Translations under genes and position numbers: made by a program
Part shown: piece after piece, positions 1 to 64,000 of the stretch
How positions within the stretch are numbered: position 1 is the first letter of the stretch
Layout of the letters: the number at the start of each line of letters is the position of its first letter
DNA from: an uncultured bacterium
GTDB lineage: Bacteria > Spirochaetota > JAHITG01
Reading direction: 5' to 3'
DNA: 64,000 nucleotides
Assembly: GCA_965373035.1 (NCBI GenBank)
Contig: CBDVEP010000001.1
Span: 272 to 64,271 of the forward strand
The notes under the pieces: generated by a model
Database searches by the model: none
What the model saw: the letters and a program-made list of their open reading frames with translations, nothing else
Told to the model about the DNA's origin: nothing

Positions 1-868
1 CAGTATTACACCTGTAGATCCAATTAGAAGATATATATGGGAAGTAAACCAATATCCACTTTTATCCAAAGAAGAAGAGGAGGATTTAATAAGACGGTAC
101 AGGGAAAACCATGATGTTGAGGCAGCAAAAAAAATATTAATGGCTCATTTAAGGCTTGTGGTTAGAATATCTTTTGAATATTATAATCAGTATTATGTCA
201 GTTTATTTGACTTAATTCAGGAAGGGAACCTTGGCATTATAATGGCTGTAAAAAAGTTTGATCCTGCTAAAAAGGCGAGATTTTCCACTTATGCTCAATG
301 GTGGATTAAAGCTTATATTTTAAAATATTTAATGGATAATTACAGTATTATCCGTATAGGGCACTCAAGGGCTGAAAAACGTCTTTTTTATTCATTGAAA
401 AAGGCAAAAGAAAAGTTAGTTGAATCTGGTTATGACCCGGATAATACAAAAAAACTTGCTGAATTCATGAATGAAGATGAAAGAGATGTTATTGAAATGA
501 GTAAAAGATTAAGCCATGGAGTAGTTTCATTAGATCAGCCTTTAAGCCATGACAGCAGTAATAATATTGCCAGCATGGTTGAAGCAAAATCAGTTAATTT
601 AGAAAAAGAAGTAATTGAAAAAGATTTAAATGAAAAGCTTAAAGGTAAATTTAAAGAATTCAGCAGAGATTTAAATGAAAAAGAAAAAGTTATATGGGAA
701 AAACGATTGTTGTCAGAGTCCCCATGGAGCCTGCAGAAAATAGGCGATATGTTTAATATTTCACGTGAGCGTGTTCGTCAAATTGAAGAGAGGTTAACTA
801 AAAGATTAAAAGAATTTCTTTCCAGGCAAAAAGATTTTAAAGCAGAGGATTTTTTATTATATGAGTAA
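1..868 (+). CDS. RNA polymerase sigma factor, sigma-70 family (RpoH/sigma-32-like); 5' end lies outside the window
   Basis: The reading frame is open from base 2 (..YIWEVNQYPLLSKEEEEDLIRRY..). It has the region 2 motif DLIQEGNLGIIMAVKKFDP, an RpoH-box-like EKRLFYSLKK and a region 4 HTH (ISRERVRQIEERL). Confidence 0.65.
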   Translation, partial: SITPVDPIRRYIWEVNQYPLLSKEEEEDLIRRYRENHDVEAAKKILMAHLRLVVRISFEYYNQYYVSLFDLIQEGNLGIIMAVKKFDPAKKARFSTYAQWWIKAYILKYLMDNYSIIRIGHSRAEKRLFYSLKKAKEKLVESGYDPDNTKKLAEFMNEDERDVIEMSKRLSHGVVSLDQPLSHDSSNNIASMVEAKSVNLEKEVIEKDLNEKLKGKFKEFSRDLNEKEKVIWEKRLLSESPWSLQKIGDMFNISRERVRQIEERLTKRLKEFLSRQKDFKAEDFLLYE

Positions 869-1826
869 AGTTTTTCAGTTAAAAAAAATATTAAAAAATG
901 AAAGCTTTGTTTTTATTCAGCCGCATAATTTTCCTGATCCGGATGCTGCAGCATCTGCATTTGGTCTTCAATTTATACTTAAGCAGTTTAATATTAAGAG
1001 TAAGATTATTTATTCAGGATTTATTACAAATAAAACTGTAAATGATATGGTAGAGAAATTAAAAATTAAAATTTATCATATCACTCAGGTTTCTATAAAG
1101 CCTACTTCTAAAATACTTGTTGTAGATACAAAAATCGGAGTGAGTAATATTACATTTTTAAAAGCCCAATATATTGGCTTTATTGATCATCATGAGGGCA
1201 ACTTCAATAAAAAAAATTCAGCAGAGTTTTATGACCTTCAGCCTAAAACCGGAGCTTGTTCTACAATTATTGGAGATTATATTTTAAATTTAGGATTAAA
1301 AAAGATTCCCCGTAATGTTGCAACAGCCCTTTTAATAGGTATTTATATTGATACTTTTAGATTGATGAGAAAGACAACTCAGCTTGATGTTGAAATAGTT
1401 GATAAATTATATCCTTTTGTAGATGTTAAATTTTTAAATTTTGTAGCATTAAATATTATTGAATTGGATGATTTAAAAAATTTTAGTTTAAGTATTAAAA
1501 ATTTAAAATTAATAAAAGATATAGGTATTGTAAAAGTAATGAAATTAAGATCAGGTCATTTTTTAGGTATTGTTTGTGATTTTTTTATTCAATTAAGAGA
1601 ATTGACTTTAATTATTGGATATTATCCTAAGCAAAAAAATATTTCTATATCCATCAGAAGCGAGAAGCCTGAATACAGTGCCTTGAAAATTATAAATGAA
1701 ATTACACATAATATAGGGGTTGGCGGAGGGCATTCAACCATGGCAGCAGGAGTAGTAGATTTAAATCTTGTCTGTAAAAATTTTAATTTTGAGAAACATT
1801 TACTTAATATTATACAAACCTTATAG
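861..1826 (+). CDS. DHH-family phosphoesterase (NrnA-like oligoribonuclease / pAp phosphatase)
   Basis: DHH motif (FIDHHE) and DHHA1 GGGH motif near the C-terminus. ATGA overlap with the upstream sigma gene. Confidence 0.6.
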   Translation: MSKVFQLKKILKNESFVFIQPHNFPDPDAAASAFGLQFILKQFNIKSKIIYSGFITNKTVNDMVEKLKIKIYHITQVSIKPTSKILVVDTKIGVSNITFLKAQYIGFIDHHEGNFNKKNSAEFYDLQPKTGACSTIIGDYILNLGLKKIPRNVATALLIGIYIDTFRLMRKTTQLDVEIVDKLYPFVDVKFLNFVALNIIELDDLKNFSLSIKNLKLIKDIGIVKVMKLRSGHFLGIVCDFFIQLRELTLIIGYYPKQKNISISIRSEKPEYSALKIINEITHNIGVGGGHSTMAAGVVDLNLVCKNFNFEKHLLNIIQTL

Positions 1827-2210
1827 TGCCAGGTACTTATTTCTTACTATTTAACTGTACTATATGATTGAAACTATTGAATTAATTATTTTTTTTAATT
1901 CATTATTATTTTTTATTTTTTGCTTTATTTTAAATAATCGTTGAGATACTGCATTCGGATTTTTTATTTGTAATTTTTTGGCTATATCTATATTTGACAT
2001 TTGACTATATTGATTTAAAAAAAATAGTAGAAACCAAGTCTTTATTTTTTACTTTAGAAACTTAATAATAATCTTTAAAAAAAGCGCCTGATATTTCAGG
2101 TTGCTGCTTATTACTAAATTAAGATTTCTTTATAACATTAATGCAGAAAGAGATTTCAACCCCATTTTGACTCAATTAAACGAGCCTAAAGGCTCTTGCT
2201 TCATTCTTTT

Positions 2211-2720
2211 TTATTTAGTTACTTTTTTATTCAAACCAGGATAAAAATGCATAATTCTGGGAGTGTTTAATATCTCTTTCATAATAATAGCATGTTTTAA
2301 CTCATCTATACTGAAAATCAGTCCTGCTTCAATGTCCTTTTCTTCAGCCTCTTCAACTCTGTTCTTTTTTATTTCCTTGCCATAATCTATCCTCTTTATG
2401 CTTTTCAACTCCAGACTTTTACGCTCAATAACTGTTTCCTCTAAACTTCTCTTTTCCAAACTATCTCCCTCAAGTGTTTTTCCTTCAAGGCTTTCTTTTT
2501 CTAAACTTGATCCTTCTAATGATATACTTTCCCTTAAACCCTGGGTCGATGACTTATCTACTTTATAATCATCTGTCTCGTCTTCTCCATTATGCTCTTT
2601 CACTTCATCTGTATCCAGCCAATAATCATCATGATTTGTTTCTTCAGAAGAGGATACTCCCTTAAAAACATAACGGATGATTAAATATGCTATTAATCCA
2701 AAAATAAGTAAATAATACAT
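2211..2720 (-). CDS. Small membrane-anchored protein with an acidic, repetitive SLE(K/G) tail (YqfB-like position downstream of floA)
   Basis: N-terminal TM helix MYYLLIFGLIAYLIIRYVF. Repeated SLEGSSLEKESLEGKTLEGDSLEKRSLEE is visible as tandem DNA repeats at about 2400-2530. Confidence 0.4.
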   Translation of the reverse strand: MYYLLIFGLIAYLIIRYVFKGVSSSEETNHDDYWLDTDEVKEHNGEDETDDYKVDKSSTQGLRESISLEGSSLEKESLEGKTLEGDSLEKRSLEETVIERKSLELKSIKRIDYGKEIKKNRVEEAEEKDIEAGLIFSIDELKHAIIMKEILNTPRIMHFYPGLNKKVTK

Positions 2721-2820
2721 AGTTGTTTCCTTTTTTTTACAGGTTACACCTGAATTAACTTTTAGAGGCTTATGTATATAAGGTTATCCCAAATGTAATA
2801 AGCCTCTAAATGTTTTAATT

Positions 2821-3813
2821 TTATGTAGATTTTTTCTTTCCTTTTCCGGAAATAGAATCCCTCATTTGTGTATCAGCTGCAATATTTTTCATTCCATAAT
2901 AATCCATCACACCCAGATTTCCATCCCGAAATGCTTTTGCCATTGCTTTTGGAACTTCTGCCTCTGCTTCCACAACCTTTGCTCTCATCTCCTCTACTCT
3001 GGCTCTCATCTCCTGTTCACGTGCAATAGCCATGGCTCTCCTTTCTTCTGCTTTAGCCTGAGCAATTTTTTTATCTGCTTCTGCCTGGTCTGTCTGCAGT
3101 TGTGCTCCGATATTCCGTCCAACATCCACATCCGCTATATCAATTGAGAGGATATCATAAGCTGTACCGCTGTCAAGCCCTTTCTCAAGTACTGTTCTTG
3201 ATATCAAATCCGGATTTTCCAGGACCTCCTTATGGTTTTTTGCTGAACCTATAGTAGAGACAATACCTTCTCCTACCCTTGCAAGGATAGTCTCCTCCCC
3301 TGCTCCGCCGACTAACCGCTCAATGTTTGCCCTGAGTGTTACACGGGATAAAGCTGTAAGCTGAATACCGTCCCTTGCAACTGCTGAGACCTTTTTTGTC
3401 TCAATTACCTTTGGATTAACACTCACCCTGACAGCATCTAGAACATCACGACCTGCAAGGTCAATTGCAGTAGCACGTCTGAAGTCTATCGCTATATTTG
3501 CCTTATCCGCGGATATCAAAGCATTAACCACTGTTAATACATTGCCGCCAGCCAAAAAATGCGCTTCCATCTCATTAATATTCAAAGTAAGTCCTGCTTT
3601 TGTAGCACTTATCAATGGCCGTATAATAGAATGAGGAGAAACTTTCCTCAGCCGCATTCCAATCAAGGTGAAGATACTAATCCTGACACCTGAGAAAAAA
3701 GCAGTAATCCAGAGTCCAACCGGTATCATATAAAAGAAAAAAATCAAAAATGATAATGCTGCTACAATTATTATAAAAATCACTGTACCTGTAAATTCCA
3801 TAAAAACCTCCAT
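2821..3813 (-). CDS. floA: Flotillin-like protein FloA (YqfA/UPF0365)
   Basis: Near full-length similarity to B. subtilis YqfA (..[11 protein letters not shown].., ..[27 protein letters not shown].., [12 protein letters not shown]..). Confidence 0.85.
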
Positions 3814-5153
3814 TATTTTAATTTGTTAATTTTTTTAACCACAACACGGTTGCCCTCAACTTTTAAAACTTTAATCTTTTCACCTTTTTTAATAAAATCA
3901 CCATCAGACATAACATCAACTAATTGTCCTTCTATCTCTGCTTTGCCAGCAGGTCGAAGTGGAGTAATAACTTCTCCCTTGCTTCCTTCCAGATTTTTAA
4001 TTTTTTTTGAAGAAGCATGAAAACCATTTTTTTTTACCTCACTGAACTGTAGAATAAGGCGATTAAAAATAGTACTCTTAGGTAAAAATTTAGCCATAAA
4101 ATAAATACCAACTGCACAAGCAACTATAACTGAAAAAATGGAATATAAAGCTGTGGTAAAATTTGAAAAAGACATAAAAAAACTTACTGCTATGGCAGCA
4201 ATTCCCGACATGCCCACTATTCCAAAGCCCGGGACAATAAAAATTTCAACACATAAAAGAATAATCCCCACAATAAATAAAACCACAGCTCCCCAGCTTG
4301 CATATCCAGCCATTATCTGTGATATAAAAAAAAGGGACAAGCATAAAATTCCAACTGTTCCCCCAACTCCCCATCCTGCTGTTTTTACTTCAAAGATTAA
4401 TCCTAAGACCCCAAGGGTCATTAATATCCCACTCACAAGTGGGTGCGTTAAAAAAGAAACAGCCCTATCCCATGAGGTTGGTAAAGCCTGTATAACAACA
4501 GCTTTTTCCAATTTTAAAATTTTCAATATATCATTTAATTCTTCTGCCTTATAATCAGCAATCATTAAATTTAAAGCTTCCCTGGTAGTTAAAGTCAATA
4601 ATTTCCCTTTTGCAAGGGCAATTCCATCCTGCTTTTTATACAGTCTAATATCAGGATCAACCATTGCTTCTACGACTTTTAATGGCCTGCCATATTTTTC
4701 AGCACAGGTTCTCATTTGAGCCCTCATAACAGAAATCATTTTTTCTGAAGCTGTTTCTGTTTTTCCATTCTTCATGTAAACCGGGGTGGATGCACCAATA
4801 ACTCCTGCCGATGCCATAAATATCTTTTCTGCGGAAAGAGAAATCAATGCTCCTGCGGAAATAGCATTCTTATTAATAAAAACAACTGTTTTTAACCTGG
4901 TACTCAGCAAGGCATCTGTTATCCTTAAAGCAGCATCAACTCTTCCACCTGGTGTATTTAGTTCAATTATCAGGGCAGATGCACCTTCATTTTCAGCCTT
5001 TTTTATTGTGCGCTTAATAAAATTAGCAAAGGGAAGGTCCACCATCTCAGTAATATCAGTTTTAGGAATAAAATAAACCTTTTCCGCGTTTAATGGATAA
5101 GTTAAAAAAAATACTATTATCAATATAAAAATTTTAATATAAATACTTTTCAT
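3813..5153 (-). CDS. nfeD: NfeD-family membrane-bound ClpP-class serine protease (YqeZ-like)
   Basis: Signal peptide, ClpP-like domain ([17 protein letters not shown]), C-terminal TM segments and OB fold. Sits upstream of floA and overlaps it by one base, the canonical nfeD-floA operon. Confidence 0.8.
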
Positions 5154-5261
5154 AATATTATTATTTAAAATTTACTTATTTGTTTTATTATACCATATAA
5201 AAAATAATAAGTCATTTTTTTTTAGTTTCTTAATCATCATCTCTTATATAAACACAACTGT

Positions 5262-5393
5262 AGGGAGGGTTTAAACCCTCCCCTACATACAAAAAATACA
5301 GATTTAATGAATTAAAGTTTAATTTTTTCAGAGTTTCTAAGTTATCACCTCTTATGTAATCACAAAAGTAGGGGAGACTTTAGTCTTCCCTAC
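5262..5393. repeat. Two palindromic hairpin repeats of the CACA..GTAGGG-[stem-loop]-CCCTAC family (5262-5293 and 5366-5393)
   Basis: GTAGGGAGGG-TTTAAA-CCCTCCCCTAC and GTAGGGGAGAC-TTTA-GTCTTCCCTAC, downstream of hydF. The same terminal motif appears in the core of the MITE at 8984-9039. Confidence 0.55.
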
Positions 5394-5434
5394 TTTATTG
5401 CTTAAAAAAGATGGTAACCGACCCATTACTGTAA

Positions 5435-6682
5435 CTATTTTTCTACTTTATTTCTTTTTAAAACATCAAGTGCTGCCGGGAAAGGTGATAATACTTTTTC
5501 CAGCACACCATGCAGCATAGAAATACATACACCATAATTAGTAATAGGAACCTCATGCTCTCTTGCCTTTTGTATTCGCGACAGCATCTGCCTGCGATTC
5601 AGCATACAGCCTCCGCAGTGGATAATCAATTTATACTCTCCTAAATTATCAGGATAATCTTTACCTGCATATACCTTAATATCCAAATCAGTCCCTACAT
5701 ACTGCTTTAACCATCGTGGAATTTTTACCCTCCCAATATCATCTTCCAGAGCATGATGAGAACATGCTTCCGCAATCAGGATTTTATCATCAGGTTTAAG
5801 ATTATTAATCTGAGCAGCTCCCTTAACTGCCTCAATTAAATCACCTTTATACCTTGAAAAAAGAATGGAGAAAGTTGTACATTTTATATTAACAGGAGTA
5901 TCAGCAACCATTTTTAAAACAACTTGTGAGTCACAAACTACTATGGCAGGAGCATTTTTTAAATTATTAAGTAAGACAGGATATTCCCGCTCTTTTACTA
6001 TTAAAGCAGAAGCATCATTATCCAAAGCATCGCGTATTGTTTGTACCTGCGGCAGTATCAATCTTCCTTTTGGTGCTTCCATATCAATAGGCACTATTAA
6101 TATGCAGCTGCTTCCTGAAGGTAATAAATCACCAATCAAAGGAGGCGGTGATAGAAAATCATCGGGGCAAACTTCAATGAGATATTTTTTTAAGGTACTG
6201 ACATAAAAATTTCTTTTATCCTTATCAACACTACAGCAGAGAAAAAACCTTTTTGTCTTTTTTTTAATTTTTTTTAAAAAAGTTTTTGAAGGAATTTTTA
6301 AATCAATTTTATTAATCACAATAATTAAGGGGATTTTTCGATGCTTTGCTTCTAATACAATATCTTCTTCATAATGGTTCCAGATACCAGATTCTGCAAG
6401 CAGTATCATAATATCTGCCTGGTCAAATACTTTTTTTGTTTTTTTTATTCTTTGAGCAGCAAGAGCAGATTTATCAGATAACCCTGCAGTATCCAGAAAA
6501 AGCACAGGACCTAATGGTAAAAGCTCCATTGTCTTTTCCACTATATCTGTAGTTGTTCCGGCAACAGAAGATGTTATAGCCACATCCTGCCCGGCAATCA
6601 TATTTAAAAAACTTGATTTTCCTGCATTAGTCCTGCCAAATAAAGCAATATGTAATCTTAATGATTTAGGTGTTTTTTTCAT
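5435..6682 (-). CDS. hydF: [FeFe]-hydrogenase maturation GTPase HydF
   Basis: N-terminal GTPase (GRTNAGKSS, DTAGL, NKID). C-terminal Fe-S motif CSHH...HCGGC typical of HydF. Confidence 0.75.
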   Translation of the reverse strand: MKKTPKSLRLHIALFGRTNAGKSSFLNMIAGQDVAITSSVAGTTTDIVEKTMELLPLGPVLFLDTAGLSDKSALAAQRIKKTKKVFDQADIMILLAESGIWNHYEEDIVLEAKHRKIPLIIVINKIDLKIPSKTFLKKIKKKTKRFFLCCSVDKDKRNFYVSTLKKYLIEVCPDDFLSPPPLIGDLLPSGSSCILIVPIDMEAPKGRLILPQVQTIRDALDNDASALIVKEREYPVLLNNLKNAPAIVVCDSQVVLKMVADTPVNIKCTTFSILFSRYKGDLIEAVKGAAQINNLKPDDKILIAEACSHHALEDDIGRVKIPRWLKQYVGTDLDIKVYAGKDYPDNLGEYKLIIHCGGCMLNRRQMLSRIQKAREHEVPITNYGVCISMLHGVLEKVLSPFPAALDVLKRNKVEK

Positions 6683-6738
6683 TATCCCTATATCCTTCTT
6701 AATTTATAATCAGTAAAAAAAATTCCCAAATCTATTCT

Positions 6739-7509
6739 TTAATCTGAATCACCGCTGATTAAATTACCTAAAAGAGACCCTCCTAATCCTGCTATTCCTC
6801 TTTGTTCCCCTTTATTTTGATAACGGGATGCAGCAAAAATCCGATCTGCTAATCTGGAAAAAGGAAGACTTTGTAAGTATATCAGTCCAGGACCTGTTAG
6901 CTTAGCCAGAAAGAGCCCTTCTCCACCAAACAATGCATTTTTAAAGCCTCCTATAAACTGGATATCATAACTAACATCAGGATGAAAAGCAACTAAACAT
7001 CCTGTATCTACACGGAGAACTTCATTTTCTTGTAATTCCTTTTTAATGATAGTTCCGCCAGCATGAACAAATGCCATTCCGTCTCCTGTCAAACGCTGTA
7101 AAATAAAACCTTCCCCGCCAAAAATGCCTGCTCCAATTTTTTTAGTAAAAGCAACCTCAATTTCAATTCCCTGAGCAGCACATAAAAAAGCATCTTTTTG
7201 ACATAAAAACTGACCTCCCATGTTATCCAGTTCCAAAGGAATAATCTTTCCTGGATAAGGAGCACCAAAAGCTACATGAGTTTTCTCATTGCTTTTATTT
7301 AAAAAGGTGGTTATAAAAAAACTTTCACCTGTTATCATTCTTTTAAACCCTTTAAATAATCCACCTCCAGTTGATGTCTGCATTTCAATACCCTGCTCCA
7401 TGTACATCATAGCCCCTACCTCTGCTCTTACTCCTTCTTCAGGATCAAGCTCAATCTCAATTAACTGCATATCATCTCCATAAATTTTATAATCAATTAT
7501 ATCTGCCAT
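6739..7509 (-). CDS. AIM24/TIGR00266-family protein (DUF124)
   Basis: Pattern MADIIDYKI..MQLIEIELDPEEGVRAEVGAMMYM characteristic of TIGR00266. Confidence 0.6.
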   Translation of the reverse strand: MADIIDYKIYGDDMQLIEIELDPEEGVRAEVGAMMYMEQGIEMQTSTGGGLFKGFKRMITGESFFITTFLNKSNEKTHVAFGAPYPGKIIPLELDNMGGQFLCQKDAFLCAAQGIEIEVAFTKKIGAGIFGGEGFILQRLTGDGMAFVHAGGTIIKKELQENEVLRVDTGCLVAFHPDVSYDIQFIGGFKNALFGGEGLFLAKLTGPGLIYLQSLPFSRLADRIFAASRYQNKGEQRGIAGLGGSLLGNLISGDSD

Positions 7510-7608
7510 TACACATCCTCCTTTTAAATATTAGACTGTGATTTAATTAAAGACTGTACCAAAAACATATAAATGAACTTTTCAGACAGCCCCTGCCTTT
7601 TCATTCCT

Positions 7609-8103
7609 TTATAATTCAATGTTGAATTGTTTAACTTTTAAAATTTTCAATATTCGATAAAGTGATTCAATAGTAATATTAGTTTTGCCCTGTTCAATTC
7701 TTGAAATATCTGATTGCTTAAATCCTGTTCGTTTTGCTAAGTCTATCTGAGTCATGTCTTTTTCAATCCTTGCTTTTTTTATTTTCTTCCCTATATCTAT
7801 CAAAAGTTGGATAGGTTTATCAATAGGTTGCTTTTTAATTAATTGTTCATAAATTGTTTCCCACCATGCAAGGAAAGTAGTTGCATGTGCAGTTTTATTC
7901 CAATATTTTTTAATCTTTGGCCATGAATTAATAAATTTTTCCTTATCTATAACTGAAAAAACTTCTTCTGGTCTATCACAATGAGAAAGTAATGTAACAA
8001 TTCTTGTTAAAAATTTAGGATGTTCAGGGTCTGGCAAAATATAATTTACTGTTTCTATTTGCGCCTGCTTATTTAAATCCCAAAAATATTTCTTTAAACT
8101 CAT
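7609..8103 (-). CDS. HTH_XRE-domain protein (putative antitoxin/regulator partner of the upstream nucleotidyltransferase)
   Basis: C-terminal XRE helix-turn-helix (DMTQIDLAKRTGFKQSDISRIEQGKTNITIESLYRILKIL). 4-nt overlap with the upstream gene. Confidence 0.55.
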   Translation of the reverse strand: MSLKKYFWDLNKQAQIETVNYILPDPEHPKFLTRIVTLLSHCDRPEEVFSVIDKEKFINSWPKIKKYWNKTAHATTFLAWWETIYEQLIKKQPIDKPIQLLIDIGKKIKKARIEKDMTQIDLAKRTGFKQSDISRIEQGKTNITIESLYRILKILKVKQFNIEL

Positions 8104-8807
8104 GATATAACACTCTCCATGAATTTTTTTATTTCATCATCTAAATATTTAATCATTATCGAAGAATCAAATTTTTTATCATATATATCAAAATCTAATA
8201 TGTTTATTTTAAGCTCCTGCCTGGAATAACTTCTATACCAGTAAATTATTCCTCTCTGTTGTTCTCTGGGCATCTTTTTTAAAAATTGATGAATAGGTAT
8301 ATAATTTTTAGATAAATAGTAAATATCAATTATATCTTTTCCCTCATTACGTCTTGTTATTTTTTCCCTTCCGATATTATCTATTTTCAAACGAGTACCT
8401 GCAATAGCCATAATTTTCTGGTAATAAATATGTTCAATATCATAGACTGCAACCTTATTAAATATATTTATAGTAGGATCACGAAAAAACACATCTTCAA
8501 TAAAATCAATTTTAAAAGTTAAATCTTTTTCAATTTCTGTTATATAAAATTTAACTTTTGCTCTGTTATTAGTAGTAAATTCATTTTCTAATTTTAATTC
8601 ATTATTTGTGACTTTTTCAAATTTAGTAACCAGATTACTAATCTCATTTTCATTATATTCATGACTAAAAAAATCAAGATCTCTTGAAAATCTATGGTGC
8701 AAATAATAAAGATCTAATGCTGTTCCACCTGCAAGTGCAAAACTATTATTATGTAAAGAAAAAACATTTAAAATATCTAATTGCAATTTTTTAATTTTTT
8801 TTTTCAT
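8100..8807 (-). CDS. Nucleotidyltransferase, AbiEii/DUF1814-like toxin family
   Basis: N-terminal LAGGTALDLYYLHHRFSRDLDFF motif typical of AbiEii-type nucleotidyltransferases. Confidence 0.5.
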   Translation of the reverse strand: MKKKIKKLQLDILNVFSLHNNSFALAGGTALDLYYLHHRFSRDLDFFSHEYNENEISNLVTKFEKVTNNELKLENEFTTNNRAKVKFYITEIEKDLTFKIDFIEDVFFRDPTINIFNKVAVYDIEHIYYQKIMAIAGTRLKIDNIGREKITRRNEGKDIIDIYYLSKNYIPIHQFLKKMPREQQRGIIYWYRSYSRQELKINILDFDIYDKKFDSSIMIKYLDDEIKKFMESVIS

Positions 8808-8949
8808 ATATTTTCAAAAATTATTATTTTAGTAAAAGTTCAAATATTATAGGTTCTAACCTATTTTTATTATAGCCTATAACCTATATTAATACATTTT
8901 TTTTCTTTTGTCAAGCTTTTTAAAAATAGATAGGGGAATATTAGACTCT

Positions 8950-9083
8950 AATTCCAGTAATGCGTAAATTACACTCACATTTTGTAGGGCGGGGATTTAT
9001 TCCCCGCCAAAAAAGGCGGTATATAAAATACCGCCCTACCATATTCCATAAAAAGAGGTGATAACTGACGCATTACTAATTCC
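8950..9083. mobile_element. MITE-like element: 6-bp direct repeat AATTCC flanking 10-bp terminal inverted repeats (AGTAATGCGT / ACGCATTACT) and a GC-rich hairpin core
   Basis: TSD at 8950-8955 and 9078-9083. TIRs at 8956-8965 and 9068-9077. Interior carries nested stem-loops (GTAGGGCGG..CCGCCCTAC, CGGGG-ATTTAT-CCCCG, GGCGGTA-TATAAAA-TACCGCC). Confidence 0.5.
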
Positions 9084-9095
9084 AAAACTTAAATA

Positions 9096-9130
9096 TTGAC
9101 ATTACATATAAATAATATATAATAATTATT
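9096..9130 (+). promoter_or_regulatory. Sigma-70-type promoter for the HDOD response-regulator gene
   Basis: TTGACA at 9096-9101, about a 16-17 nt spacer, then a TATAAT-like element. A strong SD (AAAGGAGGGGG) precedes the ATG at 9211. Confidence 0.4.
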
Positions 9131-9210
9131 ATTAAAATATCTTAATTTATAAGGGACTGTTAAGATATATTTTAACTGGAAGAAAATACTATTATAAAAA
9201 AGGAGGGGGT

Positions 9211-10392
9211 ATGGTTAGATCTATTCTTGTTATTGATAATAAAGAATTAAATAATGTATTAAAAGAGGCTTTGCCAGGTAATGATTATAAAATTCTTTTT
9301 GCTGCAGATATAAAAGAAGGGTTGAATATTCTTGCTGAAGAAAAAATTCATTTAATGATATTAAATATGAAGATGCCTGGTATTGTTGAATTTGAGTTTT
9401 TACGTGAAATAAAATCAAAATATTTTTCATTAATAAAAGTAATATCTATATTAAATGAAGATGTAAAAGAAGATATTGTTATTCGCTCTATTACAGAAGG
9501 AATGGCAAAATCGTATATTACTAAACCATGGGATAACTCGTTATTAAAAAAACAAATTGTTTCCTTATTTGCCATGCAGGAGTCTTTAAATCAAAAAGAT
9601 TTACTGGAATTAATTAATAAAATTGACGAATTGCCTGTACTTCCTTTATTATATCAAAAAGTCATGAACCTTATTCAGCAGAATAAAGGGATCAATGAAA
9701 TAGCTGATGTGATTGAAAAAGAACCAGGATATGTAGCTAAAATAATAGGAATTGTAAATTCCGCGTTTTATGGAGGAAAGATCGGTTCTGTAAAACAAGC
9801 ACTCCTTTATCTTGGGACTAATACGATTAAGGATGTAATTCTCTTTGCTGATATTTTTGAATATTTCAGGCATGCTAAAATCAAAGCCTATGATATTAAC
9901 TTGCTCTGGAAACATTTTAATCTTTGCAACAAAATTATGCAGCATCTTTATTATAAAATTCATGGAAGAAAAATATTTGATAAATTTGCTTCAACAGGAT
10001 TATTACATGATATTGGTAAATTAATTATGTTGAAATATTTTCCTGAACAATTTCGGCAGATCTGGATAAAAAAAAATAAAAACCCTGACATTCCTTTTAC
10101 TGTCATTGAAAATGATATCTTAGGAGTATCACATACCCAGCTTGGAGCTTATCTTCTCAACTGGTGGAATCTCCCCAGCTATTTTATTGAAGTCTGCCTG
10201 TATCATCATAACCCTCTTAGTCAACAAATTGTTCATAGAGAATTAATATCCTTGATTCATATTGCTGATATTTATTCATGGAAAAAATTAAAAAAATTTT
10301 TATCAGTAAAAGTAATTCCAGAAGCCTATCAAATAGCCAATATTGATGAAGCAGCAGTTCAGGAAGTAGTTAATAAAGTAGATATAAATTAA
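9211..10392 (+). CDS. Response-regulator receiver + HDOD domain protein (atypical receiver, phospho-acceptor Asp replaced by Asn)
   Basis: CheY-like N-terminus in which the usual ..DLxxMP.. reads MILNMKMPG. HDOD signature (LPVLPLLYQKVMNLIQQ.., LLHDIGKLIM). Confidence 0.6.
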   Translation: MVRSILVIDNKELNNVLKEALPGNDYKILFAADIKEGLNILAEEKIHLMILNMKMPGIVEFEFLREIKSKYFSLIKVISILNEDVKEDIVIRSITEGMAKSYITKPWDNSLLKKQIVSLFAMQESLNQKDLLELINKIDELPVLPLLYQKVMNLIQQNKGINEIADVIEKEPGYVAKIIGIVNSAFYGGKIGSVKQALLYLGTNTIKDVILFADIFEYFRHAKIKAYDINLLWKHFNLCNKIMQHLYYKIHGRKIFDKFASTGLLHDIGKLIMLKYFPEQFRQIWIKKNKNPDIPFTVIENDILGVSHTQLGAYLLNWWNLPSYFIEVCLYHHNPLSQQIVHRELISLIHIADIYSWKKLKKFLSVKVIPEAYQIANIDEAAVQEVVNKVDIN

Positions 10393-10512
10393 AATACAGA
10401 ATCTGTGTACATCTGGCGGAAAAATTTCCATGAGTCATCTTTATGCAGATATAATTTATGCTCCTTGCAGCCGCTGCGGCTGCAAAGCTGGATAAAAAAG
10501 CATTTAAAAGCA
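10339..10512. repeat. Direct repeat copy A (~175 bp, ~93% identical to 12059-12245) flanking the DUF4143 ATPase insertion
   Basis: Includes the last ~50 nt of the HDOD gene plus the 3' end of a truncated copy of the convergent Cys-rich gene. Confidence 0.7.
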
Positions 10513-10528
10513 TAGACTAAATTATCAT

Positions 10529-11854
10529 CTAAGTTTTATAAAATTTTGGAAACAAAGAAATAGCATATAATGGAATATCACAAACATTCCTTGTTTGATT
10601 AAAATTCCTTTGAGATGTTCTTGTTAAATATTCAGGATTGTATTTTTTATCATAGACTTTTAAACTTTTAGCTTTAGTATTTAATCCTGATTTTACTTCT
10701 AATGGATATATTTTTTCATTATAACTCAATATGAAATCAACTTCTGCTGTATTTTTACTTGTCCAATAATATAATTCATTAAAATTATTTACTACTAATT
10801 CTTGTGCTGCATAATTTTCTGTAAAAGCACCATTATAAAATGTGAATAATTTATTACCGTCAATAATAGTCTTAGGAGATAAATTCAGCATTGCTCCAAG
10901 TAAACCAACATCAATTAAAAATAATTTGAAAAAATTATCATTTTTATATGCAGATAATGGCAATTTCGGAGTGGAAACATTATAAGATTTATATACAACA
11001 CCTGCATCAATTAACCATTGTATCGAGTCATGATACTCTCTTGATTTAGAATTTTTACTTATTTCAGAATATTTAAATTTTTTCTTTTCTTTAATTAATT
11101 GATTTGGAATTGAATTCCAGATATTATTTATTTTTATAGCTTCAGCCCTTGATGCATATCTTGTTACATCAATTGAATAAGCTGTTAATATTTCTTTTTG
11201 AATTTTTCTTACCGAAGTATAATCTTTAGTAGTAACATATTTCACTATAGCTTCCGGCATACCTCCAATATAATAATATAATTTCAGATATTCCAATAAT
11301 TTTTCATGGAAAGCTTCTGGTATTTCATCTAAATTTTTCTTGTTATCTAAAAACTTTTTTAATTGATTTTCTTTATTTGAATTTAAAAATTCACCAATTG
11401 ATAAAGGGAATAATTGCATAAAATTCACTTTCCCAACAGGAAATGAGGTCTTTTGATTTTTATATAAAAAAATCCCCAGTAATGACCCTGTAGCAATAAT
11501 ATGGTATTCATTATGGGTTTCATTAAAATATTTTAAACATGTTAATGTTTGAGGAGAATTCTGTATTTCATCAAATATAATTAATGTGTTTAAAGGTTCT
11601 ATTTTTTTATTTGAATAAATTGATAATTTTTCAATTATTTTTTCTGGATACTTTTTTCTCTGAAACAAGTTTATCAGATCAGGGTCTTCTTCAAAATTAA
11701 AATATACATAATTGACATATTCATTTTTACCAAATTCTTTTAAAATAAAAGTCTTTCCAACCTGTCTGGCACCTTTTAATATTAACGGTTTTCTATCTTC
11801 TGCATTCTTCCATACAATTAATTTATTATATATATCACGTTTTAAGCTTATCAT
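10529..11854 (-). CDS. AAA ATPase (AAA_14 + DUF4143 'ATP-binding protein' family)
   Basis: Walker A KGARQVGKTF and a DUF4143-type C-terminus. Paralog of 24806..26047. Confidence 0.75.
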   Translation of the reverse strand: MISLKRDIYNKLIVWKNAEDRKPLILKGARQVGKTFILKEFGKNEYVNYVYFNFEEDPDLINLFQRKKYPEKIIEKLSIYSNKKIEPLNTLIIFDEIQNSPQTLTCLKYFNETHNEYHIIATGSLLGIFLYKNQKTSFPVGKVNFMQLFPLSIGEFLNSNKENQLKKFLDNKKNLDEIPEAFHEKLLEYLKLYYYIGGMPEAIVKYVTTKDYTSVRKIQKEILTAYSIDVTRYASRAEAIKINNIWNSIPNQLIKEKKKFKYSEISKNSKSREYHDSIQWLIDAGVVYKSYNVSTPKLPLSAYKNDNFFKLFLIDVGLLGAMLNLSPKTIIDGNKLFTFYNGAFTENYAAQELVVNNFNELYYWTSKNTAEVDFILSYNEKIYPLEVKSGLNTKAKSLKVYDKKYNPEYLTRTSQRNFNQTRNVCDIPLYAISLFPKFYKT

Positions 11855-11892
11855 ACATATAAATTTAATACTAAAATTTAAAAAGTCAACTT
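11855..11892 (-). promoter_or_regulatory. Promoter of the DUF4143 ATPase gene (TTGACTTTTTAAA -35 box shared with the 24806 paralog; no SD, probably leaderless or very short leader)
   Basis: On the minus strand: aagTTGACTTTTTAAATTTTAGTATTAAATTTAT-ATG. Confidence 0.4.
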
Positions 11893-12058
11893 TTTTATAT
11901 GAAAAAGGTGTAAATTTATTACTTTATTCATATGAAAAAAGTGTATGTTTTAATATTTTTCCTCCTAAAAATATAAATGTTTCAATTACAGCTGGCTAAA
12001 AAATAAGGAAAAACACATAAAAAAGGTTTTAAACTCTCCTAACATGCTTTTTCGGTTT

Positions 12059-12245
12059 AATATTGATGAAGCAGCAGTTAAGGAAGTAGTTAATAAAGTA
12101 GATATAAATTAAAATATAGAATCTGTGTACATCTGGCGGAAAAATTTCCATGAGTCATCTTTATGCAGATATAATTTATGCTCCTTGCAACCGATACGGC
12201 TGCAAAATTGGATAATACTGTTTGTAAAAGCATTTAAAAGTACAG
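12059..12245. repeat. Direct repeat copy B (partner of 10339-10512)
   Basis: Same sequence as copy A with a ~12-nt indel. Overlaps the 3' end of the intact Cys-rich gene 12109..12585. Confidence 0.7.
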
Positions 12246-12585
12246 AAGGGGCACTACATTTAGGACAGTTATGCTCGACTTTCAGGACAAGGCTTTTCTT
12301 ACAATGTGGACAAAAAAATTCTACAATTATCTCTTTTTTATAATTAAACTGCTCTGGAAACTCAACCTTAAAATCATCCAGTTTATCAGAAAGAATAAAT
12401 ATACCATGTTTTTTATCATCCCATTTGCCCAGTAAAACTATCTCTCCTTTTTTATTAGTAAGGGCTGTATTACATTCCGGACATTTTGTCCATAATTTAA
12501 CATAAACACTATGACCTTTTTTTGCATAGGGATTATGTTCAATTGATACATATTCTTCTTTGTTTTTTAATTTTAGTTCCAGCAT
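12109..12585 (-). CDS. Cysteine-rich hypothetical protein (three CPxC-type pairs; putative zinc-ribbon protein)
   Basis: CPEC...CPHC...CPKC plus further Cys residues. No recognisable family. Confidence 0.35.
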   Translation of the reverse strand: MLELKLKNKEEYVSIEHNPYAKKGHSVYVKLWTKCPECNTALTNKKGEIVLLGKWDDKKHGIFILSDKLDDFKVEFPEQFNYKKEIIVEFFCPHCKKSLVLKVEHNCPKCSAPSVLLNAFTNSIIQFCSRIGCKEHKLYLHKDDSWKFFRQMYTDSIF

Positions 12586-12604
12586 TTCTTTGTTCTACCT
12601 CACT

Positions 12605-13960
12605 TTAAAGGAAATAATTTTTATAAAGTATTTGAACGGTCTCTTCCACATCATCCTGAGCTACACATAAAATAATACTAATTTCAGAGCCGCCTTTCAT
12701 AATCATTTTTATATCAATCTTCTTTTTATTTATAGCATCAAGCATAGAGACTAAAGAGCTGTTATCATCCTTTAACCCTTTACCAACAATTGAGATTAAA
12801 GCACGGTTATAATCAAAATAAACATTATCAGCCTTCATTTCATTATATACCTGTTTGCATATTTCTCTTATTTTCTCCAGTGGCAACTGGTCCTGTTTTA
12901 ATATTACTGATATACTGTCAATACCGGATGGAGAATGGTCAAAAGACAGTTTGTTTTTTTCAATAATTTCAAAAAGCCCCCTGCAGAATCCCTTTTCCTG
13001 ATTCATCATATATTTTTCAACATTAATAGTACAAAATCCTTTATCATAAGCTATTCCAACAATGCTTTTTTCTTTCAGATCCCTGTCCTTAACTATTAAA
13101 GTGCCTGGTTGGGCTAAGTCGTGAAAATTTATAAGATGTATGGGAATGCTCTTTTTCATCACAGGATGAAGCAGCTCCTCATGAAATGTCTTAAATCCTG
13201 CATAAGTAAGTTCTCTTAATTCCTGGTATGTAATTTTAGGAATCACCTTTGCATCAGGAACCAGTTTTGGATTAACTACTGTAAGACCATTATAATCAAT
13301 AAAATTTTCATATAATTCTGCATTAACTGCGTTTGCAAGTATAGAACCTGTCATATCATTTCCACCCCTGCTGAATGTAGCAATATGACCTTTTTTTGTA
13401 TAACCGAAAAATCCTGGAATTATAATAATACCTTCTCTATTTTTTAATAATTCTAACTTATTATATGAATCATCTATAAGTGAAGCACAGCTAAAATCCG
13501 TTGTAACAATCAATCCTGCATCATGAGGGTCAACATACTGGCAGGAAACTCCTTCATTCTGCAGGTACTCAACAACCAGACGTGCGCTGTATTCTTCACC
13601 AGCGGATTTGACTTTATTCAGATACCTTGCTTCTTTCCCCCTGGAAGTGCTGATACGCTTTTTCAAATCCTGAATGTATCTATTTACAGACCTGCTGGAT
13701 ATTTTCAAGCCATGGTAGATATTATCAAACCGCTTTTGTATCTGTTCAATTAATAACACAGGTAATTTTTTATTTTTTATATAATATTGTGCACATTCTA
13801 TCAGCATATCAGTCATATTCTCTTCAGTATCTGTTTTCCCGGGTGCTGCCATAACAACTATCTTTCTCTTTTCATCAGCCAGAAGTATCTTCTTAAGCTG
13901 TTTGATATGTTCAGATGCTGTTAATACATTCCCGCTGAATTTACACACTTTAATACTCAT
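12605..13960 (-). CDS. Aspartate kinase (amino-acid kinase fold + C-terminal ACT domains)
   Basis: N-terminal KFSG..VVMAAPGKTD kinase motif region. C-terminal ACT-like segment ..ISIVGKGLKDDNSSLVSMLDAINKKKIDIKMI... Confidence 0.55.
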   Translation of the reverse strand: MSIKVCKFSGNVLTASEHIKQLKKILLADEKRKIVVMAAPGKTDTEENMTDMLIECAQYYIKNKKLPVLLIEQIQKRFDNIYHGLKISSRSVNRYIQDLKKRISTSRGKEARYLNKVKSAGEEYSARLVVEYLQNEGVSCQYVDPHDAGLIVTTDFSCASLIDDSYNKLELLKNREGIIIIPGFFGYTKKGHIATFSRGGNDMTGSILANAVNAELYENFIDYNGLTVVNPKLVPDAKVIPKITYQELRELTYAGFKTFHEELLHPVMKKSIPIHLINFHDLAQPGTLIVKDRDLKEKSIVGIAYDKGFCTINVEKYMMNQEKGFCRGLFEIIEKNKLSFDHSPSGIDSISVILKQDQLPLEKIREICKQVYNEMKADNVYFDYNRALISIVGKGLKDDNSSLVSMLDAINKKKIDIKMIMKGGSEISIILCVAQDDVEETVQILYKNYFL

Positions 13961-14170
13961 CTACCTTTTCTCCTAAAGTATTTATAACTGAAACAGTACC
14001 GCCCAAAATATTTGGTATTATCCAATTTCATTCCTCCAGTCATAATTATCCGTCAAATATAATATACAAAATTTTACTGTCAATTTTTAATTCATAATAA
14101 TCATTTAAATTTTATAAAATCTTGGAAATAATGAAATAGCATAGCAAAGTAAACTTAAAAACCAATAAAT

Positions 14171-14253
14171 AAAGAATGGGGACGGTTCTAATACTTTTTT
14201 ACAACATCTATTTTTTCTCTTTCTAAAAAGTATTAGAACCGTCTCCATTCTTT
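14171..14253. repeat. Long near-perfect inverted repeat (29-bp arms, 24-nt loop) containing the TGGGGACGG box
   Basis: AAAGAATGGGGACGGTTCTAATACTTTTTT ... AAAAAGTATTAGAACCGTCTCCATTCTTT, with a single G·U position. Related half-copies occur at ~16262 and ~18299. Confidence 0.6.
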
Positions 14254-14299
14254 TTACTTGATTTTATTTTTCTTGTTGCTATAATTAAAATAATATAAA

Positions 14300-14695
14300 A
14301 TGAATAAAAAAGATTTAATTAAATATTGGATTAAAAGTTCTGATCAAGATATAAAGGCAATGGATCATTTGTTTAATAATAAAGATTATCATTGGTCATT
14401 ATTCCTAGGGCATTTAGTAATTGAAAAACTTCTTAAAGCATATTATGTTAAGAAACAAAATAATAATGCACCACCTATACATAATTTATTAAGAATAGCT
14501 GAAAAATCAAAATTAAAAATTGATAACCAACAAGAAGATTTACTCGCAACATTATCTACTTTTAATATCCGAACGAGATATGATGATTATAAATTAGAAT
14601 TTTATAAAATGTGTACTAAAAATTTTACAGCAAACTGGCTCAAGCAAATAAAAAGGTTTCGAAAATGGATAAAAAAAAAATTATCAGATCAATAA
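14300..14695 (+). CDS. HEPN-domain protein (HEPN/MNT toxin-antitoxin pair)
   Basis: Size and context. Overlaps a minimal nucleotidyltransferase gene. Confidence 0.5.
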   Translation: MNKKDLIKYWIKSSDQDIKAMDHLFNNKDYHWSLFLGHLVIEKLLKAYYVKKQNNNAPPIHNLLRIAEKSKLKIDNQQEDLLATLSTFNIRTRYDDYKLEFYKMCTKNFTANWLKQIKRFRKWIKKKLSDQ

Positions 14696-14973
14696 AAGGG
14701 TATATTGCCTTACTAAAACAAAATAAATATGCCATCCAAAAAGTATACCTATTCGGATCAATTATAAAAGGGAAAAGTCATAAAGATAGTGATATTGACA
14801 TAGCTGTTATAATAAAAAATTTAACAAACAGTTTTAACACTCAAGTACAATTAATGAAATTAGTAAAAAATATCGATTCCCGTATTGAACCTCATCCATT
14901 TGATGAAAAAGCTTTTAACTCTTCAAATCCCTTTGCTGCAGAAATTATTAAAACTGGAAAACAAATTATATAA
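14665..14973 (+). CDS. Minimal nucleotidyltransferase (MNT) partner of HEPN
   Basis: VYLFGSIIKGKSHKDSDIDIAVII (GS..DxD nucleotidyltransferase motif). Confidence 0.6.
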   Translation: MDKKKIIRSIKGYIALLKQNKYAIQKVYLFGSIIKGKSHKDSDIDIAVIIKNLTNSFNTQVQLMKLVKNIDSRIEPHPFDEKAFNSSNPFAAEIIKTGKQII

Positions 14974-14986
14974 AAAGAAGAAAAGA

Positions 14987-15100
14987 ATGTATTTGTTTGG
15001 TTCATTTTTACATAAAAATAATTTTTATTGCAACTCTGATATTGATATAGCAGTTGAGGGTAACTTCTCAAAATTCCTCCCGTCAGTGACGCATTACTGA
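14987..15100 (+). pseudogene. Truncated second MNT copy (38-codon fragment)
   Basis: MYLFGSFLHKNNFYCNSDIDIAVEGNF then stop. Overlaps/abuts the full MNT gene. Confidence 0.4.
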
Positions 15101-15154
15101 AAATTAAAATTTATTGACAACTGATTAAAAATGGTAAAATTATAAAAAATGAGA
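15097..15154 (+). repeat. ~58-bp repeat carrying a TTGACA / TG-n-TAAAAT promoter-like module (copy 1; copy 2 at 18390-18451)
   Basis: Identical 44-mer TTATTGACAACTGATTAAAAATGGTAAAATTATAAAAAATGAGA in both copies. Copy 1 is preceded by a solo TGACGCATTACT, the MITE TIR sequence. Confidence 0.55.
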
Positions 15155-15434
15155 ACATGATCTTTAGTCATAATTTAATAACCTAATATTTAAGCCTATA
15201 AATAAATTTTATAGACAGCCAACGTAACAGAAGTTTTATAATATTTAATCCAATACTGAAATATAATATAAAATTTTTTACTGTCATTTTCAATTGTATT
15301 TTAAACTATAATATGACAAATTAATTTGACAGTCCATGATAAATAATTATTATATAATAATAAACAAATTTTTTAAAAAAAATTACTTTTCATATAAATT
15401 TTATTAAATAATACTCTATTTTAAGAAGGAAACC

Positions 15435-15767
15435 ATGAAAAATAAATATATTTATAATAATCATACACAAAAAAATTTCAAAAAAATTATATACTGTAGC
15501 CTTTTTTATTTTATTTTCAACATGGTATTACAAGCTCCAGTATACAGTAAAGTTGAATTTTGTGATCCTAATGTTGGCTGGGGGCCAATTTCTAAGCCTG
15601 GAAAAAATCTATTACTTGAAGAATTTGAAGATGCATTAAAATGGAATTCATGGGTTTTTAAAAATGAATCACTCAAATTAAAAAATGTAAAAGGCCTTTC
15701 TGGTAATGCATTAAGAATAGAATACAACATACCAGATGATAGTGCATTTAGACAATTATCTGAGTAA
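15435..15767 (+). CDS. Hypothetical secreted protein, N-terminal part (possibly one gene with 15736..16236, disrupted by a frameshift)
   Basis: Signal peptide (KKIIYCSLFYFIFNMVLQAPVYS). Stops at 15767 while an overlapping ORF continues in another frame. Confidence 0.3.
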   Translation: MKNKYIYNNHTQKNFKKIIYCSLFYFIFNMVLQAPVYSKVEFCDPNVGWGPISKPGKNLLLEEFEDALKWNSWVFKNESLKLKNVKGLSGNALRIEYNIPDDSAFRQLSE

Positions 15768-16236
15768 AACTGATTATAAAATAAAAAAAATATTATTTTA
15801 TGGAGAAAAAACACCTTGGACAGAACAATCTAGTCCAGATATTCAATATAATATTTCTATAAAAAATAAAGCAATAAAAATAGATTATCAAACAGGTAAA
15901 GCTGGTGCATGGACTCAGATATCTATAGACGCACAAAATAAAATTCATAAAAACAGTATCTTTTATATAAAATTAAAATCAACACAGGACCCAAATGCAA
16001 ATTTAGAAATAAAAATCATGGCTGAAGATGGTTCTGTATTTATGAAAAAAATACTATGTAAAAATTTATCAAAAAAATGGAAAAATATAAAATTTAGAAT
16101 AAAAGATTTTAATTATGTCTGGGGAGGAAATAATGATATCGATAAAATTAAATTTCTACAAATTGCTATTGCTACCTTATCAAAAACATCAGGCTCAGTT
16201 TCTATTAAAGAGATAAAAAAGTCAAATAGTAATTAA
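15736..16236 (+). CDS. Hypothetical protein (likely C-terminal part of the secreted protein above)
   Basis: Overlaps the previous ORF by 32 nt in a different frame. No recognisable family. Confidence 0.3.
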   Translation: MIVHLDNYLSKTDYKIKKILFYGEKTPWTEQSSPDIQYNISIKNKAIKIDYQTGKAGAWTQISIDAQNKIHKNSIFYIKLKSTQDPNANLEIKIMAEDGSVFMKKILCKNLSKKWKNIKFRIKDFNYVWGGNNDIDKIKFLQIAIATLSKTSGSVSIKEIKKSNSN

Positions 16237-16329
16237 ATAGAGATAAATTAACACTATATATAAAGTTGGGGACGGTGCAAAACAATATAAACTAATAATA
16301 TTTTGCCACAAATTTGTAACACCTGCCGA

Positions 16330-16565
16330 AGGTGGAAAGATGAAGAATATGATTTTTTATATAGAACATATATAATACAGGTAAAATAATTACCATAGGG
16401 CCATGGGAATTAAAAGGAGGAAATGAAAATATAGCTAAAAAACTATTTGTTTCTGCTCTTTCAAATCTGAGACCCAGGAAAAAAATATTTTTAGACGTAC
16501 CTTCAACAAACAAAACAGCAAACAAGATATTAACCAGACACAATTTTATAGTTAGAAGAATATGA
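16330..16565 (+). pseudogene. Decayed fragment copy of the C-terminus of the GNAT gene at 36040..36915
   Basis: Translation GKIITIGPWELKGGNENIAKKLFVSALSNLRPRKKIFLDVPSTNKTANKILTRHNFIVRRI* compared with ..GKIITIGPWELKGGDEDIAEKLFVSSLSNLKSGKKIFLDIPSTNKTAKKILTRHNFII.. of the intact gene. The near-identical antisense ORFs 16292..16543 and 36143..36334 in the track reflect the same duplication. Confidence 0.7.
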
Positions 16566-16659
16566 AATTACTTATAAGGATATTTTAGCAGTATTAGATT
16601 ATGCTGCAAAAATTTTATCTAATGAAGAAGTTAGAGCTGTAGGATAAAAAGTATTATAA

Positions 16660-17469
16660 TTATTTCAAAACTATCTTATTCTTCTTCAATAATGAAGATA
16701 TAATATCAGAAGCATTGCTGATTAATTCTGCATCATGCTCATCAAAGAGAAAAGGTCTGAGCTGCTCTGCCTGCTTTTTTAATTCTCCTTTTGAAAGACT
16801 TTGTATTCTTTTTATAATAATATTTTCAGGTTTATCTTTAATGCCCAGTATAGAAAGAATATGTTTATCCACAGGATGCTTATTTGAAAGCATAAAAATA
16901 ATATCATATAAATGCCGTGCCCTATTCTTTTTAACAAGAGCATCTATTTTATTAGCAAAAAGTATAGCATTATTTGTACATATACAGGGATAAATTTCTC
17001 CAAATCCGGATATACCTTTAGATTCTTGTATAACTTTCCATTTAGGCAGATTGGTTTCTAATTTAATAATTATTCCCGTTTTTTTTGAGTATTTTGATAC
17101 GATATTATAAAATTTCTCTATTGCTGGGAATATTAACTTTGAAACATACATATTATCCCAATGTGAAAATTGAACTGATGATTCTATGCCTTTTCGCTGT
17201 AATTCTTTTACTACTTTATATAAAAGATTTTCAAATTCTTTTTTAGAAATTTTATTTGCATAAAAATCTAAATCTTCTGAAAATCTTTTACTATTGTAAA
17301 TAAGTCTGAGATAAGTACCCCCTGTAAAAAAAAGTTTTTTACCTGAAGGTGTTCTATAAATTTCTTTTAAAATAAGAACATGGAGGTATTCTCTTAATAT
17401 TCCTCTTGTTTTTGTAACTGGCATTTGACGCAATCTTGCCTGTTCTATTAATGCATCATAAGTAAGCAT
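16660..17469 (-). CDS. Nucleotidyltransferase AbiEii/AbiGii toxin (type IV TA)
   Basis: KLFFTGGTYLRLIYNSKRFSEDLDFY motif. Overlaps the upstream AbiEi-like gene by 14 nt. Confidence 0.65.
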   Translation of the reverse strand: MLTYDALIEQARLRQMPVTKTRGILREYLHVLILKEIYRTPSGKKLFFTGGTYLRLIYNSKRFSEDLDFYANKISKKEFENLLYKVVKELQRKGIESSVQFSHWDNMYVSKLIFPAIEKFYNIVSKYSKKTGIIIKLETNLPKWKVIQESKGISGFGEIYPCICTNNAILFANKIDALVKKNRARHLYDIIFMLSNKHPVDKHILSILGIKDKPENIIIKRIQSLSKGELKKQAEQLRPFLFDEHDAELISNASDIISSLLKKNKIVLK

Positions 17470-18064
17470 TTAATTCCTCTAATTTAAGATTATACTGTTT
17501 TATATATTTTTTTAATTTTTTTTTATTAAAAGAAGAAATTATATCAAAGTCTAATCGTTCTTCTTGTAAGTTAAATTTTTTATTTCGGTATGTTTTAAAG
17601 TAAATAAAATCTATAAGAGCTTTTTCCGGTTCAGCAATAAAAATTTCAAACTTTCCTTGTTTTTCAATATAGTATCCTGTAAAAAATTCAGGTCTAAGAG
17701 TATGGTATATAAAAAGACCGTGAACATTTTTAAATTGGCGTGTGGGTTTTGTAGTGATAGAAGTTACAGCCATGGATACTTCCGGGATGATACTGTAATT
17801 TGACAAAGCTGTTTCTAATGACACATAAGAGGGGCTGTACAATTTGTTGGCAATATACATATCCGGGATAATATACTCATCAGGATAGGTAAGTTCATAT
17901 AATCCTTTTTTTAAAGAGCGAATCCAATTTTTTTGTTTCCATCTATAAAGCATTTGCTTAAGATTTTGCTTGTTTTCATTATAATAAAGTGTTAATAAGT
18001 CTTCAAATGAAAAAACATAATATTTGTTTTTGATTATATCTTTATATAACTGTTTAAAATTCAT
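17456..18064 (-). CDS. AbiEi-family antitoxin / transcriptional regulator
   Basis: Positioned immediately upstream of and overlapping AbiEii. AbiEi-like size and the RSLKKGLYEL motif. Confidence 0.55.
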   Translation of the reverse strand: MNFKQLYKDIIKNKYYVFSFEDLLTLYYNENKQNLKQMLYRWKQKNWIRSLKKGLYELTYPDEYIIPDMYIANKLYSPSYVSLETALSNYSIIPEVSMAVTSITTKPTRQFKNVHGLFIYHTLRPEFFTGYYIEKQGKFEIFIAEPEKALIDFIYFKTYRNKKFNLQEERLDFDIISSFNKKKLKKYIKQYNLKLEELNAYL

Positions 18065-18389
18065 TTCAGATAATATACTTTTTTGTTAACTATCTGAAAT
18101 AAACATATTATTTTTTATAATTATGTCAAGTAAAAAGATTTGAAACATCCTGTTCAATAGAGCCACAACGGAATTAATGAAGAAATGAGAAAGATTCTTA
18201 AGGTGATTTTGCAATCGCTTTTCTTATGTTTTTAAAACATATTTATATTTTAGCCCGATTATTATAAAAGTCAAGTTTTGTTTCTATCGTGTTTATTTGA
18301 AAAATGGGGACAGATCCTATTTTTTTCTATTTTTTTATGTCAAAGTAAAAAGTAAAGACCCGATATTTTCCTGATTTTCCTTGAATCCG

Positions 18390-18451
18390 GTGAAAAATTA
18401 ATAAATTTATTGACAACTGATTAAAAATGGTAAAATTATAAAAAATGAGAA
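18390..18451 (+). promoter_or_regulatory. Copy 2 of the TTGACA/extended -10 repeat, positioned as the promoter of the MBL-fold gene
   Basis: Identical 44-mer at 18408-18451. The gene's ATG is at 18474. Confidence 0.5.
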
Positions 18452-18473
18452 AAGGAAATTTTTATATATAAAA

Positions 18474-19085
18474 ATGAAAATTAAAATTATATATGATAAC
18501 AATGCCCAAAAAGGATTTAAATCAGGTTGGGGATTTTCTTGTGTAATTGAAAATAAAGAAAAAGTTTTGTTTGATACCGGAGCGGATGCTAAAACCTTAC
18601 TTTATAATATGAACCAATTAAAAATAGACCCTAAAGATATAGATATTGTTATTCTTTCACATTCACATGGAGATCATACCGGAGGATTAAGAGGATTTTT
18701 AGAATTAAATGGTAATAAAGCAAAAGTATATCAACCAAAAGCTTTTTTAAAGCCAACTCAAATTTGTGGAGATGTTTATTCAACAGGGGCTTTAGGCGAT
18801 TTTTTAGGTATAGCAGAACAATCTCTGGTAGTAAAAACAAAAAAAGGCAATATTGTTATTACAGGATGCGCTCATCCTGGTGTAGAAAATATTATTGAAA
18901 AAGCAAGAACATTAGGAAAAATTTATGGTATAATTGGTGGTTTTCATGGATTTTCAAAATTGGAGAAGCTTGAGGGGATTGAATTAATTGCTCCTTGTCA
19001 CTGTACGCAGCATATCCAAAAAATAAAAGAAAAATATCCTGTAAACTATACAGAAATTAAAGCAGGCTCTGTAATTAAAATTTAA
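18474..19085 (+). CDS. MBL-fold metallo-hydrolase (small archaeal-type family)
   Basis: ILSHSHGDHTGG motif. N-terminal IIYDNNAQKGFKSGWGFSCVIE pattern. Confidence 0.6.
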   Translation: MKIKIIYDNNAQKGFKSGWGFSCVIENKEKVLFDTGADAKTLLYNMNQLKIDPKDIDIVILSHSHGDHTGGLRGFLELNGNKAKVYQPKAFLKPTQICGDVYSTGALGDFLGIAEQSLVVKTKKGNIVITGCAHPGVENIIEKARTLGKIYGIIGGFHGFSKLEKLEGIELIAPCHCTQHIQKIKEKYPVNYTEIKAGSVIKI

Positions 19086-19194
19086 AATTATAGAGGTAGA
19101 TTTTCACTTGAATTCTCGAATCCCAGAATCCTTGAATCCTTTGCCTTGCGTAGCCAGGCTTATCTTGTGTTATTAGATAAATATAGAGATAAAT

Positions 19195-20133
19195 ATGGAA
19201 ATTGAAATCCTGGGAGCAGAATCTTTAGGGGTTAGAGGCTTATGCTGTTTTATAAAAACTAAAAACAAAAAGATATTAATTGACCCGGGAATAGCATTAG
19301 GTTATCAAAGACATGGATTACTTCCTCATCCTTTTCAGATAGCAGTAGATGAAAGAATACAAAAAAAAATTTTAGATAGATGGAAAGAAGCTACGGACAT
19401 AATTATAAGCCATTTTTATGGAGACCACATCCCTTTAAAAAATGCAAATCCTTTTCAGCTCAGTTTAAAAAAAGTTGAAGTAAAACGAGATGCAAATTTT
19501 TGGTGCAAAGGATCTGATTCTCTTTCTCCAACCATGCTTGAGCGTTATAAAGATTTATCAAAAATTTTTAAGTTAAAAAATGCGCAAGGTAAAAATTATA
19601 AACTTTTAAGTTTTTCCAGACCGGTTCCTCATGGAGAAGCAAATAATAATTCTGATACAGTTATGATGACCAGAATCAAGGATGAAAATTTTACATTTGT
19701 GCATGCCTCGGATATTCAACTTCTTAACAATAAAGCAATTGATAAAATATTATCATGGTCTCCGGATATAGTACTGGCAGGCGGTCCTCCCCTTTATTTA
19801 TCTGAATTTTCTGAAAATCAAATTAAGAAAGCATGGCATAATGCCAAACGGCTTTCCTGTAAAGTTGATATTTTAATTCTTGACCATCACCTAATGAGAA
19901 ATCTTAAAGGACTCAAGTGGTTAAAACGCCTATCCCTTGAAACAGGCAAAAAGGTTATTTGTGCGGCTGATTTTATGAAAAAACCCAGAATGCTCCTTGA
20001 AGCCAAACGCGAGCAGTTGTATAAAGATATGCAGGTTCCTGAAGGATGGCATAAAGATTATGCAAAAAGTAAAGTCAATACTAAATCTTATTGGAATAAG
20101 GCTTTAAAACTTTACAAAATGTTAAAATTATAG
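19195..20133 (+). CDS. Hypothetical metal-dependent hydrolase (MBL-like HFYGDH motif; UPF0282-like)
   Basis: ILGAESLGVRGLCCFIK..DPG.. and SHFYGDHIP motif. Low-confidence family call. Confidence 0.35.
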   Translation: MEIEILGAESLGVRGLCCFIKTKNKKILIDPGIALGYQRHGLLPHPFQIAVDERIQKKILDRWKEATDIIISHFYGDHIPLKNANPFQLSLKKVEVKRDANFWCKGSDSLSPTMLERYKDLSKIFKLKNAQGKNYKLLSFSRPVPHGEANNNSDTVMMTRIKDENFTFVHASDIQLLNNKAIDKILSWSPDIVLAGGPPLYLSEFSENQIKKAWHNAKRLSCKVDILILDHHLMRNLKGLKWLKRLSLETGKKVICAADFMKKPRMLLEAKREQLYKDMQVPEGWHKDYAKSKVNTKSYWNKALKLYKMLKL

Positions 20134-20232
20134 AACTAACAGTTAAGGAAAAGGCTGGGGCATGAGGATTAATAAAAAATATATTGAATTTATTTTAAAT
20201 GTTAATTTTTTATAAAAATTTTTAATAAAAAG

Positions 20233-20275
20233 ATAAGGGTCAACTGTTTTGAACAGTTGCCCCTTATCTTTCTTT
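20233..20275. terminator. Bidirectional intrinsic terminator between the convergent MBL-like gene and glnK
   Basis: 14-bp stem ATAAGGGTCAACTG / CAGTTGCCCCTTAT (one mismatch), loop TTTTGAA, T-runs on both sides. Confidence 0.55.
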
Positions 20276-20617
20276 TTAACCTATGGCTGCTTTACCTGTC
20301 TCTCCTGTACGAATTCTAATTACTTTTGGTAAATCCAATATGAAAATTTTTCCATCTCCGATTTTGCCTGTTTTGGCTCCTTCTATAATCGCATCAATTG
20401 TTTGCTGGACAAACTCATCATTTATTGCTATTTCCAATCTGGTCTTTTTTAACAGGTTAATATCTGTAATAACACCTCTATAGGTCTCAGTGAATCCTTT
20501 TTGCTGTCCACAGCCTAATGCTGTGGATACAGTCATTTTATGGATATCAGCTTCAAATAAAGCTGCTTTAACATCTTCCAGTTTATGAGGCTGTATCAAT
20601 GCAATAATTAACTTCAT
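20276..20617 (-). CDS. glnK: PII nitrogen regulatory protein GlnK (amtB-linked)
   Basis: PII fold signature (T-loop region ..GQQKG..RG.., GDGKIF). Immediately downstream of amtB. Confidence 0.85.
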
Positions 20618-20634
20618 ATCCTTTGTACCTCCTT

Positions 20635-22005
20635 TTAATTAATTATTTGAAATCCACCGTAGGATTCCATGCCATGTTCTCCAATATCCAGTCCTTTCAA
20701 TTCTTCTTCCTTGGTTACACGAAGTCCTATGGTATATTTTATACTGAGAAACAATACTGTTGCTGCTGCAATTGTCCATCCAGCCACAGCAAGAACACCA
20801 ATTGCCTGAATACCAAGCTGATGAGTCCCTCCTCCGAAAAATAAGCCATTAACAGCACCAAATCCAGATGCCTGTGCATAAGAGGCCTCTGCAAATAAAC
20901 CCACAGCTAAAGTACCCCATACTCCATTTATTCCATGTACTGAAACAGCACCAACAGGATCGTCAATTTTTAATACCTTGTCGAAAAACTCAACTGACAA
21001 TACAACCAGTACTCCTGCAATAGCTCCGATAATAACAGAGCTGACTGGTGATACAACTGAACAGGGAGCTGTAATTGCAACAAGTCCTGCTAATGCACCA
21101 TTCAATGACATTGACACATCAGGCTTTCCATTAAGTACCCAGACAGTACACATAGCTAAAATAGCGCCAGCTGCTGCTGCAAGATTGGTAGTCATGGCAA
21201 CATGTCCGATAATATCACTATAGCCTAAAGTACTACCAGCGTTAAATCCAAACCATCCAAACCACAATAAAAATACTCCTAATGCAGCAAGAGGAATACT
21301 GTGTCCTAGTATTGCTTTTGCCTTTTTATTTTTATCATATTTACCTAATCTTGGGCCTAAAACTAATGCTCCTACTAAACCAACCCATCCGCCAACTGAG
21401 TGAACAACTGTTGAACCTGCAAAATCAATCATGCCTAACTTGGAAAGCCAGCCGCCACCCCATATCCAATGTCCGGATACAGGATAAATCACCAGGCTTA
21501 TTACAAAACTAAAGATCAGATAACCAACAAACTTGGTTCTTCCTGCCATAGCTCCTGATACAATTGTAGCAGCAGTTGCAGCAAATACAACCTGAAAAAA
21601 CCATGAGGCATATTCCCATAATCCTTCATTTGTAGCAGGATTGGCTGAGCTTAAAAAAAAGTTGCTTGCACCAAATAAGCCACCCAGTTTGCTTGTTCCA
21701 TACATAATTCCATAACCAACAGCAAAATAAGCTATAGAACCTATGGAAAAATCCATTACGTTTTTCATAAGAATATTACCGGCATTTTTTGCCCTGGTAA
21801 ATCCAGTTTCTACCATTGCAAAACCAGCCTGCATCATAAATACTAAAAACCCGGCAACTAAAAGCCATACAAAGTCAATAGGCAAATGTGCTGGTGCAGA
21901 TGATGCTTCTTCTTCAGCAAAAAGCATTCCTGCAGAAAAAAGTAAAGTGAAAAGAATCATCAATGAAATGATTTTAGTTGAATTTTTAAAAAACTTTTTT
22001 ACCAT
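20635..22005 (-). CDS. amtB: Ammonium transporter AmtB
   Basis: Signal peptide followed by a typical Amt/MEP 11-TM core (..[14 protein letters not shown].., ..GFNAGS..). Confidence 0.85.
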
Positions 22006-22079
22006 TTTGTTTTTACCTCCTTATTTTTATCTATAAAAGGGAATTTCAGGACAATCTAAAATCCCCTTTTATTTTTAAA

Positions 22080-22757
22080 TTAAAAATTATAAGCAACACC
22101 TAAAGAAACAAAACCATCTACAGAATCTCCATTATCTGTGTTGTTATATTGATCATCTAAAGCCACCTGTCCAAAAACCAGTGGTGTAATCTCAACTGGA
22201 CCGGCAGGAATAGCTGCACTTAGTCCTAAACCTAAAACAGATAAAGATGAATCATCTGTCCATTGTCCAGCATTATATCCAAGAGATAAATCCAGAGAGA
22301 GTATCATAATAGGATAAGAAGCACCCAGTTCTACATACAAACCATCACCATCATCAACATCATAATAAAGAGTTAACCCAGGGGAAAGAAATACATCCAG
22401 GCTAATACCTGCAAAGAATTCATGTGAATCACAACATTCCGGCTGTGGGAAAGTGTAAAAAGTATAACCAGCACTTAAGCCAACTATTTCTGAAACAGTA
22501 GTTTCATAACTTAAAGTGAAATCCGCCTCTGCAAAATCACCAGGGTCAACATGATAGCTGCCCCAGAATCCTAATGAAAAAGAGCCGTAATTCAAATCAG
22601 CACCTGGCTGAAGAGCAAACTTATCAAAAAGATTCCAGCCTCTCCATAAGTATTTGCTGACACCAGCTACATACACATCTCCGCTTATTTCAGCGGAAAA
22701 AACATTGCTACTTAACATTAAAAGCAGCAAAATAAAAATAATGAATGTTTTCTTCAT
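22080..22757 (-). CDS. Outer-membrane beta-barrel (porin-like) protein, first gene of the amtB-glnK operon
   Basis: Signal peptide, alternating amphipathic strands, C-terminal ..VAYNF aromatic terminus. Confidence 0.45.
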   Translation of the reverse strand: MKKTFIIFILLLLMLSSNVFSAEISGDVYVAGVSKYLWRGWNLFDKFALQPGADLNYGSFSLGFWGSYHVDPGDFAEADFTLSYETTVSEIVGLSAGYTFYTFPQPECCDSHEFFAGISLDVFLSPGLTLYYDVDDGDGLYVELGASYPIMILSLDLSLGYNAGQWTDDSSLSVLGLGLSAAIPAGPVEITPLVFGQVALDDQYNNTDNGDSVDGFVSLGVAYNF

Positions 22758-22937
22758 TTTAATAAACCTCCTTATAAATTTTAAGTATGATAAAACTCAT
22801 ACTATGATTTTAAATCTTAATAACCCATGGCAGCTTGTTTAAACAGCCACATGGTCTATTATTAACTTTGTTTGACTGGCAACACCTCCTTATCCAATAT
22901 TTTTTTTAATAATCCACATATCTGAACATGTGAAATG

Positions 22938-22952
22938 TTTCTGATGTTAATT
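22938..22952 (-). promoter_or_regulatory. Sigma-54 (-24/-12) promoter of the porin-amtB-glnK operon
   Basis: Minus-strand reading TGGCAC-GTTGT-TTGCT, a perfect match to TGGCAC-N5-TTGCW. Confidence 0.7.
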
Positions 22953-23038
22953 ATAAAGCAAACAACGTGCCAAGTCATACTTTATAACTATTGATATTCA
23001 ATAAATTATAAAAATAATTTTTTAATTAAATCATCAAT

Positions 23039-23057
23039 TTGCACTAAATTTATGCAA
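23039..23057. promoter_or_regulatory. Candidate enhancer/UAS palindrome TTGCA-N9-TGCAA about 90 bp upstream of the amtB sigma-54 promoter
   Basis: TTGCACTAAATTTATGCAA. The same arms and spacing recur upstream of nifH. Confidence 0.4.
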
Positions 23058-23489
23058 GTTTATAATATTTTTAAAATCCGCATAATTAATATGCAATTTT
23101 TATATACACTATCCTCCACATTTTACAATAAAATTTATAAAATTAAACAAATTTAGTAACTTTCAGCAGAATATATTTTGGAATTAATCCTTCAGGATTT
23201 CATTACTTTAAAAATGAAACATGAGCAAGCCATTTCATCCCAAGAAGAGGTAGTATATACTCAAAAAATTTTACAAAGATAAAAAGCTTCCTTGATATAA
23301 GGAAATTATAATATATATTTGTCTTTAGGTGAAAGAAACTATGAAAGCAATATTTGAACAGTTAATTGTAGATTTTCATGGGTCTAAAATTCCACAGCCT
23401 AGTAAAAGAGAATTAACTCTTCTGTCTCTACCTATTTTAAACAAATGATATCAGGACATTTTTTATATTTATCTTATTCTTTTTATTTC

Positions 23490-23925
23490 TCATTTCCATG
23501 GTCCATGAGCTTTCCATGTTTCGTTAAACTTATAATCCTTCTTGATTGCATCAAGTGGCTTAATAAGAAACCTTTCTATCTCCTTTGCTGTAGTAGACAA
23601 CTTTTCAGGTGCATGTTTAATATCTCCCTTTTTCAAAAATGCATTCCAAAGTATTTGGCGATCCGATTTTTCATCATAGATTTCTTCAGCAAATAATGGG
23701 CTATCCTGCGGAAAAGGAGTCTTACGATGCTTAAAAGTTCTTCTTAACGCTTCGGCAAGTTGAAATCCATTAAAATTGAACTGGCGCATCATTAGCCATA
23801 TATCATAGAAATCTTTCCATACCATAATACTGCAGAATTTCTGAAAATGAACGATTAGTTTCTTTAGCTTTATTTTGGAGCCGGGCTCGTACAGAAGCTT
23901 GTAAATTCTTGATATCTTTTTTCAT
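23490..23925 (-). pseudogene. Degraded AbiEii toxin gene (N-terminal 40 codons, stop, then C-terminal 111-codon ORF in another frame)
   Basis: MKKDIKNLQASVRARLQNKAKETNRSFSEILQYYGMERFL* starts at 23925, overlapping the AbiEi stop. An AbiEii C-terminal-like ORF 23490..23825 follows. Confidence 0.5.
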
Positions 23926-24524
23926 AGCATAGTCTCAAGTATTGGTTTTATGATATTATCAACACGGCAAATCTTGGCATATTGCATTATTTCTTTTGGT
24001 TTTACATTCTTTTCCGTAACAGCTACTTTAAGAGCTTCCCGTATAATGTTCATCCCGAGTTTATTACGGAATTTAAAACAATCCGCAATCGTCTTGGCAA
24101 GATTATAAACCTTGATTTTATAACCTTCTATTTTGTGTTCTTCAATTCCAGCCTCCCATGGTTTAGGACCAAAACGGTAAAATCTAACTGGAGGATATTT
24201 GATTCTATAAGCATGAGTACCCCGTGGAATAGCTATGTCCACATACTTAGGGATTTCAGTTGTTGCCTCATGAAAAGAAAGAGCAGAGAGAAGACAGATA
24301 ACTCCCCGGGGAGCCTGAAAAGATACAGCAACAAGGTCAGGATGGATCCCGGCAGTATAATTAGTCAGCTTGTAAAGTCCCCTGGCAATCTTTTCAACTT
24401 TCTTCTCTTTCTCAAGAGTGTTAAGTGAATCGGGATGAAATCCAGCTTTTAGAATAGCTGAAAACCTGACCACTCCGCCATTACTCTGGAAAAAATTTAT
24501 AAGTCCTTGTGTTTTTCTTTGCAT
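23922..24524 (-). CDS. AbiEi-family antitoxin domain protein (probable start at internal Met; long ORF extends to 24656)
   Basis: RGLYKL.. wHTH-like N-terminus from MQRKTQGLINFFQSNGGVVRFSAIL. Directly upstream of the AbiEii remnant. Confidence 0.5.
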   Translation of the reverse strand: MQRKTQGLINFFQSNGGVVRFSAILKAGFHPDSLNTLEKEKKVEKIARGLYKLTNYTAGIHPDLVAVSFQAPRGVICLLSALSFHEATTEIPKYVDIAIPRGTHAYRIKYPPVRFYRFGPKPWEAGIEEHKIEGYKIKVYNLAKTIADCFKFRNKLGMNIIREALKVAVTEKNVKPKEIMQYAKICRVDNIIKPILETML

Positions 24525-24771
24525 ACTGCCTCCGTATAATATTGTAACATTTATGAATAAGTATATATAATTTATACGAAAATGTAAAATATTTTTTTTA
24601 AACGTCAAATTCAGGGTTTCTTGAATCTCGTAATGCGAAAAAATTTTATCCGTCAATAAGCTTTTACCCTATCGGGTATCTGTGATCTATCATAAGTGTG
24701 AAATAAACTATTTACAGAAACAGGTGTAGAAGTAAGCTTTCCACCTTATAATAAAACAATGTAAATTTAAA

Positions 24772-24805
24772 TTGACTTTTTAAAATTACATGGTATAATT
24801 ATTAT
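24772..24805 (+). promoter_or_regulatory. Strong sigma-70 promoter with extended -10 placed for a leaderless transcript of the DUF4143 ATPase gene
   Basis: TTGACT (24772-24777), 16-nt spacer, TGgTATAAT (-10 at 24794-24799). ATG at 24806 is 7 nt after the -10. No SD. Confidence 0.55.
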
Positions 24806-26047
24806 ATGAATTATATTATAAGACAATTAGAAACTAAACTAATGCAGTATATTAAACAGTTTCCAATAGTTGTACTTACTGGTGCGAGACAATCAGGTAA
24901 ATCAACTTTATTAAAGCATTTATTCAGTAGTGATGACTGGGAATATATTAACTTAGATCAACGCGGGATATTAGAACAAATTAATTCTGATCCAGATTTA
25001 TTTATAAAGGATATTCGATCAAATATTATTATTGATGAAGCACAAAAATCTCCAAATTTATTTCATTCAATTAAATGGAAAATTGATGAAGGAATGAAGT
25101 ATAAAATAATCTTATCCGGATCAGCTAATTTTCACTTACTTCAAAAAGTAACTGAAACTTTAGCTGGTCGTGCCGGAATTTTGGAATTATATCCTTTATC
25201 TTTAAGTGAAAAACATAAACAGCATAATCTATTAGATTTACTTATAAATACTAATAATATTAATGAATTAAAAAACAAATTAAAGAAGATTAATCTTGTA
25301 AAAGATGATGATATATTTCTATATATACTTTGGGGTGGTTATCCAAAATTACTTGAGTATAAAAATTCAGAATTTAAGCTGAACTGGTTTGAAAATTATC
25401 GTACAACTTATATAGAAAGGGATTTAAGAGATTTAGCTCAAATAGCTGATCTAAGTGATTTTCAGCGTTTTTATCAATTGTTAGCCTTTCAAACCGGGAA
25501 TATATTAAATCTTTCCAATATAGCTAATGAAATAGGTATTACGGTACCTACATGTAAAAAATACATGCAAATTTTAGAATTATCATATCAATACTTTTTA
25601 CTAAAGCCTTATTATTCAAATATTAGAAAAAGATTAATTAAGTCTCCAAAAATTTACTGTATGGATACAGGTTTATGTAATTTTTTTCTAGAAAATAGTT
25701 CGCGTAAATTATTAATGAATTCCAGTAAATTAGGTAATTTGTTTGAAAATAGTGTAATTGTGGATATTATGAAACAAAATAGTTTTTTAAATAAAAAATG
25801 TAATATGTATTATTGGAGAACTTCAAATGGAACTGAGATTGATCTTGTAATTGAGCATGGTGAAAATCTTATACCAATTGAAATTAAATCCAGTATAAAA
25901 ATTTCATCTGTTTCAATAAGAGGTCTAACTGATTTTTTAGTATTAAAAATAAATAAAAAAATACCTTATGGAATAGTAATATATCGTGGAGACAGAGTTT
26001 CACAAATTTCAGATAAAATATTAGCTGTACCAATTGGTTATTTATAA
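24806..26047 (+). CDS. AAA ATPase (AAA_14 + DUF4143 family), second paralog
   Basis: Walker A TGARQSGKSTL. Same architecture as 10529..11854. Confidence 0.75.
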   Translation: MNYIIRQLETKLMQYIKQFPIVVLTGARQSGKSTLLKHLFSSDDWEYINLDQRGILEQINSDPDLFIKDIRSNIIIDEAQKSPNLFHSIKWKIDEGMKYKIILSGSANFHLLQKVTETLAGRAGILELYPLSLSEKHKQHNLLDLLINTNNINELKNKLKKINLVKDDDIFLYILWGGYPKLLEYKNSEFKLNWFENYRTTYIERDLRDLAQIADLSDFQRFYQLLAFQTGNILNLSNIANEIGITVPTCKKYMQILELSYQYFLLKPYYSNIRKRLIKSPKIYCMDTGLCNFFLENSSRKLLMNSSKLGNLFENSVIVDIMKQNSFLNKKCNMYYWRTSNGTEIDLVIEHGENLIPIEIKSSIKISSVSIRGLTDFLVLKINKKIPYGIVIYRGDRVSQISDKILAVPIGYL

Positions 26048-26169
26048 TAAAAACAGAGAAAAATAATAGCAATTTGCTTATTAAAAAATTATAGCTATTT
26101 AATTTAAAAAATGTATTTTATAATAACACAATTATAATATAGTAATTTTGCATTAATAAGGAGGCGTTT

Positions 26170-26640
26170 ATGAAGACAAGGACTAAACAATTCATTTCCC
26201 TGGGAATAGTTTTTTTAATTCTTTTTTTTATCAGTTGTGCTCCTGGTAATGTGAAATTTGATAAAACTCCTGCGGGATTTTTGGCAGGATTGTGGCATGG
26301 ATTTATCTGTCTTTTTACATTCATTATAAGTCTTTTTTCAGATAAAGTAGTAATTTATGAAACAGCAAATACCGGGGGATGGTATAATTTCGGATTTATT
26401 CTTGGGCTGGCTATATTCTGGGGAGGCAGCAGCAAATCGCATTCTAAGTCAAAATCTAAGAAGAAAAAATTGAAAGAAAAAGAGTGGGAAGGGATTGTTT
26501 CAAAAGTTGAAGAAAAAGTCCGCAAAGGTATAAAAAACTGGTTAGATGAGTCTAATGAGAAAAATAAAGACTGGGAAGAGATTGGTAAAAAAATAGAAGA
26601 AAAGATTAAACGGGAATTATGCAATTGGGCAGAGAAGTAA
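26170..26640 (+). CDS. Hypothetical membrane/lipoprotein with a Lys/Glu-rich C-terminal tail
   Basis: Signal/lipobox-like FFISC, two TM-like segments, then KSHSKSKSKKKKLKEKEWE... SD GGAGG upstream. Confidence 0.35.
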   Translation: MKTRTKQFISLGIVFLILFFISCAPGNVKFDKTPAGFLAGLWHGFICLFTFIISLFSDKVVIYETANTGGWYNFGFILGLAIFWGGSSKSHSKSKSKKKKLKEKEWEGIVSKVEEKVRKGIKNWLDESNEKNKDWEEIGKKIEEKIKRELCNWAEK

Positions 26641-26666
26641 TTAATTCGGCAAAACAATCCTCCTGT

Positions 26667-27080
26667 TCATGAGTTTTTTATAATTTTTACACGGAAAAAT
26701 TTTGTTTTTTTCTTAAAAATATATTTTAAAAATATCATTAATAATATAAATACTATAATACCTGTTAATAGTGCCATTAATTCTGAGTTTTTTATCAAAT
26801 CAAAATATTTAGCAATATAATTTCCTAAAACAAGACCAAATAACAAACCAATAATAGGTATTCCTTAAATTAATAGTATATATAGAATCATCTTATTTTC
26901 CGGAATCTCAATTGCAATTTTCTGATTTAAAGATAAATCTCCAGTATTTTTCGTATAAATAATATAAGTTCCATCAACTTTTTTTGTGCATAATTGACAA
27001 TTACTACATGCTGAAGATGGGCTTACCTTTACTGTTACAATATCATCATTTATATTTACAATTCCCCCTTTTTCCTTCAT
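26667..27080 (-). pseudogene. RseC/MucC-family protein gene interrupted by an in-frame TAA (26865-26867)
   Basis: N-terminal ..VKVSPSSACSNCQLCTK.. (RseC-like Cys motif). After the stop the same frame continues GIPIIGLLFGLVLGNYIAKYF..MALLTGIIVFILLMIF.. (the two TM helices expected for RseC). Confidence 0.45.
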
Positions 27081-27589
27081 GTTCTATTCTCCTTTAAAAA
27101 ATAGAATAGTAGACTGCTAAAACAAGGATTATATAAAAAGAACAATGATTATCCAACCAGTAATTGTATCACCCTACTTTTTATAACAGTGTTAAATTCT
27201 CCTTTAAGCATAGCTTCATTTACATTAGTATTTCCTTCAACTCTATCAAGTAGTCTAACAGCATAATATCTATCAGAGTAACCAATTCCCAAAAAAACAA
27301 TTTACCCTTGAAGCCCTCCTGAAATAAAAAGAGAGATATTAATATCTCTCTTTTTATAATATTAATGTAAGGATTAACATAGGAATGTCAAGTATATTAT
27401 CTCTAAATTTTGACCATTTCACTTAATGTTTAGCAGATTAAAAGAAGTTGACAAATAAATACTAATAGTATTAATGAATTAAAAAACAAGTTAAATGATT
27501 GATTGTAAATATTTCATTCCATCAGAAGAATATACAGCGATGAAACAGCAGATTGTTATGCAAAAAGATATTACAAAAATAGTTACCTG

Positions 27590-27642
27590 ATTTAAAGTAT
27601 AAAAAAAGGAGAGATTAACCACAATGGGTTAACCTCTCCTTT
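27590..27642 (-). terminator. Intrinsic terminator of glnA
   Basis: 16-bp stem AAAGGAGAGATTAACC / GGTTAACCTCTCCTTT followed, on the minus strand, by a U7 tract. Confidence 0.6.
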
Positions 27643-27674
27643 AAAAAGGGGGAATACATGAAATTCATAAACTT

Positions 27675-29087
27675 TTAAATATCATAATAAAGTGAGAATT
27701 CATAAGGATGTGGTCTTTGATTAATTTTACCTGCTTCTTCTCTTTTATATTCAAGCCATTTATCAATAACATCCATAGTAAAAACATTTCCTTCCAGTAA
27801 AAATTTATAATCTTTTTCTAATGAATCAAGTGCATCTTCAAGAGAAACCGGCACATTCTTAATTTTCTTTAATTCTTTTTCAGACATAGAGAAAAGGTCA
27901 CCTTCAAGTGGTTTTCCCGGATCTATACGGTTCCTTATACCATCCAGTCCAGCCATTAATATGGCAGGGAAATACAGATACGGATTAGCAGAAGGATCAC
28001 CAGAGCGGAATTCTATTCTCTTGCTCTTTGGATTTTCCGAATAAACAGGAATCCTGACAGCAGCACTTCTGTTGCCTGCAGAATAAACAAGATTTACAGG
28101 AGCTTCAAATCCAGGGACTAATCTTTTGTAAGAATTTGTAGTTGGAGCACCAAAAGCCATAATAGCTTTTGCATGTTTAAAAATACCGCCTATAAACCAT
28201 AATCCAAGCTGGCTTAAAGAAGCATATCCTTTTTTATCATAAAAAAGATTGTTACTTCCTTTCCATAAGCTGACATGCACATGCATACCATTTCCATTAT
28301 CATTAAAAATAGGTTTCGGCATAAAAGTAACAGTCTTGTTATACTTATAAGCTGTGTTTTTAATGATATATTTAAACATCATTAAATTATGTGCCTGTTC
28401 AACTAAAGGGGAATATTTAATATCGATCTCAGCCTGTCCTCCTGATGCTACTTCATGATGATGAACTTCAATTGGCAAACCTACTTTCTGCAGGTTCATC
28501 ACCATTTCACTTCGAAGATCCTGAAATTTATCATGTGGGGGACAGGGAAAGTATGCTTCCTTATACCTCATCTTATAACCAAGATTAGGCTTTTCTTCTT
28601 TACCTGTATTCCAGTCACCTTCAATAGAATCAATATAATGGTAGCCATAATTTTCACCAAAATCAAAACGAATGTCATCAAAAATAAAAAATTCAGCTTC
28701 AGGCCCCCAGAAACTTTCATCCGCTATTCCTGTTTCTTTTAAATATTTTTCAGCTTTTTTAGAAATAAAACGAGGGTCCTTAGAATAAGGTTTCCTTGTC
28801 CTTGGGTCATAAATATCACAGGATATACTGGCAGTAGGATGTTCCAGCAATGGCTCGATAAAAACAGTATCAAGATCCGGTATTAGAACCATATCACTTT
28901 TCTGGATACCCTGGAATCCACGAATACTGGAACCATCAAACCCAATTCCTTCAGTTAAAATATTTTCTTCAAATTCTCTAATTGGAACTGAAAAATGCTG
29001 CCATAAGCCTGGCATATCATTAAATTTGAGATCAATCATTTCAATCCCATTTTTTTTAAAAAACTCAAACAAATCTTTTGGTGTCAT
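27675..29087 (-). CDS. glnA: Glutamine synthetase, type I
   Basis: Full-length GSI architecture (~470 aa, N-terminal beta-grasp, catalytic domain motifs). Confidence 0.85.
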   Translation of the reverse strand: MTPKDLFEFFKKNGIEMIDLKFNDMPGLWQHFSVPIREFEENILTEGIGFDGSSIRGFQGIQKSDMVLIPDLDTVFIEPLLEHPTASISCDIYDPRTRKPYSKDPRFISKKAEKYLKETGIADESFWGPEAEFFIFDDIRFDFGENYGYHYIDSIEGDWNTGKEEKPNLGYKMRYKEAYFPCPPHDKFQDLRSEMVMNLQKVGLPIEVHHHEVASGGQAEIDIKYSPLVEQAHNLMMFKYIIKNTAYKYNKTVTFMPKPIFNDNGNGMHVHVSLWKGSNNLFYDKKGYASLSQLGLWFIGGIFKHAKAIMAFGAPTTNSYKRLVPGFEAPVNLVYSAGNRSAAVRIPVYSENPKSKRIEFRSGDPSANPYLYFPAILMAGLDGIRNRIDPGKPLEGDLFSMSEKELKKIKNVPVSLEDALDSLEKDYKFLLEGNVFTMDVIDKWLEYKREEAGKINQRPHPYEFSLYYDI

Positions 29088-29147
29088 AATTTGTTCCTCC
29101 TAATTATAGTTTATTTTATAGACTATTGTCTATGTATATTTATTAAA

Positions 29148-29162
29148 GCAAAAGATGTGCCA
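29148..29162 (-). promoter_or_regulatory. Sigma-54 promoter of glnA
   Basis: Minus-strand TGGCAC-ATCTT-TTGCT about 60 nt upstream of the glnA ATG. Confidence 0.7.
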
Positions 29163-29352
29163 AGCTGTTTTTATAATTATTTGATATATAATAGATTATA
29201 AAATTTATTTATTAATGAATTTCCTTAATTGCACAAATTTCAGTCATTATATAATAAACCTTAATTTGATGCATAATTTTTATTCATTTTTTATTTGACA
29301 TAATGTTTTAAGAACCTATATTAATTTTAATTAAAAACAAGAGGATAAGAAA

Positions 29353-31392
29353 ATGATTTATTCTGATAAAAAGTTAGAAGCATTAAATAATATTTTAATT
29401 TCTCTTAATCATTCTGACACCCCCTTAGAAATGCTGAATTACTTAATGGACAATTGTATTAAAATCACCAGTGCTAATTCAGGCAGCATTATGCTTATAA
29501 ATCCTGAGACAAATATCCTTGAAATTAAAGTTGTCAGGGGTCTTAAAAAAAACACAGTTAAAAATGTACTTTTAAAAACAGGGGAAGGAGTAACCGGTAA
29601 AGTTGCAGAAACTGGCACTCCTCTTTTAATTAATAATGTAAAAGAAGTAGATTATTATGTAAGAATCAGAGATGACCTTAAATCAGAACTGGCTGTACCA
29701 CTTATAACCAAGGAAAAAATTGTAGGCGTTTTAAGTGTGGACTGCAATAAAATAAATGCTTTTTCTGAAGAAGATCTCAACCTACTTCAATTAATTTCTA
29801 ATATAGTTGTTCAAATCCTGAAAAAAGAAAATATTATTAATGAGTTAAAAGATAAAATTAATCAACAGATTTTACTTTTAAAAATAGCAGAAGTTCTTGA
29901 AAATCCTGATAAGCTTGATGAAATATTCCATAACATTATGAATATCTTATCAAGCTTTTTTCCCATTAAACGGGGAATGATGGTTTTGTTGTCAACAGAC
30001 AAAAAATTAAAAATATTTCAGGGATACAGATTAAGTGAAGAAGCTGTAAACAGAGGAGTTTATGAAATTGGTGAGGGGATTACAGGCAAAGTTGTAAAAA
30101 CCGGTGAACCTATATGTATTAAAAATATTTTTACTAATCCTGAATTTTTAAACAGAATGAAAATCAGAAGAAATAAAAAAGAAATAAGTTCATTCTTTGC
30201 TGTTCCTATTAAATATAATAAAAAAGTTGGCGGGGTGCTTTCTATTGAAAAAAACTTTATTGACGATACTAATTTTCAAAGCACCAAAGAGACATTAATA
30301 TTAATCTCATCCCTTATCTCTTATAAAGTAGCTAATTATGAAAAAATGGAAAATGAAAGAAATGATCTTATCGCAAAAAATCTCGAGTTAAAAGAAAAAT
30401 TAGGCATAAAAGAAACTGAACCTGATTTGATAGGAAATAATATTAAAATCCGGGAAATATTAGAAACAATTAACATTATTGCAAATACAGATGCTACAAT
30501 TCTTATAACCGGTGATACCGGTACTGGAAAAGAAGTTGTTGCAAAAAAAATTCATTTTACAAGCAATCGATCTGTTCATCCATTTATAAGCATTAACTGT
30601 GCAGCCATTCCTGACAATTTACTGGAGTCTGAATTATTTGGGTATAAAAAAGGAGCATTTACAGGAGCGACTTCAGATAAAAAAGGAAAATTTTTACTCG
30701 CCCATAAAGGTACTATTTTTTTAGATGAAATAGGTGATCTTGATTTAAACCTTCAATCCAAACTGCTGCGTGTTATCCAGGAAAAGACACTTGAACCCCT
30801 GGGAGATGAAAAAAGCATAAAAGTGGATATCAGGATTATTACAGCTACAAATAAAAACCTGCAGCAGTTGGTAAAAGAAAATAAATTCAGGGAAGACCTT
30901 TATTACAGAATTAATGTTATATCATTTCATATACCCCCTTTGCGAGAACGCAAGGATGATATACCTTTTTTTATTAATTATTTTATTGAAAAATATAACA
31001 AGAAATATAAGAAAAAAATCACAGAAATTACTCCTAACTGTCTTACAATTTTAATAAATCATAAGTGGCCGGGTAATATAAGAGAGCTGGAAAATGTTAT
31101 TGAACGGGCAATTATTTTATCTACTTATAATGTTATAGATGAAACTGCTATTCCGTCAAATATTATTAAAAGTGAAGGAGATACTGTTCGTTTAGAAAAT
31201 TTCCTTTTAAAAGAAATAGGAATTAATCCTTCCGGAAGTATTCACAAAAATATTGTTGAAAAAATAGAAAAATTCCTTATTGATTATGCCCTGGTTAAAT
31301 CAAATAACAAACAAACAGAAGCATCCCAGTTTCTGGGTATCCACAGAAATACATTACGTGAAAAGATAAAATATTATAAAATAAATAAATAA
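29353..31392 (+). CDS. Sigma-54-dependent transcriptional activator with two N-terminal GAF domains (NifA-like)
   Basis: GAF x2, AAA+ sigma-54 interaction domain (GDTGTGKE, GAFTGA, ..ESELFGY..), C-terminal Fis-type HTH. Divergent from glnA. Confidence 0.8.
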   Translation: MIYSDKKLEALNNILISLNHSDTPLEMLNYLMDNCIKITSANSGSIMLINPETNILEIKVVRGLKKNTVKNVLLKTGEGVTGKVAETGTPLLINNVKEVDYYVRIRDDLKSELAVPLITKEKIVGVLSVDCNKINAFSEEDLNLLQLISNIVVQILKKENIINELKDKINQQILLLKIAEVLENPDKLDEIFHNIMNILSSFFPIKRGMMVLLSTDKKLKIFQGYRLSEEAVNRGVYEIGEGITGKVVKTGEPICIKNIFTNPEFLNRMKIRRNKKEISSFFAVPIKYNKKVGGVLSIEKNFIDDTNFQSTKETLILISSLISYKVANYEKMENERNDLIAKNLELKEKLGIKETEPDLIGNNIKIREILETINIIANTDATILITGDTGTGKEVVAKKIHFTSNRSVHPFISINCAAIPDNLLESELFGYKKGAFTGATSDKKGKFLLAHKGTIFLDEIGDLDLNLQSKLLRVIQEKTLEPLGDEKSIKVDIRIITATNKNLQQLVKENKFREDLYYRINVISFHIPPLRERKDDIPFFINYFIEKYNKKYKKKITEITPNCLTILINHKWPGNIRELENVIERAIILSTYNVIDETAIPSNIIKSEGDTVRLENFLLKEIGINPSGSIHKNIVEKIEKFLIDYALVKSNNKQTEASQFLGIHRNTLREKIKYYKINK

Positions 31393-31562
31393 AGAACAGT
31401 CATCCCCTTTTTTTCTCACTTTTGATATAACTCTTCTGCTATTATATCTCTTCTTGAAAAATTTAAACAAATAATCAATAATTATTTAAGGATTACCATT
31501 TTCCAACTCTTGAAAAAAATATTTTAATTAAAAAATGAAGGATAATTTAAAGAAGGTTATAA

Positions 31563-31609
31563 TAAGGGAGATAATTCATAAATTTATAAAAATTATCTCC
31601 CTTATATTT
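31563..31609 (+). terminator. Intrinsic terminator after the NifA-like gene
   Basis: 13-bp perfect stem AAGGGAGATAATT / AATTATCTCCCTT followed by ATATTTT. Confidence 0.55.
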
Positions 31610-31621
31610 TATAATTAACTT

Positions 31622-33262
31622 TTAAGAATTTAAAATATTTTTAGCTTTATCATCTGATATATCTGTAATAAATGGGATATCAGTTTCTTTTTCTGTTTCT
31701 CTGTTAGCTGAAAAAATGTCATCACGCGAAATTTCAGTAACTGAAAATTTTCTTGTTCCAGCTAAAAGTTGCTGAACTCCTGCTTTTAATTTATCTGAAA
31801 GAGTCCATACAGCTATAGCACCTAATGGAATATTTTTCATTTCATCTTTTCCAACTTTTTTTTCAACATCATAATACCCTGCAAAAATATCTTCTGGATG
31901 TTCTCCAATATCAGAAACAGCTTTTGGCAGTTTATCCCAATTGCCATTAATTTTCTCTTTCCTGGATGGATCCATTACACCTTCTATGTTTGCACCAAGA
32001 TATCCTGGTATCATAAGTGAGCGTCCCATACAAACTAACTTTGTAAAAGGTGCACCAATCGCCAGTGCTTTAAAAATATGATCTTCTCTTGCCAGTCCAC
32101 CTGCAAAAGCCATATCCACAACATTTTTTCCTTTAGCAGCAAGCATAGATGCATATTCATAAGCTTTTGAATGAAGCAAAACAGATGGAACACCCCATGT
32201 CTCCATCATATTCCATGGGCTCATTCCTGTGCCACCTCCAGATCCGTCTATGGTTAACAAATCCAGTTCTGCATCAGTTGCATACTTAATAGCCATTGCA
32301 AGAGCTTCCATACCATAAGAACCAGTTTTCAGTGATATTCTTTTATATCCCAACTTACGCAAATATTCTACGGATTTCATAAAATCATCCTGGACATCTT
32401 TAGATTCAGAAAGATTGGTATAACCAAGTCTGCTGTGTCTAGCTATGGATTTAATTGAACCATGGTGAAAAGCTTCTATTACTTCATGATTTTCCGGATC
32501 AGGATCAACAATATATCCTCTTTTCTTCAGAAACACGGCATAATCAAGATTTTCAACCTGAATCTCTCCGCCTATTACTTTAGCACCCTGGCCCCATTTT
32601 AACTCTATAATTACTTTATCACCATACTTATCAATTAAATACTCTGCCACTCCATTGCGTGTATCCTCAACATTCATCTGAACAATAATAGCACCATATC
32701 CATCATAATAACGCAGGAATGTATCCACTCTCCTGTCCAATTCAGGTGCTTTCTTTATCCTGCCATCTTCAATAACTGCTTCCTTATCAATTCCAACAAC
32801 ATTTTCACCTACAACAATAGGAAATCCTACAAGTGCAGCTCCTATTGAAAAAGAATCCCAGTATTTTGCTGCAATAAAAGTAGAACCTAAAGCACCTGTC
32901 ATAATTGGCACTCTGGCTTTTGTTTTTATTTTTGACCCGAATTCCACCTCAGTAGTAACATTTGGAAAGATACAATCATCAGGATCATTTGACAATCCAT
33001 TAGCAAGTGCATGGGCTCCATAGAGATATCCCTGTAATCTTAAAGAATTATAAGAGATACCAACATGAGTTGTATTAGCACTTCCAGCAGTTATTTGTGA
33101 AAAATCACGGGGATAAATCAATGCTCTTCCCTTCATACTGGAAAGCCATGTTTCACATTTCCCCTGACAATCTGCACGACATAAAGTACAAAGTCCTGAT
33201 TCAGCAGGATTTCCTCTGTTTACAGTTCCCAGGGCATCATTTGATTTAGGCCATTGAATCAT
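31622..33262 (-). CDS. Archaeal-type glutamate synthase FMN-binding domain protein (GltB domain 2)
   Basis: N-terminal Cys cluster (CTLCRADCQGKC), FMN/Fe-S GOGAT central-domain motifs, ~546 aa. Confidence 0.6.
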   Translation of the reverse strand: MIQWPKSNDALGTVNRGNPAESGLCTLCRADCQGKCETWLSSMKGRALIYPRDFSQITAGSANTTHVGISYNSLRLQGYLYGAHALANGLSNDPDDCIFPNVTTEVEFGSKIKTKARVPIMTGALGSTFIAAKYWDSFSIGAALVGFPIVVGENVVGIDKEAVIEDGRIKKAPELDRRVDTFLRYYDGYGAIIVQMNVEDTRNGVAEYLIDKYGDKVIIELKWGQGAKVIGGEIQVENLDYAVFLKKRGYIVDPDPENHEVIEAFHHGSIKSIARHSRLGYTNLSESKDVQDDFMKSVEYLRKLGYKRISLKTGSYGMEALAMAIKYATDAELDLLTIDGSGGGTGMSPWNMMETWGVPSVLLHSKAYEYASMLAAKGKNVVDMAFAGGLAREDHIFKALAIGAPFTKLVCMGRSLMIPGYLGANIEGVMDPSRKEKINGNWDKLPKAVSDIGEHPEDIFAGYYDVEKKVGKDEMKNIPLGAIAVWTLSDKLKAGVQQLLAGTRKFSVTEISRDDIFSANRETEKETDIPFITDISDDKAKNILNS

Positions 33263-33636
33263 ATAACTCCCTCCTTAATAGTTTATTGATTTATTCAGTA
33301 AATTAGCAGATTAGTATATCATCTACTATTCACATTAAGTTTTAAAACAAAAAATATAATATTATTATTTTTAGTGTCAATTGAATTTTTTAAATTTTAG
33401 AAAAAAACAAGTAAAATTTAATAAAATAAAATTTAAAAAGTACTTTTTTTACTATAAAATAACGATTTTTTAAAAAAATCATATTAAATTTAACTGTTTT
33501 TTAAATGTCTACTTATTGTGCAAATATAATATAAATATATCAAAAAAATTTATTTATAAGGTTACAATATATTGGTTTGAGTTTTATAACTCAAATCAGC
33601 GAATAAAAAACAAATGCTAATCATAAATGTTACCTC

Positions 33637-35019
33637 TTACCCCATAATCCCATATGCTGCCTTCCGTCCCATTTCCATAGCAGCAATAACTGTGGCAGCA
33701 CCTGTTACAATATCTCCACCTGCAAAGACCCCTTTAATAGAAGTCATCATATCTTCATTTGCAACAATTGTTCCCCATTTAGTAATTTCTAATTCAGGTA
33801 GTGATTTAGATATTAAAGGATTAGGTTTCTGACCAATAGCCATAATTAAAGTATTAACATCTATAGTAAATTCAGAGCCTTTTATTGGAACAGGTCTTCT
33901 CCTTCCACTCTCATCAGGTTCCCCTAATTCCATTTTAATACATTTAATTTTTTTAATCCAGCCATTTTCATCTCCCAAAATTTCCACTGGATTTGTTAAA
34001 AAATGAAATTCTATATCTTCTTCCATAGCATGATGAACTTCTTCAATTCGTGCCGGCATCTCTTTTTCAGTTCTTCTATAAACTACTATAACCTTCTCAG
34101 CTCCAAGCCGTTTTGCCACACGGGCTGAGTCCATAGCCACATTCCCCCCACCAACTACTACAACAGGGGAGACTGCTCTAATGGGAGTATGTGATTCATC
34201 TGAAAATGCCAGCATAAGATTATTTCTTGTTAAAAACTCATTAGCAGATAATACGCCATTTAAATTTTCTCCCGGTATATTCATAAATGAAGGTAATCCT
34301 GCTCCTACTGCAATAAAAACTGCTTTAAACTCTTTATCTTTTAAATCTTTCAAAGTCAAAGACTTACCAATAAGAACATTATTAATTATTTTTACACCCA
34401 ACTGCTTAATATAATTAATCTCATTATCAAGAACCCTATGGGGCAGCCTGAATTCAGGAATACCATATCGAAGCACACCACCTGATAAATGAAGGGATTC
34501 AAAAATAGTAACTGAATAACCTTTTTTAGCTAATTCACCAGCACAGGTCAGTCCTGCCGGACCACTGCCTACAACTGCAATCTTAATGTGATTTGACGTA
34601 ATATTTATCTTTTCTGTTATTCCTTCTTTTTCTGCATAATCAGCTACAAATCTTTCCAGTTTACCAATAGCTACGGGCTCACCTTTTTTTCCAAGAGGAC
34701 AATATACCTCACATTGTGTTTCCTGGGGACAAACCCTGCCGCATATACCAGGCAAAGAATTAGTCTCCTTTATCTTTTTATTAGATTCATTATATTTTTT
34801 TTCCTTAATTAGATGTATAAATGCTGGGATATTTATCTCCACCGGGCATCCTTTTATACACTGCCCACATTCAATACAACGTGATGCTTCTTTAATTGCT
34901 TCTTCTTCAGTATATCCAAGGTTTACTTCATCAAAATTTTTAATACGTTTGAAAGGAGACTGTTCTTTAGCTTTTACTTGATTTAACTGCATAACATTCC
35001 TCTTTTTCATAATGTTCAT
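33637..35019 (-). CDS. NADPH-dependent glutamate synthase small-subunit-like / NfnB-type FAD-NAD(P) oxidoreductase with 2x[4Fe-4S]
   Basis: CIECGQCIKGCP.. ferredoxin motifs, Rossmann VAVVGSGPAGLTCAGELAKKG. 460-aa class (GltD/NfnB). Confidence 0.65.
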   Translation of the reverse strand: MNIMKKRNVMQLNQVKAKEQSPFKRIKNFDEVNLGYTEEEAIKEASRCIECGQCIKGCPVEINIPAFIHLIKEKKYNESNKKIKETNSLPGICGRVCPQETQCEVYCPLGKKGEPVAIGKLERFVADYAEKEGITEKINITSNHIKIAVVGSGPAGLTCAGELAKKGYSVTIFESLHLSGGVLRYGIPEFRLPHRVLDNEINYIKQLGVKIINNVLIGKSLTLKDLKDKEFKAVFIAVGAGLPSFMNIPGENLNGVLSANEFLTRNNLMLAFSDESHTPIRAVSPVVVVGGGNVAMDSARVAKRLGAEKVIVVYRRTEKEMPARIEEVHHAMEEDIEFHFLTNPVEILGDENGWIKKIKCIKMELGEPDESGRRRPVPIKGSEFTIDVNTLIMAIGQKPNPLISKSLPELEITKWGTIVANEDMMTSIKGVFAGGDIVTGAATVIAAMEMGRKAAYGIMG

Positions 35020-35818
35020 ATTGTCTATTCCTGTTTAGCAACTCATCAAAATTAACAAGACTGCCATCAAACTCAGGGCCATCCACACAAGCAAATTTTG
35101 TTTCACCGGCAACTTCCACACGGCAACTGCCACACATACCGGTCCCATCCACCATAATAGGATTAAGACTGACAATTGTTTTAACATTATATTTTTTTGT
35201 CAATTCTGTTACTGCTTTCATCATAATTATCGGGCCTATAGCTGTTACCTGATCTACTTTTTCTTTTTCTAAAATTTTCATTAAAGGAGCAAGTACCAAT
35301 CCCTTTTCCCCATAAGAGCCATCATCAGTAGTTATAAATAATTTATCTGAAAATTCTTTTACTTCGTTTTCAAGAAGCAATAAAGACTTTTCCCTGGCAC
35401 CGATTATAGAATAGACTGTATTCCCGGCTTCTTTTAATGCTTTGATTTCCGGATATAACACAGCAGTCCCCACACCGCCTCCAATGCATACTGTTTTACC
35501 AAATTTCTCGATTTCAGCAGGCTGTCCCAAAGGACCAAGAACAGCCTCAACATTATCCCCTACTTTTAATGTGGAAAATATTTCCGTACTCGTACCAACA
35601 ACCTGAAAAACAACTGAAACATCTTCCTTATCAGCATTATATATAGTTAAAGGAATACGCTCACCTGACTTTTTAGGAATTATGATTACAAACTGCCCCG
35701 GTCTGGCATTTTTAACTGCCATAGGAGCATGAATAGTATATTTAAAAACCTGTGAAGCGATCTCTTCTCTTGATTTGATCTCATACATAATAGTCTCCTC
35801 ATAATGTAAATAAGGCAA
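34967..35818 (-). CDS. NfnA/SudB-like FAD/NAD-binding, 2Fe-2S electron-transfer subunit (probable start at MYEIKS.., ~35788)
   Basis: ..ARPGQFVIIIPKKSGERIPLTI.. ferredoxin-NADP reductase-like fold. C-terminal Cys cluster (C..C..C). Paired with the NfnB/GltD-like gene. Confidence 0.55.
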   Translation of the reverse strand: MPYLHYEETIMYEIKSREEIASQVFKYTIHAPMAVKNARPGQFVIIIPKKSGERIPLTIYNADKEDVSVVFQVVGTSTEIFSTLKVGDNVEAVLGPLGQPAEIEKFGKTVCIGGGVGTAVLYPEIKALKEAGNTVYSIIGAREKSLLLLENEVKEFSDKLFITTDDGSYGEKGLVLAPLMKILEKEKVDQVTAIGPIIMMKAVTELTKKYNVKTIVSLNPIMVDGTGMCGSCRVEVAGETKFACVDGPEFDGSLVNFDELLNRNRQYEHYEKEECYAVKSSKS

Positions 35819-35857
35819 AAAATTAATAATTTAATTTTTAAAAGCAAGAATAAATTT

Positions 35858-35966
35858 ATGGGAACATCGATTTACTATATAATGTTGTTCCCATACAGGG
35901 CATTAATACCTTGAAAAACCACATTTAAATAAAAAATAAGAGGTTTTTCAAGATGCCCTTTTATAA
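35858..35966 (+). terminator. Two consecutive stem-loops ending in a T-run, oriented for plus-strand transcription where no plus-strand gene is annotated (candidate sRNA 3' end or orphan terminator)
   Basis: Hairpin 1 ATGGGAACA..TGTTCCCAT (35858-35894). Hairpin 2 GGGCAT-taatac-CTTGAAAAACC..GGTTTTTCAAG-ATGCCC (35898-35958) followed by TTTTATAAAAAAATT. Confidence 0.4.
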
Positions 35967-36039
35967 AAAAATTGTAATTATTCAGGTATTACAGTTAAAT
36001 TACATTTTTATGTAGTGTAAGCTTTAGTACCTTTATACA

Positions 36040-36915
36040 CTATCCCATTGATCCCATTGTAGCAAAACTAAAAATTTCATTAAAATGAATCCTGGGCAAT
36101 TTCCCGCGGCACATAAATATTGTAGAACTTATAATTATAAAATTGTGTCTGGTTAATATCTTTTTTGCTGTTTTGTTTGTTGAAGGGATATCTAAAAATA
36201 TTTTTTTTCCGGATTTCAAATTTGAAAGAGAAGAAACAAATAGTTTTTCAGCTATATCTTCATCTCCTCCTTTTAATTCCCATGGTCCTATGGTAATTAT
36301 TTTACCTGTATTTTTATACATTATAAATCCATGAGAATTTGGATAGAATAAAGAATTATGCGAAGATGAAAGCCGGAAAATTAAAGAACCCCTTTCATCT
36401 CTCCATAATGATGTATCTAACTTTATAAAACGTGTTGTCTCAGGAATAGTTTCCTGTAGAATTGCTTTACTATTTTTAGATTTTTTTGACCTGCCCTGCC
36501 AACGGTTTATTTGCATAACTTTTTTAAATCCAAATTTTTCATATAATCCTTTTGCTTTTAAGGCAGCATTTAAATAAATCTGCTTTTTTTTCATTTTATC
36601 CAAATACTCAATGGCACTTGATAAAAGTTTTTTGCCTATAGCCTCTCCACGATGTTCTTTAGCAACAATTAAATTACCTATCCACGAACTTTTTGCATAA
36701 CTAAAAGTCATAACAGAACCAATAACTTTTTTATTTTTAACACAAACAAAACAACCTAATGGATTAAATTCAAGAAACATTTGAAATTCAACTATATCAG
36801 ATATCCAGCCCTCTTTAGCTGTTATTTGTAAAATAGCTGGCAGATCTTTTTTTGTCATATATCTGATTTGCATAGTTTTTTCCTTACTTTCCTTATTATT
36901 GAAACTATTGAACAA
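36040..36915 (-). CDS. GNAT-family N-acetyltransferase (tandem acetyltransferase-like domains), last gene of the nif-linked minus-strand cluster
   Basis: ..IGKKLLSSAIEYL.. acetyl-CoA-binding-like motif. Its C-terminal fragment is duplicated at 16330-16565. Confidence 0.5.
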   Translation of the reverse strand: MFNSFNNKESKEKTMQIRYMTKKDLPAILQITAKEGWISDIVEFQMFLEFNPLGCFVCVKNKKVIGSVMTFSYAKSSWIGNLIVAKEHRGEAIGKKLLSSAIEYLDKMKKKQIYLNAALKAKGLYEKFGFKKVMQINRWQGRSKKSKNSKAILQETIPETTRFIKLDTSLWRDERGSLIFRLSSSHNSLFYPNSHGFIMYKNTGKIITIGPWELKGGDEDIAEKLFVSSLSNLKSGKKIFLDIPSTNKTAKKILTRHNFIIISSTIFMCRGKLPRIHFNEIFSFATMGSMG

Positions 36916-37633
36916 TAACAGTTTGTTTCTCCTTATGACAATTACAAGGTTTATTTTCCATTATCATCCTGCAGTCAGTTTTTTTAAATATATTTTCAGG
37001 TGAATCAATTTGAATAATTTTTCCATTATTTAACACTGCAACTCTATCAGCCAATGAGAAAGCTTCTTCAAAACAATGTGTAACATATATAGTAGTCATT
37101 CGCAGTTTTTTTTGGAGCTTTTGGATTTCAATTTTTAAATTTCCGGCAGTATTGAAATCCAGACTGTTTAATGGTTCATCTAAAAGCATGATTTCAGGAG
37201 ATGGAGCAATTGTTCTGGCTAAAGCAACTCTCTGTTTTTCACCTCCGCTTAAATCTTTAGGAAAGCGTGCGGCAAGATGTTTGATATTCATTAATTCTAA
37301 CAATTCATCAACTATAAAATTTATTTCTTTTTGTGATTTTTTTTGGACATGGAGACCATAAGCTATATTTGAACTTACATCCATATGAGGAAATAAAATT
37401 AAATTCTGAAAAAGATAACCTGCTTTTCTCTGGCACAGGGGAAAGCTATCTACCGGTGTATTATTAAATAATACTGAACCTTTATATTCAATAAGTCCTG
37501 CAATTATATTAAGTAAAGTAGTCTTCCCGGCTCCTGTCTCTCCCCAGAGGACTAAAAATTCTTTATCAGATACTTCAAGATTGATATTATCAAGTATAAA
37601 ATTATTTATATTTTTTAATTTAATATCAGGCAT
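36905..37633 (-). CDS. ABC transporter ATP-binding protein (NitT/TauT-type); ORF extends to 37687 but the start is probably MPDIKL
   Basis: Walker A GETGAGKTT, signature LSGGEKQRVALAR, Walker B LLDEP. Confidence 0.7.
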   Translation of the reverse strand: MPDIKLKNINNFILDNINLEVSDKEFLVLWGETGAGKTTLLNIIAGLIEYKGSVLFNNTPVDSFPLCQRKAGYLFQNLILFPHMDVSSNIAYGLHVQKKSQKEINFIVDELLELMNIKHLAARFPKDLSGGEKQRVALARTIAPSPEIMLLDEPLNSLDFNTAGNLKIEIQKLQKKLRMTTIYVTHCFEEAFSLADRVAVLNNGKIIQIDSPENIFKKTDCRMIMENKPCNCHKEKQTVIVQ

Positions 37634-37634
37634 T

Positions 37635-38387
37635 TTATCTCCATTTATAAGTTGATTTATTTTCAATAAAAATAAAAAATTTTTCAAAAGAAAGGCACAT
37701 TACTGCTAAAACTATAAGGCATACTATGATTATATCTATACGCAGCAGGTTTTCTGCTCTCATTAGCATTGCACCAATACCAGTAGGAATTGCAACCATC
37801 TCAGCGGCAATTATTACTCTCCATGCCATACCTGCTTCCAGCCTTAAACCTGTAAATATATTAGGCAGTGCCAGTGGTATCATAATTGTTGTTAATATTT
37901 TCCATTCAGATGCCCCAAGGCTCTGTGCTGCTTTAATATAATTTTTATTTACGCCCCTTATACCTGTAACTGTATTATAAAGGATAGGAAAAAATGAGCA
38001 TATAAATATTATCATAATTGGAAGTATCTCATTTATTCCAAACCATAACATTAAAATTGGCAGCCAGCCAAGAGCTGGAATAGGATAAAACAAACTTAAT
38101 ATCGGATGTGTGATTTTATGTATTCTTTCTTCATAACCCATTATAATTCCTATTATTATACCAGCTATGGACCCGCATGTAAGACCTATTAAAACTCTAA
38201 TAAGACTGCTTAGGAAATTGTTTATTAAAACTCCACTGGCTGTTAAATGGTAAAATTCTTTAATTATAGTGGTAAAAGGAGGGAAAAAGAAATATCCTGG
38301 TATAAGTTTTAACCTGACAATAATTTCCCATGCTAATAAAAAAACAAGTACAGGAATTATACTATATACAGCTTTTATCTTTTTCAT
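37635..38387 (-). CDS. ABC transporter permease (NitT/TauT family)
   Basis: Six TM segments; EAA-like loop region ..AAQSLGASEWKILTTIMIPLALP... Confidence 0.65.
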   Translation of the reverse strand: MKKIKAVYSIIPVLVFLLAWEIIVRLKLIPGYFFFPPFTTIIKEFYHLTASGVLINNFLSSLIRVLIGLTCGSIAGIIIGIIMGYEERIHKITHPILSLFYPIPALGWLPILMLWFGINEILPIMIIFICSFFPILYNTVTGIRGVNKNYIKAAQSLGASEWKILTTIMIPLALPNIFTGLRLEAGMAWRVIIAAEMVAIPTGIGAMLMRAENLLRIDIIIVCLIVLAVMCLSFEKFFIFIENKSTYKWR

Positions 38388-39403
38388 TTTAAAAACCTTA
38401 AATCAATAAAATTTTCTGCTTTAAATGATTTTTTTATATATTCCAAATCAGTACAAATATCTATTGTTTTCTGAATTTCTTTAGGATTAATATCAGTGGT
38501 ATTAACTAATCTTACAGTTAAAGACTTTAATATTGACGAAGGAGTAATCATAAGTTTTGAAGCTGTGCCTATATCTTTAATTGGAAATATTTTTTTTCCA
38601 GCAACCTGTAACCCCCTGGTGACAATTTTTGCTGCTTCTTCAGGATGAGTATTAATAAACTGTGTTGCTCGTTCAGTAACATTTACTAATTTTTTAACTA
38701 TATCAGGATGTTCTTTTAAAAGTTCTTCCCTGACAACCAAAACACTCCCCTCCATATCCGGCCAGAGGTCTTCTGCGGTTAAAAATACTTTAAACCCTAA
38801 TTCTTCTGCCATACTTGGAAATTGTTCACACATAAAAGCCGCGTCCAATTGTCCCATTTTAAGTGCAAGGAGAAGTTTTGGAGGATTCATTCTCCGGACT
38901 TTTTTTAATATTTGTTTTTTATCTATTTTATCTAAGTGATATTTTTCGAGCATCTTATGCAAAAGCGCATCAACAGGGCTGCCTTCTCGACTACAACCAA
39001 TACGGATTTCTTTTTTATACAAATCCTTGATAATTTTGACTTTATCAGGATTAACAATAAAACCATAACCATATTTATGGATTCCGGCAACAATTTTTAT
39101 TGGCACATTAGCATTTGCCTTTGCATTAATTGCAGGTATTAAACAGATATAAGCAGCATCAATATCACCCCTTGATAAAGCAGCCGCTAAAGCCATACCT
39201 GTTATGTAACTTTCATAACTGAAAACTGCTAATCCTTCATCTTTATACCAGCCCTTTTGATTGGCTATATGGGCACACGCAGAATGGGTTGTGAATTCTA
39301 CAGCTATTTTAATAGACTTATCAGTTGTCTGGTGCTTTTTACTGCAGTTTATTATCCCGGATAACATTATTAATGTCATTATTAATGAAATATTTTTATT
39401 CAT
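38384..39403 (-). CDS. ABC transporter periplasmic substrate-binding protein (NMT1/NitT/TauT family lipoprotein)
   Basis: Lipoprotein signal (..SGIINCSKK). SsuA/NMT1-like fold; operon with the permease and ATPase. Confidence 0.55.
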   Translation of the reverse strand: MNKNISLIMTLIMLSGIINCSKKHQTTDKSIKIAVEFTTHSACAHIANQKGWYKDEGLAVFSYESYITGMALAAALSRGDIDAAYICLIPAINAKANANVPIKIVAGIHKYGYGFIVNPDKVKIIKDLYKKEIRIGCSREGSPVDALLHKMLEKYHLDKIDKKQILKKVRRMNPPKLLLALKMGQLDAAFMCEQFPSMAEELGFKVFLTAEDLWPDMEGSVLVVREELLKEHPDIVKKLVNVTERATQFINTHPEEAAKIVTRGLQVAGKKIFPIKDIGTASKLMITPSSILKSLTVRLVNTTDINPKEIQKTIDICTDLEYIKKSFKAENFIDLRFLK

Positions 39404-39523
39404 TTTATTATCATCTCTAAAAATTAATTTTTATTTTTATGTCAATTACATTAACAACACTTCAATCATTTCTGTTTTTATTATTTTTTTTTCTTTTATC
39501 CTTCTTCCTTTACTTTTTATTGT

Positions 39524-40243
39524 TTAAGTTCCTTCCGGACAGTATCTTTTTAAGTTCGAAAGATACACTGCTCCGGCACAGGTAACGCCGTAAAATACAG
39601 TTGGTTTGTTTTTTACTATAAATTGTTTATAGGTGTTATTCACAAAAGTTGAGCCGGTCGCAAATATTAAATCACACCACTTTATATTTTTTTCAGTATT
39701 TTCAGGAGATTCTATTGTTACTCCATTAATTTTTTTTCCAATATTATCTTTGTCTATATCAGTTACGCGAAGCTCGAACTCTCTGCTCAGTGCCTCCACA
39801 AAGCGGGGCTGAAAACCCGCCTGAAATATTTTTGGATTTCCAAAGTTCTCTCTTATAAATTCAACTATTTTTTTTTGACAGTTAACAAGACCTTCATTCT
39901 TGCAGTGACTCGTCTTATCAATCGAACCAAGACCTTTTAAGACAGCGTTAATAGTTGAAATAAATACAGCTCGTCTGAAATTATTTTTTAGTTCCATATT
40001 TATTATTTCATACAAAGAGCCTTTATAATTACCAAACATATCTGTAAAAGCCACACCATAATCGCGGTTAAAATCAGCCTGCATCAATCTTTCACGCCCT
40101 TTTTGAATAGGATAGTCATCATGCTCAGGATTTCCTATTGCTTCTTCAGCCGATAGTACCTTTGTTTTTATTCGCACAATTCCATCTTTTATTTTATGGC
40201 TCTTAATAATTTTATTTATTTGTTCTTTAAGTTCTCTCATCAT
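39524..40243 (-). CDS. Rossmann-like DUF364/DUF4213-type protein often found with nitrogenase genes (putative cofactor/metal-handling)
   Basis: Architecture and nif context. Tentative family call. Confidence 0.3.
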   Translation of the reverse strand: MMRELKEQINKIIKSHKIKDGIVRIKTKVLSAEEAIGNPEHDDYPIQKGRERLMQADFNRDYGVAFTDMFGNYKGSLYEIINMELKNNFRRAVFISTINAVLKGLGSIDKTSHCKNEGLVNCQKKIVEFIRENFGNPKIFQAGFQPRFVEALSREFELRVTDIDKDNIGKKINGVTIESPENTEKNIKWCDLIFATGSTFVNNTYKQFIVKNKPTVFYGVTCAGAVYLSNLKRYCPEGT

Positions 40244-40258
40244 AAAATCCTCTAAGAT

Positions 40259-40561
40259 TCATGCAATCAGATAATCCTCTACAGATTTGTTTTCTTCAAG
40301 GGCATCAAGAATTTTATCGATTACCTCTTCGGTTACTTCACCGTACCAGTAATTATCCGGATAAACTATCATAACCGGCCCTTTTTCACACATTTTAAGG
40401 CAGCTGGTGCTGGACACCATTGCATCTATGCCTCTGTCAATTATTTCTTCTTCAATATATTGAAGAAGAGCCGGGGCCTCTTTTTTGTTGCATACACCCT
40501 GAGGCTCACCCGTAAGCCTGAACGAATTACATACAAAAATATGATGTTTTGGTTTTTTCAT
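40259..40561 (-). CDS. (2Fe-2S) ferredoxin-like protein, thioredoxin-like fold (start taken at MKKPKHHIFVC; ORF in track runs to 40660 overlapping nifB)
   Basis: HIFVC..C(N)..SCLKMC Cys pattern typical of thioredoxin-like [2Fe-2S] ferredoxins found in nif clusters. Confidence 0.5.
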   Translation of the reverse strand: MKKPKHHIFVCNSFRLTGEPQGVCNKKEAPALLQYIEEEIIDRGIDAMVSSTSCLKMCEKGPVMIVYPDNYWYGEVTEEVIDKILDALEENKSVEDYLIA

Positions 40562-41460
40562 TTTTTCTCCTCCTGTATTGTTTGATTTGATTTTGATAGA
40601 GAACTCATATTTATACGTTCCCTTAAAAGACCTACTGCATCTGCTCTGCATCTGGCACAATGATACATCTGGGAAATATACCTGCCTGCTTGTTTTCGCA
40701 CCTGTTTAACCATTTCCATGGAAGGTTCATCAATATTGGCAAAAACTGTATTTTTAACAGGATAAAGCGGAATGCAGTTTAATATATCAGCATTATATTC
40801 TGAAATTTTTTTAGCAACAGCCGGAATATGTTCATTATTAATACCGGGAATAATTATTGTGTTTATTTTAACTTTTATTCCTTTGCTTTTAAGCTTTTTA
40901 ACTGCTTCAAGCTGCTTTTCCAGTAAAATAACTGTGCCTTCTTCAGCACTGAATACTTTCTTATTATAATAAATCCATGAATATATTTTTTTACTTATTT
41001 CAGGATTAACAGCATTTATTGTAATAGTTACATGACTTACTTTAAGTTTTGAAAGTTCATTTATATAAGGCAGGATATTAAGACCATTGGTTGCAAGACA
41101 TAAAAGCATATCAGGATATCTTTTTCTTACAAGGCTTAAAGTTTCCATTGTCTCCTCAGGATTAGCAAAAGGATCACCCGGTCCAGCTATGCCAACCACA
41201 GAAATATCTGATCTCTTTTCAATTATTTTTTCAAGAAAACAAATAGCCTGATAAGGTTTAAGCACCATGCTTGTTACTCCTGGCCGGCTTTCATTTACAC
41301 AATCATATTTACGATCACAGAAATTACATTGCATATTACATTTTGGAGCAACAGGCAGATGTACTCTTCCAAAAAGATGTCTTACCTTATCATTAAAACA
41401 TGGATGATTTAATAATTCTAAACTCATTTTACACTTCCTTTTATATATATGTATATCCAA
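40558..41460 (-). CDS. nifB: Nitrogenase FeMo-cofactor biosynthesis radical-SAM protein NifB (short form without NifX domain)
   Basis: CNMQCNFC radical SAM motif. ..HLPVAPKCN.. NifB signature. ~300 aa. Confidence 0.85.
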   Translation of the reverse strand: MDIHIYKRKCKMSLELLNHPCFNDKVRHLFGRVHLPVAPKCNMQCNFCDRKYDCVNESRPGVTSMVLKPYQAICFLEKIIEKRSDISVVGIAGPGDPFANPEETMETLSLVRKRYPDMLLCLATNGLNILPYINELSKLKVSHVTITINAVNPEISKKIYSWIYYNKKVFSAEEGTVILLEKQLEAVKKLKSKGIKVKINTIIIPGINNEHIPAVAKKISEYNADILNCIPLYPVKNTVFANIDEPSMEMVKQVRKQAGRYISQMYHCARCRADAVGLLRERINMSSLSKSNQTIQEEKK

Positions 41461-42799
41461 CAGGGGATAATTCCTGTTTTTTATTAATTATAGTATTTAC
41501 AATTTTATCAAAAAGCTGTTGAGCACCACGGTAACCTAAATGCAATGTTCTCTGTGCTCCGAATCTGTCGTGTATTGGAAATCCTATACGAATAAGCGGG
41601 ATGTTAAGCCTGCGAGTGAGACTGTATCCTTTACTATTGCCAATAACAAAATCAGGCTTAATTTTTTCAGTCTCTTCTTCTATTTCTGTAAAATCTACTC
41701 CGTCCTGTACAGAAATATTCATTTCATCAAAATCTGGAAACAGGGAGCGGATTTTTTCTTTAAAAAAGCCACTCTCTCCACCAGATGCACAAAGTGCCGG
41801 GATAACACCTATTTCACTTAAAAAAGATGCTATTCCTATAACAAGATCCTCTTCTCCATAAATTACTGCACGGGATTCAAAAACATATTTATGACCATCT
41901 GCATACGAATCTATCAGTCTTCCGCGTTCTTCTGTATGTTCATCAGGTGTATGCCCTCCGGATATTTTTTCAAGGATATTAAATAATTTATCTGTTTCAT
42001 TTATCCCAATAGGCAGACCTAATTTATAGTTAGTTATATTAAACTGATTATTTAAAAATTTGCCGGCACTTTCTTTTTTTTCCAGTACTTTTCCAAATTC
42101 TATATTAGCCTTAGCACCTCCCATTTTCATAATATCACTTACAGGTGTTCCTCCTTCAGGAATTTCCTGATATTCTTTCCATAAACTGCCATCAAGTGTT
42201 TTTGAATAATCAGGGAGCATGACATATTCAAGTCTGAAATCTGTAAGTATTTCTTTTAAATAACGAATATCAGCAGGGGATACCATGCCGGGAAAAATAT
42301 TTACATGTTTTCCTTTGTAATTATCCCTTGCAAGAGACATAACTATAGATTTTACAGCAGAGTGAAAACCATCTATATGTGTTCCTATGTAACTTGGAGT
42401 GGATACAGGAACTAATAATGGTAAATTTTTATCCTTGTTTTCCTCTTGATACTTTTGAAGAATCATGGTTATATCATCTCCTATTGTTTCACTTAAACAG
42501 GTTGTGGCAACACCAATTACAGCAGGATCATACTGTTTTATAACATTTTCAAGACTTAAGCATAAGCTTGCCTCCCCTCCAAATACTGTTGCATGTTCAC
42601 TGAAATTTGAAGAAGCAATATCTATAGGTTCCTTGAAATGACTTATCAAATAACGCCTGATATATGTTGAACATCCCTGGGATCCATGAAGAATAGGCAT
42701 GGCTTTTTTAATACCGCGAAATACCATACAAGCACCTAAAGGAGTACAAAGCTTACATGCATTTCTTGTTGCTGTAAAATTCCTATCTGTCCTTTTCAT
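41441..42799 (-). CDS. nifN: Nitrogenase cofactor biosynthesis protein NifN
   Basis: NifK/NifN-family fold. Position after nifE. Confidence 0.75.
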   Translation of the reverse strand: MKRTDRNFTATRNACKLCTPLGACMVFRGIKKAMPILHGSQGCSTYIRRYLISHFKEPIDIASSNFSEHATVFGGEASLCLSLENVIKQYDPAVIGVATTCLSETIGDDITMILQKYQEENKDKNLPLLVPVSTPSYIGTHIDGFHSAVKSIVMSLARDNYKGKHVNIFPGMVSPADIRYLKEILTDFRLEYVMLPDYSKTLDGSLWKEYQEIPEGGTPVSDIMKMGGAKANIEFGKVLEKKESAGKFLNNQFNITNYKLGLPIGINETDKLFNILEKISGGHTPDEHTEERGRLIDSYADGHKYVFESRAVIYGEEDLVIGIASFLSEIGVIPALCASGGESGFFKEKIRSLFPDFDEMNISVQDGVDFTEIEEETEKIKPDFVIGNSKGYSLTRRLNIPLIRIGFPIHDRFGAQRTLHLGYRGAQQLFDKIVNTIINKKQELSPVGYTYI

Positions 42800-42862
42800 T
42801 TTTTACTCCTAAAAAAATTTAAATTTAACCACAGAGACACAGAGGGAGAACACAGAGATTTT

Positions 42863-44245
42863 TTATAAATATTTTTTTATATTCTCTGTGACTCTTAAGT
42901 CTCTGCGGCTTTTTTCCCTTGGTGCAAATTGCCATACAGGGCTTTTGATTGATGAATAAACTTCTCTGGCAAAATTAAGCATACCAATATACCCTGCAAG
43001 AGGATTTTTTCTTTCATGATTGTGGTCACAGAATCCTATGCCAAGTTTATAAGCAATAGGTCTTTCCTTTACACCGCCAATAATAATATCTGCTTTTTTT
43101 TCAATTACAAATTTCGCAAGCTCAATGGGATTTGAATCATCAATAATTATAGTTCCTTCTTCACACATATCTTTTAATTTTAAATAATCATCTTTATTTC
43201 CTGTTTGAGACCCTGTAAGTATGACCTCTATTCCAAGATAATTTAATGCTTTAATAAGAGAAAATGCCTTAAATGCACCTCCTACATATATTGCTGCTTT
43301 TTTTCCCTGAAGTATACTTTTATAATGCTGTAATTGAGGACGAATTTTAGATACTTCTTCCTGTATAAGTTTTTGGGTTTTCTCCATAATATCAGAATTA
43401 TCTTTGAAAAAATTTGCCACATCATATAAAGCAGTTGACATATCATCAATACCAAAATATGAAACACGCATAAATGGGATGTTATATTTTTTTTCCATCA
43501 TTTTTGCCAGGGTTGTCATTGAGCCTGAGCATTGTACAACATTAAGGCAAGCACCATGTGCTTTTTTAATCTCATCAACCCTGCTGTCGCCTGTCATAAC
43601 AGAAACAACTTCAATACCCATTTTTTTATAGTAATCCTTTATAATCCATGATTCACCTGCAATATTAAATTCTCCTAATATGTTAATACTGTACTTGCTT
43701 ATATTTTTTATTGAACCTGTGCCAATAAGGTTAAATATGGATTCACAAGCAGCCTTGTATCCATCTTTTTTTGTTCCTTTAAAACCCTCTGAATGAACAG
43801 GAAGTACAGGTATGTTTTTTTCTATACTTACTTTTTTACAAACAGCATCAATATCATCACCAATAATACCAACAATACATGTACAATAAATAAAAGCAGC
43901 TTTGGGATGATATTCATCTATCAGTTCTACAAGTGCATTATAAAGTTTTTTTTCACCTCCATAAATAACATCTGTTTCCTTAAGATCAGTTGAAAAGCTC
44001 ATACGGTGAAGCTGTGGACCGGAAGAAAGAGCTCCTCTTATATCCCAAGTATAAACAGCACAGCCAATGGGTCCATGAACAAGATGCAGGGCATCAGCAA
44101 TAGGGTACAGTACAACGCGTGACCCGCAGAATACACATGCCCTCTGGCTTACAGAACCTGCAAGACTGTGCTTTTCACAGGCAATATTAAAAGGATCTCC
44201 TTTTCTATATATCTGTTTTTTTCTTTCAGTTAATAGCTCTTCCAT
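42863..44245 (-). CDS. nifE: Nitrogenase cofactor biosynthesis protein NifE
   Basis: NifD-like fold with ..VHGPIGCA.. cluster ligand motif. Position after nifK. Confidence 0.8.
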   Translation of the reverse strand: MEELLTERKKQIYRKGDPFNIACEKHSLAGSVSQRACVFCGSRVVLYPIADALHLVHGPIGCAVYTWDIRGALSSGPQLHRMSFSTDLKETDVIYGGEKKLYNALVELIDEYHPKAAFIYCTCIVGIIGDDIDAVCKKVSIEKNIPVLPVHSEGFKGTKKDGYKAACESIFNLIGTGSIKNISKYSINILGEFNIAGESWIIKDYYKKMGIEVVSVMTGDSRVDEIKKAHGACLNVVQCSGSMTTLAKMMEKKYNIPFMRVSYFGIDDMSTALYDVANFFKDNSDIMEKTQKLIQEEVSKIRPQLQHYKSILQGKKAAIYVGGAFKAFSLIKALNYLGIEVILTGSQTGNKDDYLKLKDMCEEGTIIIDDSNPIELAKFVIEKKADIIIGGVKERPIAYKLGIGFCDHNHERKNPLAGYIGMLNFAREVYSSIKSPVWQFAPREKSRRDLRVTENIKKYL

Positions 44246-44264
44246 ATAATTAAACCATTCTTTT

Positions 44265-45647
44265 TTACATAACTAATTCAAAACTCTCTTCAGGGGCATC
44301 CCTGTCCTGACGATCCATAAATGCCTCCAGTATTTTTTCCAGTATTCTCATTGCGCCTGCATATCCTACTATTGGGAAATAGCTGTGTCCAATTCTGTCA
44401 AGTATTGGAAATCCCATTCTTATAAATGGGATATCCTCATCTCTTGCAATATACTTTCCATAGGTATTCCCCATTAAAAGATCAACTGGGTTATTCTTTA
44501 TCCACTGGTGAAGAAGGAACATATCAGCATTCATACCATTTTTTATGTTTAAATCAGGCACTTTGTCTCCAATTATTTCTCTTATTCTTTTTTCAAAAGC
44601 TTTCCCCGGGGTTCCACTGACAATATGAACAGGCTTCATGTCAAGGTCAATAAGAAATTCTGTAAGAGCAATCAGATGATCAGGATCACCGAATAATGCA
44701 ACCCTTTTATTGTATAAATATTGCTGCATATCAGTAATAATGTCAACAACTCTTCCCCTTTCCTCTGTAATGGAATCAGGTACTTCAATATCAAAAGTTC
44801 TCTTCAAAGCAAGGATAAACCTGTCTGTTGCTGAAAGTCCTATGGGAAGATCAAGTAACTTATATCGAACCTTGCATTTTGTATCGAGCTCTTTTGCTGC
44901 TGACTCTGATGCAAGATTTCCCAGGGCAAGAGTAAATTTACTGTCTCCAGTGCTTTTCAGTTCAGGTATAGTAACTCCGCCTTTTGGATAAAAAATATGT
45001 TTACCTGTTTGAGGAGCATCAAGAACATCAGATGTATCAGGAAATAGGACTGTTTTAATATTCATCTCTTTTGTGATTTTTTTTATCTCCCGCATATCTG
45101 AAGGTTCAACCCATCCTGGAATTATATTTATTTGCTTTTTTTTATTGCCTGTTGATTCTGAAAAATGTTTAACCATGCTTTTTACCATGTTTGCAAAACC
45201 AGTCACATGAGAACCAACATAACTGGGAGTGTTTGTGTGTATTAAATACTTTCCTTCAGGAACTTTTCCGTCATCTCTTGCTTTTTGACAGATCTGATTT
45301 ACGTCATCGCCTATTGTTTCGGAAAGGCATGTGGTATGAACAGCAATTATATCCGGGTTGTAAATTGTAAAAATATTATTAATTGCCTGTATTAAGTTTG
45401 CCTGACCCCCGAATACTGATGTCCCTTCAGTAAAAGAACTTGTTGCAGCCATTATAGGTTCTTTATAATGCCTGGTAAGTGTACTTCTATGATAAGCACA
45501 GCATCCCTGTGAACCATGACTATGCGGCATACAGCTATGTATTCCAAGTGCAGCATACATTGCTCCAATAGGCTGGCATGTCTTTGCCGGGTTTACAGTA
45601 AGTGCTTTTCTTTCTTTGATTTCATCTGTTGTATGTCTTAAAAGCAT
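44265..45647 (-). CDS. nifK: Nitrogenase MoFe protein beta chain NifK
   Basis: ..SHGSQGCCAY.. P-cluster ligand motif. ~460 aa. Confidence 0.85.
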   Translation of the reverse strand: MLLRHTTDEIKERKALTVNPAKTCQPIGAMYAALGIHSCMPHSHGSQGCCAYHRSTLTRHYKEPIMAATSSFTEGTSVFGGQANLIQAINNIFTIYNPDIIAVHTTCLSETIGDDVNQICQKARDDGKVPEGKYLIHTNTPSYVGSHVTGFANMVKSMVKHFSESTGNKKKQINIIPGWVEPSDMREIKKITKEMNIKTVLFPDTSDVLDAPQTGKHIFYPKGGVTIPELKSTGDSKFTLALGNLASESAAKELDTKCKVRYKLLDLPIGLSATDRFILALKRTFDIEVPDSITEERGRVVDIITDMQQYLYNKRVALFGDPDHLIALTEFLIDLDMKPVHIVSGTPGKAFEKRIREIIGDKVPDLNIKNGMNADMFLLHQWIKNNPVDLLMGNTYGKYIARDEDIPFIRMGFPILDRIGHSYFPIVGYAGAMRILEKILEAFMDRQDRDAPEESFELVM

Positions 45648-45659
45648 ATTAACCTCCTA

Positions 45660-47303
45660 TTAATCAACAACAAAAGTTGCAGTGATCTCCGGTTCATTTT
45701 TCCACGGTGGTTTAATTAACTGCCATATTTTTGTATTTATAGCACGGTCAATTTCTTCGTAAAAATTAATAGCACCTTTAAATACTGCAAAGGGACCACC
45801 ATAATCATAACTGTGAAGCTGTTTCATGGGGAACCCCCTTTTTTGAACAACATATTTTTCTTTAATTCCAGCACAGAATATTGCAGGCTTATATTGTTCA
45901 ATTAGCTTTTCCATTTCATATTGACTTATATCATCTATTACAATTGAATTTTGTTTCATTTCTGTCATCATACCTTTATATTCACTAATAGCCAGACCTT
46001 TTTTCTTTAATTTTTCAAGTTCTTCAGGGCTTTTTCTTAAGTTGTATCTCTTCGGGTCTTTTTCAACTTTCAGCTCTTCAATATTTCTGCTGTCAGCATC
46101 AACCTGGATATCAGGTAAAACTTCCCTTCCTTCATAATCATCCCTGTGGGCAAATTCATATCCTGCGGCAATTGTTTCCATGCCAATTTCATGAAAAACA
46201 TTCTGGTAATGATGAGCTCGGGAACCACCAACAAAAATCATAGCAAGTTTACCCTTTGTCCTGGGTGTTATTTCTTTTTGGGCTTTTATGACTTCTTTCA
46301 TTTCCTCTTCAATTATTTTTTCAACCCTATCAATAAGACTTTTTTTGCCAAAATACTGTGCAATTTTTCTTAATGATTCTGATGTGGCTTTTGCTCCCAA
46401 AAAATTTATTTTTATCCATGGTATTCCAAATTTTTTTTCCATCATTCCAGCTATATAGTTAATTGACCTGTGGCACATAACAAGGTTGAGATCAGCAGTA
46501 TGAGAATTAGCAAACTGGTCAATACTTGAATTCCCGCTGAATGTGGATATCAAAGTTATGCCGCAGCGTTTTAGAAGATCTTCAATTAAAAATGCATCAC
46601 CGCCAATGTTATATTCACCAAGAAGATTGATTTTGAATTCTCCATCCTGAACAGTATCATCAAGACCTACTACATGTTTGAAAATCTGGTTATTGGCAAT
46701 ATGATGACCGGCAGACTGGCTTACACCTTTATATCCTTCACAGGAAAATCCAAAAATATTAATACCAAGTTTCTCCTTCATTTCTTTAGCAACACCGTGA
46801 ACATCATCACCGATTAATCCAACAGGGCAGGTGGAAAATATACCTATGGCTTTTGGATGAAAAATATCATAAGCTTCCTGAATAGCCTGCCTGAGTTTTT
46901 TTTCTCCACCAAAAACAATATTGTCATCCTGCATATCAGTAGAAAAACAATAAGGCATGTAGTTATCACCATCAGGGCCGGGGCGTGTCTGATTACGTCG
47001 TGTTGCCCAGCTAAAAAACCCACACCCAATAGGACCATGTGTAAGATTAATAATATCTCTTGTAGGGCCAAGCACTACACCTTTACATCCGGCATAGCAG
47101 CAGCCTCGCTGTGTAATAATACCGGGAATGGTTCTTATATTTGCCTGTATTTCCTGATCTTCTTTGGGATTATTAATAACTATTGACTTATTTCTTTTTC
47201 TTGCAACCTTTGGAGGATACTTTTTGAGAATATCTTCCTTAAGAGTTTCCACATCAGGAAACTTTGTATTCTTAGTCATAACTTCCTCCTTTTTTTTAGT
47301 CAA
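45660..47303 (-). CDS. nifD: Nitrogenase MoFe protein alpha chain NifD
   Basis: ..LTHGPIGCGFFSW.. and other FeMoco/P-cluster ligand motifs. ~547 aa. Confidence 0.85.
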   Translation of the reverse strand: MTKKKEEVMTKNTKFPDVETLKEDILKKYPPKVARKRNKSIVINNPKEDQEIQANIRTIPGIITQRGCCYAGCKGVVLGPTRDIINLTHGPIGCGFFSWATRRNQTRPGPDGDNYMPYCFSTDMQDDNIVFGGEKKLRQAIQEAYDIFHPKAIGIFSTCPVGLIGDDVHGVAKEMKEKLGINIFGFSCEGYKGVSQSAGHHIANNQIFKHVVGLDDTVQDGEFKINLLGEYNIGGDAFLIEDLLKRCGITLISTFSGNSSIDQFANSHTADLNLVMCHRSINYIAGMMEKKFGIPWIKINFLGAKATSESLRKIAQYFGKKSLIDRVEKIIEEEMKEVIKAQKEITPRTKGKLAMIFVGGSRAHHYQNVFHEIGMETIAAGYEFAHRDDYEGREVLPDIQVDADSRNIEELKVEKDPKRYNLRKSPEELEKLKKKGLAISEYKGMMTEMKQNSIVIDDISQYEMEKLIEQYKPAIFCAGIKEKYVVQKRGFPMKQLHSYDYGGPFAVFKGAINFYEEIDRAINTKIWQLIKPPWKNEPEITATFVVD

Positions 47304-47673
47304 GGATATTATTTCCTGTTTCTTCTGTCCTGACTCTTATAGCATCCATAACAGGCATTACAAATATTTTGCCATCACCTGCATTTCTAGTTTGATTCAC
47401 CTCAATTATAGTCTTAACAGCAATATCAATTTTATCATCAGGTAAAATAATTGTAATAAGCCTTTTAGGAACAAGCCTTGGTCCCTGTCCAAGCTGGGCA
47501 ATTGCTTCCTGATAACCATTCTCTGCACCATGAAGTATTCTATAGTCAACTACTCCTTTTCCTCTGCCAAGAACTTTACCAGTAGCTGTAAAGGATGATA
47601 TGCCTGCTTCTGAAAGTGCCCTTTTTGTTTCATTAATTTTATTTATGCGAATTACTGCCATTACTTCTTTCAT
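47296..47673 (-). CDS. nifI2: PII-family nitrogenase regulator NifI2
   Basis: PII fold with extended T-loop. Second of two PII genes between nifH and nifD. Confidence 0.75.
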   Translation of the reverse strand: MKEVMAVIRINKINETKRALSEAGISSFTATGKVLGRGKGVVDYRILHGAENGYQEAIAQLGQGPRLVPKRLITIILPDDKIDIAVKTIIEVNQTRNAGDGKIFVMPVMDAIRVRTEETGNNILD

Positions 47674-47687
47674 GGGTTTCTCCTTAA

Positions 47688-48020
47688 TTATTTTTCCTTA
47701 TTGCCGGAACTTATTGTATATACTTCATCTACCTGTGTAACAAATATTTTACCATCACCATAAGCTCCGGATTCTTTTGTTTTTGCATTCTTAATAATAG
47801 TTCTGATAACAAATTCCTTATCTTTCTGGGGGATTACAGTTATCAGTAACTCCTTTGGAAGTTCATCATAGGTTACTTCTCCAACTTTTAATCCTCTTTG
47901 TTTACCCCTGCCAAATACTGATACCTTTGTAACCGCAGGACATCCTGCTTCAAGCAATCCTGCAAGTACTGCATCAGTTTTTTCAGGTCTTACTATTGAT
48001 CTTATCATTAACATAGACAT
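47688..48020 (-). CDS. nifI1: PII-family nitrogenase regulator NifI1
   Basis: PII fold (GRGKQRG..GDGKIFV). First PII gene after nifH. Confidence 0.75.
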   Translation of the reverse strand: MSMLMIRSIVRPEKTDAVLAGLLEAGCPAVTKVSVFGRGKQRGLKVGEVTYDELPKELLITVIPQKDKEFVIRTIIKNAKTKESGAYGDGKIFVTQVDEVYTISSGNKEK

Positions 48021-48045
48021 AATATATCCTCCATTTTATAATTTT

Positions 48046-48968
<923 letters not shown>

Positions 48969-48985
48969 CTTTCAAATATTATAAA

Positions 48986-49000
48986 GCAATTACTATGCCA
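48986..49000 (-). promoter_or_regulatory. Sigma-54 promoter of the nif operon
   Basis: Minus-strand TGGCAT-AGTAA-TTGCT. Flanks TATGACTTGGCA..TTGCTTTATAAT shared with the amtB promoter. Confidence 0.65.
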
Positions 49001-49068
49001 AGTCATATTTTATAATTTGTTTATAATTAAATGATTATAGAAAAGATATTTATGTAGAAATGATGTTG

Positions 49069-49087
49069 TTGCACAATATTAGTGCAA
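49069..49087. promoter_or_regulatory. Candidate enhancer/UAS palindrome TTGCA-N9-TGCAA upstream of the nifH sigma-54 promoter
   Basis: TTGCACAATATTAGTGCAA about 70-90 bp upstream of the -24 element. Confidence 0.4.
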
Positions 49088-49307
49088 GTAGTTTATTTGT
49101 AAAATATATGCATAATTAATGTTCATATATATATTTATACAGAAGATTCTCCGGCTCCTTACAAATTTTTTTAATATTATTTATTAATACTGCCTTAAAT
49201 AAAAAAATATGATATTAATACTGTTATAAAAGAAGTGAAATTTTTATTAGAAATATTTTTTTAAGGGATTGGGAAGAAATAAAATCACATTTATTAACAT
49301 TTTTTCC

Positions 49308-50183
49308 TCATAATTTTATTTTTTGCATAATATCCTCAGTAGCTTTAATTCCTTTTAAATAGCTTTTATATCCATCATAAAAACCTAATGCAGCAATATT
49401 ATCCACAGCAGGCTTGATGATTAAATTCACATTGTAATTGTTTAAATTAAATTCCAATATTTCATTAGACATAATATCAATAGTTGATGATAAAATATTT
49501 ATCATTCCTGACTTTTTATTTCTTTTTTTATAATCTGGTAAATACTTTATTATTGGTGAAAATCTTTCATTTAAAAATTTTTTAATTTTAGTTTCTATTT
49601 TCATTTTTCTTTTTGACCACTTTTTAATTTTTTTATATTCCTGAACAACAACAGCAATTTTATAATCAGATTTATCTAACAAATTTACAGGTACAGGGTT
49701 AATAACACCACCATCAACAAGTAATTTACCCTGATATTCATAAGGCATAAAAAATCCAGGGATAGAAATACTTGCCCGTATAGCTGGAACTAAATCACCT
49801 TTATCAAATATAACTTCTTTCCCTGATTTTATATCAGTTGCAACACATTTAAATGGAATTTTTAAATTTTCAAATCTTCTTACAGGTAAAATATCTTCAA
49901 GGAATTCTTCTACTATTTTCCCTTTAACAATTCCACCTGTTGATGGATTTGTGAAATCAAACAAATTTAATGTTTTTTTTAAATTTATACTAAAAGCAAT
50001 CTCTTTCATTTTTTCAATAGAAACACCAGCAGCATAAGCCCCTCCAACAATAGCACCAATACTGCATCCTGAAATTTCATCTATTTTTATATTGTTTTTT
50101 TCAAGTACTTCTAATATTCCTATGTGCGATATACCTTTAGCACCACCATTCCCCAGTGCTATGCCTACTTTTTTATCTTTCAT
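49308..50183 (-). CDS. Patatin-like phospholipase (start probably at MKDKKVGIALGNGG; ORF runs to 50234)
   Basis: GNGGAKG oxyanion hole motif and GCSIG (GxSxG) nucleophile elbow. Confidence 0.7.
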   Translation of the reverse strand: MKDKKVGIALGNGGAKGISHIGILEVLEKNNIKIDEISGCSIGAIVGGAYAAGVSIEKMKEIAFSINLKKTLNLFDFTNPSTGGIVKGKIVEEFLEDILPVRRFENLKIPFKCVATDIKSGKEVIFDKGDLVPAIRASISIPGFFMPYEYQGKLLVDGGVINPVPVNLLDKSDYKIAVVVQEYKKIKKWSKRKMKIETKIKKFLNERFSPIIKYLPDYKKRNKKSGMINILSSTIDIMSNEILEFNLNNYNVNLIIKPAVDNIAALGFYDGYKSYLKGIKATEDIMQKIKL

Positions 50184-50187
50184 ATAA

Positions 50188-51321
50188 TTAAATTTTCTTC
50201 TCATATATCCTGTATTTTTTATAAATTTTTCCACCTAAATCCTGATCAAACTTGTTTATTAAATAATTATCTTCAAGATTCCAGCCGAGTTCGCACCATT
50301 CATAGCCTAATTGATAACAGGCTTTTTCAGTTTCATAATATAAAACAGCAATAATACCTTTACCTCGCCATTCTTTTTTTACACCACCGATTAATGAACG
50401 AATACCTTTTATTTTACGCTTATAATATAAATATTTAAGTATTCCCAGTATTCCTAATTTGCCATTTAAATGTTTCAAAACCTGATTTATATCAGGCACT
50501 GTAATAGCAACACCTATTGGTTCTCCATTAACTTCAGCAATTACACAAAGTTCAGGGTCAACAAACGGTTTCATTTCTTTAGCTGCTAAATTAAGTTCTT
50601 CTTCAGTCATTGGCACAAATCCCCAGTTTTTCTCCCATGCTGTATTGTATATATCTTTTAATATCTGCATGTCCCGGTTAAAATATTTCATTTCAAAAGG
50701 TCTTACTTTTACGCCTGTTCTTTTTTTAATAATGTTAACCATTCTCTCTATTCTTTCGGGTATGCCGTCTTTTGCATATTTTATTAATGCATACAAATCC
50801 TTTGCTTTTCTAAATCCACTTTTTTCCATTAAATCAAGATAATATTTATGTGTATATGGCATCACAATAGTAGGATCATAATTAAAACCTTCTAATAAAA
50901 AGGCACACTCATCATTTATACTTGGATTAAATGGTCCCATTATTAAATTAAAACCTCTTTTTATGTTCCATTCAATAGCAGCATCTAATAATTTTTTTGT
51001 TGCTTTTAAATCATTAATAGATTCAAAGAAACCAAAAAACCCAGTCTTTGTTTGATGAAGTTTATTATAAGTATAATTATCTATTGCAGCAATTCTGCCA
51101 ACAACTTTATTATTTTTTACTGCCAGAAATAAATCTCTTCCAGCATGTTTCCAGAAGGGGTTCTTTTTAATGTTAAGCAGATGTCTGATTTCATTTTTAA
51201 GGTGTGGTACCCAGTGAGGATTATCTTTATAAAGTTTGTAAGGTAATTTTATGAATTCTTTTAAATCTTTGTTTGATTCAACTTTTCTAATAACTACATT
51301 TCCTGAATTTTTCATTCTCAC
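50188..51321 (-). CDS. Hypothetical protein, possible GNAT/FemAB-like acyltransferase fold
   Basis: ~377 aa with no firm motif. Family call tentative. Confidence 0.25.
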   Translation of the reverse strand: MRMKNSGNVVIRKVESNKDLKEFIKLPYKLYKDNPHWVPHLKNEIRHLLNIKKNPFWKHAGRDLFLAVKNNKVVGRIAAIDNYTYNKLHQTKTGFFGFFESINDLKATKKLLDAAIEWNIKRGFNLIMGPFNPSINDECAFLLEGFNYDPTIVMPYTHKYYLDLMEKSGFRKAKDLYALIKYAKDGIPERIERMVNIIKKRTGVKVRPFEMKYFNRDMQILKDIYNTAWEKNWGFVPMTEEELNLAAKEMKPFVDPELCVIAEVNGEPIGVAITVPDINQVLKHLNGKLGILGILKYLYYKRKIKGIRSLIGGVKKEWRGKGIIAVLYYETEKACYQLGYEWCELGWNLEDNYLINKFDQDLGGKIYKKYRIYEKKI

Positions 51322-51403
51322 ACCTCCTCGTAATTTTTTATTTTTACATCTTTTGAAAATTAATTTTTAGTATATTAATTTTTTTTTAATAATGACTTCT
51401 CTT

Positions 51404-52132
51404 TTATTTCCCAAATCTTCTCTTTCTTTTCTGATAATCTTTTATTGATTTAATCAATTCTTTCTCGTTAAAATCAGGCCATAATGTTTTTGTAAAATAC
51501 CATTCAGAATAAGCTGACTCCCATAATAAAAAATTACTTGTTCTTATTTCTCCACTTGTTCTAATGATTAAATTTGGTTCTGGTATTTCAGAATGATAAA
51601 GAAATTGGTTGAATGATTTTTCATTTAATTTTTTAATAGTAAATTCTTTTTTTTTAATAGTTTTATACATCTTTTTAACAGCATCAATAATTTCAGATCT
51701 TCCGCCATAATTAAAACACACATTAAAAATAAATTCATCATTATTTTTTGTTTTTTTAACAGTGTTTATAATTGCTGTTTTTATTGGAGAAGGAATCTTG
51801 CTCCATCTTCCACTATGTACTATTTTTATTTTATTTTTTTGAAATAATTTTAAATTTATTTTAAAATGTTCCAATAATAAATTCATTAAAAAATTTACTT
51901 CTTTTATAGAGCGTTTCCAGTTCTCTGTTGAAAAAACATAAACTGATAAAATTTTTATTCCTGTTTTCTTAAAAAATTTTATAATTTTGCCCAGATTCTC
52001 AGCCCCGGCTTTGTGCCCTTCCATTGGTGGTAGTCCTCTTTTTTTCGCCCACCTTCTATTCCCATCAAGTATTATACCAATATGTGCAGGTATGTTGTTT
52101 TCATCAATTGAAATATTAAAATAATTTTTCAT
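51404..52132 (-). CDS. uppS: Isoprenyl transferase (undecaprenyl-diphosphate synthase)
   Basis: HIGIILDGNRRWAK.. and ..SVYVFSTENW.. cis-prenyltransferase motifs. Confidence 0.85.
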   Translation of the reverse strand: MKNYFNISIDENNIPAHIGIILDGNRRWAKKRGLPPMEGHKAGAENLGKIIKFFKKTGIKILSVYVFSTENWKRSIKEVNFLMNLLLEHFKINLKLFQKNKIKIVHSGRWSKIPSPIKTAIINTVKKTKNNDEFIFNVCFNYGGRSEIIDAVKKMYKTIKKKEFTIKKLNEKSFNQFLYHSEIPEPNLIIRTSGEIRTSNFLLWESAYSEWYFTKTLWPDFNEKELIKSIKDYQKRKRRFGK

Positions 52133-52239
52133 TATTATCCTTTTTTAAAAATAAAATAATTTAATTTTTATCATTACTGTATATCTCATGATTATTTCCT
52201 TATTAAAATTAGGGTAGTATCAATCCAATAAATCATTTT

Positions 52240-53235
52240 TCACCATTTTAAAATCACAGAACCCCAGGTATAACCACCGCCAAATCCTATTAAGGCAATT
52301 ATATCACCTTTTTTTATTCTTCCTTCATTTAAAGCTTCATATAAAGCAATAGGAATTGAAGCAGATGATGTATTTCCATATCTATCAAGATTTAAATAAA
52401 ATTTTTCCATTGGAATATTTGATTTTTTAGCATTTGATTCTATAATTCTATAATTTGCCTGATGTGGGATAATTAAATCAACATCTTCTAATTTAATGTC
52501 AGCTTGTTTTATGCCATTGAGTAAAGCCTCTTTAAAAGCCCATATAGAAAACTTAAAAACTTCTTTGCCGTTCATTTGTAAATAATGTTGTTTGTTTTTT
52601 ATTGTATTTTCAGAGGCAGGCAGTTTACTTCCGCCTGCAGGAATATTCAAATATTCAACACCATACCCATCAGCTTTTATATATGATGATAAAATTTGGT
52701 TATAATTATTTGACTTTGTTAATAAAACTGCACTGGCACCATCACCAAATAATATACAGGTAGAACGATTTTCCCAATTTGCAAATTTACTCATGATTTC
52801 AGTGCTTATAATTAATACATTTTTATATTTCTCATTTTTTATAAACTGCTCTGCAATTGTAAATGCGTATATAAATCCAGTACAGGCTGCTGATATATCA
52901 AAAGCAGGTATATTTTTAGCTCCAATATTATGTTGAATTTTACACGCAGTTGATGGTAAAATCCTATCCGGTGTTAAAGTTGATACAACCATTAAATCAA
53001 TTTCATCAGGCTCTATATTTGATTTCTTTAATAACTTTTTAGCTGCTTTAGTGCCTAAATCAGATGCACTCTCGTTACTATCTGCAATTCTTCTTTCTTT
53101 TATGCCCGTCCTTTGCATAATCCATTCGTCAGAAGTATCAACCATTTTTTCTAAATCAAAGTTTGTAAGTCTTTTCTCTGGTAAATAAATCTCAATTCCT
53201 GCTATTTGACTGTTCATTTTCCTCCTTTTTTCCAT
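52240..53235 (-). CDS. fabH: 3-oxoacyl-ACP synthase III
   Basis: Active-site Cys region (..ISAACTGF..), His/Asn catalytic region, C-terminal ..GFGGGYTWGSVILKW. Confidence 0.85.
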   Translation of the reverse strand: MEKRRKMNSQIAGIEIYLPEKRLTNFDLEKMVDTSDEWIMQRTGIKERRIADSNESASDLGTKAAKKLLKKSNIEPDEIDLMVVSTLTPDRILPSTACKIQHNIGAKNIPAFDISAACTGFIYAFTIAEQFIKNEKYKNVLIISTEIMSKFANWENRSTCILFGDGASAVLLTKSNNYNQILSSYIKADGYGVEYLNIPAGGSKLPASENTIKNKQHYLQMNGKEVFKFSIWAFKEALLNGIKQADIKLEDVDLIIPHQANYRIIESNAKKSNIPMEKFYLNLDRYGNTSSASIPIALYEALNEGRIKKGDIIALIGFGGGYTWGSVILKW

Positions 53236-53251
53236 AACGGCTAAAGAATTA

Positions 53252-54643
53252 TTAAAAAAACAACTTGAATTTTAAATATATCTGGTCATCATCTTTTAAT
53301 TTGCCAAAGAATGTTTCATCAGACCCTTCAATTGCCATACAGCCAAGAGTTAATTCTGTGCTGTCTGCCGGGTAGTATGTGATTTCTGGTCCCCACATAT
53401 TGCCTGATTTCTTTTTTACATCTTTAAATTTTTTTGCTTTATTTAAATCCTTTACTCCTATTGCTCCATTTAATCCTAGTTTTAATTTTTCCTGAAAAAA
53501 TTTCATCTCTATTCTTGCAATTATATAATCCTGTGATTTCTCCTGATGATAACCCCGTTCAACAAAAAAACCATGGATGAACTGTGAATTAATGTAAATC
53601 CCGTTTTTAAATGTATAGTCAAATCCTATTGTGTATTTAAAATATGGTTCTTTATCGAGCACTGTATTTGTGTTAAAAGAAGTTGCAGTAGGCATTTCAG
53701 TTGTTGTTATAATTTTAACTTCCTTTGGTATAAAGCAGGCTGCTTCTGCCCATACTCCGATTTTAAATAATTCACCTGCTGTATCAAGACCTATTACCTG
53801 CATTTCAGGGAACTTCATTTTATAATTTGCCTTAACATCTCCAGTTGTAATTCCTGTGGCATCAATATACATTTTTTTAACTATTGGCAAATCATCATAG
53901 CCCTTGAAATAGCTCATTGAAAGATCAAAATTAAATAATTTACCTGAAAGTTTTATACCAAACATTGAATTTCCTGCTTTTTTTTCAGGCATCTCAATAA
54001 GCCCTGAAATATCCGGACTGACTCCCAACTGTTGACTAATACCTGTTTTTAAGCCATGGGTTAACATTTCCGGGTAATTAAATTCATTGTCAGAAAATCT
54101 TGATGAAGTAAAATAAGGAATCCAGATTCCCTGTAAGGATATTTCTTTTGGAAAATAGTATGTTGCCTTTATTGCAATTGTAGGTATCTTTTCACCAAAA
54201 TTAAAAATATCTGTTAAATCATCAGGATTTAAATTATCAGTTGGATTTAATTTGTCAGCAGTTCCCCATGCAATTCTTTGTTTCCCGGCTCTTAAATCAA
54301 GCTTATCAAAAAGAAAGCCATAATAATCAATATAAGCTTCCTTTAATTGTAATTCAATTGGTTCTACATTTATACGATTATTTAAATCCTGCGGGGTACT
54401 AACATCAGAAAAATTTTGATACCGAAAATTTAAAGAAGCAAATCCTGCAAGATTATCAGATACGTCTGCTTGATATTTCAACAATAAATTTTCTTCATTA
54501 TACAAGTAATTTCCTTTTTTTATTTTGGCTCTTATATCTGATTTTATCTCACCTTCAAAAGAAGTATCTGCTGAAAGAAAAATTGGCAAGAATAAAAATA
54601 TTATCAATACTATTAAGAACTTCTTCATTATAAGTACCTCCAC
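53252..54643 (-). CDS. Outer-membrane beta-barrel protein (DUF1302-like partner of MMPL exporters)
   Basis: Signal peptide, strand-rich sequence, C-terminal ..KFKLFF. Confidence 0.45.
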   Translation of the reverse strand: MEVLIMKKFLIVLIIFLFLPIFLSADTSFEGEIKSDIRAKIKKGNYLYNEENLLLKYQADVSDNLAGFASLNFRYQNFSDVSTPQDLNNRINVEPIELQLKEAYIDYYGFLFDKLDLRAGKQRIAWGTADKLNPTDNLNPDDLTDIFNFGEKIPTIAIKATYYFPKEISLQGIWIPYFTSSRFSDNEFNYPEMLTHGLKTGISQQLGVSPDISGLIEMPEKKAGNSMFGIKLSGKLFNFDLSMSYFKGYDDLPIVKKMYIDATGITTGDVKANYKMKFPEMQVIGLDTAGELFKIGVWAEAACFIPKEVKIITTTEMPTATSFNTNTVLDKEPYFKYTIGFDYTFKNGIYINSQFIHGFFVERGYHQEKSQDYIIARIEMKFFQEKLKLGLNGAIGVKDLNKAKKFKDVKKKSGNMWGPEITYYPADSTELTLGCMAIEGSDETFFGKLKDDDQIYLKFKLFF

Positions 54644-54665
54644 TTTTCTTTAGATATATATATTT

Positions 54666-55457
54666 TTATCTGCTTAAGTAACGTTTTGTGAATTTGCTGT
54701 TAGACAGTCCGGAATCAAACTTTACATCTTCAATAATCATTTTTGTCTTATGTTTTGCTTTCAGGTTATTCATTTCCGATTCTTTTGATATCCAGTATCC
54801 TTTAACTTTCTCTATTTTTTTTCTAATCATTATTTTATAGAGTTTTCCACCTTTATTATAATGTTCAATTTTAACAGGATAAAAATTGTCAGTTCTTACT
54901 TTCATAATTAATTTTGAATAATCTGTTTTTATTCCCTTCCGTGGATTAAGTTGAAGGATATAATAATTTTTTTCTTTTTTAAGTAACTTTGGAATATATT
55001 TTTCTAAATATCTTTTTGCTTCCATATCATCATAGGAAAAGTCAGTCCCTGCAAATTTAGTATTTTTTACATGAGAAGCAATTCGTCTTACTTTTTTAAA
55101 AGCAGGCAGATAAAGATACATAATATCGTTTGGCAGTGAAAGAAAAGCAATACCTTTTTGATTAGCCGGTGAAAGAAATTTTACCATTCTTTTTTCACTG
55201 CCTTTCTGAAGCATACTCATCTTTCGAATTTTTTCTTTTCCTTTTTTGTCAGTCAGGACAAGTTTTATTTTTAAATTCTGATCCTTGGGAGCATTAATAA
55301 CATCGTCAGCCTTATTAAGAATTTGCGAAGCTGTAATTTTTTTCTCCTCTGCCTGAACCTGAGAAACAAATATTATTATTAGTAATGATAAAAAAGTAAA
55401 TAACATAAATTTTTTCATTTTAATTTCCTCCTCTTTTAGATTAAAAAATTTTATCAT
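54666..55457 (-). CDS. LolA-like outer-membrane lipoprotein-sorting/carrier protein
   Basis: Signal peptide, LolA-like size and composition. Conserved position between the RND/MMPL exporter and the beta-barrel. Confidence 0.45.
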   Translation of the reverse strand: MIKFFNLKEEEIKMKKFMLFTFLSLLIIIFVSQVQAEEKKITASQILNKADDVINAPKDQNLKIKLVLTDKKGKEKIRKMSMLQKGSEKRMVKFLSPANQKGIAFLSLPNDIMYLYLPAFKKVRRIASHVKNTKFAGTDFSYDDMEAKRYLEKYIPKLLKKEKNYYILQLNPRKGIKTDYSKLIMKVRTDNFYPVKIEHYNKGGKLYKIMIRKKIEKVKGYWISKESEMNNLKAKHKTKMIIEDVKFDSGLSNSKFTKRYLSR

Positions 55458-55462
55458 TCAAT

Positions 55463-57769
55463 TCATGACTTATTTTTTTTCATGAAATGATTTTTTGACA
55501 TATTTATAAATCTTTGAAAATCACCAATAAAACCGGCTTTTGTTGCAAGGATTATTGATGGTAATAATGTGATAGCACTAACTCCTGAACCAATCATAGT
55601 GATAGCAACCAGAATACCAAATCGTCTTAATGGAATTAAATTAGCTAAAAGAAGCACTAAAAATCCCAGCATTACAGTTATTACGTTGATTAGTATTGCC
55701 TTGCCACTTGTTTCAAGTGTCCTGTCCAGTGCTTCAAGCTCGGTTTTATCTTTTTTAAATTCCTTACGGAACCGGCTTACAAAATGAATTGAATAGTCTA
55801 TTCCAATACCAATTGAAATACTTCCTACCAGTACAGTGGCAATATCCAAAGGAATTCCTGAGAAACCCATAAAACCAAAAACAACTATAAGCGTGAATAC
55901 AATTGGAACTAGTCCTATTAATCCGCCAATAAATGAATGAAGTAGAAATACAAGGCAAATAAATACCAAAATAATAGCAATAATTAAACTCTGGATTTGA
56001 CTTTGCAGCATACTATCATCTAAATGCTGATAAATAGATGGCATTCCTGTTTGAGTAAAGGTAAATGAAGATGATTTAGTTCGATTAATATATCGCTCAA
56101 TATTTTTTACTAAACTTCGCATTCGTTTTGTATTAACACTGGCAATAGTTGCTTGAATAATTGCCTCAGTTTTATCATCATTAACCAGTTGGCTCATAAC
56201 CTCTTCTCCTTCCAAAAGAAACCAGAGATTGCATACCTTGTCTTTACTATCCGGAATAACTTTCCCTTCACCCATTACATCAGACATTTCTTCGATAAGG
56301 TCAGCAACGGACTGAGAATTTTTAACATCATCAAGGGATTCTAAAAAATCTTCCATTTTTTTCATTTCTGTAAGAACAGCAGGATCCTGGATATCTCCTT
56401 TTACTAAAATTTGAATGGGAATAGACCCGCCAAATTTATTCTGCATTATTTTTTCAGTTAATCTGATACTACTTCCATGTTGAAAATAATCCAGCATATC
56501 TACTTTTCGCTGTATTTTTGGTATCCCCAGAACACTAATAATAACAATAACAATCCCGGCAGCAATAATCTTTTTTTCATTTTTTAAAACCCATTCACCA
56601 ATCTTATCCATGAATCGAGTAATCCCATCTTTCTTTTTAATATTATCATTCAAGTATGCAGTCTTATTTTTAAGGGATAATAATGATAAAACAGAAGGAA
56701 CAAAAGTAATTGAAATAAGTAACGAAAACAGAACTCCTAATCCGGCAAATATTCCAAATTCTTGGATCATGCTTAAATAAGAGCCAAAAACAAAAGCCAT
56801 GAACCCTGCTGTTGTAGTTACTGCTGCAAGTATTACAGGGATTCCAATTTCTTTTAAAGCTCTTTTTGAATGGTTTAATTTATCTTCATCTATATCTGAT
56901 TCTTCATTAAACTTGCTAATTACATGTATGCTGTAAGCACTTCCAACAGCAATAAGAATTACCGGGATAATATTTGAGATAACAGTAAGTGGAATTTTTA
57001 AAACACTCATTATCCCCAGTGTCCAAATTGTACTAATTAGTACAGAAAGGATAGGGAGGAGAACTCCTCTTAAAGTACGAAAGCTTAAAAAAAGTGATAT
57101 AAAAATTAAGAGGAGAATAAATGGAATTAGTACCCTCATATCATTCAGGATAATATCGCTGATATCTATCATCTGAAAAGGTATTCCGCCAAAATACACT
57201 TTTTCCTTTAAATTTGCCTTTTTAATTATTTCTTTTAACTGCTTTGCTGTTTCTATCTTATCAATTTCTACATTTAAACGGCAAATAATAAGTGTTGCTT
57301 TTGCATCATCTGAAATAAGACGACCTCGATACATATCCTTTGAAAGAGTATATTTTTTAAGTTTTTGAAGTTCTTTAGCTGTCTTTGGTAAAGCATATTC
57401 ATTAATAAGACGCCCGATTTCTATTCCATCCTCTCCTTTTTTAATATCAAGAACATTAGCAAGACTTGTAACATAGGAAACTCCATCAAGAAGTTTAAAT
57501 TGTGAAGTTAAATAATTCAATTGTTCAATTGTCTCTTTATTAAAAATATCATCTGTTTCAAGAGCAACCATTGCTAAAGAATTTCCGCCGTATTCTTCTC
57601 CTATGTAATTAAATAGTTTTACAACTGGATCGCTTTTAGGCAAATAACTTGTTATATCTGCATTGATTGTTAAATCCTTCAGGCAATACCCTAAAACTAA
57701 AGTAATAAAAACAGTAGTGAAAATAACTATTTTGCGGTGTTTAATCACTAATTCAGAAAACTTTTTCAT
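55463..57769 (-). CDS. MMPL/RND-superfamily exporter (COG1033-type, 12 TM with two large periplasmic loops)
   Basis: Two 6-TM bundles each followed by a soluble domain. 768 aa. Confidence 0.7.
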   Translation of the reverse strand: MKKFSELVIKHRKIVIFTTVFITLVLGYCLKDLTINADITSYLPKSDPVVKLFNYIGEEYGGNSLAMVALETDDIFNKETIEQLNYLTSQFKLLDGVSYVTSLANVLDIKKGEDGIEIGRLINEYALPKTAKELQKLKKYTLSKDMYRGRLISDDAKATLIICRLNVEIDKIETAKQLKEIIKKANLKEKVYFGGIPFQMIDISDIILNDMRVLIPFILLLIFISLFLSFRTLRGVLLPILSVLISTIWTLGIMSVLKIPLTVISNIIPVILIAVGSAYSIHVISKFNEESDIDEDKLNHSKRALKEIGIPVILAAVTTTAGFMAFVFGSYLSMIQEFGIFAGLGVLFSLLISITFVPSVLSLLSLKNKTAYLNDNIKKKDGITRFMDKIGEWVLKNEKKIIAAGIVIVIISVLGIPKIQRKVDMLDYFQHGSSIRLTEKIMQNKFGGSIPIQILVKGDIQDPAVLTEMKKMEDFLESLDDVKNSQSVADLIEEMSDVMGEGKVIPDSKDKVCNLWFLLEGEEVMSQLVNDDKTEAIIQATIASVNTKRMRSLVKNIERYINRTKSSSFTFTQTGMPSIYQHLDDSMLQSQIQSLIIAIILVFICLVFLLHSFIGGLIGLVPIVFTLIVVFGFMGFSGIPLDIATVLVGSISIGIGIDYSIHFVSRFRKEFKKDKTELEALDRTLETSGKAILINVITVMLGFLVLLLANLIPLRRFGILVAITMIGSGVSAITLLPSIILATKAGFIGDFQRFINMSKNHFMKKNKS

Positions 57770-57837
57770 ATAATAAATCCTCCTCTTTGTAATTATAGAC
57801 TAATCAGGTTTTTTAGTCGGTTTATAGACAAAAAAAA

Positions 57838-58422
57838 TTATTGTTTAATTATCCCATTAAAAAGAAGATCTAACAGCTTATCAATGCTTTCTTCAATTTT
57901 TAAGGAATCATTTTCTATTGCCCAGGGATACTCTAACCCTTTTAATGCCATAATGATAGTAAATGCTGTTAACTCTAAATCCTGGACAATAAAAATATTC
58001 TGATCAATTCCTCCTTTTAATATCGTTTTAATTATTTTAATCTCATCTTCAAAATGCTTTTTCCTTACTTTTTCAATAAAACTGTAATATTCAAGATACT
58101 CCTCTTTAAGTGCACTGTAGAAATTTGCTAAACGGTGAAGAACTGTCATTCTTGTTATAATACAAGCACGCAATTTTTTCTGGGGAGTATCTTCCTGATT
58201 GATAGCTTTTATGATTTCTTCTTTTAATACACAACTTTCTTTTTCTACTATTGTTTGAAAAATTTCTTCCTTACTTTTGAAATAGTGATATATTGAACTC
58301 TTTGCTTTATGAGCTGCCTTTGCTATTTCATCCATAGTGGTTTTATTAAAACCAAATCGAGCAAAGATACCCTGCGCTGCTTTTATAATAATTTCTCCAA
58401 CATTTTTTTGTGATTTTTCCAT
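57838..58422 (-). CDS. TetR-family transcriptional regulator
   Basis: N-terminal HTH ..FARFGFNKTTMDEIAKAAHKAKSSIYHYF... Confidence 0.8.
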   Translation of the reverse strand: MEKSQKNVGEIIIKAAQGIFARFGFNKTTMDEIAKAAHKAKSSIYHYFKSKEEIFQTIVEKESCVLKEEIIKAINQEDTPQKKLRACIITRMTVLHRLANFYSALKEEYLEYYSFIEKVRKKHFEDEIKIIKTILKGGIDQNIFIVQDLELTAFTIIMALKGLEYPWAIENDSLKIEESIDKLLDLLFNGIIKQ

Positions 58423-58656
58423 ATTTTTATCCTTATATTATATTTCGATTTATCGACTAAATTAGTCTTATGGTCTATAATATAATCCCTTTTTATTATT
58501 GTGTCAAGCTTTTTTTTAATTACTTTTATGATGGAATTAAAATTGACAATAAAAAATTTTATATTATATTTCAGTATTGGATTAAATATTATAAAATTTG
58601 TATGTAGGATTGCTTAAAAAATTTATTTACGAATTGTAGGATTAGGTTGTTGAATT

Positions 58657-60915
58657 ATGGTTAAAGATCATGTCCAATTATTATGTAATATATGTAACAT
58701 TGGTGAACTAAATCAGATATTCAGTGAAAGTACAGATATAAAAACCATCTTTCAAAAAATTATTAATTTAGTTGTAAAAAATTTAAAAGTAGATGTTTGT
58801 TCCATTTATATATATGATGAAAACACAAATGAACTTACATTAAAAGCTACAAAGGGATTAAATTCAAAATCAGTGGGAAAAGTTAAACTTAAATTAGGTG
58901 ATGGTATAGCTGGTTATTCTTTAAAAGAAAGAAGAGTAATTATTGAAAAAATCGGGAAGAATAATCCTCACTTCAAAGCAATTTCCGGTATAAATGAAGA
59001 ATTTTATGAATCTTTCTTAGCTATCCCTATTTTACGTGGAATTTCAAGGATAGGAGTTTTAATGCTGCAGCGTGATAAAAAAAATTATTTTAAAACAAGA
59101 GATATTATGGTTTTAAAAGCTGTAGCTTCCCAGCTTGCTAATCTTATAGAAAATACTGAAATGATTATATCATTGCATAAAAAAAATAAGCAAAAGGAAA
59201 TCAATGAAATAATACCTGAAAAAAAATTTATAAAAGGAAAGCCGGCTTCTGAGGGTTATGCTTATTCTAATATAATTATTCCAGACAAAGTAAGAGCTAT
59301 ACACTTCCTTGAACAAAAAAAATATAATAAATATACATTAAAAAATTTTAATAATGCTGTTAGGTCAACTGAAATTCAATTAGAAAATTTACAAAAACAA
59401 GTAGAAGAAAAATTATCTGATGCAGCTTCTCTTATTTTTACTGCTCACCTTTTAATACTGAAAGATAAAGAATTTACTAAAGCCATGACTAAACTAATCC
59501 AGCAGGATGTTAATCCTCCTCAGGCTATATTACAGATAGGAAGAAAGTATGTGAATATTTTCTCAGAGAGTTCTAATCCATATATACAGGAAAAAGTTCA
59601 GGATATAGAAGATCTTATCATTCGCTTGATGGGAAACCTTACTAAAGATATTTGCCAGTGGAGTAATGTGGAAAATCATATTATTATTGCAAAGGACCTT
59701 TTTCCATCAGACATTTTAAAACTCACTGCTGAAAAAGCCAGTGGAATTATTTTAATAAGTGGGGGAGTTACTTCCCATCTTTCTATTCTGGCACGTTCTC
59801 TTCAGATACCACTTATTATTATTGATGAGCTGTTTCTTTTAAAAATATCTGCAAATACAAAGATACTGATGGATGCAGACCTTGGTAATATTTACTTAAA
59901 TCCTTCCTCTGATATTATAGAAACATTTAAAAAAAGAAATAAAGCTCGTATCAGTCTTAAGCAGCAAAAACGTTTTGTTAAAAAAATAACCAGGACTAAG
60001 GATAATATTCGTGTGAAGTTAATGGCAAATATTAATCTTTTAAGTGATTTAAAAACAGCCTGTGAACTTCATTTAGAAGGGATTGGACTATATCGTACTG
60101 AGTTTCCTTTTTTAATACGAAGGGATTTTCCATCAGAAGAAGAGCAGTTGGTTATTTATAAAAAATTAATAGAAGGAATGCCTGGAAAGGAGATTACTTT
60201 TAGAACACTGGATATTGGCGGGGATAAAGTTCTCTCTTATTATCAAAATGCAAGTGAAAAAAATCCTTTCCTGGGAATGAGATCTATTCGATTTTCCCTG
60301 CAGAATAAAGAAATCTTTAAACAGCAGATCAGGGCAATGCTTCGAGCAGATGAGAAAGCTAAAATTAAAATCATGTTCCCTATGATTTCTTCTCTTGAAG
60401 AATTTTTAGAGGCTAAAAATATTGTTTTCAGTTGTATAGAATCTTTAAAAAAAGAAAAATTAGCTCATAATGATAAACCAAAAATAGGTATGATGGTGGA
60501 ACTTCCTTCTGTAGTAGAAATCATTGATGATTTTGCCAGGGAATCTGAATTTTTTTCTATAGGGACCAATGATTTTATTCAATATATGCTTGCTGTTGAC
60601 AGGACAAACGAAAAGGTAGCTTCACTTTATTTACCTTATCATCCTTCAGTATTAAGAGCAATTAAAAAAATAGTTGATTCTGCCTTAAAACATAAGATTG
60701 AAATTTCTGTCTGTGGTGATATGGCGCATCAAGAAAAATATATACCCTTTTTATTGGGTATTGGTATCAGAATGTTAAGTTTGGATCCTATTTATTTCCC
60801 TAAAATTCAAAAATTCATTTCTCAAATTAATTTAAAAAATGCAGAAAACCTTTCCCAGTCTATTTTAAAACAAAGTAAAATGGAAGAAATTATTTATCTT
60901 TTAAACACTTTTTAA
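58657..60915 (+). CDS. ptsP: Phosphoenolpyruvate-protein phosphotransferase with N-terminal GAF domain (PtsP / EI-Ntr)
   Basis: N-terminal GAF (~170 aa), PEP-utilising enzyme mobile domain (..GGVTSHLSILARS..), C-terminal PEP-binding TIM barrel (..ISVCGDMA..). Confidence 0.8.
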   Translation: MVKDHVQLLCNICNIGELNQIFSESTDIKTIFQKIINLVVKNLKVDVCSIYIYDENTNELTLKATKGLNSKSVGKVKLKLGDGIAGYSLKERRVIIEKIGKNNPHFKAISGINEEFYESFLAIPILRGISRIGVLMLQRDKKNYFKTRDIMVLKAVASQLANLIENTEMIISLHKKNKQKEINEIIPEKKFIKGKPASEGYAYSNIIIPDKVRAIHFLEQKKYNKYTLKNFNNAVRSTEIQLENLQKQVEEKLSDAASLIFTAHLLILKDKEFTKAMTKLIQQDVNPPQAILQIGRKYVNIFSESSNPYIQEKVQDIEDLIIRLMGNLTKDICQWSNVENHIIIAKDLFPSDILKLTAEKASGIILISGGVTSHLSILARSLQIPLIIIDELFLLKISANTKILMDADLGNIYLNPSSDIIETFKKRNKARISLKQQKRFVKKITRTKDNIRVKLMANINLLSDLKTACELHLEGIGLYRTEFPFLIRRDFPSEEEQLVIYKKLIEGMPGKEITFRTLDIGGDKVLSYYQNASEKNPFLGMRSIRFSLQNKEIFKQQIRAMLRADEKAKIKIMFPMISSLEEFLEAKNIVFSCIESLKKEKLAHNDKPKIGMMVELPSVVEIIDDFARESEFFSIGTNDFIQYMLAVDRTNEKVASLYLPYHPSVLRAIKKIVDSALKHKIEISVCGDMAHQEKYIPFLLGIGIRMLSLDPIYFPKIQKFISQINLKNAENLSQSILKQSKMEEIIYLLNTF

Positions 60916-60986
60916 AAATGATTGCTATTATAAAAATTAAAAATATAACCAAAAAAATTATGATATTTATGAAAAAAACAATAAAC

Positions 60987-61263
60987 AAAATATTGGAATA
61001 AAACTGCACATGCAACTACTTTCTTCACCTGGTGGGATACGATTTATGAACAATTAGTTAAAAAGCAACCTATTGATAAACCTATTCAACTTTTAAAAGA
61101 TATTGGGAAGAAAATAAAAAAAGCAAGAGAGTATGAGGTTCCCATCACTAATTATGGTGTATGTATTTCTATGGTACAGGGTGTATTGGAAAGAATATTA
61201 TCACTTTTTCCAGCAGCACTTGATGTTTTAAAGAGAAATAAAGTGAAAATAAAAATATCTTGA
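60987..61263 (+). pseudogene. Chimeric gene remnant: N-terminal fragment of the HTH_XRE protein (7609..8103) fused in-frame to the C-terminal fragment of hydF (5435..6682)
   Basis: Translation KTAHATTFFTWWDTIYEQLVKKQPIDKPIQLLKDIGKKIKKARE|YEVPITNYGVCISMVQGVLERILSLFPAALDVLKRNKVKIKIS*. No start codon. Junction at shared ..KKAR-E.. microhomology. Confidence 0.75.
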
Positions 61264-61333
61264 CAAGGAAATATATTATTGTAAATATTTAAGGGATTTT
61301 AAATAATATAAAGGTTTTAAAGGATTAAGGTAA

Positions 61334-64000
61334 TGGAAAAAGGATTATATAACCCAGATTATGAGCATGACAGTTGCGGTGTGGGCTTTGTTGTTAATGT
61401 TAATGGAACTTCTTCTCATCAGATTGTAAGGGATGGAGTAACTATTTTAAAGAATTTAGTTCACAGGGGAGCTGTTGGCGGGGATTTAAAAACCGGTGAT
61501 GGGGCAGGTATGATTCTTCAGATACCTCATGATTTTTTTTTTAATAAAATAAAAAAAATAGGTTTTTCCATTCCTAAAAAAGGAGAATATGGTGTTGGCT
61601 TTCTTTTTTTACCTCAAGAAGAAAAGTCCCGTAAACAGATTGAAGAGATAGTTAAAACTGTCATAAAAAAAGAAGGAGGGACTATCCTCAGATGGCGTGA
61701 TGTTCCTGTTTGTCCTGATTGTCTGGGTGAGATGGCAAGAGATGTTATGCCGTTTATGAAACAGGTTTTTGTCAGTTTTCCCGGACTTGCTGATAAAGAA
61801 TTAGAACGCAAACTTTATATAGTTCGAAAATGTATAGAAAATGCTGCTTTAAAAATGAAATATTCTATTGATGAATTTTATATCCCATCTTTTTCATGTC
61901 AGACTATAACTTATAAAGGTATGTTTGTAGCTCCTCAATTTGAATCTTTTTTCCCTGATCTTATGGATAAAAGGTTTAAAAGTGCCATGGCACTGGTTCA
62001 CCAGCGTTACAGTACAAATACATTCCCTTCATGGCCTTTGGCACAGCCTTTTCGTTATTTAGCTCATAATGGAGAAATTAATACTTTGCGGGGAAATATT
62101 AATAAAATGAATGCCCGTGAATCAACTTTATCATCAGAATTTTTTGGAAAAGATATTAAAAAATTATTTCCTGTAATTATTAAAAATGGCAGTGATTCCG
62201 CCATGTTTGACAATGCTTATGAATTATTAGTATCAGCAGGGAGAAGTGTAGAGCATTCCATGATTATGATGATACCAGAAGCTTTTGGAGTAAAATATCA
62301 TATAAGTACGGACAAACGGTTTTTTTATGAATATCATGCTGCAATTATGGAGCCATGGGATGGGCCTGCTGCCATTGCTTTTACAGATGGAATAAAAATT
62401 GGTGCTATCCTTGATAGAAACGGGCTTCGTCCTGCCCGGTATATTGTAACCAAGAAGGGTGAGTTGATTTTAGCTTCAGAAATTGGGGTGTTGGATATTC
62501 CTCCTGAAGATATTTTAGAAAAAGGCAGGCTTGCTCCCGGAAAAATGATTTTTGTTGATACTTCCATTGGAAGAATTATAAAGGATAATGAGATTAAAGC
62601 ATCAGTATCCAGGCAGAAACCTTACAGGCGCTGGCTGGAGAGAAATAAGATTGAATTAAAAGGTTTATTCCAGACGCCGGTTTCTATTAAAGTGCATAGT
62701 GAAAATTTAATTACAAAGCAGAAAGTTTTTGGTTATTCAATAGAAGATTTAAACATGATACTTTCCCCAATGGCAAAAAATGCCCAGGAACCTATTGGCT
62801 CAATGGGTGATGATGAATCCTTAGGGGTTTTATCAGACCGTCCCCAGCTTTTAACAAAATATTTCAAACAGCTTTTTGCACAGGTAACCAATCCTCCTAT
62901 TGACCCTTACAGGGAGAACCTTGTAATGTCTTTAATGAGTTTTGTAGGAAGAGAAAAGAATCTTCTGGATGAGACTCCCAAGCATTGCCATCAGCTTAAA
63001 CTTTCACATCCAGTTCTTACTAATGAGGACATGGAAAAAATACGGAATATTAATGTTAAAGAATTCAGGGCTGTTGTTATTCCAATGCTTTTTAATAGTA
63101 AAAAAGCAGGTAAAGGACTTGAAAATGCATTAACTGCTTTATGCAAGGATGCAGAGAAAAAAGTTGATCAAGGTTATTCTCTTGTTATTATCAGTGACAG
63201 GAATATGGATAAAGAAAAAGCTCCTACGCCATCGCTTTTAGCTGTTTCTGCTGTTCATCATCATCTTATTAAAGTTGGCAAGAGGCATTTGACAGGTCTG
63301 GTTGTTGAAACAGGAGAAGCAAAGGATGTAATGGATTTCGCTGTTTTAATAGGTTTTGGTGCCAGTGCAATTAATCCATATTTGGCATTTGAAACTTTAG
63401 CTGATTTAAAGGAAAGAGGAAAACTTTCAAAGGATTTAACACTGGAATCAGCCATTGAAAATTATATTACAGCTATTAAAAAAGGTCTTTTAAAGATTAT
63501 GTCAAAAATAGGCGTTTCAACTATTCGGAGTTATAAAGGTGCTCAGATTTTTGAAGCTGTGGGATTAAATTCTGAACTGGTCAACCGGTATTTTCCAGGG
63601 ACACCTTCAAGAATAGAAGGAGTGGGGCTTGAAATTATTGCTAAGGAGACTTTGCTTCGTCATGGAAATGCATTTAATAATGAAAATTATCCGGATAAAC
63701 CACTTGATTCCGGAGGACATTATCATTATAGGAGATTTTCAGAAAAGCATTTATTAACACCGGAAGCTATTGTTCTCATACAAAAGGCTATCAGGGAAAA
63801 TGATTATGATATATATAAAAAATATGCCAATTTAATAAACGAACAAAGCAGAAATCTTTATACATTACGTGGGTTATTTAAGTTTAAGAAAGGAAAGTCA
63901 ATTTCCATAGATGAAGTAGAATCTGTTGAGGCTATTGTAAAAAGATTTGTCAGTTCAGCAATGTCTTTTGGAAGTATAAGTAAAGAGGCACATGAGACAA
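61334..64000 (+). CDS. gltB: Glutamate synthase large subunit GltB (N-terminal amidotransferase and central domains; continues beyond window)
   Basis: MEKGLYNPDYEHDSCGVGFVVNVNG.. (Ntn amidotransferase Cys1), ..LVHQRYSTNTFPSW.. Open to the end of the window. Confidence 0.85.

Follow-up and report, generated by a model that had tools for sequence, protein, structure and literature searches.

A probable strain-variable gene-turnover hotspot, rich in toxin–antitoxin and candidate defence modules, among the nitrogen-metabolism genes of a low-GC bacterium

Between the AIM24 and glnA genes of an uncultured low-GC bacterium, toxin–antitoxin (TA) modules, gene fragments and recurring short sequences are interspersed with housekeeping genes. 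How was such a collection assembled? The initial annotation regarded the region as a mosaic accessory island whose layout resembles a cassette array. Our search covered a window (the whole stretch of DNA analysed) of 64 kb from an 82,850-nt source contig. The relatives compared are short metagenome contigs (1–7 kb, labelled L001–L011) from mixed populations, whose DNA is about 92–97% identical to the window. The closest named relative is a Spirochaetes metagenome-assembled genome (MAG), with an aspartokinase that is 71% identical.

The relatives' contigs define a co-linear backbone, glnA–porin–amtB–glnB–aspartokinase–ORF158–AIM24, whose linkage is a composite across several contigs rather than a single genome. 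Its order and orientation in L002, L004, L005 and L011 are the same as in the window. The backbone genes are co-directional and are interrupted in three consecutive intergenic spacers by AT-rich inserts that total 15.2 kb. The blocks are as follows.

6687–7547, minus strand: left anchor, AIM24 gene at 6739–7509 (Pfam AIM24, E = 1.4e-76)
7548–12105, no strand: insert 1, with the AbiEii-1/HTH module, a response regulator with an HDOD domain (RR-HDOD) and DUF4143 ATPase #1 (4,558 nt, GC 26.1%)
12106–14096, minus strand: aspartokinase (12605–13960), ORF158 (12109–12585) and their promoter; L002 and L003 homology ends at 14096
14097–20234, no strand: insert 2 (6,138 nt, GC 26.8%), in place of which L002 has 60 nt
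20235–23105, minus strand: TorF-like porin (22080–22757), amtB, glnB, sigma-54 leader and terminator (Pfam, NCBIfam, promoter alignment)
23106–27601, no strand: insert 3, with degraded AbiE-3, DUF4143 ATPase #2, ORF156, a split RseC/MucC gene and a DUF4143 fragment (4,496 nt, GC 28.7%)
27602–29087, minus strand: right anchor, glnA (27675–29087) and terminator (Pfam Gln-synt); L004 and L005 homology begins at 27602

The inserts have a GC content of 26–29%, compared with 31–36% for the backbone, and gene by gene the values are 23–28% for the inserts' defence genes and 31–39% for backbone genes. Each insert is missing from at least one relative. L011, which is 96% identical over 7547–6687, lacks insert 1 and has the AIM24 block joined straight to the ORF158 3′ end across 45 nt. 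Its homology stops at 6687, before the HydF start, and the downstream neighbour of AIM24 differs there. In L002, insert 2 is absent and the glnB terminator directly adjoins the aspartokinase promoter (predicted by promoter scan as TTGACA-16-TATATT, 14083–14056). L004 and L005 carry 54 nt in place of insert 3, and glnA is thus joined to the porin–amtB–glnB block, which is 92–93% identical to the window in L002, L004 and L005. The flanking core genes show fairly even identity to relatives (85–100% per 100–150 nt), and no recombination tracts are visible in them.

Neighbours also change. AbiE-3 adjoins aspartokinase in L003, glnB adjoins GNAT-ABC in L005, the 3′ end of ORF312 abuts that of ORF158 in L007, AbiE-2 lies upstream of GH9 in L008, and the sequence beyond AbiEii-2 differs in L009. 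L001 retains only the aspartokinase/ORF158 gene pair. Gene order therefore changes at every junction among relatives that are approximately 7% diverged, and the view of the region as a mosaic hotspot, for which a conserved order would have been damaging, stands. The variable zone is real, while its limits, originally placed at 7600–26650, are set by the relatives' breakpoints at 7548–27601. Housekeeping genes are indeed interspersed with the modules (aspartokinase at 12605–13960, glnB–amtB at 20276–22005).

Could the mosaic be largely an artefact, either of a chimeric MAG contig or of chimeric low-coverage contigs from relatives, with strains mixed at repeats? The window comes from a metagenome assembly, the contigs of its relatives are short and thinly covered (coverage 3.2 for L002 and 1.6 for L010, from contig names), and repeats of 48–188 nt lie at several boundaries. 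However, the independent assembly L010 reproduces the window's arrangement over 13790–14885 at 99.7%, and breakpoints are shared across samples (14096 in L002 and L003; 23105/27602 in L004 and L005). Furthermore, the repeats are diverged (81–97%) and shorter than typical read pairs, and the breakpoints coincide with promoters and the ends of genes, not with the interior of repeats. We consider an artefact very improbable. Judged from the sequence comparisons, this stretch of approximately 20 kb is probably a strain-variable gene-turnover hotspot, or really three adjacent ones.

The hotspot sits among nitrogen-metabolism genes, and its contents are TA and candidate phage-defence genes in three insertions with much decay. 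Each insert is a patchwork of modules of a selfish or defence type (AbiE, HEPN/MNT and DUF4143 ATPases) plus a few cargo genes (a GH9 cellulase, a metallo-beta-lactamase (MBL)-fold gene, ORF312 and RR-HDOD). Insert 1, whose proteins are singletons at 90% identity, contains the following.

7609–8807, minus strand: variant AbiE-like pair, AbiEii nucleotidyltransferase (8100–8807) followed by an Xre-type HTH_3 protein (7609–8103) (Pfam, PADLOC)
9211–10392, plus strand: response regulator with HDOD domain (Pfam HDOD, E = 3.6e-43; Response_reg, E = 7e-12)
10339–10516, plus strand: direct repeat copy 1, RR 3′ end and a decayed copy of the ORF158 3′ end (repeat search, self-blastn)
10529–11854, minus strand: DUF4143/AAA_14 ATPase #1 (Pfam; PADLOC candidate PDC-S01, E = 2.5e-168)
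12059–12246, plus strand: direct repeat copy 2, copy of the RR 3′ end and the true ORF158 3′ end (repeat search, self-blastn)

In the variant pair the toxin gene comes first and the genes overlap by 4 nt (Pfam AbiEii E = 5e-19, HTH_3 E = 2e-13; PADLOC AbiEii E = 6e-17). DUF4143 #1 is bracketed by the direct duplication of approximately 178 nt (10339–10516 and 12059–12246, 90–93% identical by repeat search and self-blastn). Within it, the final 54 nt of the RR-HDOD gene recur at 12059–12112, and copy 1 matches ORF158 residues 116–158 at 79% (tblastn). DUF4143 #1 might have entered through a Campbell-type single crossover or a duplication-insertion that left this duplication behind.

Such repeats also resemble the attL and attR sites of an element that copies its target's 3′ end. 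Together with the AT-richness of the inserts and their many pseudogenes and fragments, they fit a history in which one or more ICEs or IMEs, prophages, satellites or transposons integrated, kept their defence cargo and lost their mobility genes. Against this, recombinase (integrase or transposase) families are absent from all ORFs of at least 110 aa across the 64 kb, and no relaxase, capsid, terminase or transposase remnant was found. No tRNA or Rfam matches were found either, so a tRNA target is not present, and the two inserts tested have no DNA similarity to known plasmids or phages. In addition, intact backbone operons part the inserts, and their sub-modules behave independently in relatives. 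A decayed mobile element is therefore unlikely. The features of insert 2 are listed here.

14096–14143, minus strand: 3′ end remnant of a DUF4143 gene at the insert edge (87.5% to 10520–10567, self-blastn)
14171–14253, no strand: REPIN-like doublet, two inverted 29-nt boxes with a 25-nt spacer, 83 nt overall (repeat search)
14300–14973, plus strand: HEPN (14300–14695) and MNT nucleotidyltransferase (14665–14973) pair (Pfam HEPN, E = 3e-18; Polbeta, E = 6e-16)
14981–15097, plus strand: second MNT cut down to its N-terminal 39 aa (Pfam Polbeta, E = 3.5e-5, profile positions 16–39)
15100–15155, plus strand: promoter module copy 1, predicted TTGACA-18-AATTAT (self-blastn, promoter scan)
15155–15295, minus strand: inverted copy of the TetR/ptsP intergenic region 58535–58673 (81% over 142 nt, self-blastn)
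15435–16236, plus strand: GH9 cellulase pseudogene (L008 alignment)
16257–16645, no strand: patch with a TGGGGACGG site at 16267 and a 185-nt internal GNAT fragment, 16374–16558 (self-blastn; Pfam Acetyltransf_18)
16646–18365, minus strand: intact module AbiE-2, AbiEi (17456–18064), AbiEii (16660–17469) and upstream region (PADLOC)
18366–19086, plus strand: promoter module copy 2 (18394–18451) and MBL-fold gene (18474–19085) (Pfam Lactamase_B)
19195–20133, plus strand: ORF312, PRK04286-like hypothetical protein (NCBIfam NF003288, E = 6.5e-114, below the family cut-off)

The remnant at 14096–14143 is also matched by DUF4143 #1 residues 430–440 (tblastn), and the MNT at 14665–14973 matches PADLOC PDC-S09. 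The ORFs 15435–15767 and 15736–16236 are the 5′ and 3′ ends of one GH9 cellulase gene, which is intact in L008 (938 aa; CelD_N, Glyco_hydro_9). In the window it has lost 2,015 nt internally, with the joint at 15748/15749 and no microhomology. L008 also lacks the TetR/ptsP intergenic copy at the corresponding place, carries the promoter module upstream of both GH9 and MBL, and is 97% identical over the MBL segment until its homology stops at 19086. AbiE-2 (PADLOC AbiEi E = 1.3e-43, AbiEii E = 2.8e-46) is 95% identical to its counterpart in L009, and its upstream region includes a box-like site at 18299–18327. In relatives, the adjacent patch is not linked to it, with L009 diverging at 16646 and L008 at 16256. 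The GNAT fragment in this patch is 91% identical to the window's own GNAT gene (36128–36312, inverted) and 94% to that of L005. Insert 3 contains the following modules.

23490–24656, minus strand: degraded AbiE-3, AbiEi (23922–24656) and the C-terminal third of AbiEii (23490–23825) (Pfam, PADLOC)
24806–26047, plus strand: DUF4143/AAA_14 ATPase #2 (Pfam DUF4143, E = 7e-49; PADLOC PDC-S01, E = 5e-111)
26667–27080: split RseC/MucC gene
27455–27495: second DUF4143 fragment

AbiEii-3 matches only positions 160–226 of the Pfam AbiEii profile, and AbiEi-3 has a PADLOC E value of 1.5e-66. L003 carries AbiE-3 beside aspartokinase, and its DUF4143 #2 is a pseudogene. Nearly all of the gene content reported earlier is borne out by these matches, including three AbiE-type modules (one intact, one variant and one degraded; Pfam and PADLOC), the HEPN/MNT pair with a truncated extra MNT (Pfam HEPN and Polbeta), two DUF4143 ATPases (both PDC-S01), the GNAT fragment and the DUF4143 3′ remnant (88% after rounding). 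A self-comparison of the window, by repeat search and self-blastn, likewise recovers the repeats, among them the duplicated promoter module of 58 nt (15100–15155 and 18394–18451, 96.6% identity).

Boundaries of inserts or deletions coincide with the ends of three DUF4143 units or remnants. Measured from the stop codon or the position equivalent to it, the edges are 9 or 12 nt farther on at 10517/10520 and 14096, and 6 nt farther on at 26053. This pattern hints at a discrete unit, which simple illegitimate recombination does not predict.

Might a short repeated sequence have assembled the island? The inverted repeat reported at 14171 as perfect over 29 bp is confirmed as an inverted repeat but is not perfect, with arms (14171–14199 and 14225–14253) that are complementary at 28 of 29 positions. 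Its predicted DNA fold has an energy of -26 kcal/mol (z -11.5). Because inverted copies of the box bracket Y1 (IS200/RAYT-like) transposase genes in metagenome contigs, the 83-nt palindrome is a REPIN-like doublet, with a box that a Y1 (RAYT-like) transposase mobilises elsewhere. Contigs of 34–49% GC contain the identical 29-mer. The palindromic element once labelled a MITE thus exists, with its family better described as REP/REPIN-like. As in REP/REPIN elements with RAYTs (PMC3116915, PMC3337134), there are two inverted boxes of about 29 nt, a short spacer and a long hairpin, the box is dispersed in intergenic DNA, and inverted copies surround a single Y1_Tnp gene in metagenome contigs. In contrast to those systems, the single box is not palindromic, no terminal GTAG or CGTC tag was identified, the 64-kb window has just one doublet, and no Y1 gene was seen in this genome.

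The exact 9-mer TGGGGACRG, said to recur, is over-represented, with four sites in the window (14177, 16267, 18305 and 62838, the last within gltB) where 0.26 are expected, and 0 of 100 shuffles reach four. As whole-box copies, the solo sites are at best weak relics, with resemblances of 20/29 at 18299 and below 18/29 at 16258, and a profile search of the window returns the two arms alone.

This over-representation is one of the points in favor of a site-specific, integron-like array, in which a recombinase encoded outside the window would add and rearrange cassettes of one gene each at the TGGGGACRG box or the palindrome. Compared with L008, one 9-mer falls 11 nt within the breakpoint at 16256/16257, the doublet is 75 nt from the 14096 breakpoint, and the modules are small and mostly self-contained. 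TA modules are also typical residents of chromosomal integrons. However, the window has the single palindromic element, which by inspection lacks a GTTRRRY core, and the box family is linked to Y1 transposase genes, not integrases. As the initial annotation also noted, no integrase (ORFs of at least 110 aa) or canonical attC is present, and no attC-like repeat was found at module boundaries. The 19 junctions share no motif: the best 8-mer occurs in 6 of them, and 19 of 200 random sets score at least as high. The modules occupy both strands and have promoter-like sites of their own (promoter scan), and the blocks with differing neighbours include housekeeping operons. Chromosomal integron arrays are similar in having small, packed, strain-variable modules with many TA systems, but here intI is missing, module ends lack attC, the modules share neither an orientation nor a promoter, and housekeeping operons are interleaved. 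The resemblance to a cassette array in the integron sense is therefore not supported, and within the window this reading is for the most part refuted. A trans-acting recombinase may be encoded outside the 64 kb, in the other 19 kb or so of the contig or elsewhere in the genome, and yet we would give an array of this type only the slimmest of chances. The palindrome is not a site of cassette recombination, and rather than the agent that assembled the island it would be a passenger of its spacer.

For a turnover hotspot, the comparisons provide three kinds of evidence: presence or absence of modules and changing neighbours among relatives about 92–97% identical; decay by truncation, clean internal deletion and frameshift; and short, diverged copies of nearby genes that remain as scars. 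Decayed features include the GH9 deletion, the C-terminal third of AbiEii-3, the MNT stub, the split RseC gene, the DUF4143 remnants and the DUF4143 #2 pseudogene of L003. It is reasonable to propose that horizontal transfer brings the modules in and host recombination fixes them, with no dedicated site-specific recombinase, perhaps through double crossovers in flanking conserved genes or illegitimate joins in spacers. TA addiction and phage pressure might then favor short-term retention, with erosion afterwards.

Many hotspots of horizontal transfer contain no mobile elements, and recombination at the core genes beside them is the explanation given (PMC5635113). Defence hotspots with no identifiable mobilisation are also known (PMC10250203, cited in PMC10121019). 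Like the core-flanked hotspots of P. aeruginosa core defence (PMC10250203), E. coli #37 (PMC10121019) and the MGE-free class (PMC5635113), the present locus holds defence and TA clusters between conserved genes, varies in content among close relatives, lacks an integrase or transposase and has high turnover. It differs in that a single 20-kb backbone carries three small hotspots in successive spacers, in that the backbone operons also change neighbours in some relatives, and in that the evidence is a few short metagenome contigs, not a pan-genome.

TA systems are known to occupy high-turnover spots and to erode through toxin pseudogenisation (PMC13617665), and this locus shares the high-turnover siting, the pseudogenised toxin AbiEii-3 and the short-lived linkage. 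In the same study, TA systems were seldom grouped with other defence systems and often had transposases or integrases linked to them, whereas here they lie beside candidate defence ATPases with no recombinase present. The AbiE (type IV TA/abortive infection) and HEPN–MNT modules have the expected domain pairs, overlapping frames and strong HMM matches. However, in module 1 the place of an upstream AbiEi is taken by an Xre-type HTH partner encoded after the toxin, and module 3 lacks the nucleotidyltransferase domain.

A defence/TA hotspot with no mobility genes is an already known kind of locus. The region would thus be an ordinary turnover hotspot rather than an integron-like cassette array.

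The initial annotation had described the zone at 7600-26650 as a mosaic accessory island packed with TA modules and gene fragments. Comparison with relatives supports this hotspot reading, because content varies between the conserved flanking genes of close relatives. Gene order at the junctions of the window differs from relative to relative instead of being stable, and thus the region is a real hotspot. The genes of the zone and its borders are as follows.

Features of the variable zone and its flanks (coordinates, strand where assigned, description, source)
6739-7509, minus strand: AIM24 (HMM scan)
7609-8103, minus strand: Xre-type HTH protein (HTH_3), downstream partner of AbiEii-1 (HMM scan)
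8100-8807, minus strand: AbiEii nucleotidyltransferase of module 1 (HMM scan)
9211-10392, plus strand: response regulator (RR) with HDOD domain (HMM scan)
10529-11854, minus strand: DUF4143/AAA_14 ATPase #1 (PADLOC PDC-S01, E 2.5e-168, profile positions 2-433 of 439)
12109-13960, minus strand: ORF158 and aspartokinase (HMM scan)
14300-14695: HEPN (HMM scan)
14665-14973: MNT (HMM scan)
14981-15097: MNT stub of 39 aa (profile match)
16660-18064, minus strand: intact AbiEi/AbiEii pair, AbiE-2 (PADLOC, E 1.3e-43 and 2.8e-46; 14-nt overlap)
18474-19085: MBL-fold gene (HMM scan)
19195-20133: ORF312
20276-22757, minus strand: glnB, amtB and TorF-like porin (HMM scan)
23490-23825: AbiEii of module 3, C-terminal third only (HMM scan)
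23922-24656, minus strand: AbiEi of module 3 (HMM scan)
24806-26047, plus strand: DUF4143 ATPase #2 (PADLOC PDC-S01, E 5e-111, profile positions 8-417 of 422)
After DUF4143 ATPase #2: ORF156
27675-29087, minus strand: glnA (HMM scan)

The genome collection offered a single relative, a Spirochaetes MAG (L001) whose aspartokinase is 71% identical in amino acids. At this identity, and with only aspartokinase and ORF158 in common with the window, it is too distant to delimit the island. Close relatives were instead found as short metagenome contigs through 90%-identity protein clusters, with DNA 92-97% identical to the window. Three sets of these contigs carry empty junctions. Contigs L004 and L005 run from glnA through 54 nt to porin-amtB-glnB and miss 4,496 nt (23106-27601, insert 3). 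Similarly, L002 joins amtB-glnB to aspartokinase-ORF158 through 60 nt and misses 6,138 nt (14097-20234, insert 2), and L011 passes from the end of ORF158 through 45 nt to AIM24 and misses 4,558 nt (7548-12105, insert 1). As read from these sequences, the composite backbone glnA–porin–amtB–glnB–aspartokinase–ORF158–AIM24 matches the window in order and direction once the three inserts are removed.

Within this backbone, ORF158 (12109-12585, minus strand; 10372-10848 in L001) directly follows aspartokinase in every case. It is 80% identical in L001, is also found in L002, L003 and L007, and gives only weak, sub-threshold matches to zinc-finger-type Pfam models. Aspartokinase and ORF158 probably form a conserved two-gene operon.

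HMM scans with Pfam and PADLOC bore out the gene list of the initial annotation. Three AbiE-type modules, one HEPN/MNT pair and two PDC-S01 ATPases are clustered within 20 kb. AbiE-2 is an overlapping pair of an AbiEi antitoxin-type protein and AbiEii (DUF1814), predicted from its domains to be an AbiE type IV TA system. In AbiE-1 an HTH_3 partner replaces AbiEi, and AbiE-3 is without the transferase domain. Both DUF4143 ATPases match PDC-S01 models (AAA_14 plus DUF4143) over their full length, and a defense role is a candidate annotation for them. The remaining window genes (ntrC, glutamate synthase genes, a nif operon, ptsP and gltB) belong to the nitrogen regulon or to housekeeping. GC content is ~31% for the window, 26.1-28.7% for the inserts, 23-28% for the defense genes within them and 31-39% for backbone genes. 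No tRNA genes were found in the window, and a search of it against Rfam (gathering thresholds and E<=1) gave only weak miRNA and sRNA matches on hairpins, none of them meaningful.

Other contigs place different neighbors at the same junctions. In L003, the degraded AbiE-3 is the immediate upstream neighbor of aspartokinase, and DUF4143 #2 survives as a pseudogene of 38 codons, including a stop, followed by 222 nt of filler. In L007, ORF158 adjoins the 3′ end of ORF312. Full GNAT-ABC genes, which begin at 36041 in the window, come after glnB in L005, and this order implies that the lineages differ by an inversion of ~16 kb (20264-36040) reaching from the amtB operon to the gltD-like genes. L009 sets the end of the AbiE-2 unit at 16646, which places the GNAT fragment outside this unit. 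A contig from another sample (L010) reproduces 13790-14885 at 99.7%, which speaks against an assembly artifact for that segment.

In L008, AbiE-2 is followed by an intact gene for a 938-aa GH9 cellulase and then by the MBL gene. The intact GH9 gene identifies window ORFs 15435-15767 and 15736-16236, two "unknown" ORFs whose annotation is hereby corrected, as the ends of a cellulase pseudogene. In the window, 2,015 nt have been cleanly lost from within the GH9 gene, and the joint shows no microhomology. By the order in L008, 16257-18365 is also an insertion that separates GH9 from MBL in the window; homology between L008 and the window stops directly past the MBL stop codon. Identity to the window is 97-99% for L008 and 92-96% for the core-gene contigs of the same sample (SRR29278628: L003, L005 and L011). 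This hints at an accessory segment lately exchanged between lineages or, equally, at a second, closer strain in the sample.

A repeat search and self-blastn of the window recovered the repeats noted in the initial annotation and added further ones. The duplicated 58-nt promoter module held up well, as 15100-15155 recurs at 18394-18451 with 96.6% identity. The DUF4143 3′ remnant at 14096-14143 is 88% identical to 10520-10567, and a fragment of DUF4143 #2 is also present at 27455-27495. DUF4143 #1 is flanked by a direct duplication of ~178 nt (10339-10516 and 12059-12246, 90-93%) that carries the 3′ ends of both convergent genes on its sides. At 16374-16558, the GNAT fragment repeats, in inverted orientation, a part of the GNAT gene that the window itself carries (36128-36312, 91%) and is nearer to the gene in L005 (94%). 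Likewise, the TetR/ptsP intergenic region has an inverted copy of 142 nt at 15155-15295. An RseC/MucC-like gene, split into two ORFs at 26667-27080 (minus strand; Pfam profile positions 1-69 and 75-129), is a further pseudogene of insert 3, beyond the end that the initial annotation had set for the island. A tblastn extension of an RR fragment to 11987 is probably due to chance and was set aside.

Several additional repeats were observed. A promoter-like module of ~45 nt (TTGACAGTAAAATTTT..TATATTATATTT) has three copies, one at the aspartokinase promoter (14055-14100), one in the TetR/ptsP intergenic region (58526-58571) and one in the inverted copy of that region in insert 2 (15259-15295). 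Insert 3 holds a perfect 34-nt palindrome at 27324-27357 (AAATAAAAAGAGAGATATTAATATCTCTCTTTTTATAA region), whose Rfam match is weak and without meaning. Between ptsP and gltB, at 60985-61260 (plus strand), a chimeric pseudo-ORF fuses an HTH piece (residues 66-112, 92% to 7909-7769) to the 3′ end of HydF (C-terminus, 88% to 5576-5439). The fusion resembles what would be left of a duplicate HTH–AIM24–HydF locus after an internal deletion.

The layout had also been likened to a cassette array, and this comparison is not supported. An integron array has intI beside it, whereas no integrase, transposase or any other recombinase family (including Phage_integrase) was found in ORFs of at least 110 aa across the 64-kb window. 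Each integron cassette ends in attC, an imperfect palindrome (RYYYAAC...GTTRRRY), whereas no such site is present here: the sole palindromic element (14171-14253) is, by inspection, without the GTTRRRY core. Moreover, integron cassettes are mostly promoterless and share one orientation, whereas the island genes lie on both strands and have promoter-like sites of their own, with strong ones upstream of RR-HDOD, HEPN, GH9, MBL and DUF4143 #2 in a promoter scan. A k-mer search revealed no motif common to the 19 junctions. The best 8-mer, an A/T word, is shared by six of them, which 19 of 200 random position sets also reached; a common recombination site was therefore rejected. The junctions either closely follow a stop codon or terminator or lie shortly before a promoter, and the two inserts searched had no DNA similarity to plasmids or phages. 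Thus, an integron-like reading fails on its defining features. The region does resemble core-flanked defense/TA hotspots in both clustered systems and variable content between conserved flanks.

The palindrome at 14171-14253 had been described as a MITE with a perfect 29-bp inverted repeat. The repeat is real but imperfect, with 29-nt arms that are complementary at 28 of 29 positions around a 25-nt spacer (fold -26 kcal/mol, z -11.5). A 20-mer of its arm is found unchanged in 36 JGI metagenome contigs (L012-L047; GC 34-49%), which define a conserved box of ~29 nt, AAAG[AT]A[TA]GGGGACGGTTCTAATACTTTT. The box lies between genes in these contigs, frequently close upstream of one, and is arranged in singlets, inverted doublets or tandems. 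In three of them (L012, L014 and L015), two inverted boxes bracket a gene of 224-226 aa with a Y1_Tnp domain (PF01797, E 1e-14). Genes bracketed by inverted boxes, along with REPIN doublets, are typical of REP-associated tyrosine transposases (PMC3116915, PMC3337134), and by this likeness the window element is better called REPIN-like. It is a palindromic element tied to a repeat family associated with Y1 transposases.

The likeness is partial. As in a REPIN, two inverted boxes with a short spacer form a hairpin. However, boxes flank a Y1 (RAYT) gene only in those three contigs, and no Y1 transposase gene was seen in the window. A single REP is an imperfect palindrome, whereas the window arm has a fold of -0.4 kcal/mol, which does not exceed that of shuffled sequences, and inspection of the box found no terminal tag like the GTAG/CGTC of REPs. 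There is one doublet in 64 kb, and among the contigs of close relatives only L010 has one, which is the same doublet re-assembled. The 29-nt arm is identical at every position in the 36 contigs, whose GC is 34-49%, versus 31% for the window. Such sameness across dissimilar genomes is unusual for REP elements and may reflect horizontal spread.

The box had also been said to recur elsewhere in the island. Its exact 9-mer, TGGGGACRG, is indeed enriched in the window (4 observed versus 0.26 expected), but full copies at 16258 and 18299 are poorly supported. A box profile search of the window found only the two palindrome arms. Site 16258 matches the box at fewer than 18 of 29 positions and was rejected by both profile and consensus. 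Site 18299 is weak, with a negative profile and a marginal consensus match of 20/29; in simulation, at least three such matches per window were rare and one was not. As a separate observation, a box doublet in metagenome contig L040 (2689-4168) immediately precedes the promoter of an AbiEi/AbiEii pair that is related to AbiE-2 (42% and 26% identity), an arrangement that recalls the box-like site of the window, ~240 nt before AbiEi-2.

Two other observations concern the wider window. The regions upstream of porin-amtB-glnB (22944-23105) and nifH (48978-49135) have in common a module of ~160 nt, more weakly present at 29132-29294, with a sigma-54-type promoter (TGGCAC-N5-TTGC) and a palindromic TTGCA-N9-TGCAA ~70 nt upstream. 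The amtB-operon and nifH promoters are probably NtrC-dependent. In addition, GC skew switches sign near ~2 kb and ~58 kb, with nearly all genes in between on the minus strand, and the two points may correspond to a replication landmark or to a large inversion.

How might such an island form? Modules are present or absent independently, and neighbors change at the same junctions. We envisage that modules arrive horizontally and would be fixed by host recombination at the conserved flanks together with illegitimate joins in the spacers; DUF4143 #1 might reflect a single-crossover or duplication-insertion event. Addiction or phage pressure could then retain modules for a short term before erosion. 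Decay by truncation, deletion and frameshift is seen directly, and diverged short copies of nearby genes remain. Hotspots without mobile elements are known, and the proposed mechanism agrees with them (PMC5635113). It also agrees with defense hotspots without identifiable mobilization (PMC10250203, PMC10121019) and with the acquisition and erosion of TA systems (PMC13617665). Across aspartokinase-ORF158 and the amtB block, identity among three lineages, for few sequences, is even and shows no clear recombination tracts; the host-recombination step is one that we infer.

A more radical possibility is a cassette cycle independent of any recombinase, in which repeat-bounded genes loop out and re-enter as small circles by homologous recombination, with the DUF4143 ATPase-nuclease genes as discrete, self-promoting units. 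Three DUF4143 units or remnants end at insert or deletion edges, lying 9 or 12 nt past the stop codon or its counterpart (10517/10520, 14096) or 6 nt past (26053). Direct duplications also bracket DUF4143 #1 (~178 nt) and, in L008, GH9 (copies of the 58-nt promoter module). These edges and duplications leave a small chance for such a cycle or for DUF4143 genes moving as units, and we consider it very improbable. A related candidate, the AbiE-2/MBL joint as a product of recombination between L008-like promoter-module copies, was rejected because the joint (18357-18366) lies outside the module. If true, the cycle would amount to integron-like shuffling without an integrase that also relocates housekeeping operons.

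With the corrections described here, the observation of the initial annotation is confirmed, and its hotspot reading is supported. For the field at large, known patterns are confirmed and not changed. The inserts could serve as a local source of candidate defense genes. The region provides a clean example, with base-level breakpoints and from a barely sampled lineage, of defense and TA genes that accumulate and decay between conserved operons without mobile-element machinery.

Follow-up and report, generated by a model that had tools for sequence, protein, structure and literature searches.

The gene for a DUF1814/AbiEii-family nucleotidyltransferase (NTase) and the overlapping gene for a partner with a predicted DNA-binding domain form a pair that is conserved, with its own predicted operators, in about a hundred uncultured bacteria. 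We consider it probable that the pair is a toxin-first toxin-antitoxin (TA) or abortive-infection-type module, in which the NTase would act as the toxin and the partner as both neutraliser and repressor. What is new is the partner family and not merely the gene order, and the pair is best placed as a variant of a known TA family rather than as a new kind of system. The preliminary description of this DNA had proposed a distinct TA or defence variant, and this is the right level of claim, since both the NTase fold and the conserved pairing support it.

Organization and conservation of the gene pair

Both genes lie on the minus strand of the window (the whole stretch of DNA analysed, 64,000 nucleotides from an uncultured bacterium), and both open reading frames are intact:

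8100..8807, minus strand: NTase gene, predicted toxin (235 aa, ATG start; ORF call)
7609..8103, minus strand: partner gene, predicted antitoxin and autorepressor (164 aa, ATG start; ORF call)
8100..8103, minus strand: ATGA, the 4-nt overlap between the stop of the NTase gene and the start of the partner gene (read from the sequence)
8113-8118, minus strand: Shine-Dalgarno-like GGAGAG, 9 nt upstream of the partner ATG (read from the sequence)

The order first described for the locus, with the NTase gene followed by a helix-turn-helix (HTH) partner whose start overlaps the NTase stop by 4 nt, is thus the order seen here. The ATGA overlap suggests translational coupling of the two genes. The GC content of the pair is ~25%, whereas the neighbouring genes hydF and AIM24 have 32-37%. 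Within the window, the pair has no restriction-modification gene next to it, and an Rfam scan of positions 7400-9300 gave no match near threshold.

Homologues of both proteins were found, comprising 89 full-length partners and 189 NTases, in host genomes that are mostly Omnitrophota and also include Elusimicrobia, Nitrospirae and candidate phyla. The partner loci fall into two deep clades, with ~30-34% identity between them. Where enough upstream DNA was available, an NTase gene lies directly upstream of the partner at 91 of 101 loci in the two clades together; a full-length NTase occupies this position at 43/47 loci in clade 1 and 48/54 in clade 2, and the 4-nt overlap is kept in 36 of 44 clade-1 pairs and 30 of 48 clade-2 pairs. 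Approached from the NTase side, the linkage rests on a small sample (n=6), in which all six NTase homologues are directly followed by an HTH_3 gene of 165-171 aa, with unrelated flanking genes each time. The two proteins also diverge together, the pairwise identities of NTase and partner correlating at r = 0.95 over 97 pairs. How widely the genes occur together had been left as a point to be checked, and the same order is found in about 100 loci from several phyla.

These data bear directly on whether the two genes are simply unrelated neighbours, or a decaying orphan AbiEii beside an ordinary XRE regulator. Rules of the PADLOC type would class the NTase as an orphan for want of an adjacent AbiEi. 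However, the order and overlap recur at about 91 independent loci with unrelated flanks, the catalytic residues are invariant or nearly so, and neither reading frame is broken; we give this explanation virtually no chance, and the conservation data rule it out. Partner genes without an NTase do occur, at six loci (L035, L088, L102, L095, L123 and L132), while no solo NTase was present among the six sampled, as one would expect of a pair in which the NTase is the toxic member. Viral contigs contained no relative of the partner; in plasmid records the partner gave generic HTH matches only and the NTase one distant AbiEii. The pair itself was absent from the viral contigs and plasmid records searched, so that no link to phage defence in particular emerges.

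The nucleotidyltransferase and its relatives

In Pfam, the 235-aa protein is recognised by PF08843 (AbiEii) with an E-value of 5.2e-19 and 69.6 bits (cut-off 22.5); 17 AbiEii models of PADLOC match it as well. When its AF2 model (pLDDT 89, pTM 0.86) was compared with the PDB using Foldseek, the best matches were all DUF1814 proteins, namely JHP933 (1e-10), MenT3/TglT (3e-6) and MenT1 (1e-4). Profile search and structure prediction therefore both place the protein inside the NTase fold, in agreement with its original assignment as a DUF1814/AbiEii-like NTase, and motifs I-IV are intact. The following residues were located:

G27-G28: motif I
R39-x-S41-R-D43-x-D45: motif II
D101, E104, D105: additional acidic residues
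K131: motif III
K157-D158-x-x-D161: motif IV
Residues 138-155: subfamily-specific loop with invariant G146 and R153

Across the 97 paired NTases, no variation is seen at R39, S41, D45, D101, K131, R153, D158 or D161, and 94-95 of them retain G27, G28 and D43. The conserved motif residues correspond to R63/T65/D67/D69, K173 and D192 of AbiEii, mutation of which abolishes toxicity (PMC3985639, from which the motif definitions are likewise taken), and motif II corresponds to R37/T39/D41/D43 of MenT1 (PMC11375011). Ser41, present in 97/97, occupies the position equivalent to MenT1 T39, MenT3 S78 and AbiEii T65, all of which become auto-phosphorylated when the antitoxin binds. The NTase thus carries a trait of the MenAT/type VII systems, a Ser/Thr acceptor position two residues ahead of the first catalytic Asp (S41-R-D43).

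The window also contains a canonical AbiE, reported earlier at 16660-18064 and recovered here as AbiEi (17456-18064) and AbiEii (16660-17469), with PADLOC matches of 1.3e-43 and 2.8e-46 respectively. AbiE (AbiEi-AbiEii), known from Lactococcus lactis and Streptococcus agalactiae, is a type IV TA system that has recently been proposed as type VII. Our pair resembles it in having a DUF1814 NTase as the (here predicted) toxin, with motifs I-IV and a Ser/Thr two residues before the first catalytic Asp, in its bicistronic operon of overlapping genes with a DNA-binding partner, and in the inverted repeats over its promoter, represented here by two palindromes conserved in both clades as predicted operators. 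The differences lie mainly in the partner, which has a C-terminal XRE HTH where AbiEi/COG5340 has an N-terminal winged HTH ahead of a C-terminal antitoxicity domain, and whose second domain is all-helical and unrelated; in addition, the toxin gene comes first here, whereas in AbiE the antitoxin gene does. The partner gave no match to AbiEi in PADLOC or Pfam, with the window's canonical AbiEi as a control (PADLOC 1.3e-43, as above), and hhalign of its N-terminal domain against the same AbiEi detected no similarity (probability 0.1%). The NTase has only a 40-residue local match to the window's canonical AbiEii. As the partner is not an AbiEi, the pair falls outside AbiE proper.

The toxin-first order had been called non-canonical, which holds with respect to AbiE. 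It is not unprecedented among DUF1814 systems, however, for a recent preprint, summarising Sberro et al. 2013, describes SanaTA, SdenTA and RlegTA as DUF1814 toxins with validated TA behaviour and places RlegA downstream of RlegT (bioRxiv 10.64898/2026.01.19.700257). Their antitoxins are COG5340/AbiEi-like in structure, whereas the partner described here combines an XRE HTH with a separate N-terminal domain.

MenAT1 and MenAT3 of Mycobacterium tuberculosis share with our pair the NTase fold and the R-x-[S/T]-x-D-x-D active-site loop, and in MenAT1 the DUF1814 toxin is accompanied by a small helical antitoxin, not an AbiEi, that induces auto-phosphorylation (PMC11375011). In MenAT, however, the antitoxin gene comes first, MenA1 lacks a DNA-binding domain, and the partner's N-terminal domain is unrelated in sequence to the antitoxins there; moreover, tRNA modification and phosphorylation have been demonstrated for MenAT, whereas we infer them here. 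Among solved structures, the closest relative of the NTase, by sequence too (hmmsearch 2.7e-6), is JHP933 of Helicobacter pylori (PDB 4o8s, 4ok0), described in its PDB entry only as a putative nucleotidyltransferase. JHP933 differs in its low identity (~17%) and in lacking the ~11-residue insertion between motifs III and IV that bears the invariant G146 in the subfamily of our NTase.

The partner protein and the predicted operators

In the AF2 model of the partner (pLDDT 89), a linker modelled with low confidence (residues 91-98) connects two domains:

7834..8103, minus strand: N-terminal domain of six helices, residues 1-90, predicted to bind (and neutralise) the NTase
7642..7809, minus strand: XRE/Cro-C1-type HTH domain, residues 99-154

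Residues 108-157 match Pfam HTH_3 (E 1.9e-13), while residues 1 to ~95 gave zero matches in Pfam, NCBIfam, PADLOC, PHROGs and PDB sequences, which bears out the initial picture of a novel N-terminal domain followed by a C-terminal XRE HTH. The sole PDB-sequence match to a profile of the N-terminal domain, GmaR (whole-sequence E 2.6e-4), broke up into two segments below threshold (best i-E 0.067), both within a TPR-like region, and was rejected as helical-repeat noise. A profile of the domain, run against 1.84 billion representatives, drew only 99 matches; all members checked carry an HTH, and most of the others are of fitting length, bar short fragments. In the proteins checked, orphan copies excepted, the domain adjoins its own NTase family. 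Family alignments show conservation at Y6-F7-W8-D9, L39-S40-x-C42, W61-P62, W68 and W80-W81-E-T-I-Y85, and judged from sequence the domain has no detectable homologue outside its own family. The preliminary description also held that this domain had been captured in a pseudogene at 60987. The fragment is real, but instead of the whole domain it holds just the final third, as it is limited to partner residues 66-112, which also take in the linker and the first part of the HTH.

The nearest solved relatives of the HTH are the controller (C) proteins of restriction-modification systems, the closest being C.Esp1396I (45-46% identity across ~60 residues), the structure of which shows a tetramer on its natural operator. 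Among the PADLOC models, 'control protein' and capH matched as well. As with C.Esp1396I, C.AhdI and C.BclI, the similar HTH is accompanied by two adjacent palindromic sites over the promoter. The C proteins differ in being single domains of ~80 residues encoded beside restriction-modification genes, whereas the partner adds a 95-residue N-terminal domain and has an NTase as its cargo. The sites upstream of the NTase gene are as follows:

8886..8914, minus strand: predicted sigma-70-type promoter (-35 TTGACA at 8914-8909, spacer of 17 nt, -10 TAATAT at 8891-8886; 10/12 in a consensus scan)
8872..8887, minus strand: putative operator O1, palindrome ATAGGTTATAGGCTAT, sharing 2 nt with the downstream edge of the -10
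8849..8864, minus strand: putative operator O2, palindrome ATAGGTTAGAACCTAT, located between the -10 and the start codon, its centre 23 bp downstream of that of O1

At most homologous loci TTGACA is found in the equivalent position. The 100 nt preceding the NTase genes contain the motif ATAG-N8-CTAT at a density of 16 per kb, as compared with 0.58 per kb in the remainder of these loci. In clade 1, two ATAGnTTATAAnCTAT palindromes lie at the -10 and the transcription start and are 28-fold enriched, and at 31 of 43 loci the NTase gene is preceded by two or more copies of the motif, while clade 2 has two palindromes of the TACAAC-N6-GTTGTA type around the -35 and -10. Each clade therefore has its own pair of palindromes over the promoter, which we predict to be operators.

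Conserved dual operators of this kind, together with an HTH most like those of C proteins and the 'control protein' and capH models, would also suit a partner that is purely a transcription factor, like the C proteins or CapH of CBASS, and that sets the level or timing of NTase expression. Its N-terminal domain would then be a sensor or oligomerisation domain that never contacts the NTase, leaving repression as the sole check; it is in keeping with this that we infer the contact between the two proteins rather than observe it. We nevertheless regard both this role and this account of the domain as unlikely. The N-terminal domain occurs with its own NTase family, where a generic sensor should have other cargo, the partner co-diverges with the NTase (the r = 0.95 given above), and the coupled overlap of 4 nt would fix the stoichiometry in a manner typical of neutralising pairs. 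In addition, a toxin-first operon with an autorepressed promoter would have difficulty gaining a foothold in a new host if it lacked a post-translational brake.

Around 95% of partners consist of the N-terminal domain and HTH only, without an effector domain. The rare remainder that bear additional Mrr_cat, PIN or TPR domains, with the NTase still upstream, are not predicted by a plain antitoxin model, and these Mrr_cat and PIN-TPR fusions suggest that the roles could be reversed or regulatory. The NTase would then not primarily be a translation toxin; its substrate would be the partner's N-terminal domain, and nucleotidylation (or phosphorylation) there would switch the partner's DNA binding; in the Mrr_cat/PIN-fused relatives the activity switched would be that of the nuclease. 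We rate each of these proposals as very improbable. The NTase-first order is like that of MntA-HepT, but HEPN-MNT (HepT/MntA) joins a minimal NTase antitoxin to a HEPN toxin, whereas here a full-length DUF1814 enzyme, not a minimal MNT, stands beside a non-HEPN partner: neither a family search nor the N-terminal domain alignment revealed a HEPN match or the Rx4-6H motif. Furthermore, the characterised DUF1814 proteins are all toxins, most partners have no effector domain, and the orphan partners persist without any NTase. As a rival to the toxin-antitoxin reading, an NTase that regulates as MntA does, nucleotidylating its partner to control DNA binding or a fused nuclease, is consequently very improbable. 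If true, it would amount to an NTase-controlled transcription or effector switch analogous to MntA-HepT and built of unrelated parts.

Proposed mechanism and significance

Under the toxin-antitoxin reading, which we prefer, the pair would be a self-contained and horizontally mobile module of two genes, in which the NTase is the effector that arrests growth. If it acts like MenT1/3/4 and AbiEii, the NTase would most likely add nucleotides to the 3' ends of tRNA and so block aminoacylation. The partner, produced through translational coupling, would bind the two palindromic operators overlapping the -10/transcription start by means of its XRE HTH and repress the operon, probably with one dimer per operator site in the manner of restriction-modification controller proteins. 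Its N-terminal helical domain would bind the NTase and hold it inactive, whether it blocks the active site, induces the invariant Ser41 to become auto-phosphorylated, or does both, and the toxin would be freed once the partner was degraded, titrated or no longer made.

In its organization, this arrangement is like that of the toxin-first type II systems HigBA, MqsRA and HicAB, in which the antitoxin gene comes second and overlaps or closely follows the toxin gene, palindromes lie in the system's own promoter, and the antitoxin combines a toxin-binding part (predicted in our case) with an XRE-type HTH. The toxins of those systems are RNases of unrelated folds (RelE/ParE, MqsR and HicA), in contrast to the Pol-beta-type NTase seen here, and the segments with which their antitoxins bind them are likewise unrelated to the partner's N-terminal domain.

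The literature that we searched contains no description of an AbiEii paired with an XRE/HTH_3 protein, although absence there is not proof of absence. The general understanding of such systems is unchanged by the pair, since toxins and antitoxins are well known to mix and match. For annotation the consequences are more direct, as tools that need an adjacent AbiEi should miss the pair: the NTase would be taken for an orphan AbiEii, and its partner for a generic 'helix-turn-helix transcriptional regulator'. A profile of the N-terminal domain, made from the family alignment, would mend this.

Few toxin and abortive-infection effectors are as widespread as the DUF1814/AbiEii NTases, and it has recently been proposed that structurally unrelated antitoxins all neutralise these enzymes by inducing auto-phosphorylation of the active site. 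It is possible, and we put this forward tentatively, that the partner, with a fold unrelated to AbiEi, MenA3 or MenA1, likewise induces auto-phosphorylation of Ser41, in which case the mechanism would be general to DUF1814 enzymes whatever their partner; this milder reading is more likely than one in which the roles are reversed. With a partner of a third type, which has no sequence relationship to the others, and an invariant Ser at the acceptor position, the pair would provide an independent test of the auto-phosphorylation idea, in a compact, tractable system (235 + 164 aa) whose predicted operators are clearly defined.

Organisation of the pair and its products

Both open reading frames were confirmed on the minus strand, in the order given in the preliminary description: nucleotidyltransferase (NTase) first, HTH partner second, with a 4-nt overlap.

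Features at the locus
8100-8807, minus: NTase ORF, 235 aa
7609-8103, minus: partner ORF, 164 aa
6739-7509: AIM24-family gene, one flank of the pair
9211-10392: response-regulator/HDOD gene, the other flank, divergent
10529-11854: AAA_14/DUF4143 ATPase gene, within the 23-31% GC stretch described below

The genes share an ATGA at 8100-8103, in which the NTase TGA and partner ATG overlap, suggesting translational coupling, and a GGAGAG Shine-Dalgarno-like site lies inside the NTase gene, 9 nt 5' of the partner start. GC content is ~25% in the pair versus 32-37% in the adjoining hydF and AIM24 genes. It is also low (23-31%) across 7600-12000, which holds the pair, the response-regulator/HDOD gene and the AAA_14/DUF4143 gene, versus 32-37% for genes on the left. 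At L144, a homologous locus elsewhere, an AAA_14/DUF4143 gene and a BrnT toxin lie just 5' of the related pair, possibly by coincidence.

The remnant of another copy of the region lies at 60987-61249. Its first part (60987-61127, plus strand) is 92% identical to 7769-7909, encoding partner residues 66-112 in a frame that is still open. This is joined directly, in a short CTTGC-TTTT microhomology, to a segment (61113-61249) with 88% identity to the hydF 3' end (5439-5576), without the ~2.2 kb separating these pieces in the intact locus.

Profile search and structure prediction both bore out the assignment of the NTase to the AbiEii-like family. Pfam PF08843 (AbiEii) matches it at E 5.2e-19 and 69.6 bits (cut-off 22.5 bits), as do 17 PADLOC AbiEii models. 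The AlphaFold2 model, built from an alignment of 47 homologues, is confident (pLDDT 89, pTM 0.86) and has the NTase fold; the solved structures that Foldseek ranks highest for it are the DUF1814 proteins JHP933 (1e-10), MenT3/TglT (3e-6) and MenT1 (1e-4), with ANT(2'')-Ia and Pol-beta-type enzymes next. JHP933 was also retrieved by sequence with the NTase family profile (2.7e-6).

The catalytic centre is intact. All the AbiEii motifs defined and mutated by Dy et al. (PMC3985639) are present: G27-G28, R39-x-S41-R-D43-x-D45, K131 and K157-D158-x-x-D161. Residues R39, S41, D45, D101, K131, R153, D158 and D161 are invariant in 97/97 NTases from paired loci, and G27, G28 and D43 are retained in 94-95 of the 97. 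Between motifs III and IV lies a flexible, subfamily-specific insertion (residues 138-155, pLDDT ~55) that JHP933 lacks; it holds the invariant G146, with the invariant R153 after it, and may be a loop that binds substrate or partner.

In the partner model (pLDDT 89), six helices form the N-terminal domain (residues 3-90) and five form the XRE domain (99-154), with a linker of low confidence (91-98) joining the two; an HTH_3 match at residues 108-157 (1.9e-13) supports the XRE assignment. The suggestion that the N-terminal domain is novel held, as it had no match in Pfam, NCBIfam, PADLOC, PHROGs or PDB sequences and no similarity to the AbiEi encoded in the window. Strongly conserved within it are Y6-F7-W8-D9, L39-S40-x-C42, W61-P62, W68 and W80-W81-E-T-I-Y85. 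Its profile matched only 99 of 1.84 billion representative proteins; these are mostly ~160-190 aa, fitting the two-domain architecture, and short fragments account for many of the others. The HTH follows in every protein checked, and NCBI labels partners merely as 'helix-turn-helix transcriptional regulator'.

Conservation of the pair

The pair is conserved across deep divergence. Clade 1, defined by partners 41-58% identical to that of the window, comprised 54 loci when a single genome of each species was scanned, mostly in Omnitrophota but also in Elusimicrobia, Nitrospirae/Thermodesulfovibrionales, WOR-1, Ratteibacteria and others. Of the 47 loci with enough upstream DNA, 43 have a full-length NTase immediately upstream in the same orientation; L013, whose NTase ORF is slightly short at the N-terminus, makes 44 pairs, overlapping by -4 nt in 36, -1 nt in seven and 0 in one. 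Clade 2 ('WLWD' motif, ~30% identity), found through the N-terminal-domain profile search, comprised 80 loci in a metagenome scan. A full NTase, 29-37% identical to that of the window, is directly upstream in 48/54 loci with >760 nt upstream, and 30 of these 48 pairs have the -4 nt overlap. From the NTase side, six homologues were looked up, and all six are immediately followed by an HTH_3 gene of 165-171 aa, amid flanks that differ each time and are mostly housekeeping genes. The two genes are co-inherited: NTase and partner pairwise identities correlate at r = 0.95 (97 pairs), and at 0.85 and 0.83 within the clades.

Intact orphan partner genes, with housekeeping neighbours and no NTase upstream, occur at L035, L088, L095, L102, L123 and L132, and truncated NTases at L019, L020, L044 and L049. 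No solo NTase was seen among the six homologues looked up, a bias that would be expected were the NTase the harmful member of the pair. Reversed roles, with the NTase modifying the partner, are kept alive only by rare relatives whose partners carry additions after the N-terminal domain and HTH.

Variant partners with extra C-terminal domains
L142, 602-1573
L143, 504-1475
L144, 3001-5268

The additions are Mrr_cat (323 aa) or Mrr_cat plus PIN-TPR-GreABC (755 aa); a further variant, protein P0298, has Mrr_cat and TPR. An intact-motif NTase is still directly upstream at the variant loci, and L144 has clade-2 operators.

Promoter and predicted operators

Sites upstream of the window NTase
8914-8886, minus: promoter-like site, TTGACA-17-TAATAT
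8887-8872: 16-bp palindrome ATAGGTTATAGGCTAT, predicted operator
8864-8849: 16-bp palindrome ATAGGTTAGAACCTAT, predicted operator

The palindromes are spaced 23 bp centre to centre. Clade-1 loci of different phyla repeat this design, with TTGACA followed by ATAGGTTATAAtCTAT, often containing TATAAT itself, and a second copy ~22 bp downstream. Over the 100 nt preceding the NTase gene, ATAG-N8-CTAT has a density of 16 per kb, versus 0.58 per kb elsewhere in the same loci, and 31/43 loci have at least two copies. Most of clade 1, like the window, has ATAGGTTATAAnCTAT as its predicted operator; in those 100 nt, four of the window pair's closest relatives (L001, L002, L012 and L014) instead carry TATGTGTTTAnnCACATA twice. 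A different palindrome pair, conserved to the same degree, is present in clade 2: TACAAC-N6-GTTGTA immediately 5' of the -35, and ATACAAC-N7-TGTAT lying between -35 and -10. Operator pairs that are clade-specific and track the HTH protein are a strong argument for autorepression by the partner, which we consider highly probable.

In the AT-rich intergenic DNA upstream of this promoter, two GC-rich hairpins enclosed by an outer stem (GTAGGGCGG...CCGCCCTAC; ~-32 kcal/mol for each strand) make up a unique element at 8985-9038. Read on the minus strand, one of the hairpins precedes TTTTTT and is terminator-like; Rfam gave no match.

Proposed mechanism and known DUF1814 systems

The suggested distinct toxin-antitoxin or defence variant is supported, and the pair is real, conserved and coherently organised. 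Our favoured model is a toxin-first toxin-antitoxin or abortive-infection-type module, which we judge probable and which would work like AbiE and MenAT. By analogy with MenT1/3/4 and AbiEii, the NTase would arrest growth by nucleotidylating the 3' ends of tRNAs, although we regard tRNA as target as an evenly balanced proposition. As in characterised relatives, the partner N-terminal domain would bind and inactivate the NTase, and such direct contact seems somewhat likelier. The main rival, in which the partner is solely a transcriptional controller, accords with the operators, and we think it unlikely. The invariant Ser41 corresponds to MenT1 T39, MenT3 S78 and AbiEii T65, which are auto-phosphorylated upon binding of the cognate antitoxin (PMC11375011; bioRxiv 10.64898/2026.01.19.700257). 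Within the toxin-antitoxin model, partner-induced auto-phosphorylation of Ser41 is conceivable by analogy with these relatives, but we hold it only tentatively.

The canonical AbiE pair noted at 16660-18064 served as an internal control and was recovered by PADLOC.

Canonical AbiE genes
17456-18064, minus: AbiEi, 202 aa, PADLOC 1.3e-43
16660-17469, minus: AbiEii, 269 aa, PADLOC 2.8e-46

These genes overlap by 14 nt; Pfam barely detects the AbiEi (AbiEi_4, E 0.035), and similarity between its AbiEii and the NTase of the non-canonical pair is confined to a local match of 40 residues. The genome therefore has both canonical and non-canonical DUF1814 modules. Separately, the protein encoded at 14300-14695 (plus strand) has a HEPN domain (Pfam 2.9e-18) and may belong to a HEPN-MNT module.

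The module departs from AbiE in two defining respects: the toxin gene comes first, and its partner is not AbiEi/COG5340. Toxin-first order has a precedent among DUF1814 systems, RlegA being described downstream of RlegT (bioRxiv 10.64898/2026.01.19.700257), and MenA1 is a known non-AbiEi antitoxin; in organisation the module also resembles HigBA- and MqsRA-type type II systems. No description of an AbiEii-XRE pair was found in the literature searched, and what is new here is the partner family and the dual-operator promoter. Besides correcting annotation in candidate-phyla genomes, the module would chiefly be useful as a tractable system for asking how general antitoxin-induced auto-phosphorylation is among DUF1814 toxins.

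Follow-up and report, generated by a model that had tools for sequence, protein, structure and literature searches.

The Correia elements of Neisseria, RUP, ERIC and MITEAba12 are non-coding, intergenic and palindromic elements of about 100-160 bp, which carry terminal inverted repeats and are flanked by target duplications. They are often found near promoters and can form stable RNA hairpins. The duplication is TA for Correia elements and 9 bp for MITEAba12, and to our knowledge no element of these four kinds has been described inserting at one fixed distance from a -35 hexamer. REP, BIME and REPIN elements consist of GC-rich, GTAG-headed palindromes in inverted pairs, and are present in tens to hundreds of copies together with a RAYT gene. 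Fixed-distance, gene-sparing insertion is known for Tn7, whose TnsD acts at attTn7, and for the yeast elements Ty3 and Ty1 at RNA polymerase III promoters. These systems use dedicated target-selector proteins or tethering to transcription factors, and serve here as an analogy of mechanism only. Among insertion sequences, the closest family is IS66, which has 20-30-bp repeats beginning with GTAAGCG and 8-bp direct repeats (PMC11946415), and for which a published repeat reads GTAAGCGTCCGGCGAACTCACCTT (PMC12888890).

In this study, we analyzed a short element, element A, in a stretch of DNA of 64,000 nucleotides (the window). Element A has the size range, the non-coding and palindromic character, the intergenic position, the terminal inverted repeats and the target duplication of Correia, RUP, ERIC and MITEAba12, without sequence similarity to them, and the duplication in its family is 8 bp. 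We found that element A is a genuine MITE of a known kind, and that the fixed, promoter-anchored target site of its family appears to be undescribed. The element is located in a 403-bp spacer between divergent genes (Table 1). To its left, a promoter-like site for the AbiEii/HTH pair lies 42 nt from the end of the element. To its right is the promoter of the response regulator with an HDOD domain. The preliminary description had placed the element just upstream of this promoter, and the distance bears this out: the last base of element A (9076) is followed by 19 nt, TAATTCCAAAACTTAAATA, and then by TTGACA from position 9096.

Table 1. Element A, related copies and neighboring features in the window
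Feature	Position	Strand	Details
Element A, non-coding MITE	8957..9076	none	120 bp; GTAATGCGT...ACGCATTAC
Left 8-bp target-site duplication of element A	8949..8956		TAATTCCA; direct-repeat search, register from family copies
Right 8-bp target-site duplication of element A	9077..9084		TAATTCCA; direct-repeat search and family copies
Left terminal inverted repeat of element A	8957..8983	+	Outer 9 nt intact, inner part degenerate (GTAATGCGTAAATTACACTCACATTTT)
Right terminal inverted repeat of element A	9053..9076	-	Intact; reverse complement GTAATGCGTCAGTTATCACCTCTT
GC-rich core of element A	8984..9039		GTAGGG...CCCTAC bracketing two hairpins
Element B, second family copy	5340..5429		Outer left end lost
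Left arm of element B	5340-5353		AGTTATCACCTCTT
Single hairpin of element B	5368-5393		GTAGGGGAGAC-TTTA-GTCTTCCCTAC
Right repeat of element B	5408-5429		AAGATGGTAACCGACCCATTAC; intact
Segment C	5224..5286		Partial tandem duplicate of the left flank, left arm and hairpin of element B
Left arm of segment C	5224-5245		
Hairpin of segment C	5260-5286		GTAGGGAGGG-TTTAAA-CCCTCCCCTAC
Solo right terminus	15087..15097	+	TGACGCATTAC
Duplicate promoter module without terminus	18391..18415	+	19 nt TGAAAAATTAATAAATTTA (18391-18409) before TTGACA (18410-18415)
AbiEii toxin	8807-8100	-	Left of element A
HTH protein	8103-7609	-	Partner of AbiEii in toxin-antitoxin pair
Divergent promoter-like site for the AbiEii/HTH pair	8886..8914	-	TTGACA-17 nt-TAATAT; consensus scan
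Promoter of the response regulator/HDOD gene	9096..9123	+	TTGACA-16 nt-TATAAT; consensus scan, 12/12 positions
Response regulator with HDOD domain	9211..10392	+	Pfam Response_reg and HDOD; gene downstream of the targeted promoter

The element had first been outlined as 122 bp long, with a 6-bp target duplication (AATTCC) and 10-bp inverted repeats. Both copies of AATTCC (8950-8955 and 9078-9083) and both 10-mers (AGTAATGCGT at 8956-8965 and ACGCATTACT at 9068-9077) are present as quoted. The element and its inverted repeats are real, with limits that had to be redrawn. Comparison across the family indicated a duplication of 8 bp rather than 6 bp, inverted repeats of about 24 bp rather than 10 bp, and an element of 120 bp. 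The 6-bp duplication and the 10-bp repeat were this same feature, misparsed by 1 base on the left and 2 bases on the right. A repeat finder returned a direct repeat of 9 nt around element A (CTAATTCCA, 8948-8956 and 9076-9084), which overlaps the inverted-repeat ends. We adopted the 8-bp register because the copies of the family in another genome, JBDRHR01, show 8/8 duplications. The chance of an 8/8 flanking duplication at fixed ends is roughly 3e-5. The arms of element A are perfectly complementary over the outer 9 nt, 88% complementary over 16 nt and imperfect over about 24 nt overall, and the outer 18 nt of the right arm are identical to the JBDRHR01 family at 17/18 positions.

The interior had been described as a GC-rich island with stem-loops bounded by GTAGGG...CCCTAC, and our data confirmed both the composition and the bracket. 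The core has about 50% G+C, compared to 24-37% per 2 kb in the window. Its first hairpin is GGCGGGGA-TTTA-TTCCCCGCC and its second is GGCGGTAT-ATAAA-ATACCGCC, with T6 after the second on the minus strand. Folding of the region as RNA gave -50 kcal/mol, with z-scores of -7.3 (plus strand) and -5.8 (minus strand) against shuffled sequence, and folding as DNA gave z = -6.4 against shuffled sequence. In a sensitive self-search, element A aligned with its own reverse complement over the whole length (E = 4e-6), and it folds as a long imperfect palindrome. The ORFs overlapping the element are spurious only (29-36 aa).

We also examined whether the family is present elsewhere in the window. Element B, a second copy 3.5 kb away, is located between the stop codon of hydF (5435) and the start of nfeD (5153), and terminates 5 nt from the hydF stop codon; it is not beside a promoter. 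Elements A and B have in common an exact 14-mer, AAGAGGTGATAACT, and the arm AGTAATGGGTCGGTTACCA, and the left arm of element B is the exact reverse complement of the 14-mer of element A. The two copies have decayed in different places: element B is missing the outer left 10 nt, and the left arm of element A is degenerate in its inner part. A four-way alignment revealed the plan of the family, which consists of an arm of about 24 nt, a spacer of about 12 nt, a core of GTAGGG-hairpin(s)-CCCTAC, a second spacer of about 12 nt and the inverted arm. The arm consensus from this alignment is GTAATGsGTCAGTTATCACCTCTT. A search with the degenerate 19-mer AGTAATGSGTCRGTTAYCA at no more than 3 mismatches returned 2 matches in the window, the arms of A and B, compared to 0.01 expected. 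In total, the window contains one intact copy (element A), one truncated copy (element B) accompanied by its partial tandem duplicate (segment C), and one solo end. We interpret element B with segment C, as well as the solo end (15087-15097), as decayed remains of the family of element A.

Outside the window, the arm-only 19-mer gave 14 matches in 185,579 species-representative genomes, and 93% (13/14) of them are located in one MAG, Nitrospirota bacterium isolate MEGAHIT-group-1.534 (JBDRHR01), which is fragmented. Family abundance was seen in this MAG only. JBDRHR01 is a different organism, as shown by its G+C content of 36-41% and by an identity of just 51-61% for the two proteins common to the window and the fetched JBDRHR01 loci. 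The terminal 18-mer shared by the family is GTAATGsGTCAGTTATCA (the terminus pattern was also written GTAATGSGTCAGTTAYCA). The JBDRHR01 copies are imperfect palindromes of 145-165 bp with the form GTAATGGGTCAGTTATCAGGGGG...CCCCnnnnAACTGACCsATTAC, and their interiors are unrelated to element A. Many of them lie at contig ends, as expected for repeats. The complete copies carry the 8/8 duplications TATAGTTT, TGCTGATA, CTTGCACA and CTTCGGGA, a further 8/8 duplication (CCTGTGGA) was found in a tandem arrangement. By count, clean 8/8 duplications flank five of the copies, and a sixth copy is arranged in tandem. Taken together, the arms, the 8-bp duplication, the second copy in the window and the multi-copy family elsewhere support the initial MITE-like reading of element A, as well as the expectation of further copies or remnants. 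The pattern that joins arm and core, AGTTATCACCTCTTN{8,25}GTAGGG, had no match in the 185,579 genomes and just 4 unrelated GC-rich chance matches in metagenome contigs. Two scans of viral contigs returned 0 matches and then 5 chance matches inside coding sequence, and plasmids gave no relevant BLAST match to either MITE type.

To predict how the family is mobilized, we compared its ends with IS66. The IS66-like features are the GTAA ends, the repeats of about 24 bp and the 8-bp duplication. The published IS66 repeat and the repeat of element A have GTAA.GCGTC...TCACCT in common. The 24-nt repeat of element A starts with GTAATGCG, in which GTAA is present and GCG is displaced by one T; the ends of the family therefore read GTAATGC/G, unlike the canonical GTAAGCG. 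Further MITEs with GTAA ends and 8-bp duplications are present in JBDRHR01; in one of them, the ends are the canonical GTAAGCGTTCAGCC and the duplication is 7/8. Unlike IS66 elements, the family was not seen together with TnpA, TnpB or TnpC genes in the ORFs scanned (the window and the JBDRHR01 loci L009 and L014). Scans of 50 window ORFs and of 10 ORFs of L009 and L014 revealed no transposase with matching ends. The search for an autonomous element returned weak terminus pairs 3 kb apart in L009, which enclose housekeeping genes, and a terminus in L014 that leads to no transposase ORF. Because no transposase was found in the ORFs scanned, the link to IS66 is drawn from the features of the ends, which suggest that the family of element A is mobilized by an IS66-family transposase.

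To determine where the family inserts, the flanks were read outward from all termini matching at no more than 3 mismatches (n = 24). A strict hexamer was defined as TTG-initial with at least 5 of 6 positions of TTGACA. We found a strict hexamer at an offset of exactly 19 in 9/24 termini, and only 3 strict hexamers at the other offsets from 0 to 54 (at 22, 29 and 51). In this DNA, such hexamers occur at a background of 0.0038 per position, so that about 0.09 would be expected at any one offset. Once TTGCAA/TTGCAT sites and the JBDRHR01 copy L017 are included, the number of elements with a -35-like hexamer 19 nt from one end rises to 13 of about 15; these 13 promoter-side sites come mostly from the one fragmented MAG. 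The promoter-proximal end may be either end of the element. At each 19-nt site, a spacer of about 17 nt leads to a TGnTATAAT-like -10, and an ORF of the same orientation lies 30-260 nt downstream. Since the spacers and the genes vary between sites, these are independent host promoters. The consensus of the aligned sites reads duplication (8 nt), n2, AAA, TTTTT, C, TTGACA. Element A fits the 19-nt distance exactly. The search pattern contained no flank bases except the A just outside the terminus, and ascertainment therefore cannot explain the 19-nt result. The exceptions are one JBDRHR01 copy at 22 nt, the solo end at 16 nt and element B. A limited literature search, a weak negative with partial coverage, found no bacterial IS or MITE described with a fixed -35-anchored target, and we know of no such promoter-anchored target site for IS66 elements.

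The solo end at 16 nt provides a second view of this arrangement within the window. The preliminary description had reported a solo inverted repeat, TGACGCATTACT, at 15093-15104; the sequence is present and lies 6 nt away, at 15087-15098. As had been noted, it stands before a repeated promoter module. The terminus ends 16 nt upstream of TTGACA (15114-15119), and the adjoining module is duplicated at 18403-18461 with 93% identity, this other copy having no terminus. In a pairwise alignment of the two modules, the similarity starts at the first base after ...CATTAC. Thus the duplicate module is a candidate paralogous empty site and, judged by this alignment, can serve as one for the solo end. 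Given the 19 nt in the duplicate, the 16 nt at the solo end can be explained by small deletions in A/T runs that shortened an original 19 nt. The inner side of the solo terminus is joined to a second MNT nucleotidyltransferase gene, which is truncated and of which the N-terminal part is left (KRMYLFGS...SDIDIAV); the remainder of the element was evidently lost by deletion. The match of the 11-mer terminus is expected about 0.02 times in the window (estimated from base composition), and the background rate would put a -35 hexamer within 16-22 nt in about 3% of cases. The two together are unlikely to be due to chance, and the solo terminus is most likely a real remnant.

The main alternative is that element A is a real MITE which inserted at random, and that its proximity to a promoter reflects selection for harmless positions. 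Insertion at this site disrupts neither the -35 nor the -10 and spares 19 bp of AT-rich DNA upstream of them; it is the first position harmless to the promoter. Element B and two JBDRHR01 copies are located away from promoters, as this explanation would allow. Survivorship could also contribute to the 19-nt pattern if insertions elsewhere are lost. However, selection predicts a spread of distances of at least 19 nt, and we observed a spike at 19. Furthermore, the pattern is missing from other GTAA-ended MITEs with 8-bp duplications in JBDRHR01: two of them deviate from the 19-nt rule, indicating that the rule is specific to the family and not a general intergenic effect. We therefore consider selection on random insertions an unlikely explanation, although the best of the alternatives.

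Another possibility is that the core is a REP/REPIN-type element, made of GTAG-headed palindromes moved by a RAYT tyrosine transposase, with the outer repeats incidental. Like REP, BIME and REPIN elements, the core of element A contains a pair of inverted GC-rich hairpins with GTAG at the head of each. The window has three GTAGGG...CCCTAC structures (5260, 5368 and 8984), and copy L017 carries a similar pair of GTAG-headed hairpins. Nevertheless, three structures in 64 kb compare with tens to hundreds of copies in the known systems, and two of the three are tandem duplicates of each other. REP-type elements form neither target duplications nor terminal inverted repeats, and element A has both; the interiors of most family members are unrelated. 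In addition, GTAG-headed hairpins were not enriched across all loci (5, compared to 1-6 for control heads), and no Y1/RAYT gene (Y1_Tnp) was found among the 50 window ORFs scanned. A REP/RAYT origin of the core was dropped on the control-head count, and it appears very improbable.

We rate just as low the idea that element A is a native feature, namely an operator (TGACGCATTAC at two promoters), a small RNA, or a terminator or insulator between the AbiE and HDOD promoters. The same 11-12-mer does stand ahead of two strong promoters, the fold is very stable, and the minus-strand hairpin followed by T6 resembles a terminator. But Rfam returned no family at the gathering threshold over the whole window, a relaxed Rfam search gave SraB as its best match at 20.4 bits against a threshold of 130, and a terminator scan called no terminator in the region; the small-RNA and terminator ideas were dropped on these results. 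An operator is unable to account for the 8-bp flanking duplication, or for the recurrence of the same termini in another genome, where they enclose unrelated interiors with individual duplications. Finally, mere coincidence of the inverted 10-mers and the flanking AATTCC has next to nothing in its favor: the 10-mer terminus is by itself not significant (4 window matches at no more than 1 mismatch, compared to 2.1 expected), yet coincidence is ruled out by the existence of a second copy, by a family of 13 copies whose termini are identical, by the 8/8 duplications and by the common insertion geometry.

We also searched for DNA related to the locus in which element A sits. For HDOD, the nearest homologue shares 61% identity and lacks synteny. 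Via GlnA, we located a relative with about 92% nucleotide identity (Logan assemblies SRR29278628 and SRR29278629); its NfeD contig ends 59 nt upstream of the gene, short of elements B and C, and its AIM24 contig is only 1 kb long, so that these contigs reach neither the A nor the B site. An ENA contig with HEPN-MNT departs from the window directly after the MNT stop codon. As a separate observation, the window holds several duplicated promoter modules and rearrangements.

The reading that we prefer, and which we regard as highly probable, is that element A is a non-autonomous IS66-like MITE, integrated through 8-bp staggered cuts at a promoter-anchored position in a near-neutral insertion. In the proposed mechanism, a transposase encoded elsewhere would bind the terminal inverted repeats of about 24 bp, of which the outer 18 nt are those shared by the family. 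Integration would proceed through cuts 8 bp apart, and such staggered cuts would give the TAATTCCA duplication. The duplicated 8 bp and a further 11 bp would then separate the element from a sigma-70-type -35 hexamer, giving the 19 nt from terminus to TTGACA. The target would lie where the RNA polymerase footprint has its upstream edge, at approximately -54 to -47. As landmark, the family may use polymerase bound to the promoter, a bend in the DNA, or the -35/AT-tract sequence. In comparison with Tn7 and the Ty elements, the landmark of this family would be a generic bacterial -35/AT-tract.

At the HDOD promoter, such an insertion would have preserved both the -35 and the -10, together with 19 bp of the native DNA upstream. 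Because these 19 bp and the whole core promoter are retained, the insertion was probably near-neutral for this promoter. On the other side, it would have moved the divergent AbiE promoter 128 bp farther away and introduced the minus-strand hairpin followed by T6. The site before insertion would read ...GACTCTAATTCCAAAACTTAAATATTGACA..., with a single TAATTCCA.

A broader claim is that the GTAATGsGTCAGTTATCA family is a promoter-homing DNA transposon, which reads AAATTTTTC-TTGACA or promoter-bound RNA polymerase/sigma and then makes its 8-bp staggered cuts 11-19 bp before the -35 hexamer, and that this behavior is conserved across two unrelated lineages; we hold the chances for and against this claim to be evenly balanced. 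A lone MITE beside a regulator gene is ordinary, and a family choosing one precise position relative to the -35 is notable. If the claim is true, many promoters would carry structured DNA from the family at about -55, and bacteria would offer a case of landmark-guided integration open to direct testing. This would also amount to a 'safe-harbour' strategy, which spares the promoter and the gene and deposits structured DNA at the upstream edge of many promoters. Such insertion could account for the shuffling and duplication of promoter modules, and the family might yield a tool with which cargo is inserted upstream of promoters without destroying them.

We found that entire promoter modules, comprising the -35 hexamer, spacer, -10 hexamer and leader, are present in duplicate at several sites in the window. 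Some of them have no downstream gene, as in the patchwork at 15.1-15.4 kb. The duplication of these modules could have arisen by recombination between promoter-adjacent repeats. In the Nitrospirota MAG JBDRHR01, locus L013 carries differing promoters at its two ends, without duplication.

Fused gene fragments were identified at 60987-61249, where a fragment of the HTH antitoxin gene (7769-7909) is joined to a fragment of the hydF 3' end (5440-5576), both inverted. The gltB promoter, with its TTGACA at 61263, follows them directly. At the original locus, the boundary of the hydF fragment is at most about 6 nt from the terminus of element B, the left-truncated second copy of the MITE family of element A.

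JBDRHR01 also contains further MITE families with GTAA ends, GTAACAATTCAGCC, GTAAGCGTTCAGCC and GTAAGCATTCAGTAATCA. The copy at L008 3228-3374 has no 8-bp duplication (2/8), and none of the three (L015, L013, L008) shows the 19-nt distance to a -35 hexamer seen for element A. In the window, an inverted repeat with 29-nt arms, 97% complementary (AAAGAATGGGGACGGTTCTAATACTTTTT), is located upstream of the HEPN gene (14171-14253), and a motif resembling it, AATGGGGACAGATCCTA, was found near 18310 (18303-18325).

Coordinates of the features (window positions unless a JBDRHR01 locus is named)
Feature	Coordinates	Remarks
Duplicated promoter module	15107-15165 / 18403-18461	
Duplicated promoter module	15231-15305 / 58525-58599	
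Promoter module, three copies	14055-14086 / 15259-15290 / 33352-33383	
GTAA-ended MITE, JBDRHR01	L015 431-643	8-bp duplication, 8/8
GTAA-ended MITE, JBDRHR01	L013 1891-2071	8-bp duplication, 7/8
Region flanked by 175-nt direct repeats around the DUF4143/AAA_14 ATPase gene	10529-11854	
4.5-kb segment, contents	23106-27601	second DUF4143 ATPase gene, AbiEi gene, AbiEii fragment

The 175-nt direct repeats (10339-10513 and 12059-12233) are 93% identical, and each copy contains the 3' ends of both convergent neighbor genes. Insertion of the cassette seems to have generated a very long target duplication. The 4.5-kb segment has no counterpart in the relative with about 92% nucleotide identity (L020/L021), in which a 224-aa gene and then amt directly follow glnA.

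In the same relative (L021 5092-5235), the P-II gene (window 20264) adjoins the GNAT acetyltransferase gene (window 36041), and the window arrangement is inverted relative to it. A 185-nt GNAT fragment remains at 16374-16558, matching 36128-36312. Together with the inverted order, this fragment points to an inversion or rearrangement (roughly 16-36 kb).

An unusual density of toxin-antitoxin and defence-type modules was observed across 7609-8807, 14300-14973, 16660-17469 and 23490-24656. The set comprises one AbiEi gene, three intact or fragmentary AbiEii genes, a HEPN-MNT pair and a second MNT gene that is truncated. These modules are interspersed with nitrogen-metabolism genes, namely glnA, amt, P-II, a NifA-like activator and a nitrogenase-type oxidoreductase.

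Follow-up and report, generated by a model that had tools for sequence, protein, structure and literature searches.

How single defence genes come to appear and move in bacterial chromosomes when no mobile element can be recognised is poorly understood. Transposons encode a transposase, end in inverted repeats and leave target-site duplications (TSDs) of 2–15 bp. Integrative elements encode an integrase; their usual targets are tRNA genes, and some integrate into the 3' ends of genes. A single crossover of a circle always produces direct repeats of variable length on either side of the insert, and tandem duplication followed by reciprocal loss usually goes unnoticed at the scale of a single gene and is not usually linked to defence genes. 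The closest described systems are insertions with long target duplication (ILTD), known for restriction-modification (RM) and Type IV nuclease genes (Nobusato et al. 2000, Gene 259:99; Furuta, Abe & Kobayashi 2010, PMC2853133). As defined by Furuta et al. 2010 (PMC2853133), these have repeats longer than 30 bp and an insert shorter than 20 kb without mobility genes, the repeat being unique and spanning gene stop sites. Further marks are an RM system or restriction nuclease as cargo and, in a related genome, an unoccupied site with one copy that can be aligned to each repeat. The family considered here, PDC-S01, has the status of a candidate defence system only (PMC12988326); its DUF4143 domain is listed as PD-(D/E)XK (PMC3424549), and one PDC-S01 gene assayed in E. 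coli gave no protection against T4, T5 or T7 (bioRxiv 10.1101/2024.09.26.614923).

We analysed a window of 64,000 nucleotides (the whole stretch of DNA under study) in which one PDC-S01-type ATPase gene lies between two copies of the junction of a convergent gene pair. Like ILTD, the locus has a defence or nuclease gene with neither transposase nor integrase, bracketed by long, variable-length repeats of host sequence (tens to hundreds of bp) that span gene stop sites and leave the neighbours intact, and the insert is lower in GC. Most likely it fits the pattern described for restriction genes and represents no new kind of transposon. It departs from ILTD in having a second, interleaved repeat pair and a short scar, which suggest that the repeat now seen is left over from a kb-scale tandem duplication, since trimmed, in which two housekeeping genes were included. 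As in tandem duplication with reciprocal loss, the order is interleaved (A B A' B'), each gene is kept once and the pseudo-copies keep the ends of the lost segment; what is unusual for that process is the single-gene scale, the link with a defence gene and the mimicry of a transposon-like insertion.

The duplicated junction and the gene between its copies

The first-pass annotation had described a direct duplication of about 175 bp at the convergent junction of a response-regulator/HDOD gene and a Cys-rich gene, and this duplication is real. A repeat search of the window aligned 10339–10513 with 12059–12233 over 175 nt without gaps at 93% identity, the longest repeat within the 64 kb. Gapped alignment extends the pair to 10339–10510 against 12059–12240, with 172 aligned nt, 7 substitutions and one 10-nt deletion in copy A (TACTGTTTGT), and by blastn-short the first 157 nt are 95.5% identical. 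Overall the repeat measures 172–188 nt at 93–96% identity, above the roughly 80% that the annotation had set as the floor for its claim. A 41-nt core was found at exactly two places in the window and in none of 100 shuffles. The copies are separated by 1.54 kb holding a single ORF. Repeat length, insert size, lack of mobility genes and a repeat confined to two copies in the 64 kb all agree with the ILTD definition; the cargo is a nuclease-type defence candidate in place of an RM or restriction-nuclease gene, and the resemblance is therefore functional and not membership by cargo. Three derived sites are common to copies A and B when compared with three related strains, and the duplication thus arose inside this lineage and was not imported. 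The true HDOD stop region lies in copy A and the true Cys-rich 3' end in copy B (Table 1); the C-terminus of the Cys-rich protein is kept to its last residues in 7 homologues. A dispersed element or a terminator was rejected as the identity of the repeat, since the window has only two copies, the coding sequence is kept in homologues and nothing resembles a terminator.

Table 1. Features of the locus, in window coordinates.
Feature	Position	Strand	Remarks
Response-regulator/HDOD gene	9211–10392	+	From the ORF list; Pfam Response_reg and HDOD; true last 54 nt inside copy A
Repeat copy A	10339–10510		Intact HDOD 3' end and truncated, frameshifted Cys-rich pseudo-copy (last ~120 nt), with 10-nt deletion
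Putative deletion scar CATAGACTA(A)	10511–10520		Identical to upstream end of AK/Cys-rich block in related-strain contig L012 (AATTCATAGACTAATG)
tA	10520–10567	-	Last 13 ATPase codons and 9 nt of 3' flank; reference copy of 48-nt repeat
PDC-S01-type gene, AAA_14 + DUF4143	10529–11854	-	441 aa; AAA+ ATPase, winged-helix region, C-terminal PD-(D/E)XK-like domain
ATPase promoter and operator-like boxes	11862–11950	-	TTGACT-16-TAAATT, probably leaderless; two boxes ACACCTTTTTCATA..., 33 nt apart
Non-coding spacer upstream of ATPase regulatory region	11951–12058		Right end, 12058/12059, is the proposed tandem-duplication joint
Repeat copy B	12059–12246		Pseudo-copy of last 54 nt of HDOD and true Cys-rich 3' end (46 codons)
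Cys-rich zinc-ribbon-like protein gene	12109–12585	-	Conserved pair with aspartate kinase (AK) gene
Aspartate kinase (AK) gene	12605–13960	-	Promoter ~14050–14083; AK/Cys-rich block end ~14095
tB	14096–14143	-	ATPase 3'-end remnant (..AISLFPRFYKI*) and 9 nt of flank; directly abuts AK-upstream block end

As with TSDs and attL/attR sites, an accessory gene sits between direct repeats of host sequence and the target genes stay whole. Unlike a transposon or insertion sequence, the locus has no transposase domain and, in the repeat search of the window, no inverted repeats at the insert ends, and a repeat of about 180 nt is, as had been pointed out, far too long for a transposon TSD. Nor does it resemble an integrative element: Pfam scans of all neighbours revealed no transposase, integrase/recombinase or phage gene in the insert or beside it, and the 64 kb contain no recombinase and no tRNA gene.

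As the annotation stated, one ATPase gene with its own promoter occupies the space between the copies, and the promoter-like TTGACT-16-TAAATT ends 7 nt ahead of its ATG. Judged by its sequence, this gene is a member of PDC-S01, a widespread, unvalidated single-gene candidate defence family. The PADLOC PDC-S01 profile PDLC04786 matches residues 3–436 (E = 2.5e-168), and Pfam places AAA_14 (3.7e-27) ahead of DUF4143 (2.4e-36). Walker A (GARQVGKT), Walker B (DE95–96), E371/D373 and E386-x-K388 are invariant in an alignment of 30 homologues. Foldseek matched an AF2 model of the protein to PAB2304, Orc1/Cdc6 and STAND ATPases; a PDB sequence search with the family gave no match. The full-length HMM match, the domain order and the Walker and PD-(D/E)XK residues are those of PADLOC PDC-S01 (COG1373), as are the single-gene unit, the patchy spread across phyla and the presence of AbiE, HEPN/MNT and similar modules next to it, and no protein-level difference from that family was seen. 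The insert carries the PDC-S01 gene only, with no methyltransferase. GC content is 23–26% in the ATPase segment against 30–32% in its neighbours.

The annotation's view of the family as a mobile singleton holds: its distribution is patchy and it moves horizontally. Its nearest relatives are in other phyla, and one related strain lacks most of the second DUF4143 copy of the window. P0035 is a close homologue, with 70% identity. As had been reported, this second gene (24806–26047) shares the TTGACTTTTTAAA box; its start lies 6 nt past TATAAT. The two proteins are only 23% identical, so the second gene is an old paralogue; that the two genes are recent copies of one element was accordingly rejected. 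Duplicated host sequence, which the annotation had raised as a possible boundary of other DUF4143 copies, was not found at the bounds of this one.

A second repeat pair and a scar at the aspartate kinase block

Beyond copy A the joint with tA reads AAAAG, CATAGACTA and AATTATCAT in succession. The scar 10-mer occurs once in the window, where 0.16 occurrences are expected, and CATAGACTAA forms the upstream AK-block end in contig L012 from a related strain. This match suggests that the AK block once lay in front of the left ATPase copy, though the scar is only 9–10 nt long and was recognised post hoc. The annotation's account of copy A, an HDOD 3' end followed by a truncated Cys-rich end, stands except for the last 6 nt (10511–10516), which are better read as CATAGACTA(A) and hence as AK-block end.

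On the other side of the AK gene, the 11-codon remnant of an ATPase 3' end that the annotation had glimpsed is present as tB, which is 88% identical to tA and matches ATPase residues 430–440 by tblastn. Both end at the same point, 9 nt past the stop codon. The start of tB lies 1–2 nt from the AK-block end, a position at which homology also breaks in contigs L008 and L012. The junction of AK, tB and a hairpin recurs in an independent contig of 99.7% identity (L011). The hairpin (14171–14253) was judged to be neither a repeated MITE nor an attC site, since it is present in single copy and, by eye, does not fit the attC motifs. Comparison of 14144–14300 with the spacer upstream of the ATPase gave a weak A-rich match only.

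The two repeat pairs are interleaved in the pattern J tT J M t, J being the junction: J_A, tA with the ATPase gene, J_B (12059–12246), Cys-rich/AK and tB. This is the order that a decayed tandem duplicate predicts and, since scar and tB both fall at the AK-block end, it points to a tandem duplication of about 3.6 kb trimmed by two deletions. The divergence of the pairs (7–9/172–178 for J, 6/48 for t) is statistically compatible with a single age (p = 0.10). We therefore give about an even chance to the reading that the ~180-bp repeat is the residue of a duplication of [junction–Cys-rich–AK–ATPase] and not the footprint of an ATPase insertion. The annotation had taken the duplication to be generated by the ATPase inserting between adjacent genes; the scar CATAGACTA and the position of tB favour the larger event instead.

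From the two repeat pairs and their interleaved order, the scar, the intact gene ends and the lack of recombinase genes, we infer the following order and nature of events. HDOD and Cys-rich/AK would have started as convergent neighbours. A horizontally acquired PDC-S01 gene, bringing along a promoter and operator boxes, would have come to lie immediately upstream of the AK promoter in the same direction, at a position that is a strain-variable breakpoint. The unit comprising junction J, Cys-rich, AK and ATPase would then have been duplicated in tandem, via unequal exchange or re-integration of a circle, with its left edge 54 nt inside HDOD and its right edge about 200 nt upstream of the ATPase start. 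A deletion of about 1.85 kb may have removed Cys-rich/AK from the left copy, joining copy A to the ATPase through the CATAGACTA scar, and another of at least 1.5 kb may have removed the ATPase from the right copy and left the 48-nt tB. The net result would be an exchange of places between the defence gene and the AK/Cys-rich operon, with every gene intact.

The lack of nearby mobility machinery (transposase, integrase, terminal inverted repeat or tRNA) supports the tandem duplication, as do two loci described below, the independent case L035, whose pseudo-copy retains both ends and has lost its body, and the internal deletion in L013. Against it, three events are needed after acquisition, and one deletion must have ended just 9 nt away from the ATPase 3' flank. 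Such closeness could be due to selection acting against a stray AK promoter, which is an assumption. A picture resembling a transposon, with one gene between long direct repeats, can thus come from ordinary tandem duplication and reciprocal deletions, which is a warning to those who infer new mobile elements on the basis of flanking repeats. Because scar and remnant are both preserved here, they provide a testable hypothesis on the way such duplications form.

Related strains and comparable brackets

An uninterrupted junction, which the annotation expected in related genomes, was recovered in part. In contig L010 the HDOD tail lies directly beside the Cys-rich gene with no ATPase, and this junction can be aligned with either copy (92.9% and 82.8%). 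L010 has, however, lost most of HDOD together with the first 31 nt of the repeat, so the site is not a clean empty one. Contig L008 extends just 13 nt beyond the Cys-rich gene, and L009 joins the Cys-rich gene to another gene. At the breakpoint upstream of AK, L008 and L012 have other neighbours. Only the AK/Cys-rich pair is retained around Cys-rich homologues of 63–80% identity, and other genes surround the closest HDOD homologue (61%, L094). A scan of a genome collection with the HDOD protein returned a relative of 27% identity only and no close one, and exact look-ups of the window proteins gave no record. Neither AK followed by an intact ATPase nor a full tandem duplicate was found in any related contig.

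Similar brackets occur at other loci. Three family members, L022, L079 and L014, have brackets of 140–190 nt around compact single-gene inserts with no detectable interleaved remnant, and these look more like true insertion with long target duplication, which weighs against a tandem duplication. In L022 the repeat is 151 nt (88%), a convergent S41 peptidase gene has its true 3' end in the downstream copy, and the insert contains a foreign gene fragment; L079 has a 148-nt repeat (95%) and L014 a duplicated convergent junction, both contigs ending inside their repeats. In L035 an AbiEi/AbiEii pair adjoins a pseudo-copy of the neighbouring C1-peptidase gene that keeps the 3' 108 nt and 32 nt of 5' upstream region and has lost the body. 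In L013 the 5' region of an RM gene is duplicated, also with an internal deletion. Repeat lengths range from 60 to 190 nt or more, and the insert ends are not uniform and share no sequence; comparing the window with L013 and L022, no conserved insert termini were found beyond the gene and the operator boxes.

Bracketing affects 4/84 PDC-S01 family genes against 5/374 other ORFs of the same loci (p = 0.06), leaving about 95% of the examined family loci without a bracket, and it affects none of 15 viral-contig loci; flanking duplication was accordingly rejected as a hallmark of the family. The same kind of bracket surrounds unrelated defence modules (AbiE, Schlafen-like, HEC-01), and the pattern is thus not family-specific.

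Alternative origins and wider meaning

It is possible, if doubtful, that the locus is an ILTD in the strict sense, in which an ATPase-only fragment was copied from the site upstream of AK into the HDOD/Cys-rich junction, carrying 9 nt of AK-side flank, while about 188 bp of target was duplicated in repair or replication (by staggered breaks with fill-in or by template switching) and the source was later cut down to tB. This requires fewer events, agrees with most of the features that Furuta et al. 2010 (PMC2853133) used for RM genes, has the compact architecture of L022, L079 and L014 on its side, and has an insert encoding a predicted nuclease, the common factor suggested by Kobayashi's group. 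It has no established mechanism, however, and does not by itself predict that target duplication and donor flank should come from one neighbouring block, which is the case both here and in L035; related contigs and the genome collection yielded no clean empty site, and bracketing of the family is not significantly commoner than that of other ORFs. Integration of a circle carrying the ATPase and a junction copy of about 190 bp, for instance from a related cell, by a single homologous crossover would account for repeats that vary in length across loci and for the low GC of the ATPase segment. We consider it improbable: the lineage-derived sites in both copies mean that the donor must be of the same lineage, no plasmid or phage context was found (15 distant matches only among 2.9 million viral contigs), and tB and the AK-end scar go unexplained unless the circle was the whole [J–Cys-rich–AK–ATPase] unit, whereupon the explanation becomes the tandem duplication reached by another route.

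Four bracketed family members, the common end of tA and tB 9 nt after the stop, and a single protein predicted to combine an AAA+ ATPase, a winged helix and a PD-(D/E)XK motif could suggest an autonomous element, the ATPase-nuclease mobilising its own gene with a very long staggered cut and the repeat being a true TSD. This reading is disfavoured and in our judgement very improbable, given the large majority of unbracketed family loci, the irregular repeat lengths and insert ends, the foreign gene fragment in L022, the distance between the window paralogues and the brackets around unrelated modules. That the arrangement is an assembly artefact is scarcely credible. The source is an 82.8-kb metagenomic contig, and related contigs do break at the repeat (L008 just past the Cys-rich gene, L014 and L079 within repeats), yet 7 substitutions and an indel separate the copies, which still share lineage-specific sites, an insert-flanking duplication cannot come from a chimeric join, the AK/tB/hairpin junction recurs in the independent sample L011, and an independent Logan assembly contains the identical ATPase protein.

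With the trimmed tandem duplication as the preferred reading, the locus adds PDC-S01, which is very common and uncharacterised, together with AbiE and Schlafen-like modules, to a long-target-duplication pattern so far described for RM genes. A broader proposal, which we think unlikely, is that unrelated defence families (PDC-S01, AbiE, Schlafen-like, HEC-01) are relocated in chromosomes by one duplicative process that leaves duplications of neighbouring gene ends of 60–190 bp, originally kb-scale. Were this so, ILTD of restriction genes would generalise to defence islands, possibly triggered by breaks made by these nucleases, and a locus with both scar and source remnant would be an unusually informative fossil of the process.

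The promoter and operator-like boxes of the ATPase are conserved together with the gene in relatives, and palindromic CACnTTTTTCATATGAAAAAnGTG boxes form a conserved array upstream of PDC-S01 genes, which offers a handle on regulation or DNA recognition in this family.

The duplicated gene junction

The window comes from the chromosome of an uncultured bacterium and is rich in AT (~27% GC); the nearest named relatives are MAGs labelled 'Spirochaetes bacterium' by their sources. It mixes housekeeping genes, including those for a sigma factor, FloA/NfeD, HydF, aspartate kinase (AK), amt/P-II, GlnA and GOGAT, with toxin-antitoxin and defence modules, and no integrase, transposase or tRNA was found in the 64 kb.

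The long direct repeat that the first-pass annotation had placed around an ATPase gene was confirmed. A repeat search of the window returned 175 nt (10339-10513 and 12059-12233) at 93% ungapped identity, which MAFFT and BLAST lengthened to 10339-10516 (copy A, with one 10-nt deletion) and 12059-12246 (copy B). No other repeat in the window is as long, and shuffled sequences never contained its 41-nt core, of which the window has exactly two copies. The duplicated sequence is the junction of convergent HDOD and Cys-rich genes, whose stop codons overlap by 2 nt (HDOD-equivalent stop 12110-12112, Cys-rich stop 12109-12111). Since the Cys-rich C-terminus is conserved to its end in seven homologues, what is repeated is host coding sequence, not a repetitive element. 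Copy A contains a perfect 10-bp palindrome at 10465-10485 (TTGCAGCCGC T GCGGCTGCAA); four clustered substitutions in the functional copy B (12185-12205) weaken it and alter the protein (SRSG to SRIG).

The Cys-rich protein (~158 aa) matched no Pfam family and has two CxxC pairs and a conserved C-terminal FCSRxxCKEH..DDSW motif. Its gene is invariably 3' of aspartate kinase in relatives (window 12109-13960; contigs L002-L008) and the pair lies amid nitrogen-assimilation genes (amt, P-II, GDH, GlnA, GOGAT); the protein looks like an uncharacterised partner of the ACT-domain kinase.

Features of the window, and bracketed genes at metagenomic loci
Feature	Coordinates or locus	Strand	Repeat	Remark
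Response-regulator/HDOD gene	9211-10392			True stop region inside copy A
ATPase ORF, AAA_14 + DUF4143, 441 aa	10529-11854	minus		Sole ORF between repeat copies
Cys-rich protein gene	12109-12585			True last 46 codons inside copy B
AbiE-like genes	7609-8807, 16660-18064, 23490-24656			Defence-type modules
HEPN/MNT	14300-14973			Defence-type module, besides the two PDC-S01 genes
DUF4143 family gene	L022		151 nt at 88%	Downstream copy is true 3' end of convergent S41 peptidase gene
DUF4143 family gene	L079		148 nt at 95%	Brackets the gene
DUF4143 family gene	L014			Duplicated junction of two convergent genes, extends into contig end
AbiEi/AbiEii pair	L035		108 nt at 93.5%	Bracketed
Schlafen/AlbA_2 gene	L013		143 nt	Bracketed
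HEC-01A-containing segment	L069			Bracketed
ORF of no assigned function	L024			Bracketed

Origin of the duplication

Short contigs of ~91-93% identical strains differ in what flanks the AK/Cys-rich pair with the AK promoter region (block M, ~12099-14095), on either side. At its upstream end the block meets the P-II terminator (window ~20235) in contig L008 and an AbiEii gene (window 23480) in contig L012, and in the window an ATPase remnant at the HEPN island; the breakpoint, ...AATTCATA, is identical to the nucleotide in all three. The Cys-rich gene is joined in L009 to the 3' end of the gene at 19195-20133, and in L010 to the last five HDOD codons, with the remaining HDOD gene deleted and the ATPase absent. 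Because these neighbours differ between strains, the region is a hotspot of rearrangement. The related-strain contigs, window-protein look-ups, a genome-collection scan and the HDOD-homologue locus yielded no clean empty site.

The breakpoint is the upstream end of the AK promoter region, where TTGACAGT forms the -35 (window ~14088-14096; L008 ~1921; L012 ~1881), and L008 is missing window 14097-20234 (6.1 kb; HEPN/MNT, AbiE, two MBL-fold genes) between P-II and AK. A ~70-nt promoter/leader-like sequence, ..ATTGACA(A/G)TAAAAAATTTTATATTATATTTCAGTATTGGATTAAATATTATAAAA.., occurs at two distant sites, 58534-58600 (+) and 15200-15295 (-); its first ~38 nt are present in the AK promoter (14059-14096, -), and it may be a shared regulatory element.

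The ATPase 3' remnant, read as 11 codons in the first-pass annotation, was recovered at 14096-14143, where 13 codons and 9 nt of 3' flank are 88% identical to 10520-10567. Three details argue against the repeat as a simple target duplication from arrival of the ATPase. Copies A and B have three derived sites in common against L008, L009 and L010, so the duplication arose inside the window's own lineage. The repeat pairs are interleaved, as copy A, ATPase with its 3' end, copy B, Cys-AK and remnant, the order expected from tandem duplication of a junction-Cys-AK-ATPase unit and then reciprocal loss. The joint between copy A and the ATPase reads AAAAG/CATAGACTA/AATTATCAT, at a position where copy B and all related strains read on into AAAAGTACAGAAGG; its 10-mer CATAGACTAA matches the upstream end of block M in L012, AATTCATAGACTAATG, and occurs nowhere else in the window (0.16 expected), so the intact ATPase 3' side retains the last nucleotides of a vanished AK block. 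The remnant adjoins the same AK block end with a 5-nt difference, and, by their divergence, the junction and ATPase-end pairs may be of the same age (p = 0.10).

We give about an even chance to a ~3.6-kb tandem duplication trimmed by two deletions. The ATPase would at first have been located at the breakpoint that varies between strains, upstream of the AK promoter, and the unit, reconstructed at ~3.58 kb, would have been duplicated in tandem; a ~1.85-kb deletion would then have removed Cys-AK from the left copy and one of at least 1.49 kb the ATPase from the right, placing the ATPase between the HDOD and Cys-rich genes. A local copy-insertion with long target duplication is possible, if doubtful. 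The locus has the pattern known from the work of Kobayashi's group as 'insertion with long target duplication'. In the published cases, long direct repeats of target sequence, variable in extent, lie on either side of restriction-modification systems, or of a solitary mcrA nuclease gene, that have no mobile-element genes with them; the repeats frequently span start or stop codons and so leave neighbouring genes intact, and DNA breakage was proposed as the common factor (PMC2853133, PMC2993543). The structure of the locus agrees with those cases, except in its cargo and in the comparison with a clean empty site. A reading as a mobile singleton that had made a 175-bp target site duplication is supported only in part: it holds as to a horizontally moving gene, but the joint and the interleaved repeats argue against its simple target duplication.

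Campbell-type integration is improbable, and a self-mobilising element more so; the locus does not look like a transposon, with no transposase, no inverted repeats and a repeat of ~180 bp, nor like an integrative element, with no integrase or tRNA. That the assembly produced the arrangement is barely credible. The locus is a well-preserved example and could explain the origin of 'long target duplications' around defence genes.

Brackets and relics elsewhere

Self-BLAST of 80 metagenomic loci with family members, and of the locus of the 80%-identical homologue, found direct repeats around three further PDC-S01/DUF4143 genes (see table). Brackets surround 4 of 84 DUF4143 family genes versus 5 of 374 other ORFs (p = 0.06) and are not DUF4143-specific, because other defence-type modules are bracketed too. 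The window's second paralogue (24806-26047) has no bracket; self-BLAST found no repeat around it. Another defence module in the window is bracketed in like manner: a 59-nt direct repeat (15107-15165 and 18403-18461, 49 nt identical), the duplicated promoter region of a metallo-beta-lactamase-fold gene at 18474, encloses 3.2 kb in which lie an AbiEii-type toxin gene with its partner (16660-18064) and two ORFs of no assigned function. In L035, a pseudo-copy of the neighbouring peptidase gene keeps the 3' 108 nt and 32 nt of the 5' upstream region with the body deleted, the same signature as in the window of a whole-gene duplicate later hollowed out.

The second DUF4143 gene is largely missing from L012, a ~93% identical strain (L012 1-430 versus window 24806-26143), and is polymorphic for presence, because L012 keeps just its promoter and first 114 nt, after which 222 unrelated nt lead into the downstream region. 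A 48-nt internal fragment of this gene (25237-25284, codons ~145-160) recurs at 90-95% identity at 27448-27495, 1.4 kb downstream in non-coding DNA behind glnA; it is another small relic, from a lost family copy. The ATPase remnant is immediately followed by a near-perfect hairpin (14171-14253; 29-nt arms, 97% complementary, 25-nt loop), single-copy in the window and situated upstream of the HEPN/MNT pair. Next to the 80%-identical homologue, L013 11400-21326 is a long run of small genes that all point one way (acetyltransferases, AadA_C, Antibiotic_NAT, methyltransferases, PIN, Polbeta, AbiEii) and resembles a chromosomal integron cassette array.

The ATPase family

Both DUF4143 genes of the window, only 23% identical to each other, are full-length matches to PADLOC PDC-S01 models (E = 2.5e-168 and 5e-111). 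The PDC-S01 type, a 'phage defence candidate' made up of one gene, is described as an ATPase with a fused PD-(D/E)XK domain and reported as the fourth most common of prokaryotic defence-type systems (PMC12988326); DUF4143/COG1373 is listed within the PD-(D/E)XK superfamily (PMC3424549), and a PDC-S01 gene assayed in E. coli did not protect against T4, T5 or T7 (bioRxiv 10.1101/2024.09.26.614923). Across 30 aligned homologues, Walker A, Walker B and E371/D373...E386-x-K388 do not vary. Sequence search found no solved structure; the AlphaFold model (pLDDT 78.5) resembles PAB2304, Orc1/Cdc6 and STAND ATPases. The nearest homologues are 80% and 70% identical and all others, from Elusimicrobia, Aminicenantes, Thermodesulfobacteriota and elsewhere, at most 63%, as is usual for a defence gene that moves horizontally. 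Viral contigs seldom carry the family: 2.9 million of them gave only 15 distant matches.

A promoter-like site, TTGACT-16-TAAATT, ends 7 nt upstream of the ATPase ATG. Comparison of window 11891-11950 (minus strand) with the upstream regions of L013-L093 revealed, in several phyla, 2-4 copies at ~32-33 nt spacing of a (half-)palindromic box, CAC[G/A/C]TTTTTC-ATAT-GAAAAAnGTG (L025 TCACATTTTTCATATGAAAAACGTGA; L021 4x TCACGTTTTT; L072/L088 4x ATTCGTCAGAAAAAGTGTG). The boxes probably serve as an array of operators for the winged helix of the protein itself, or as recognition boxes of the Orc-like kind; the last one overlaps the -35 or extends to the start codon.
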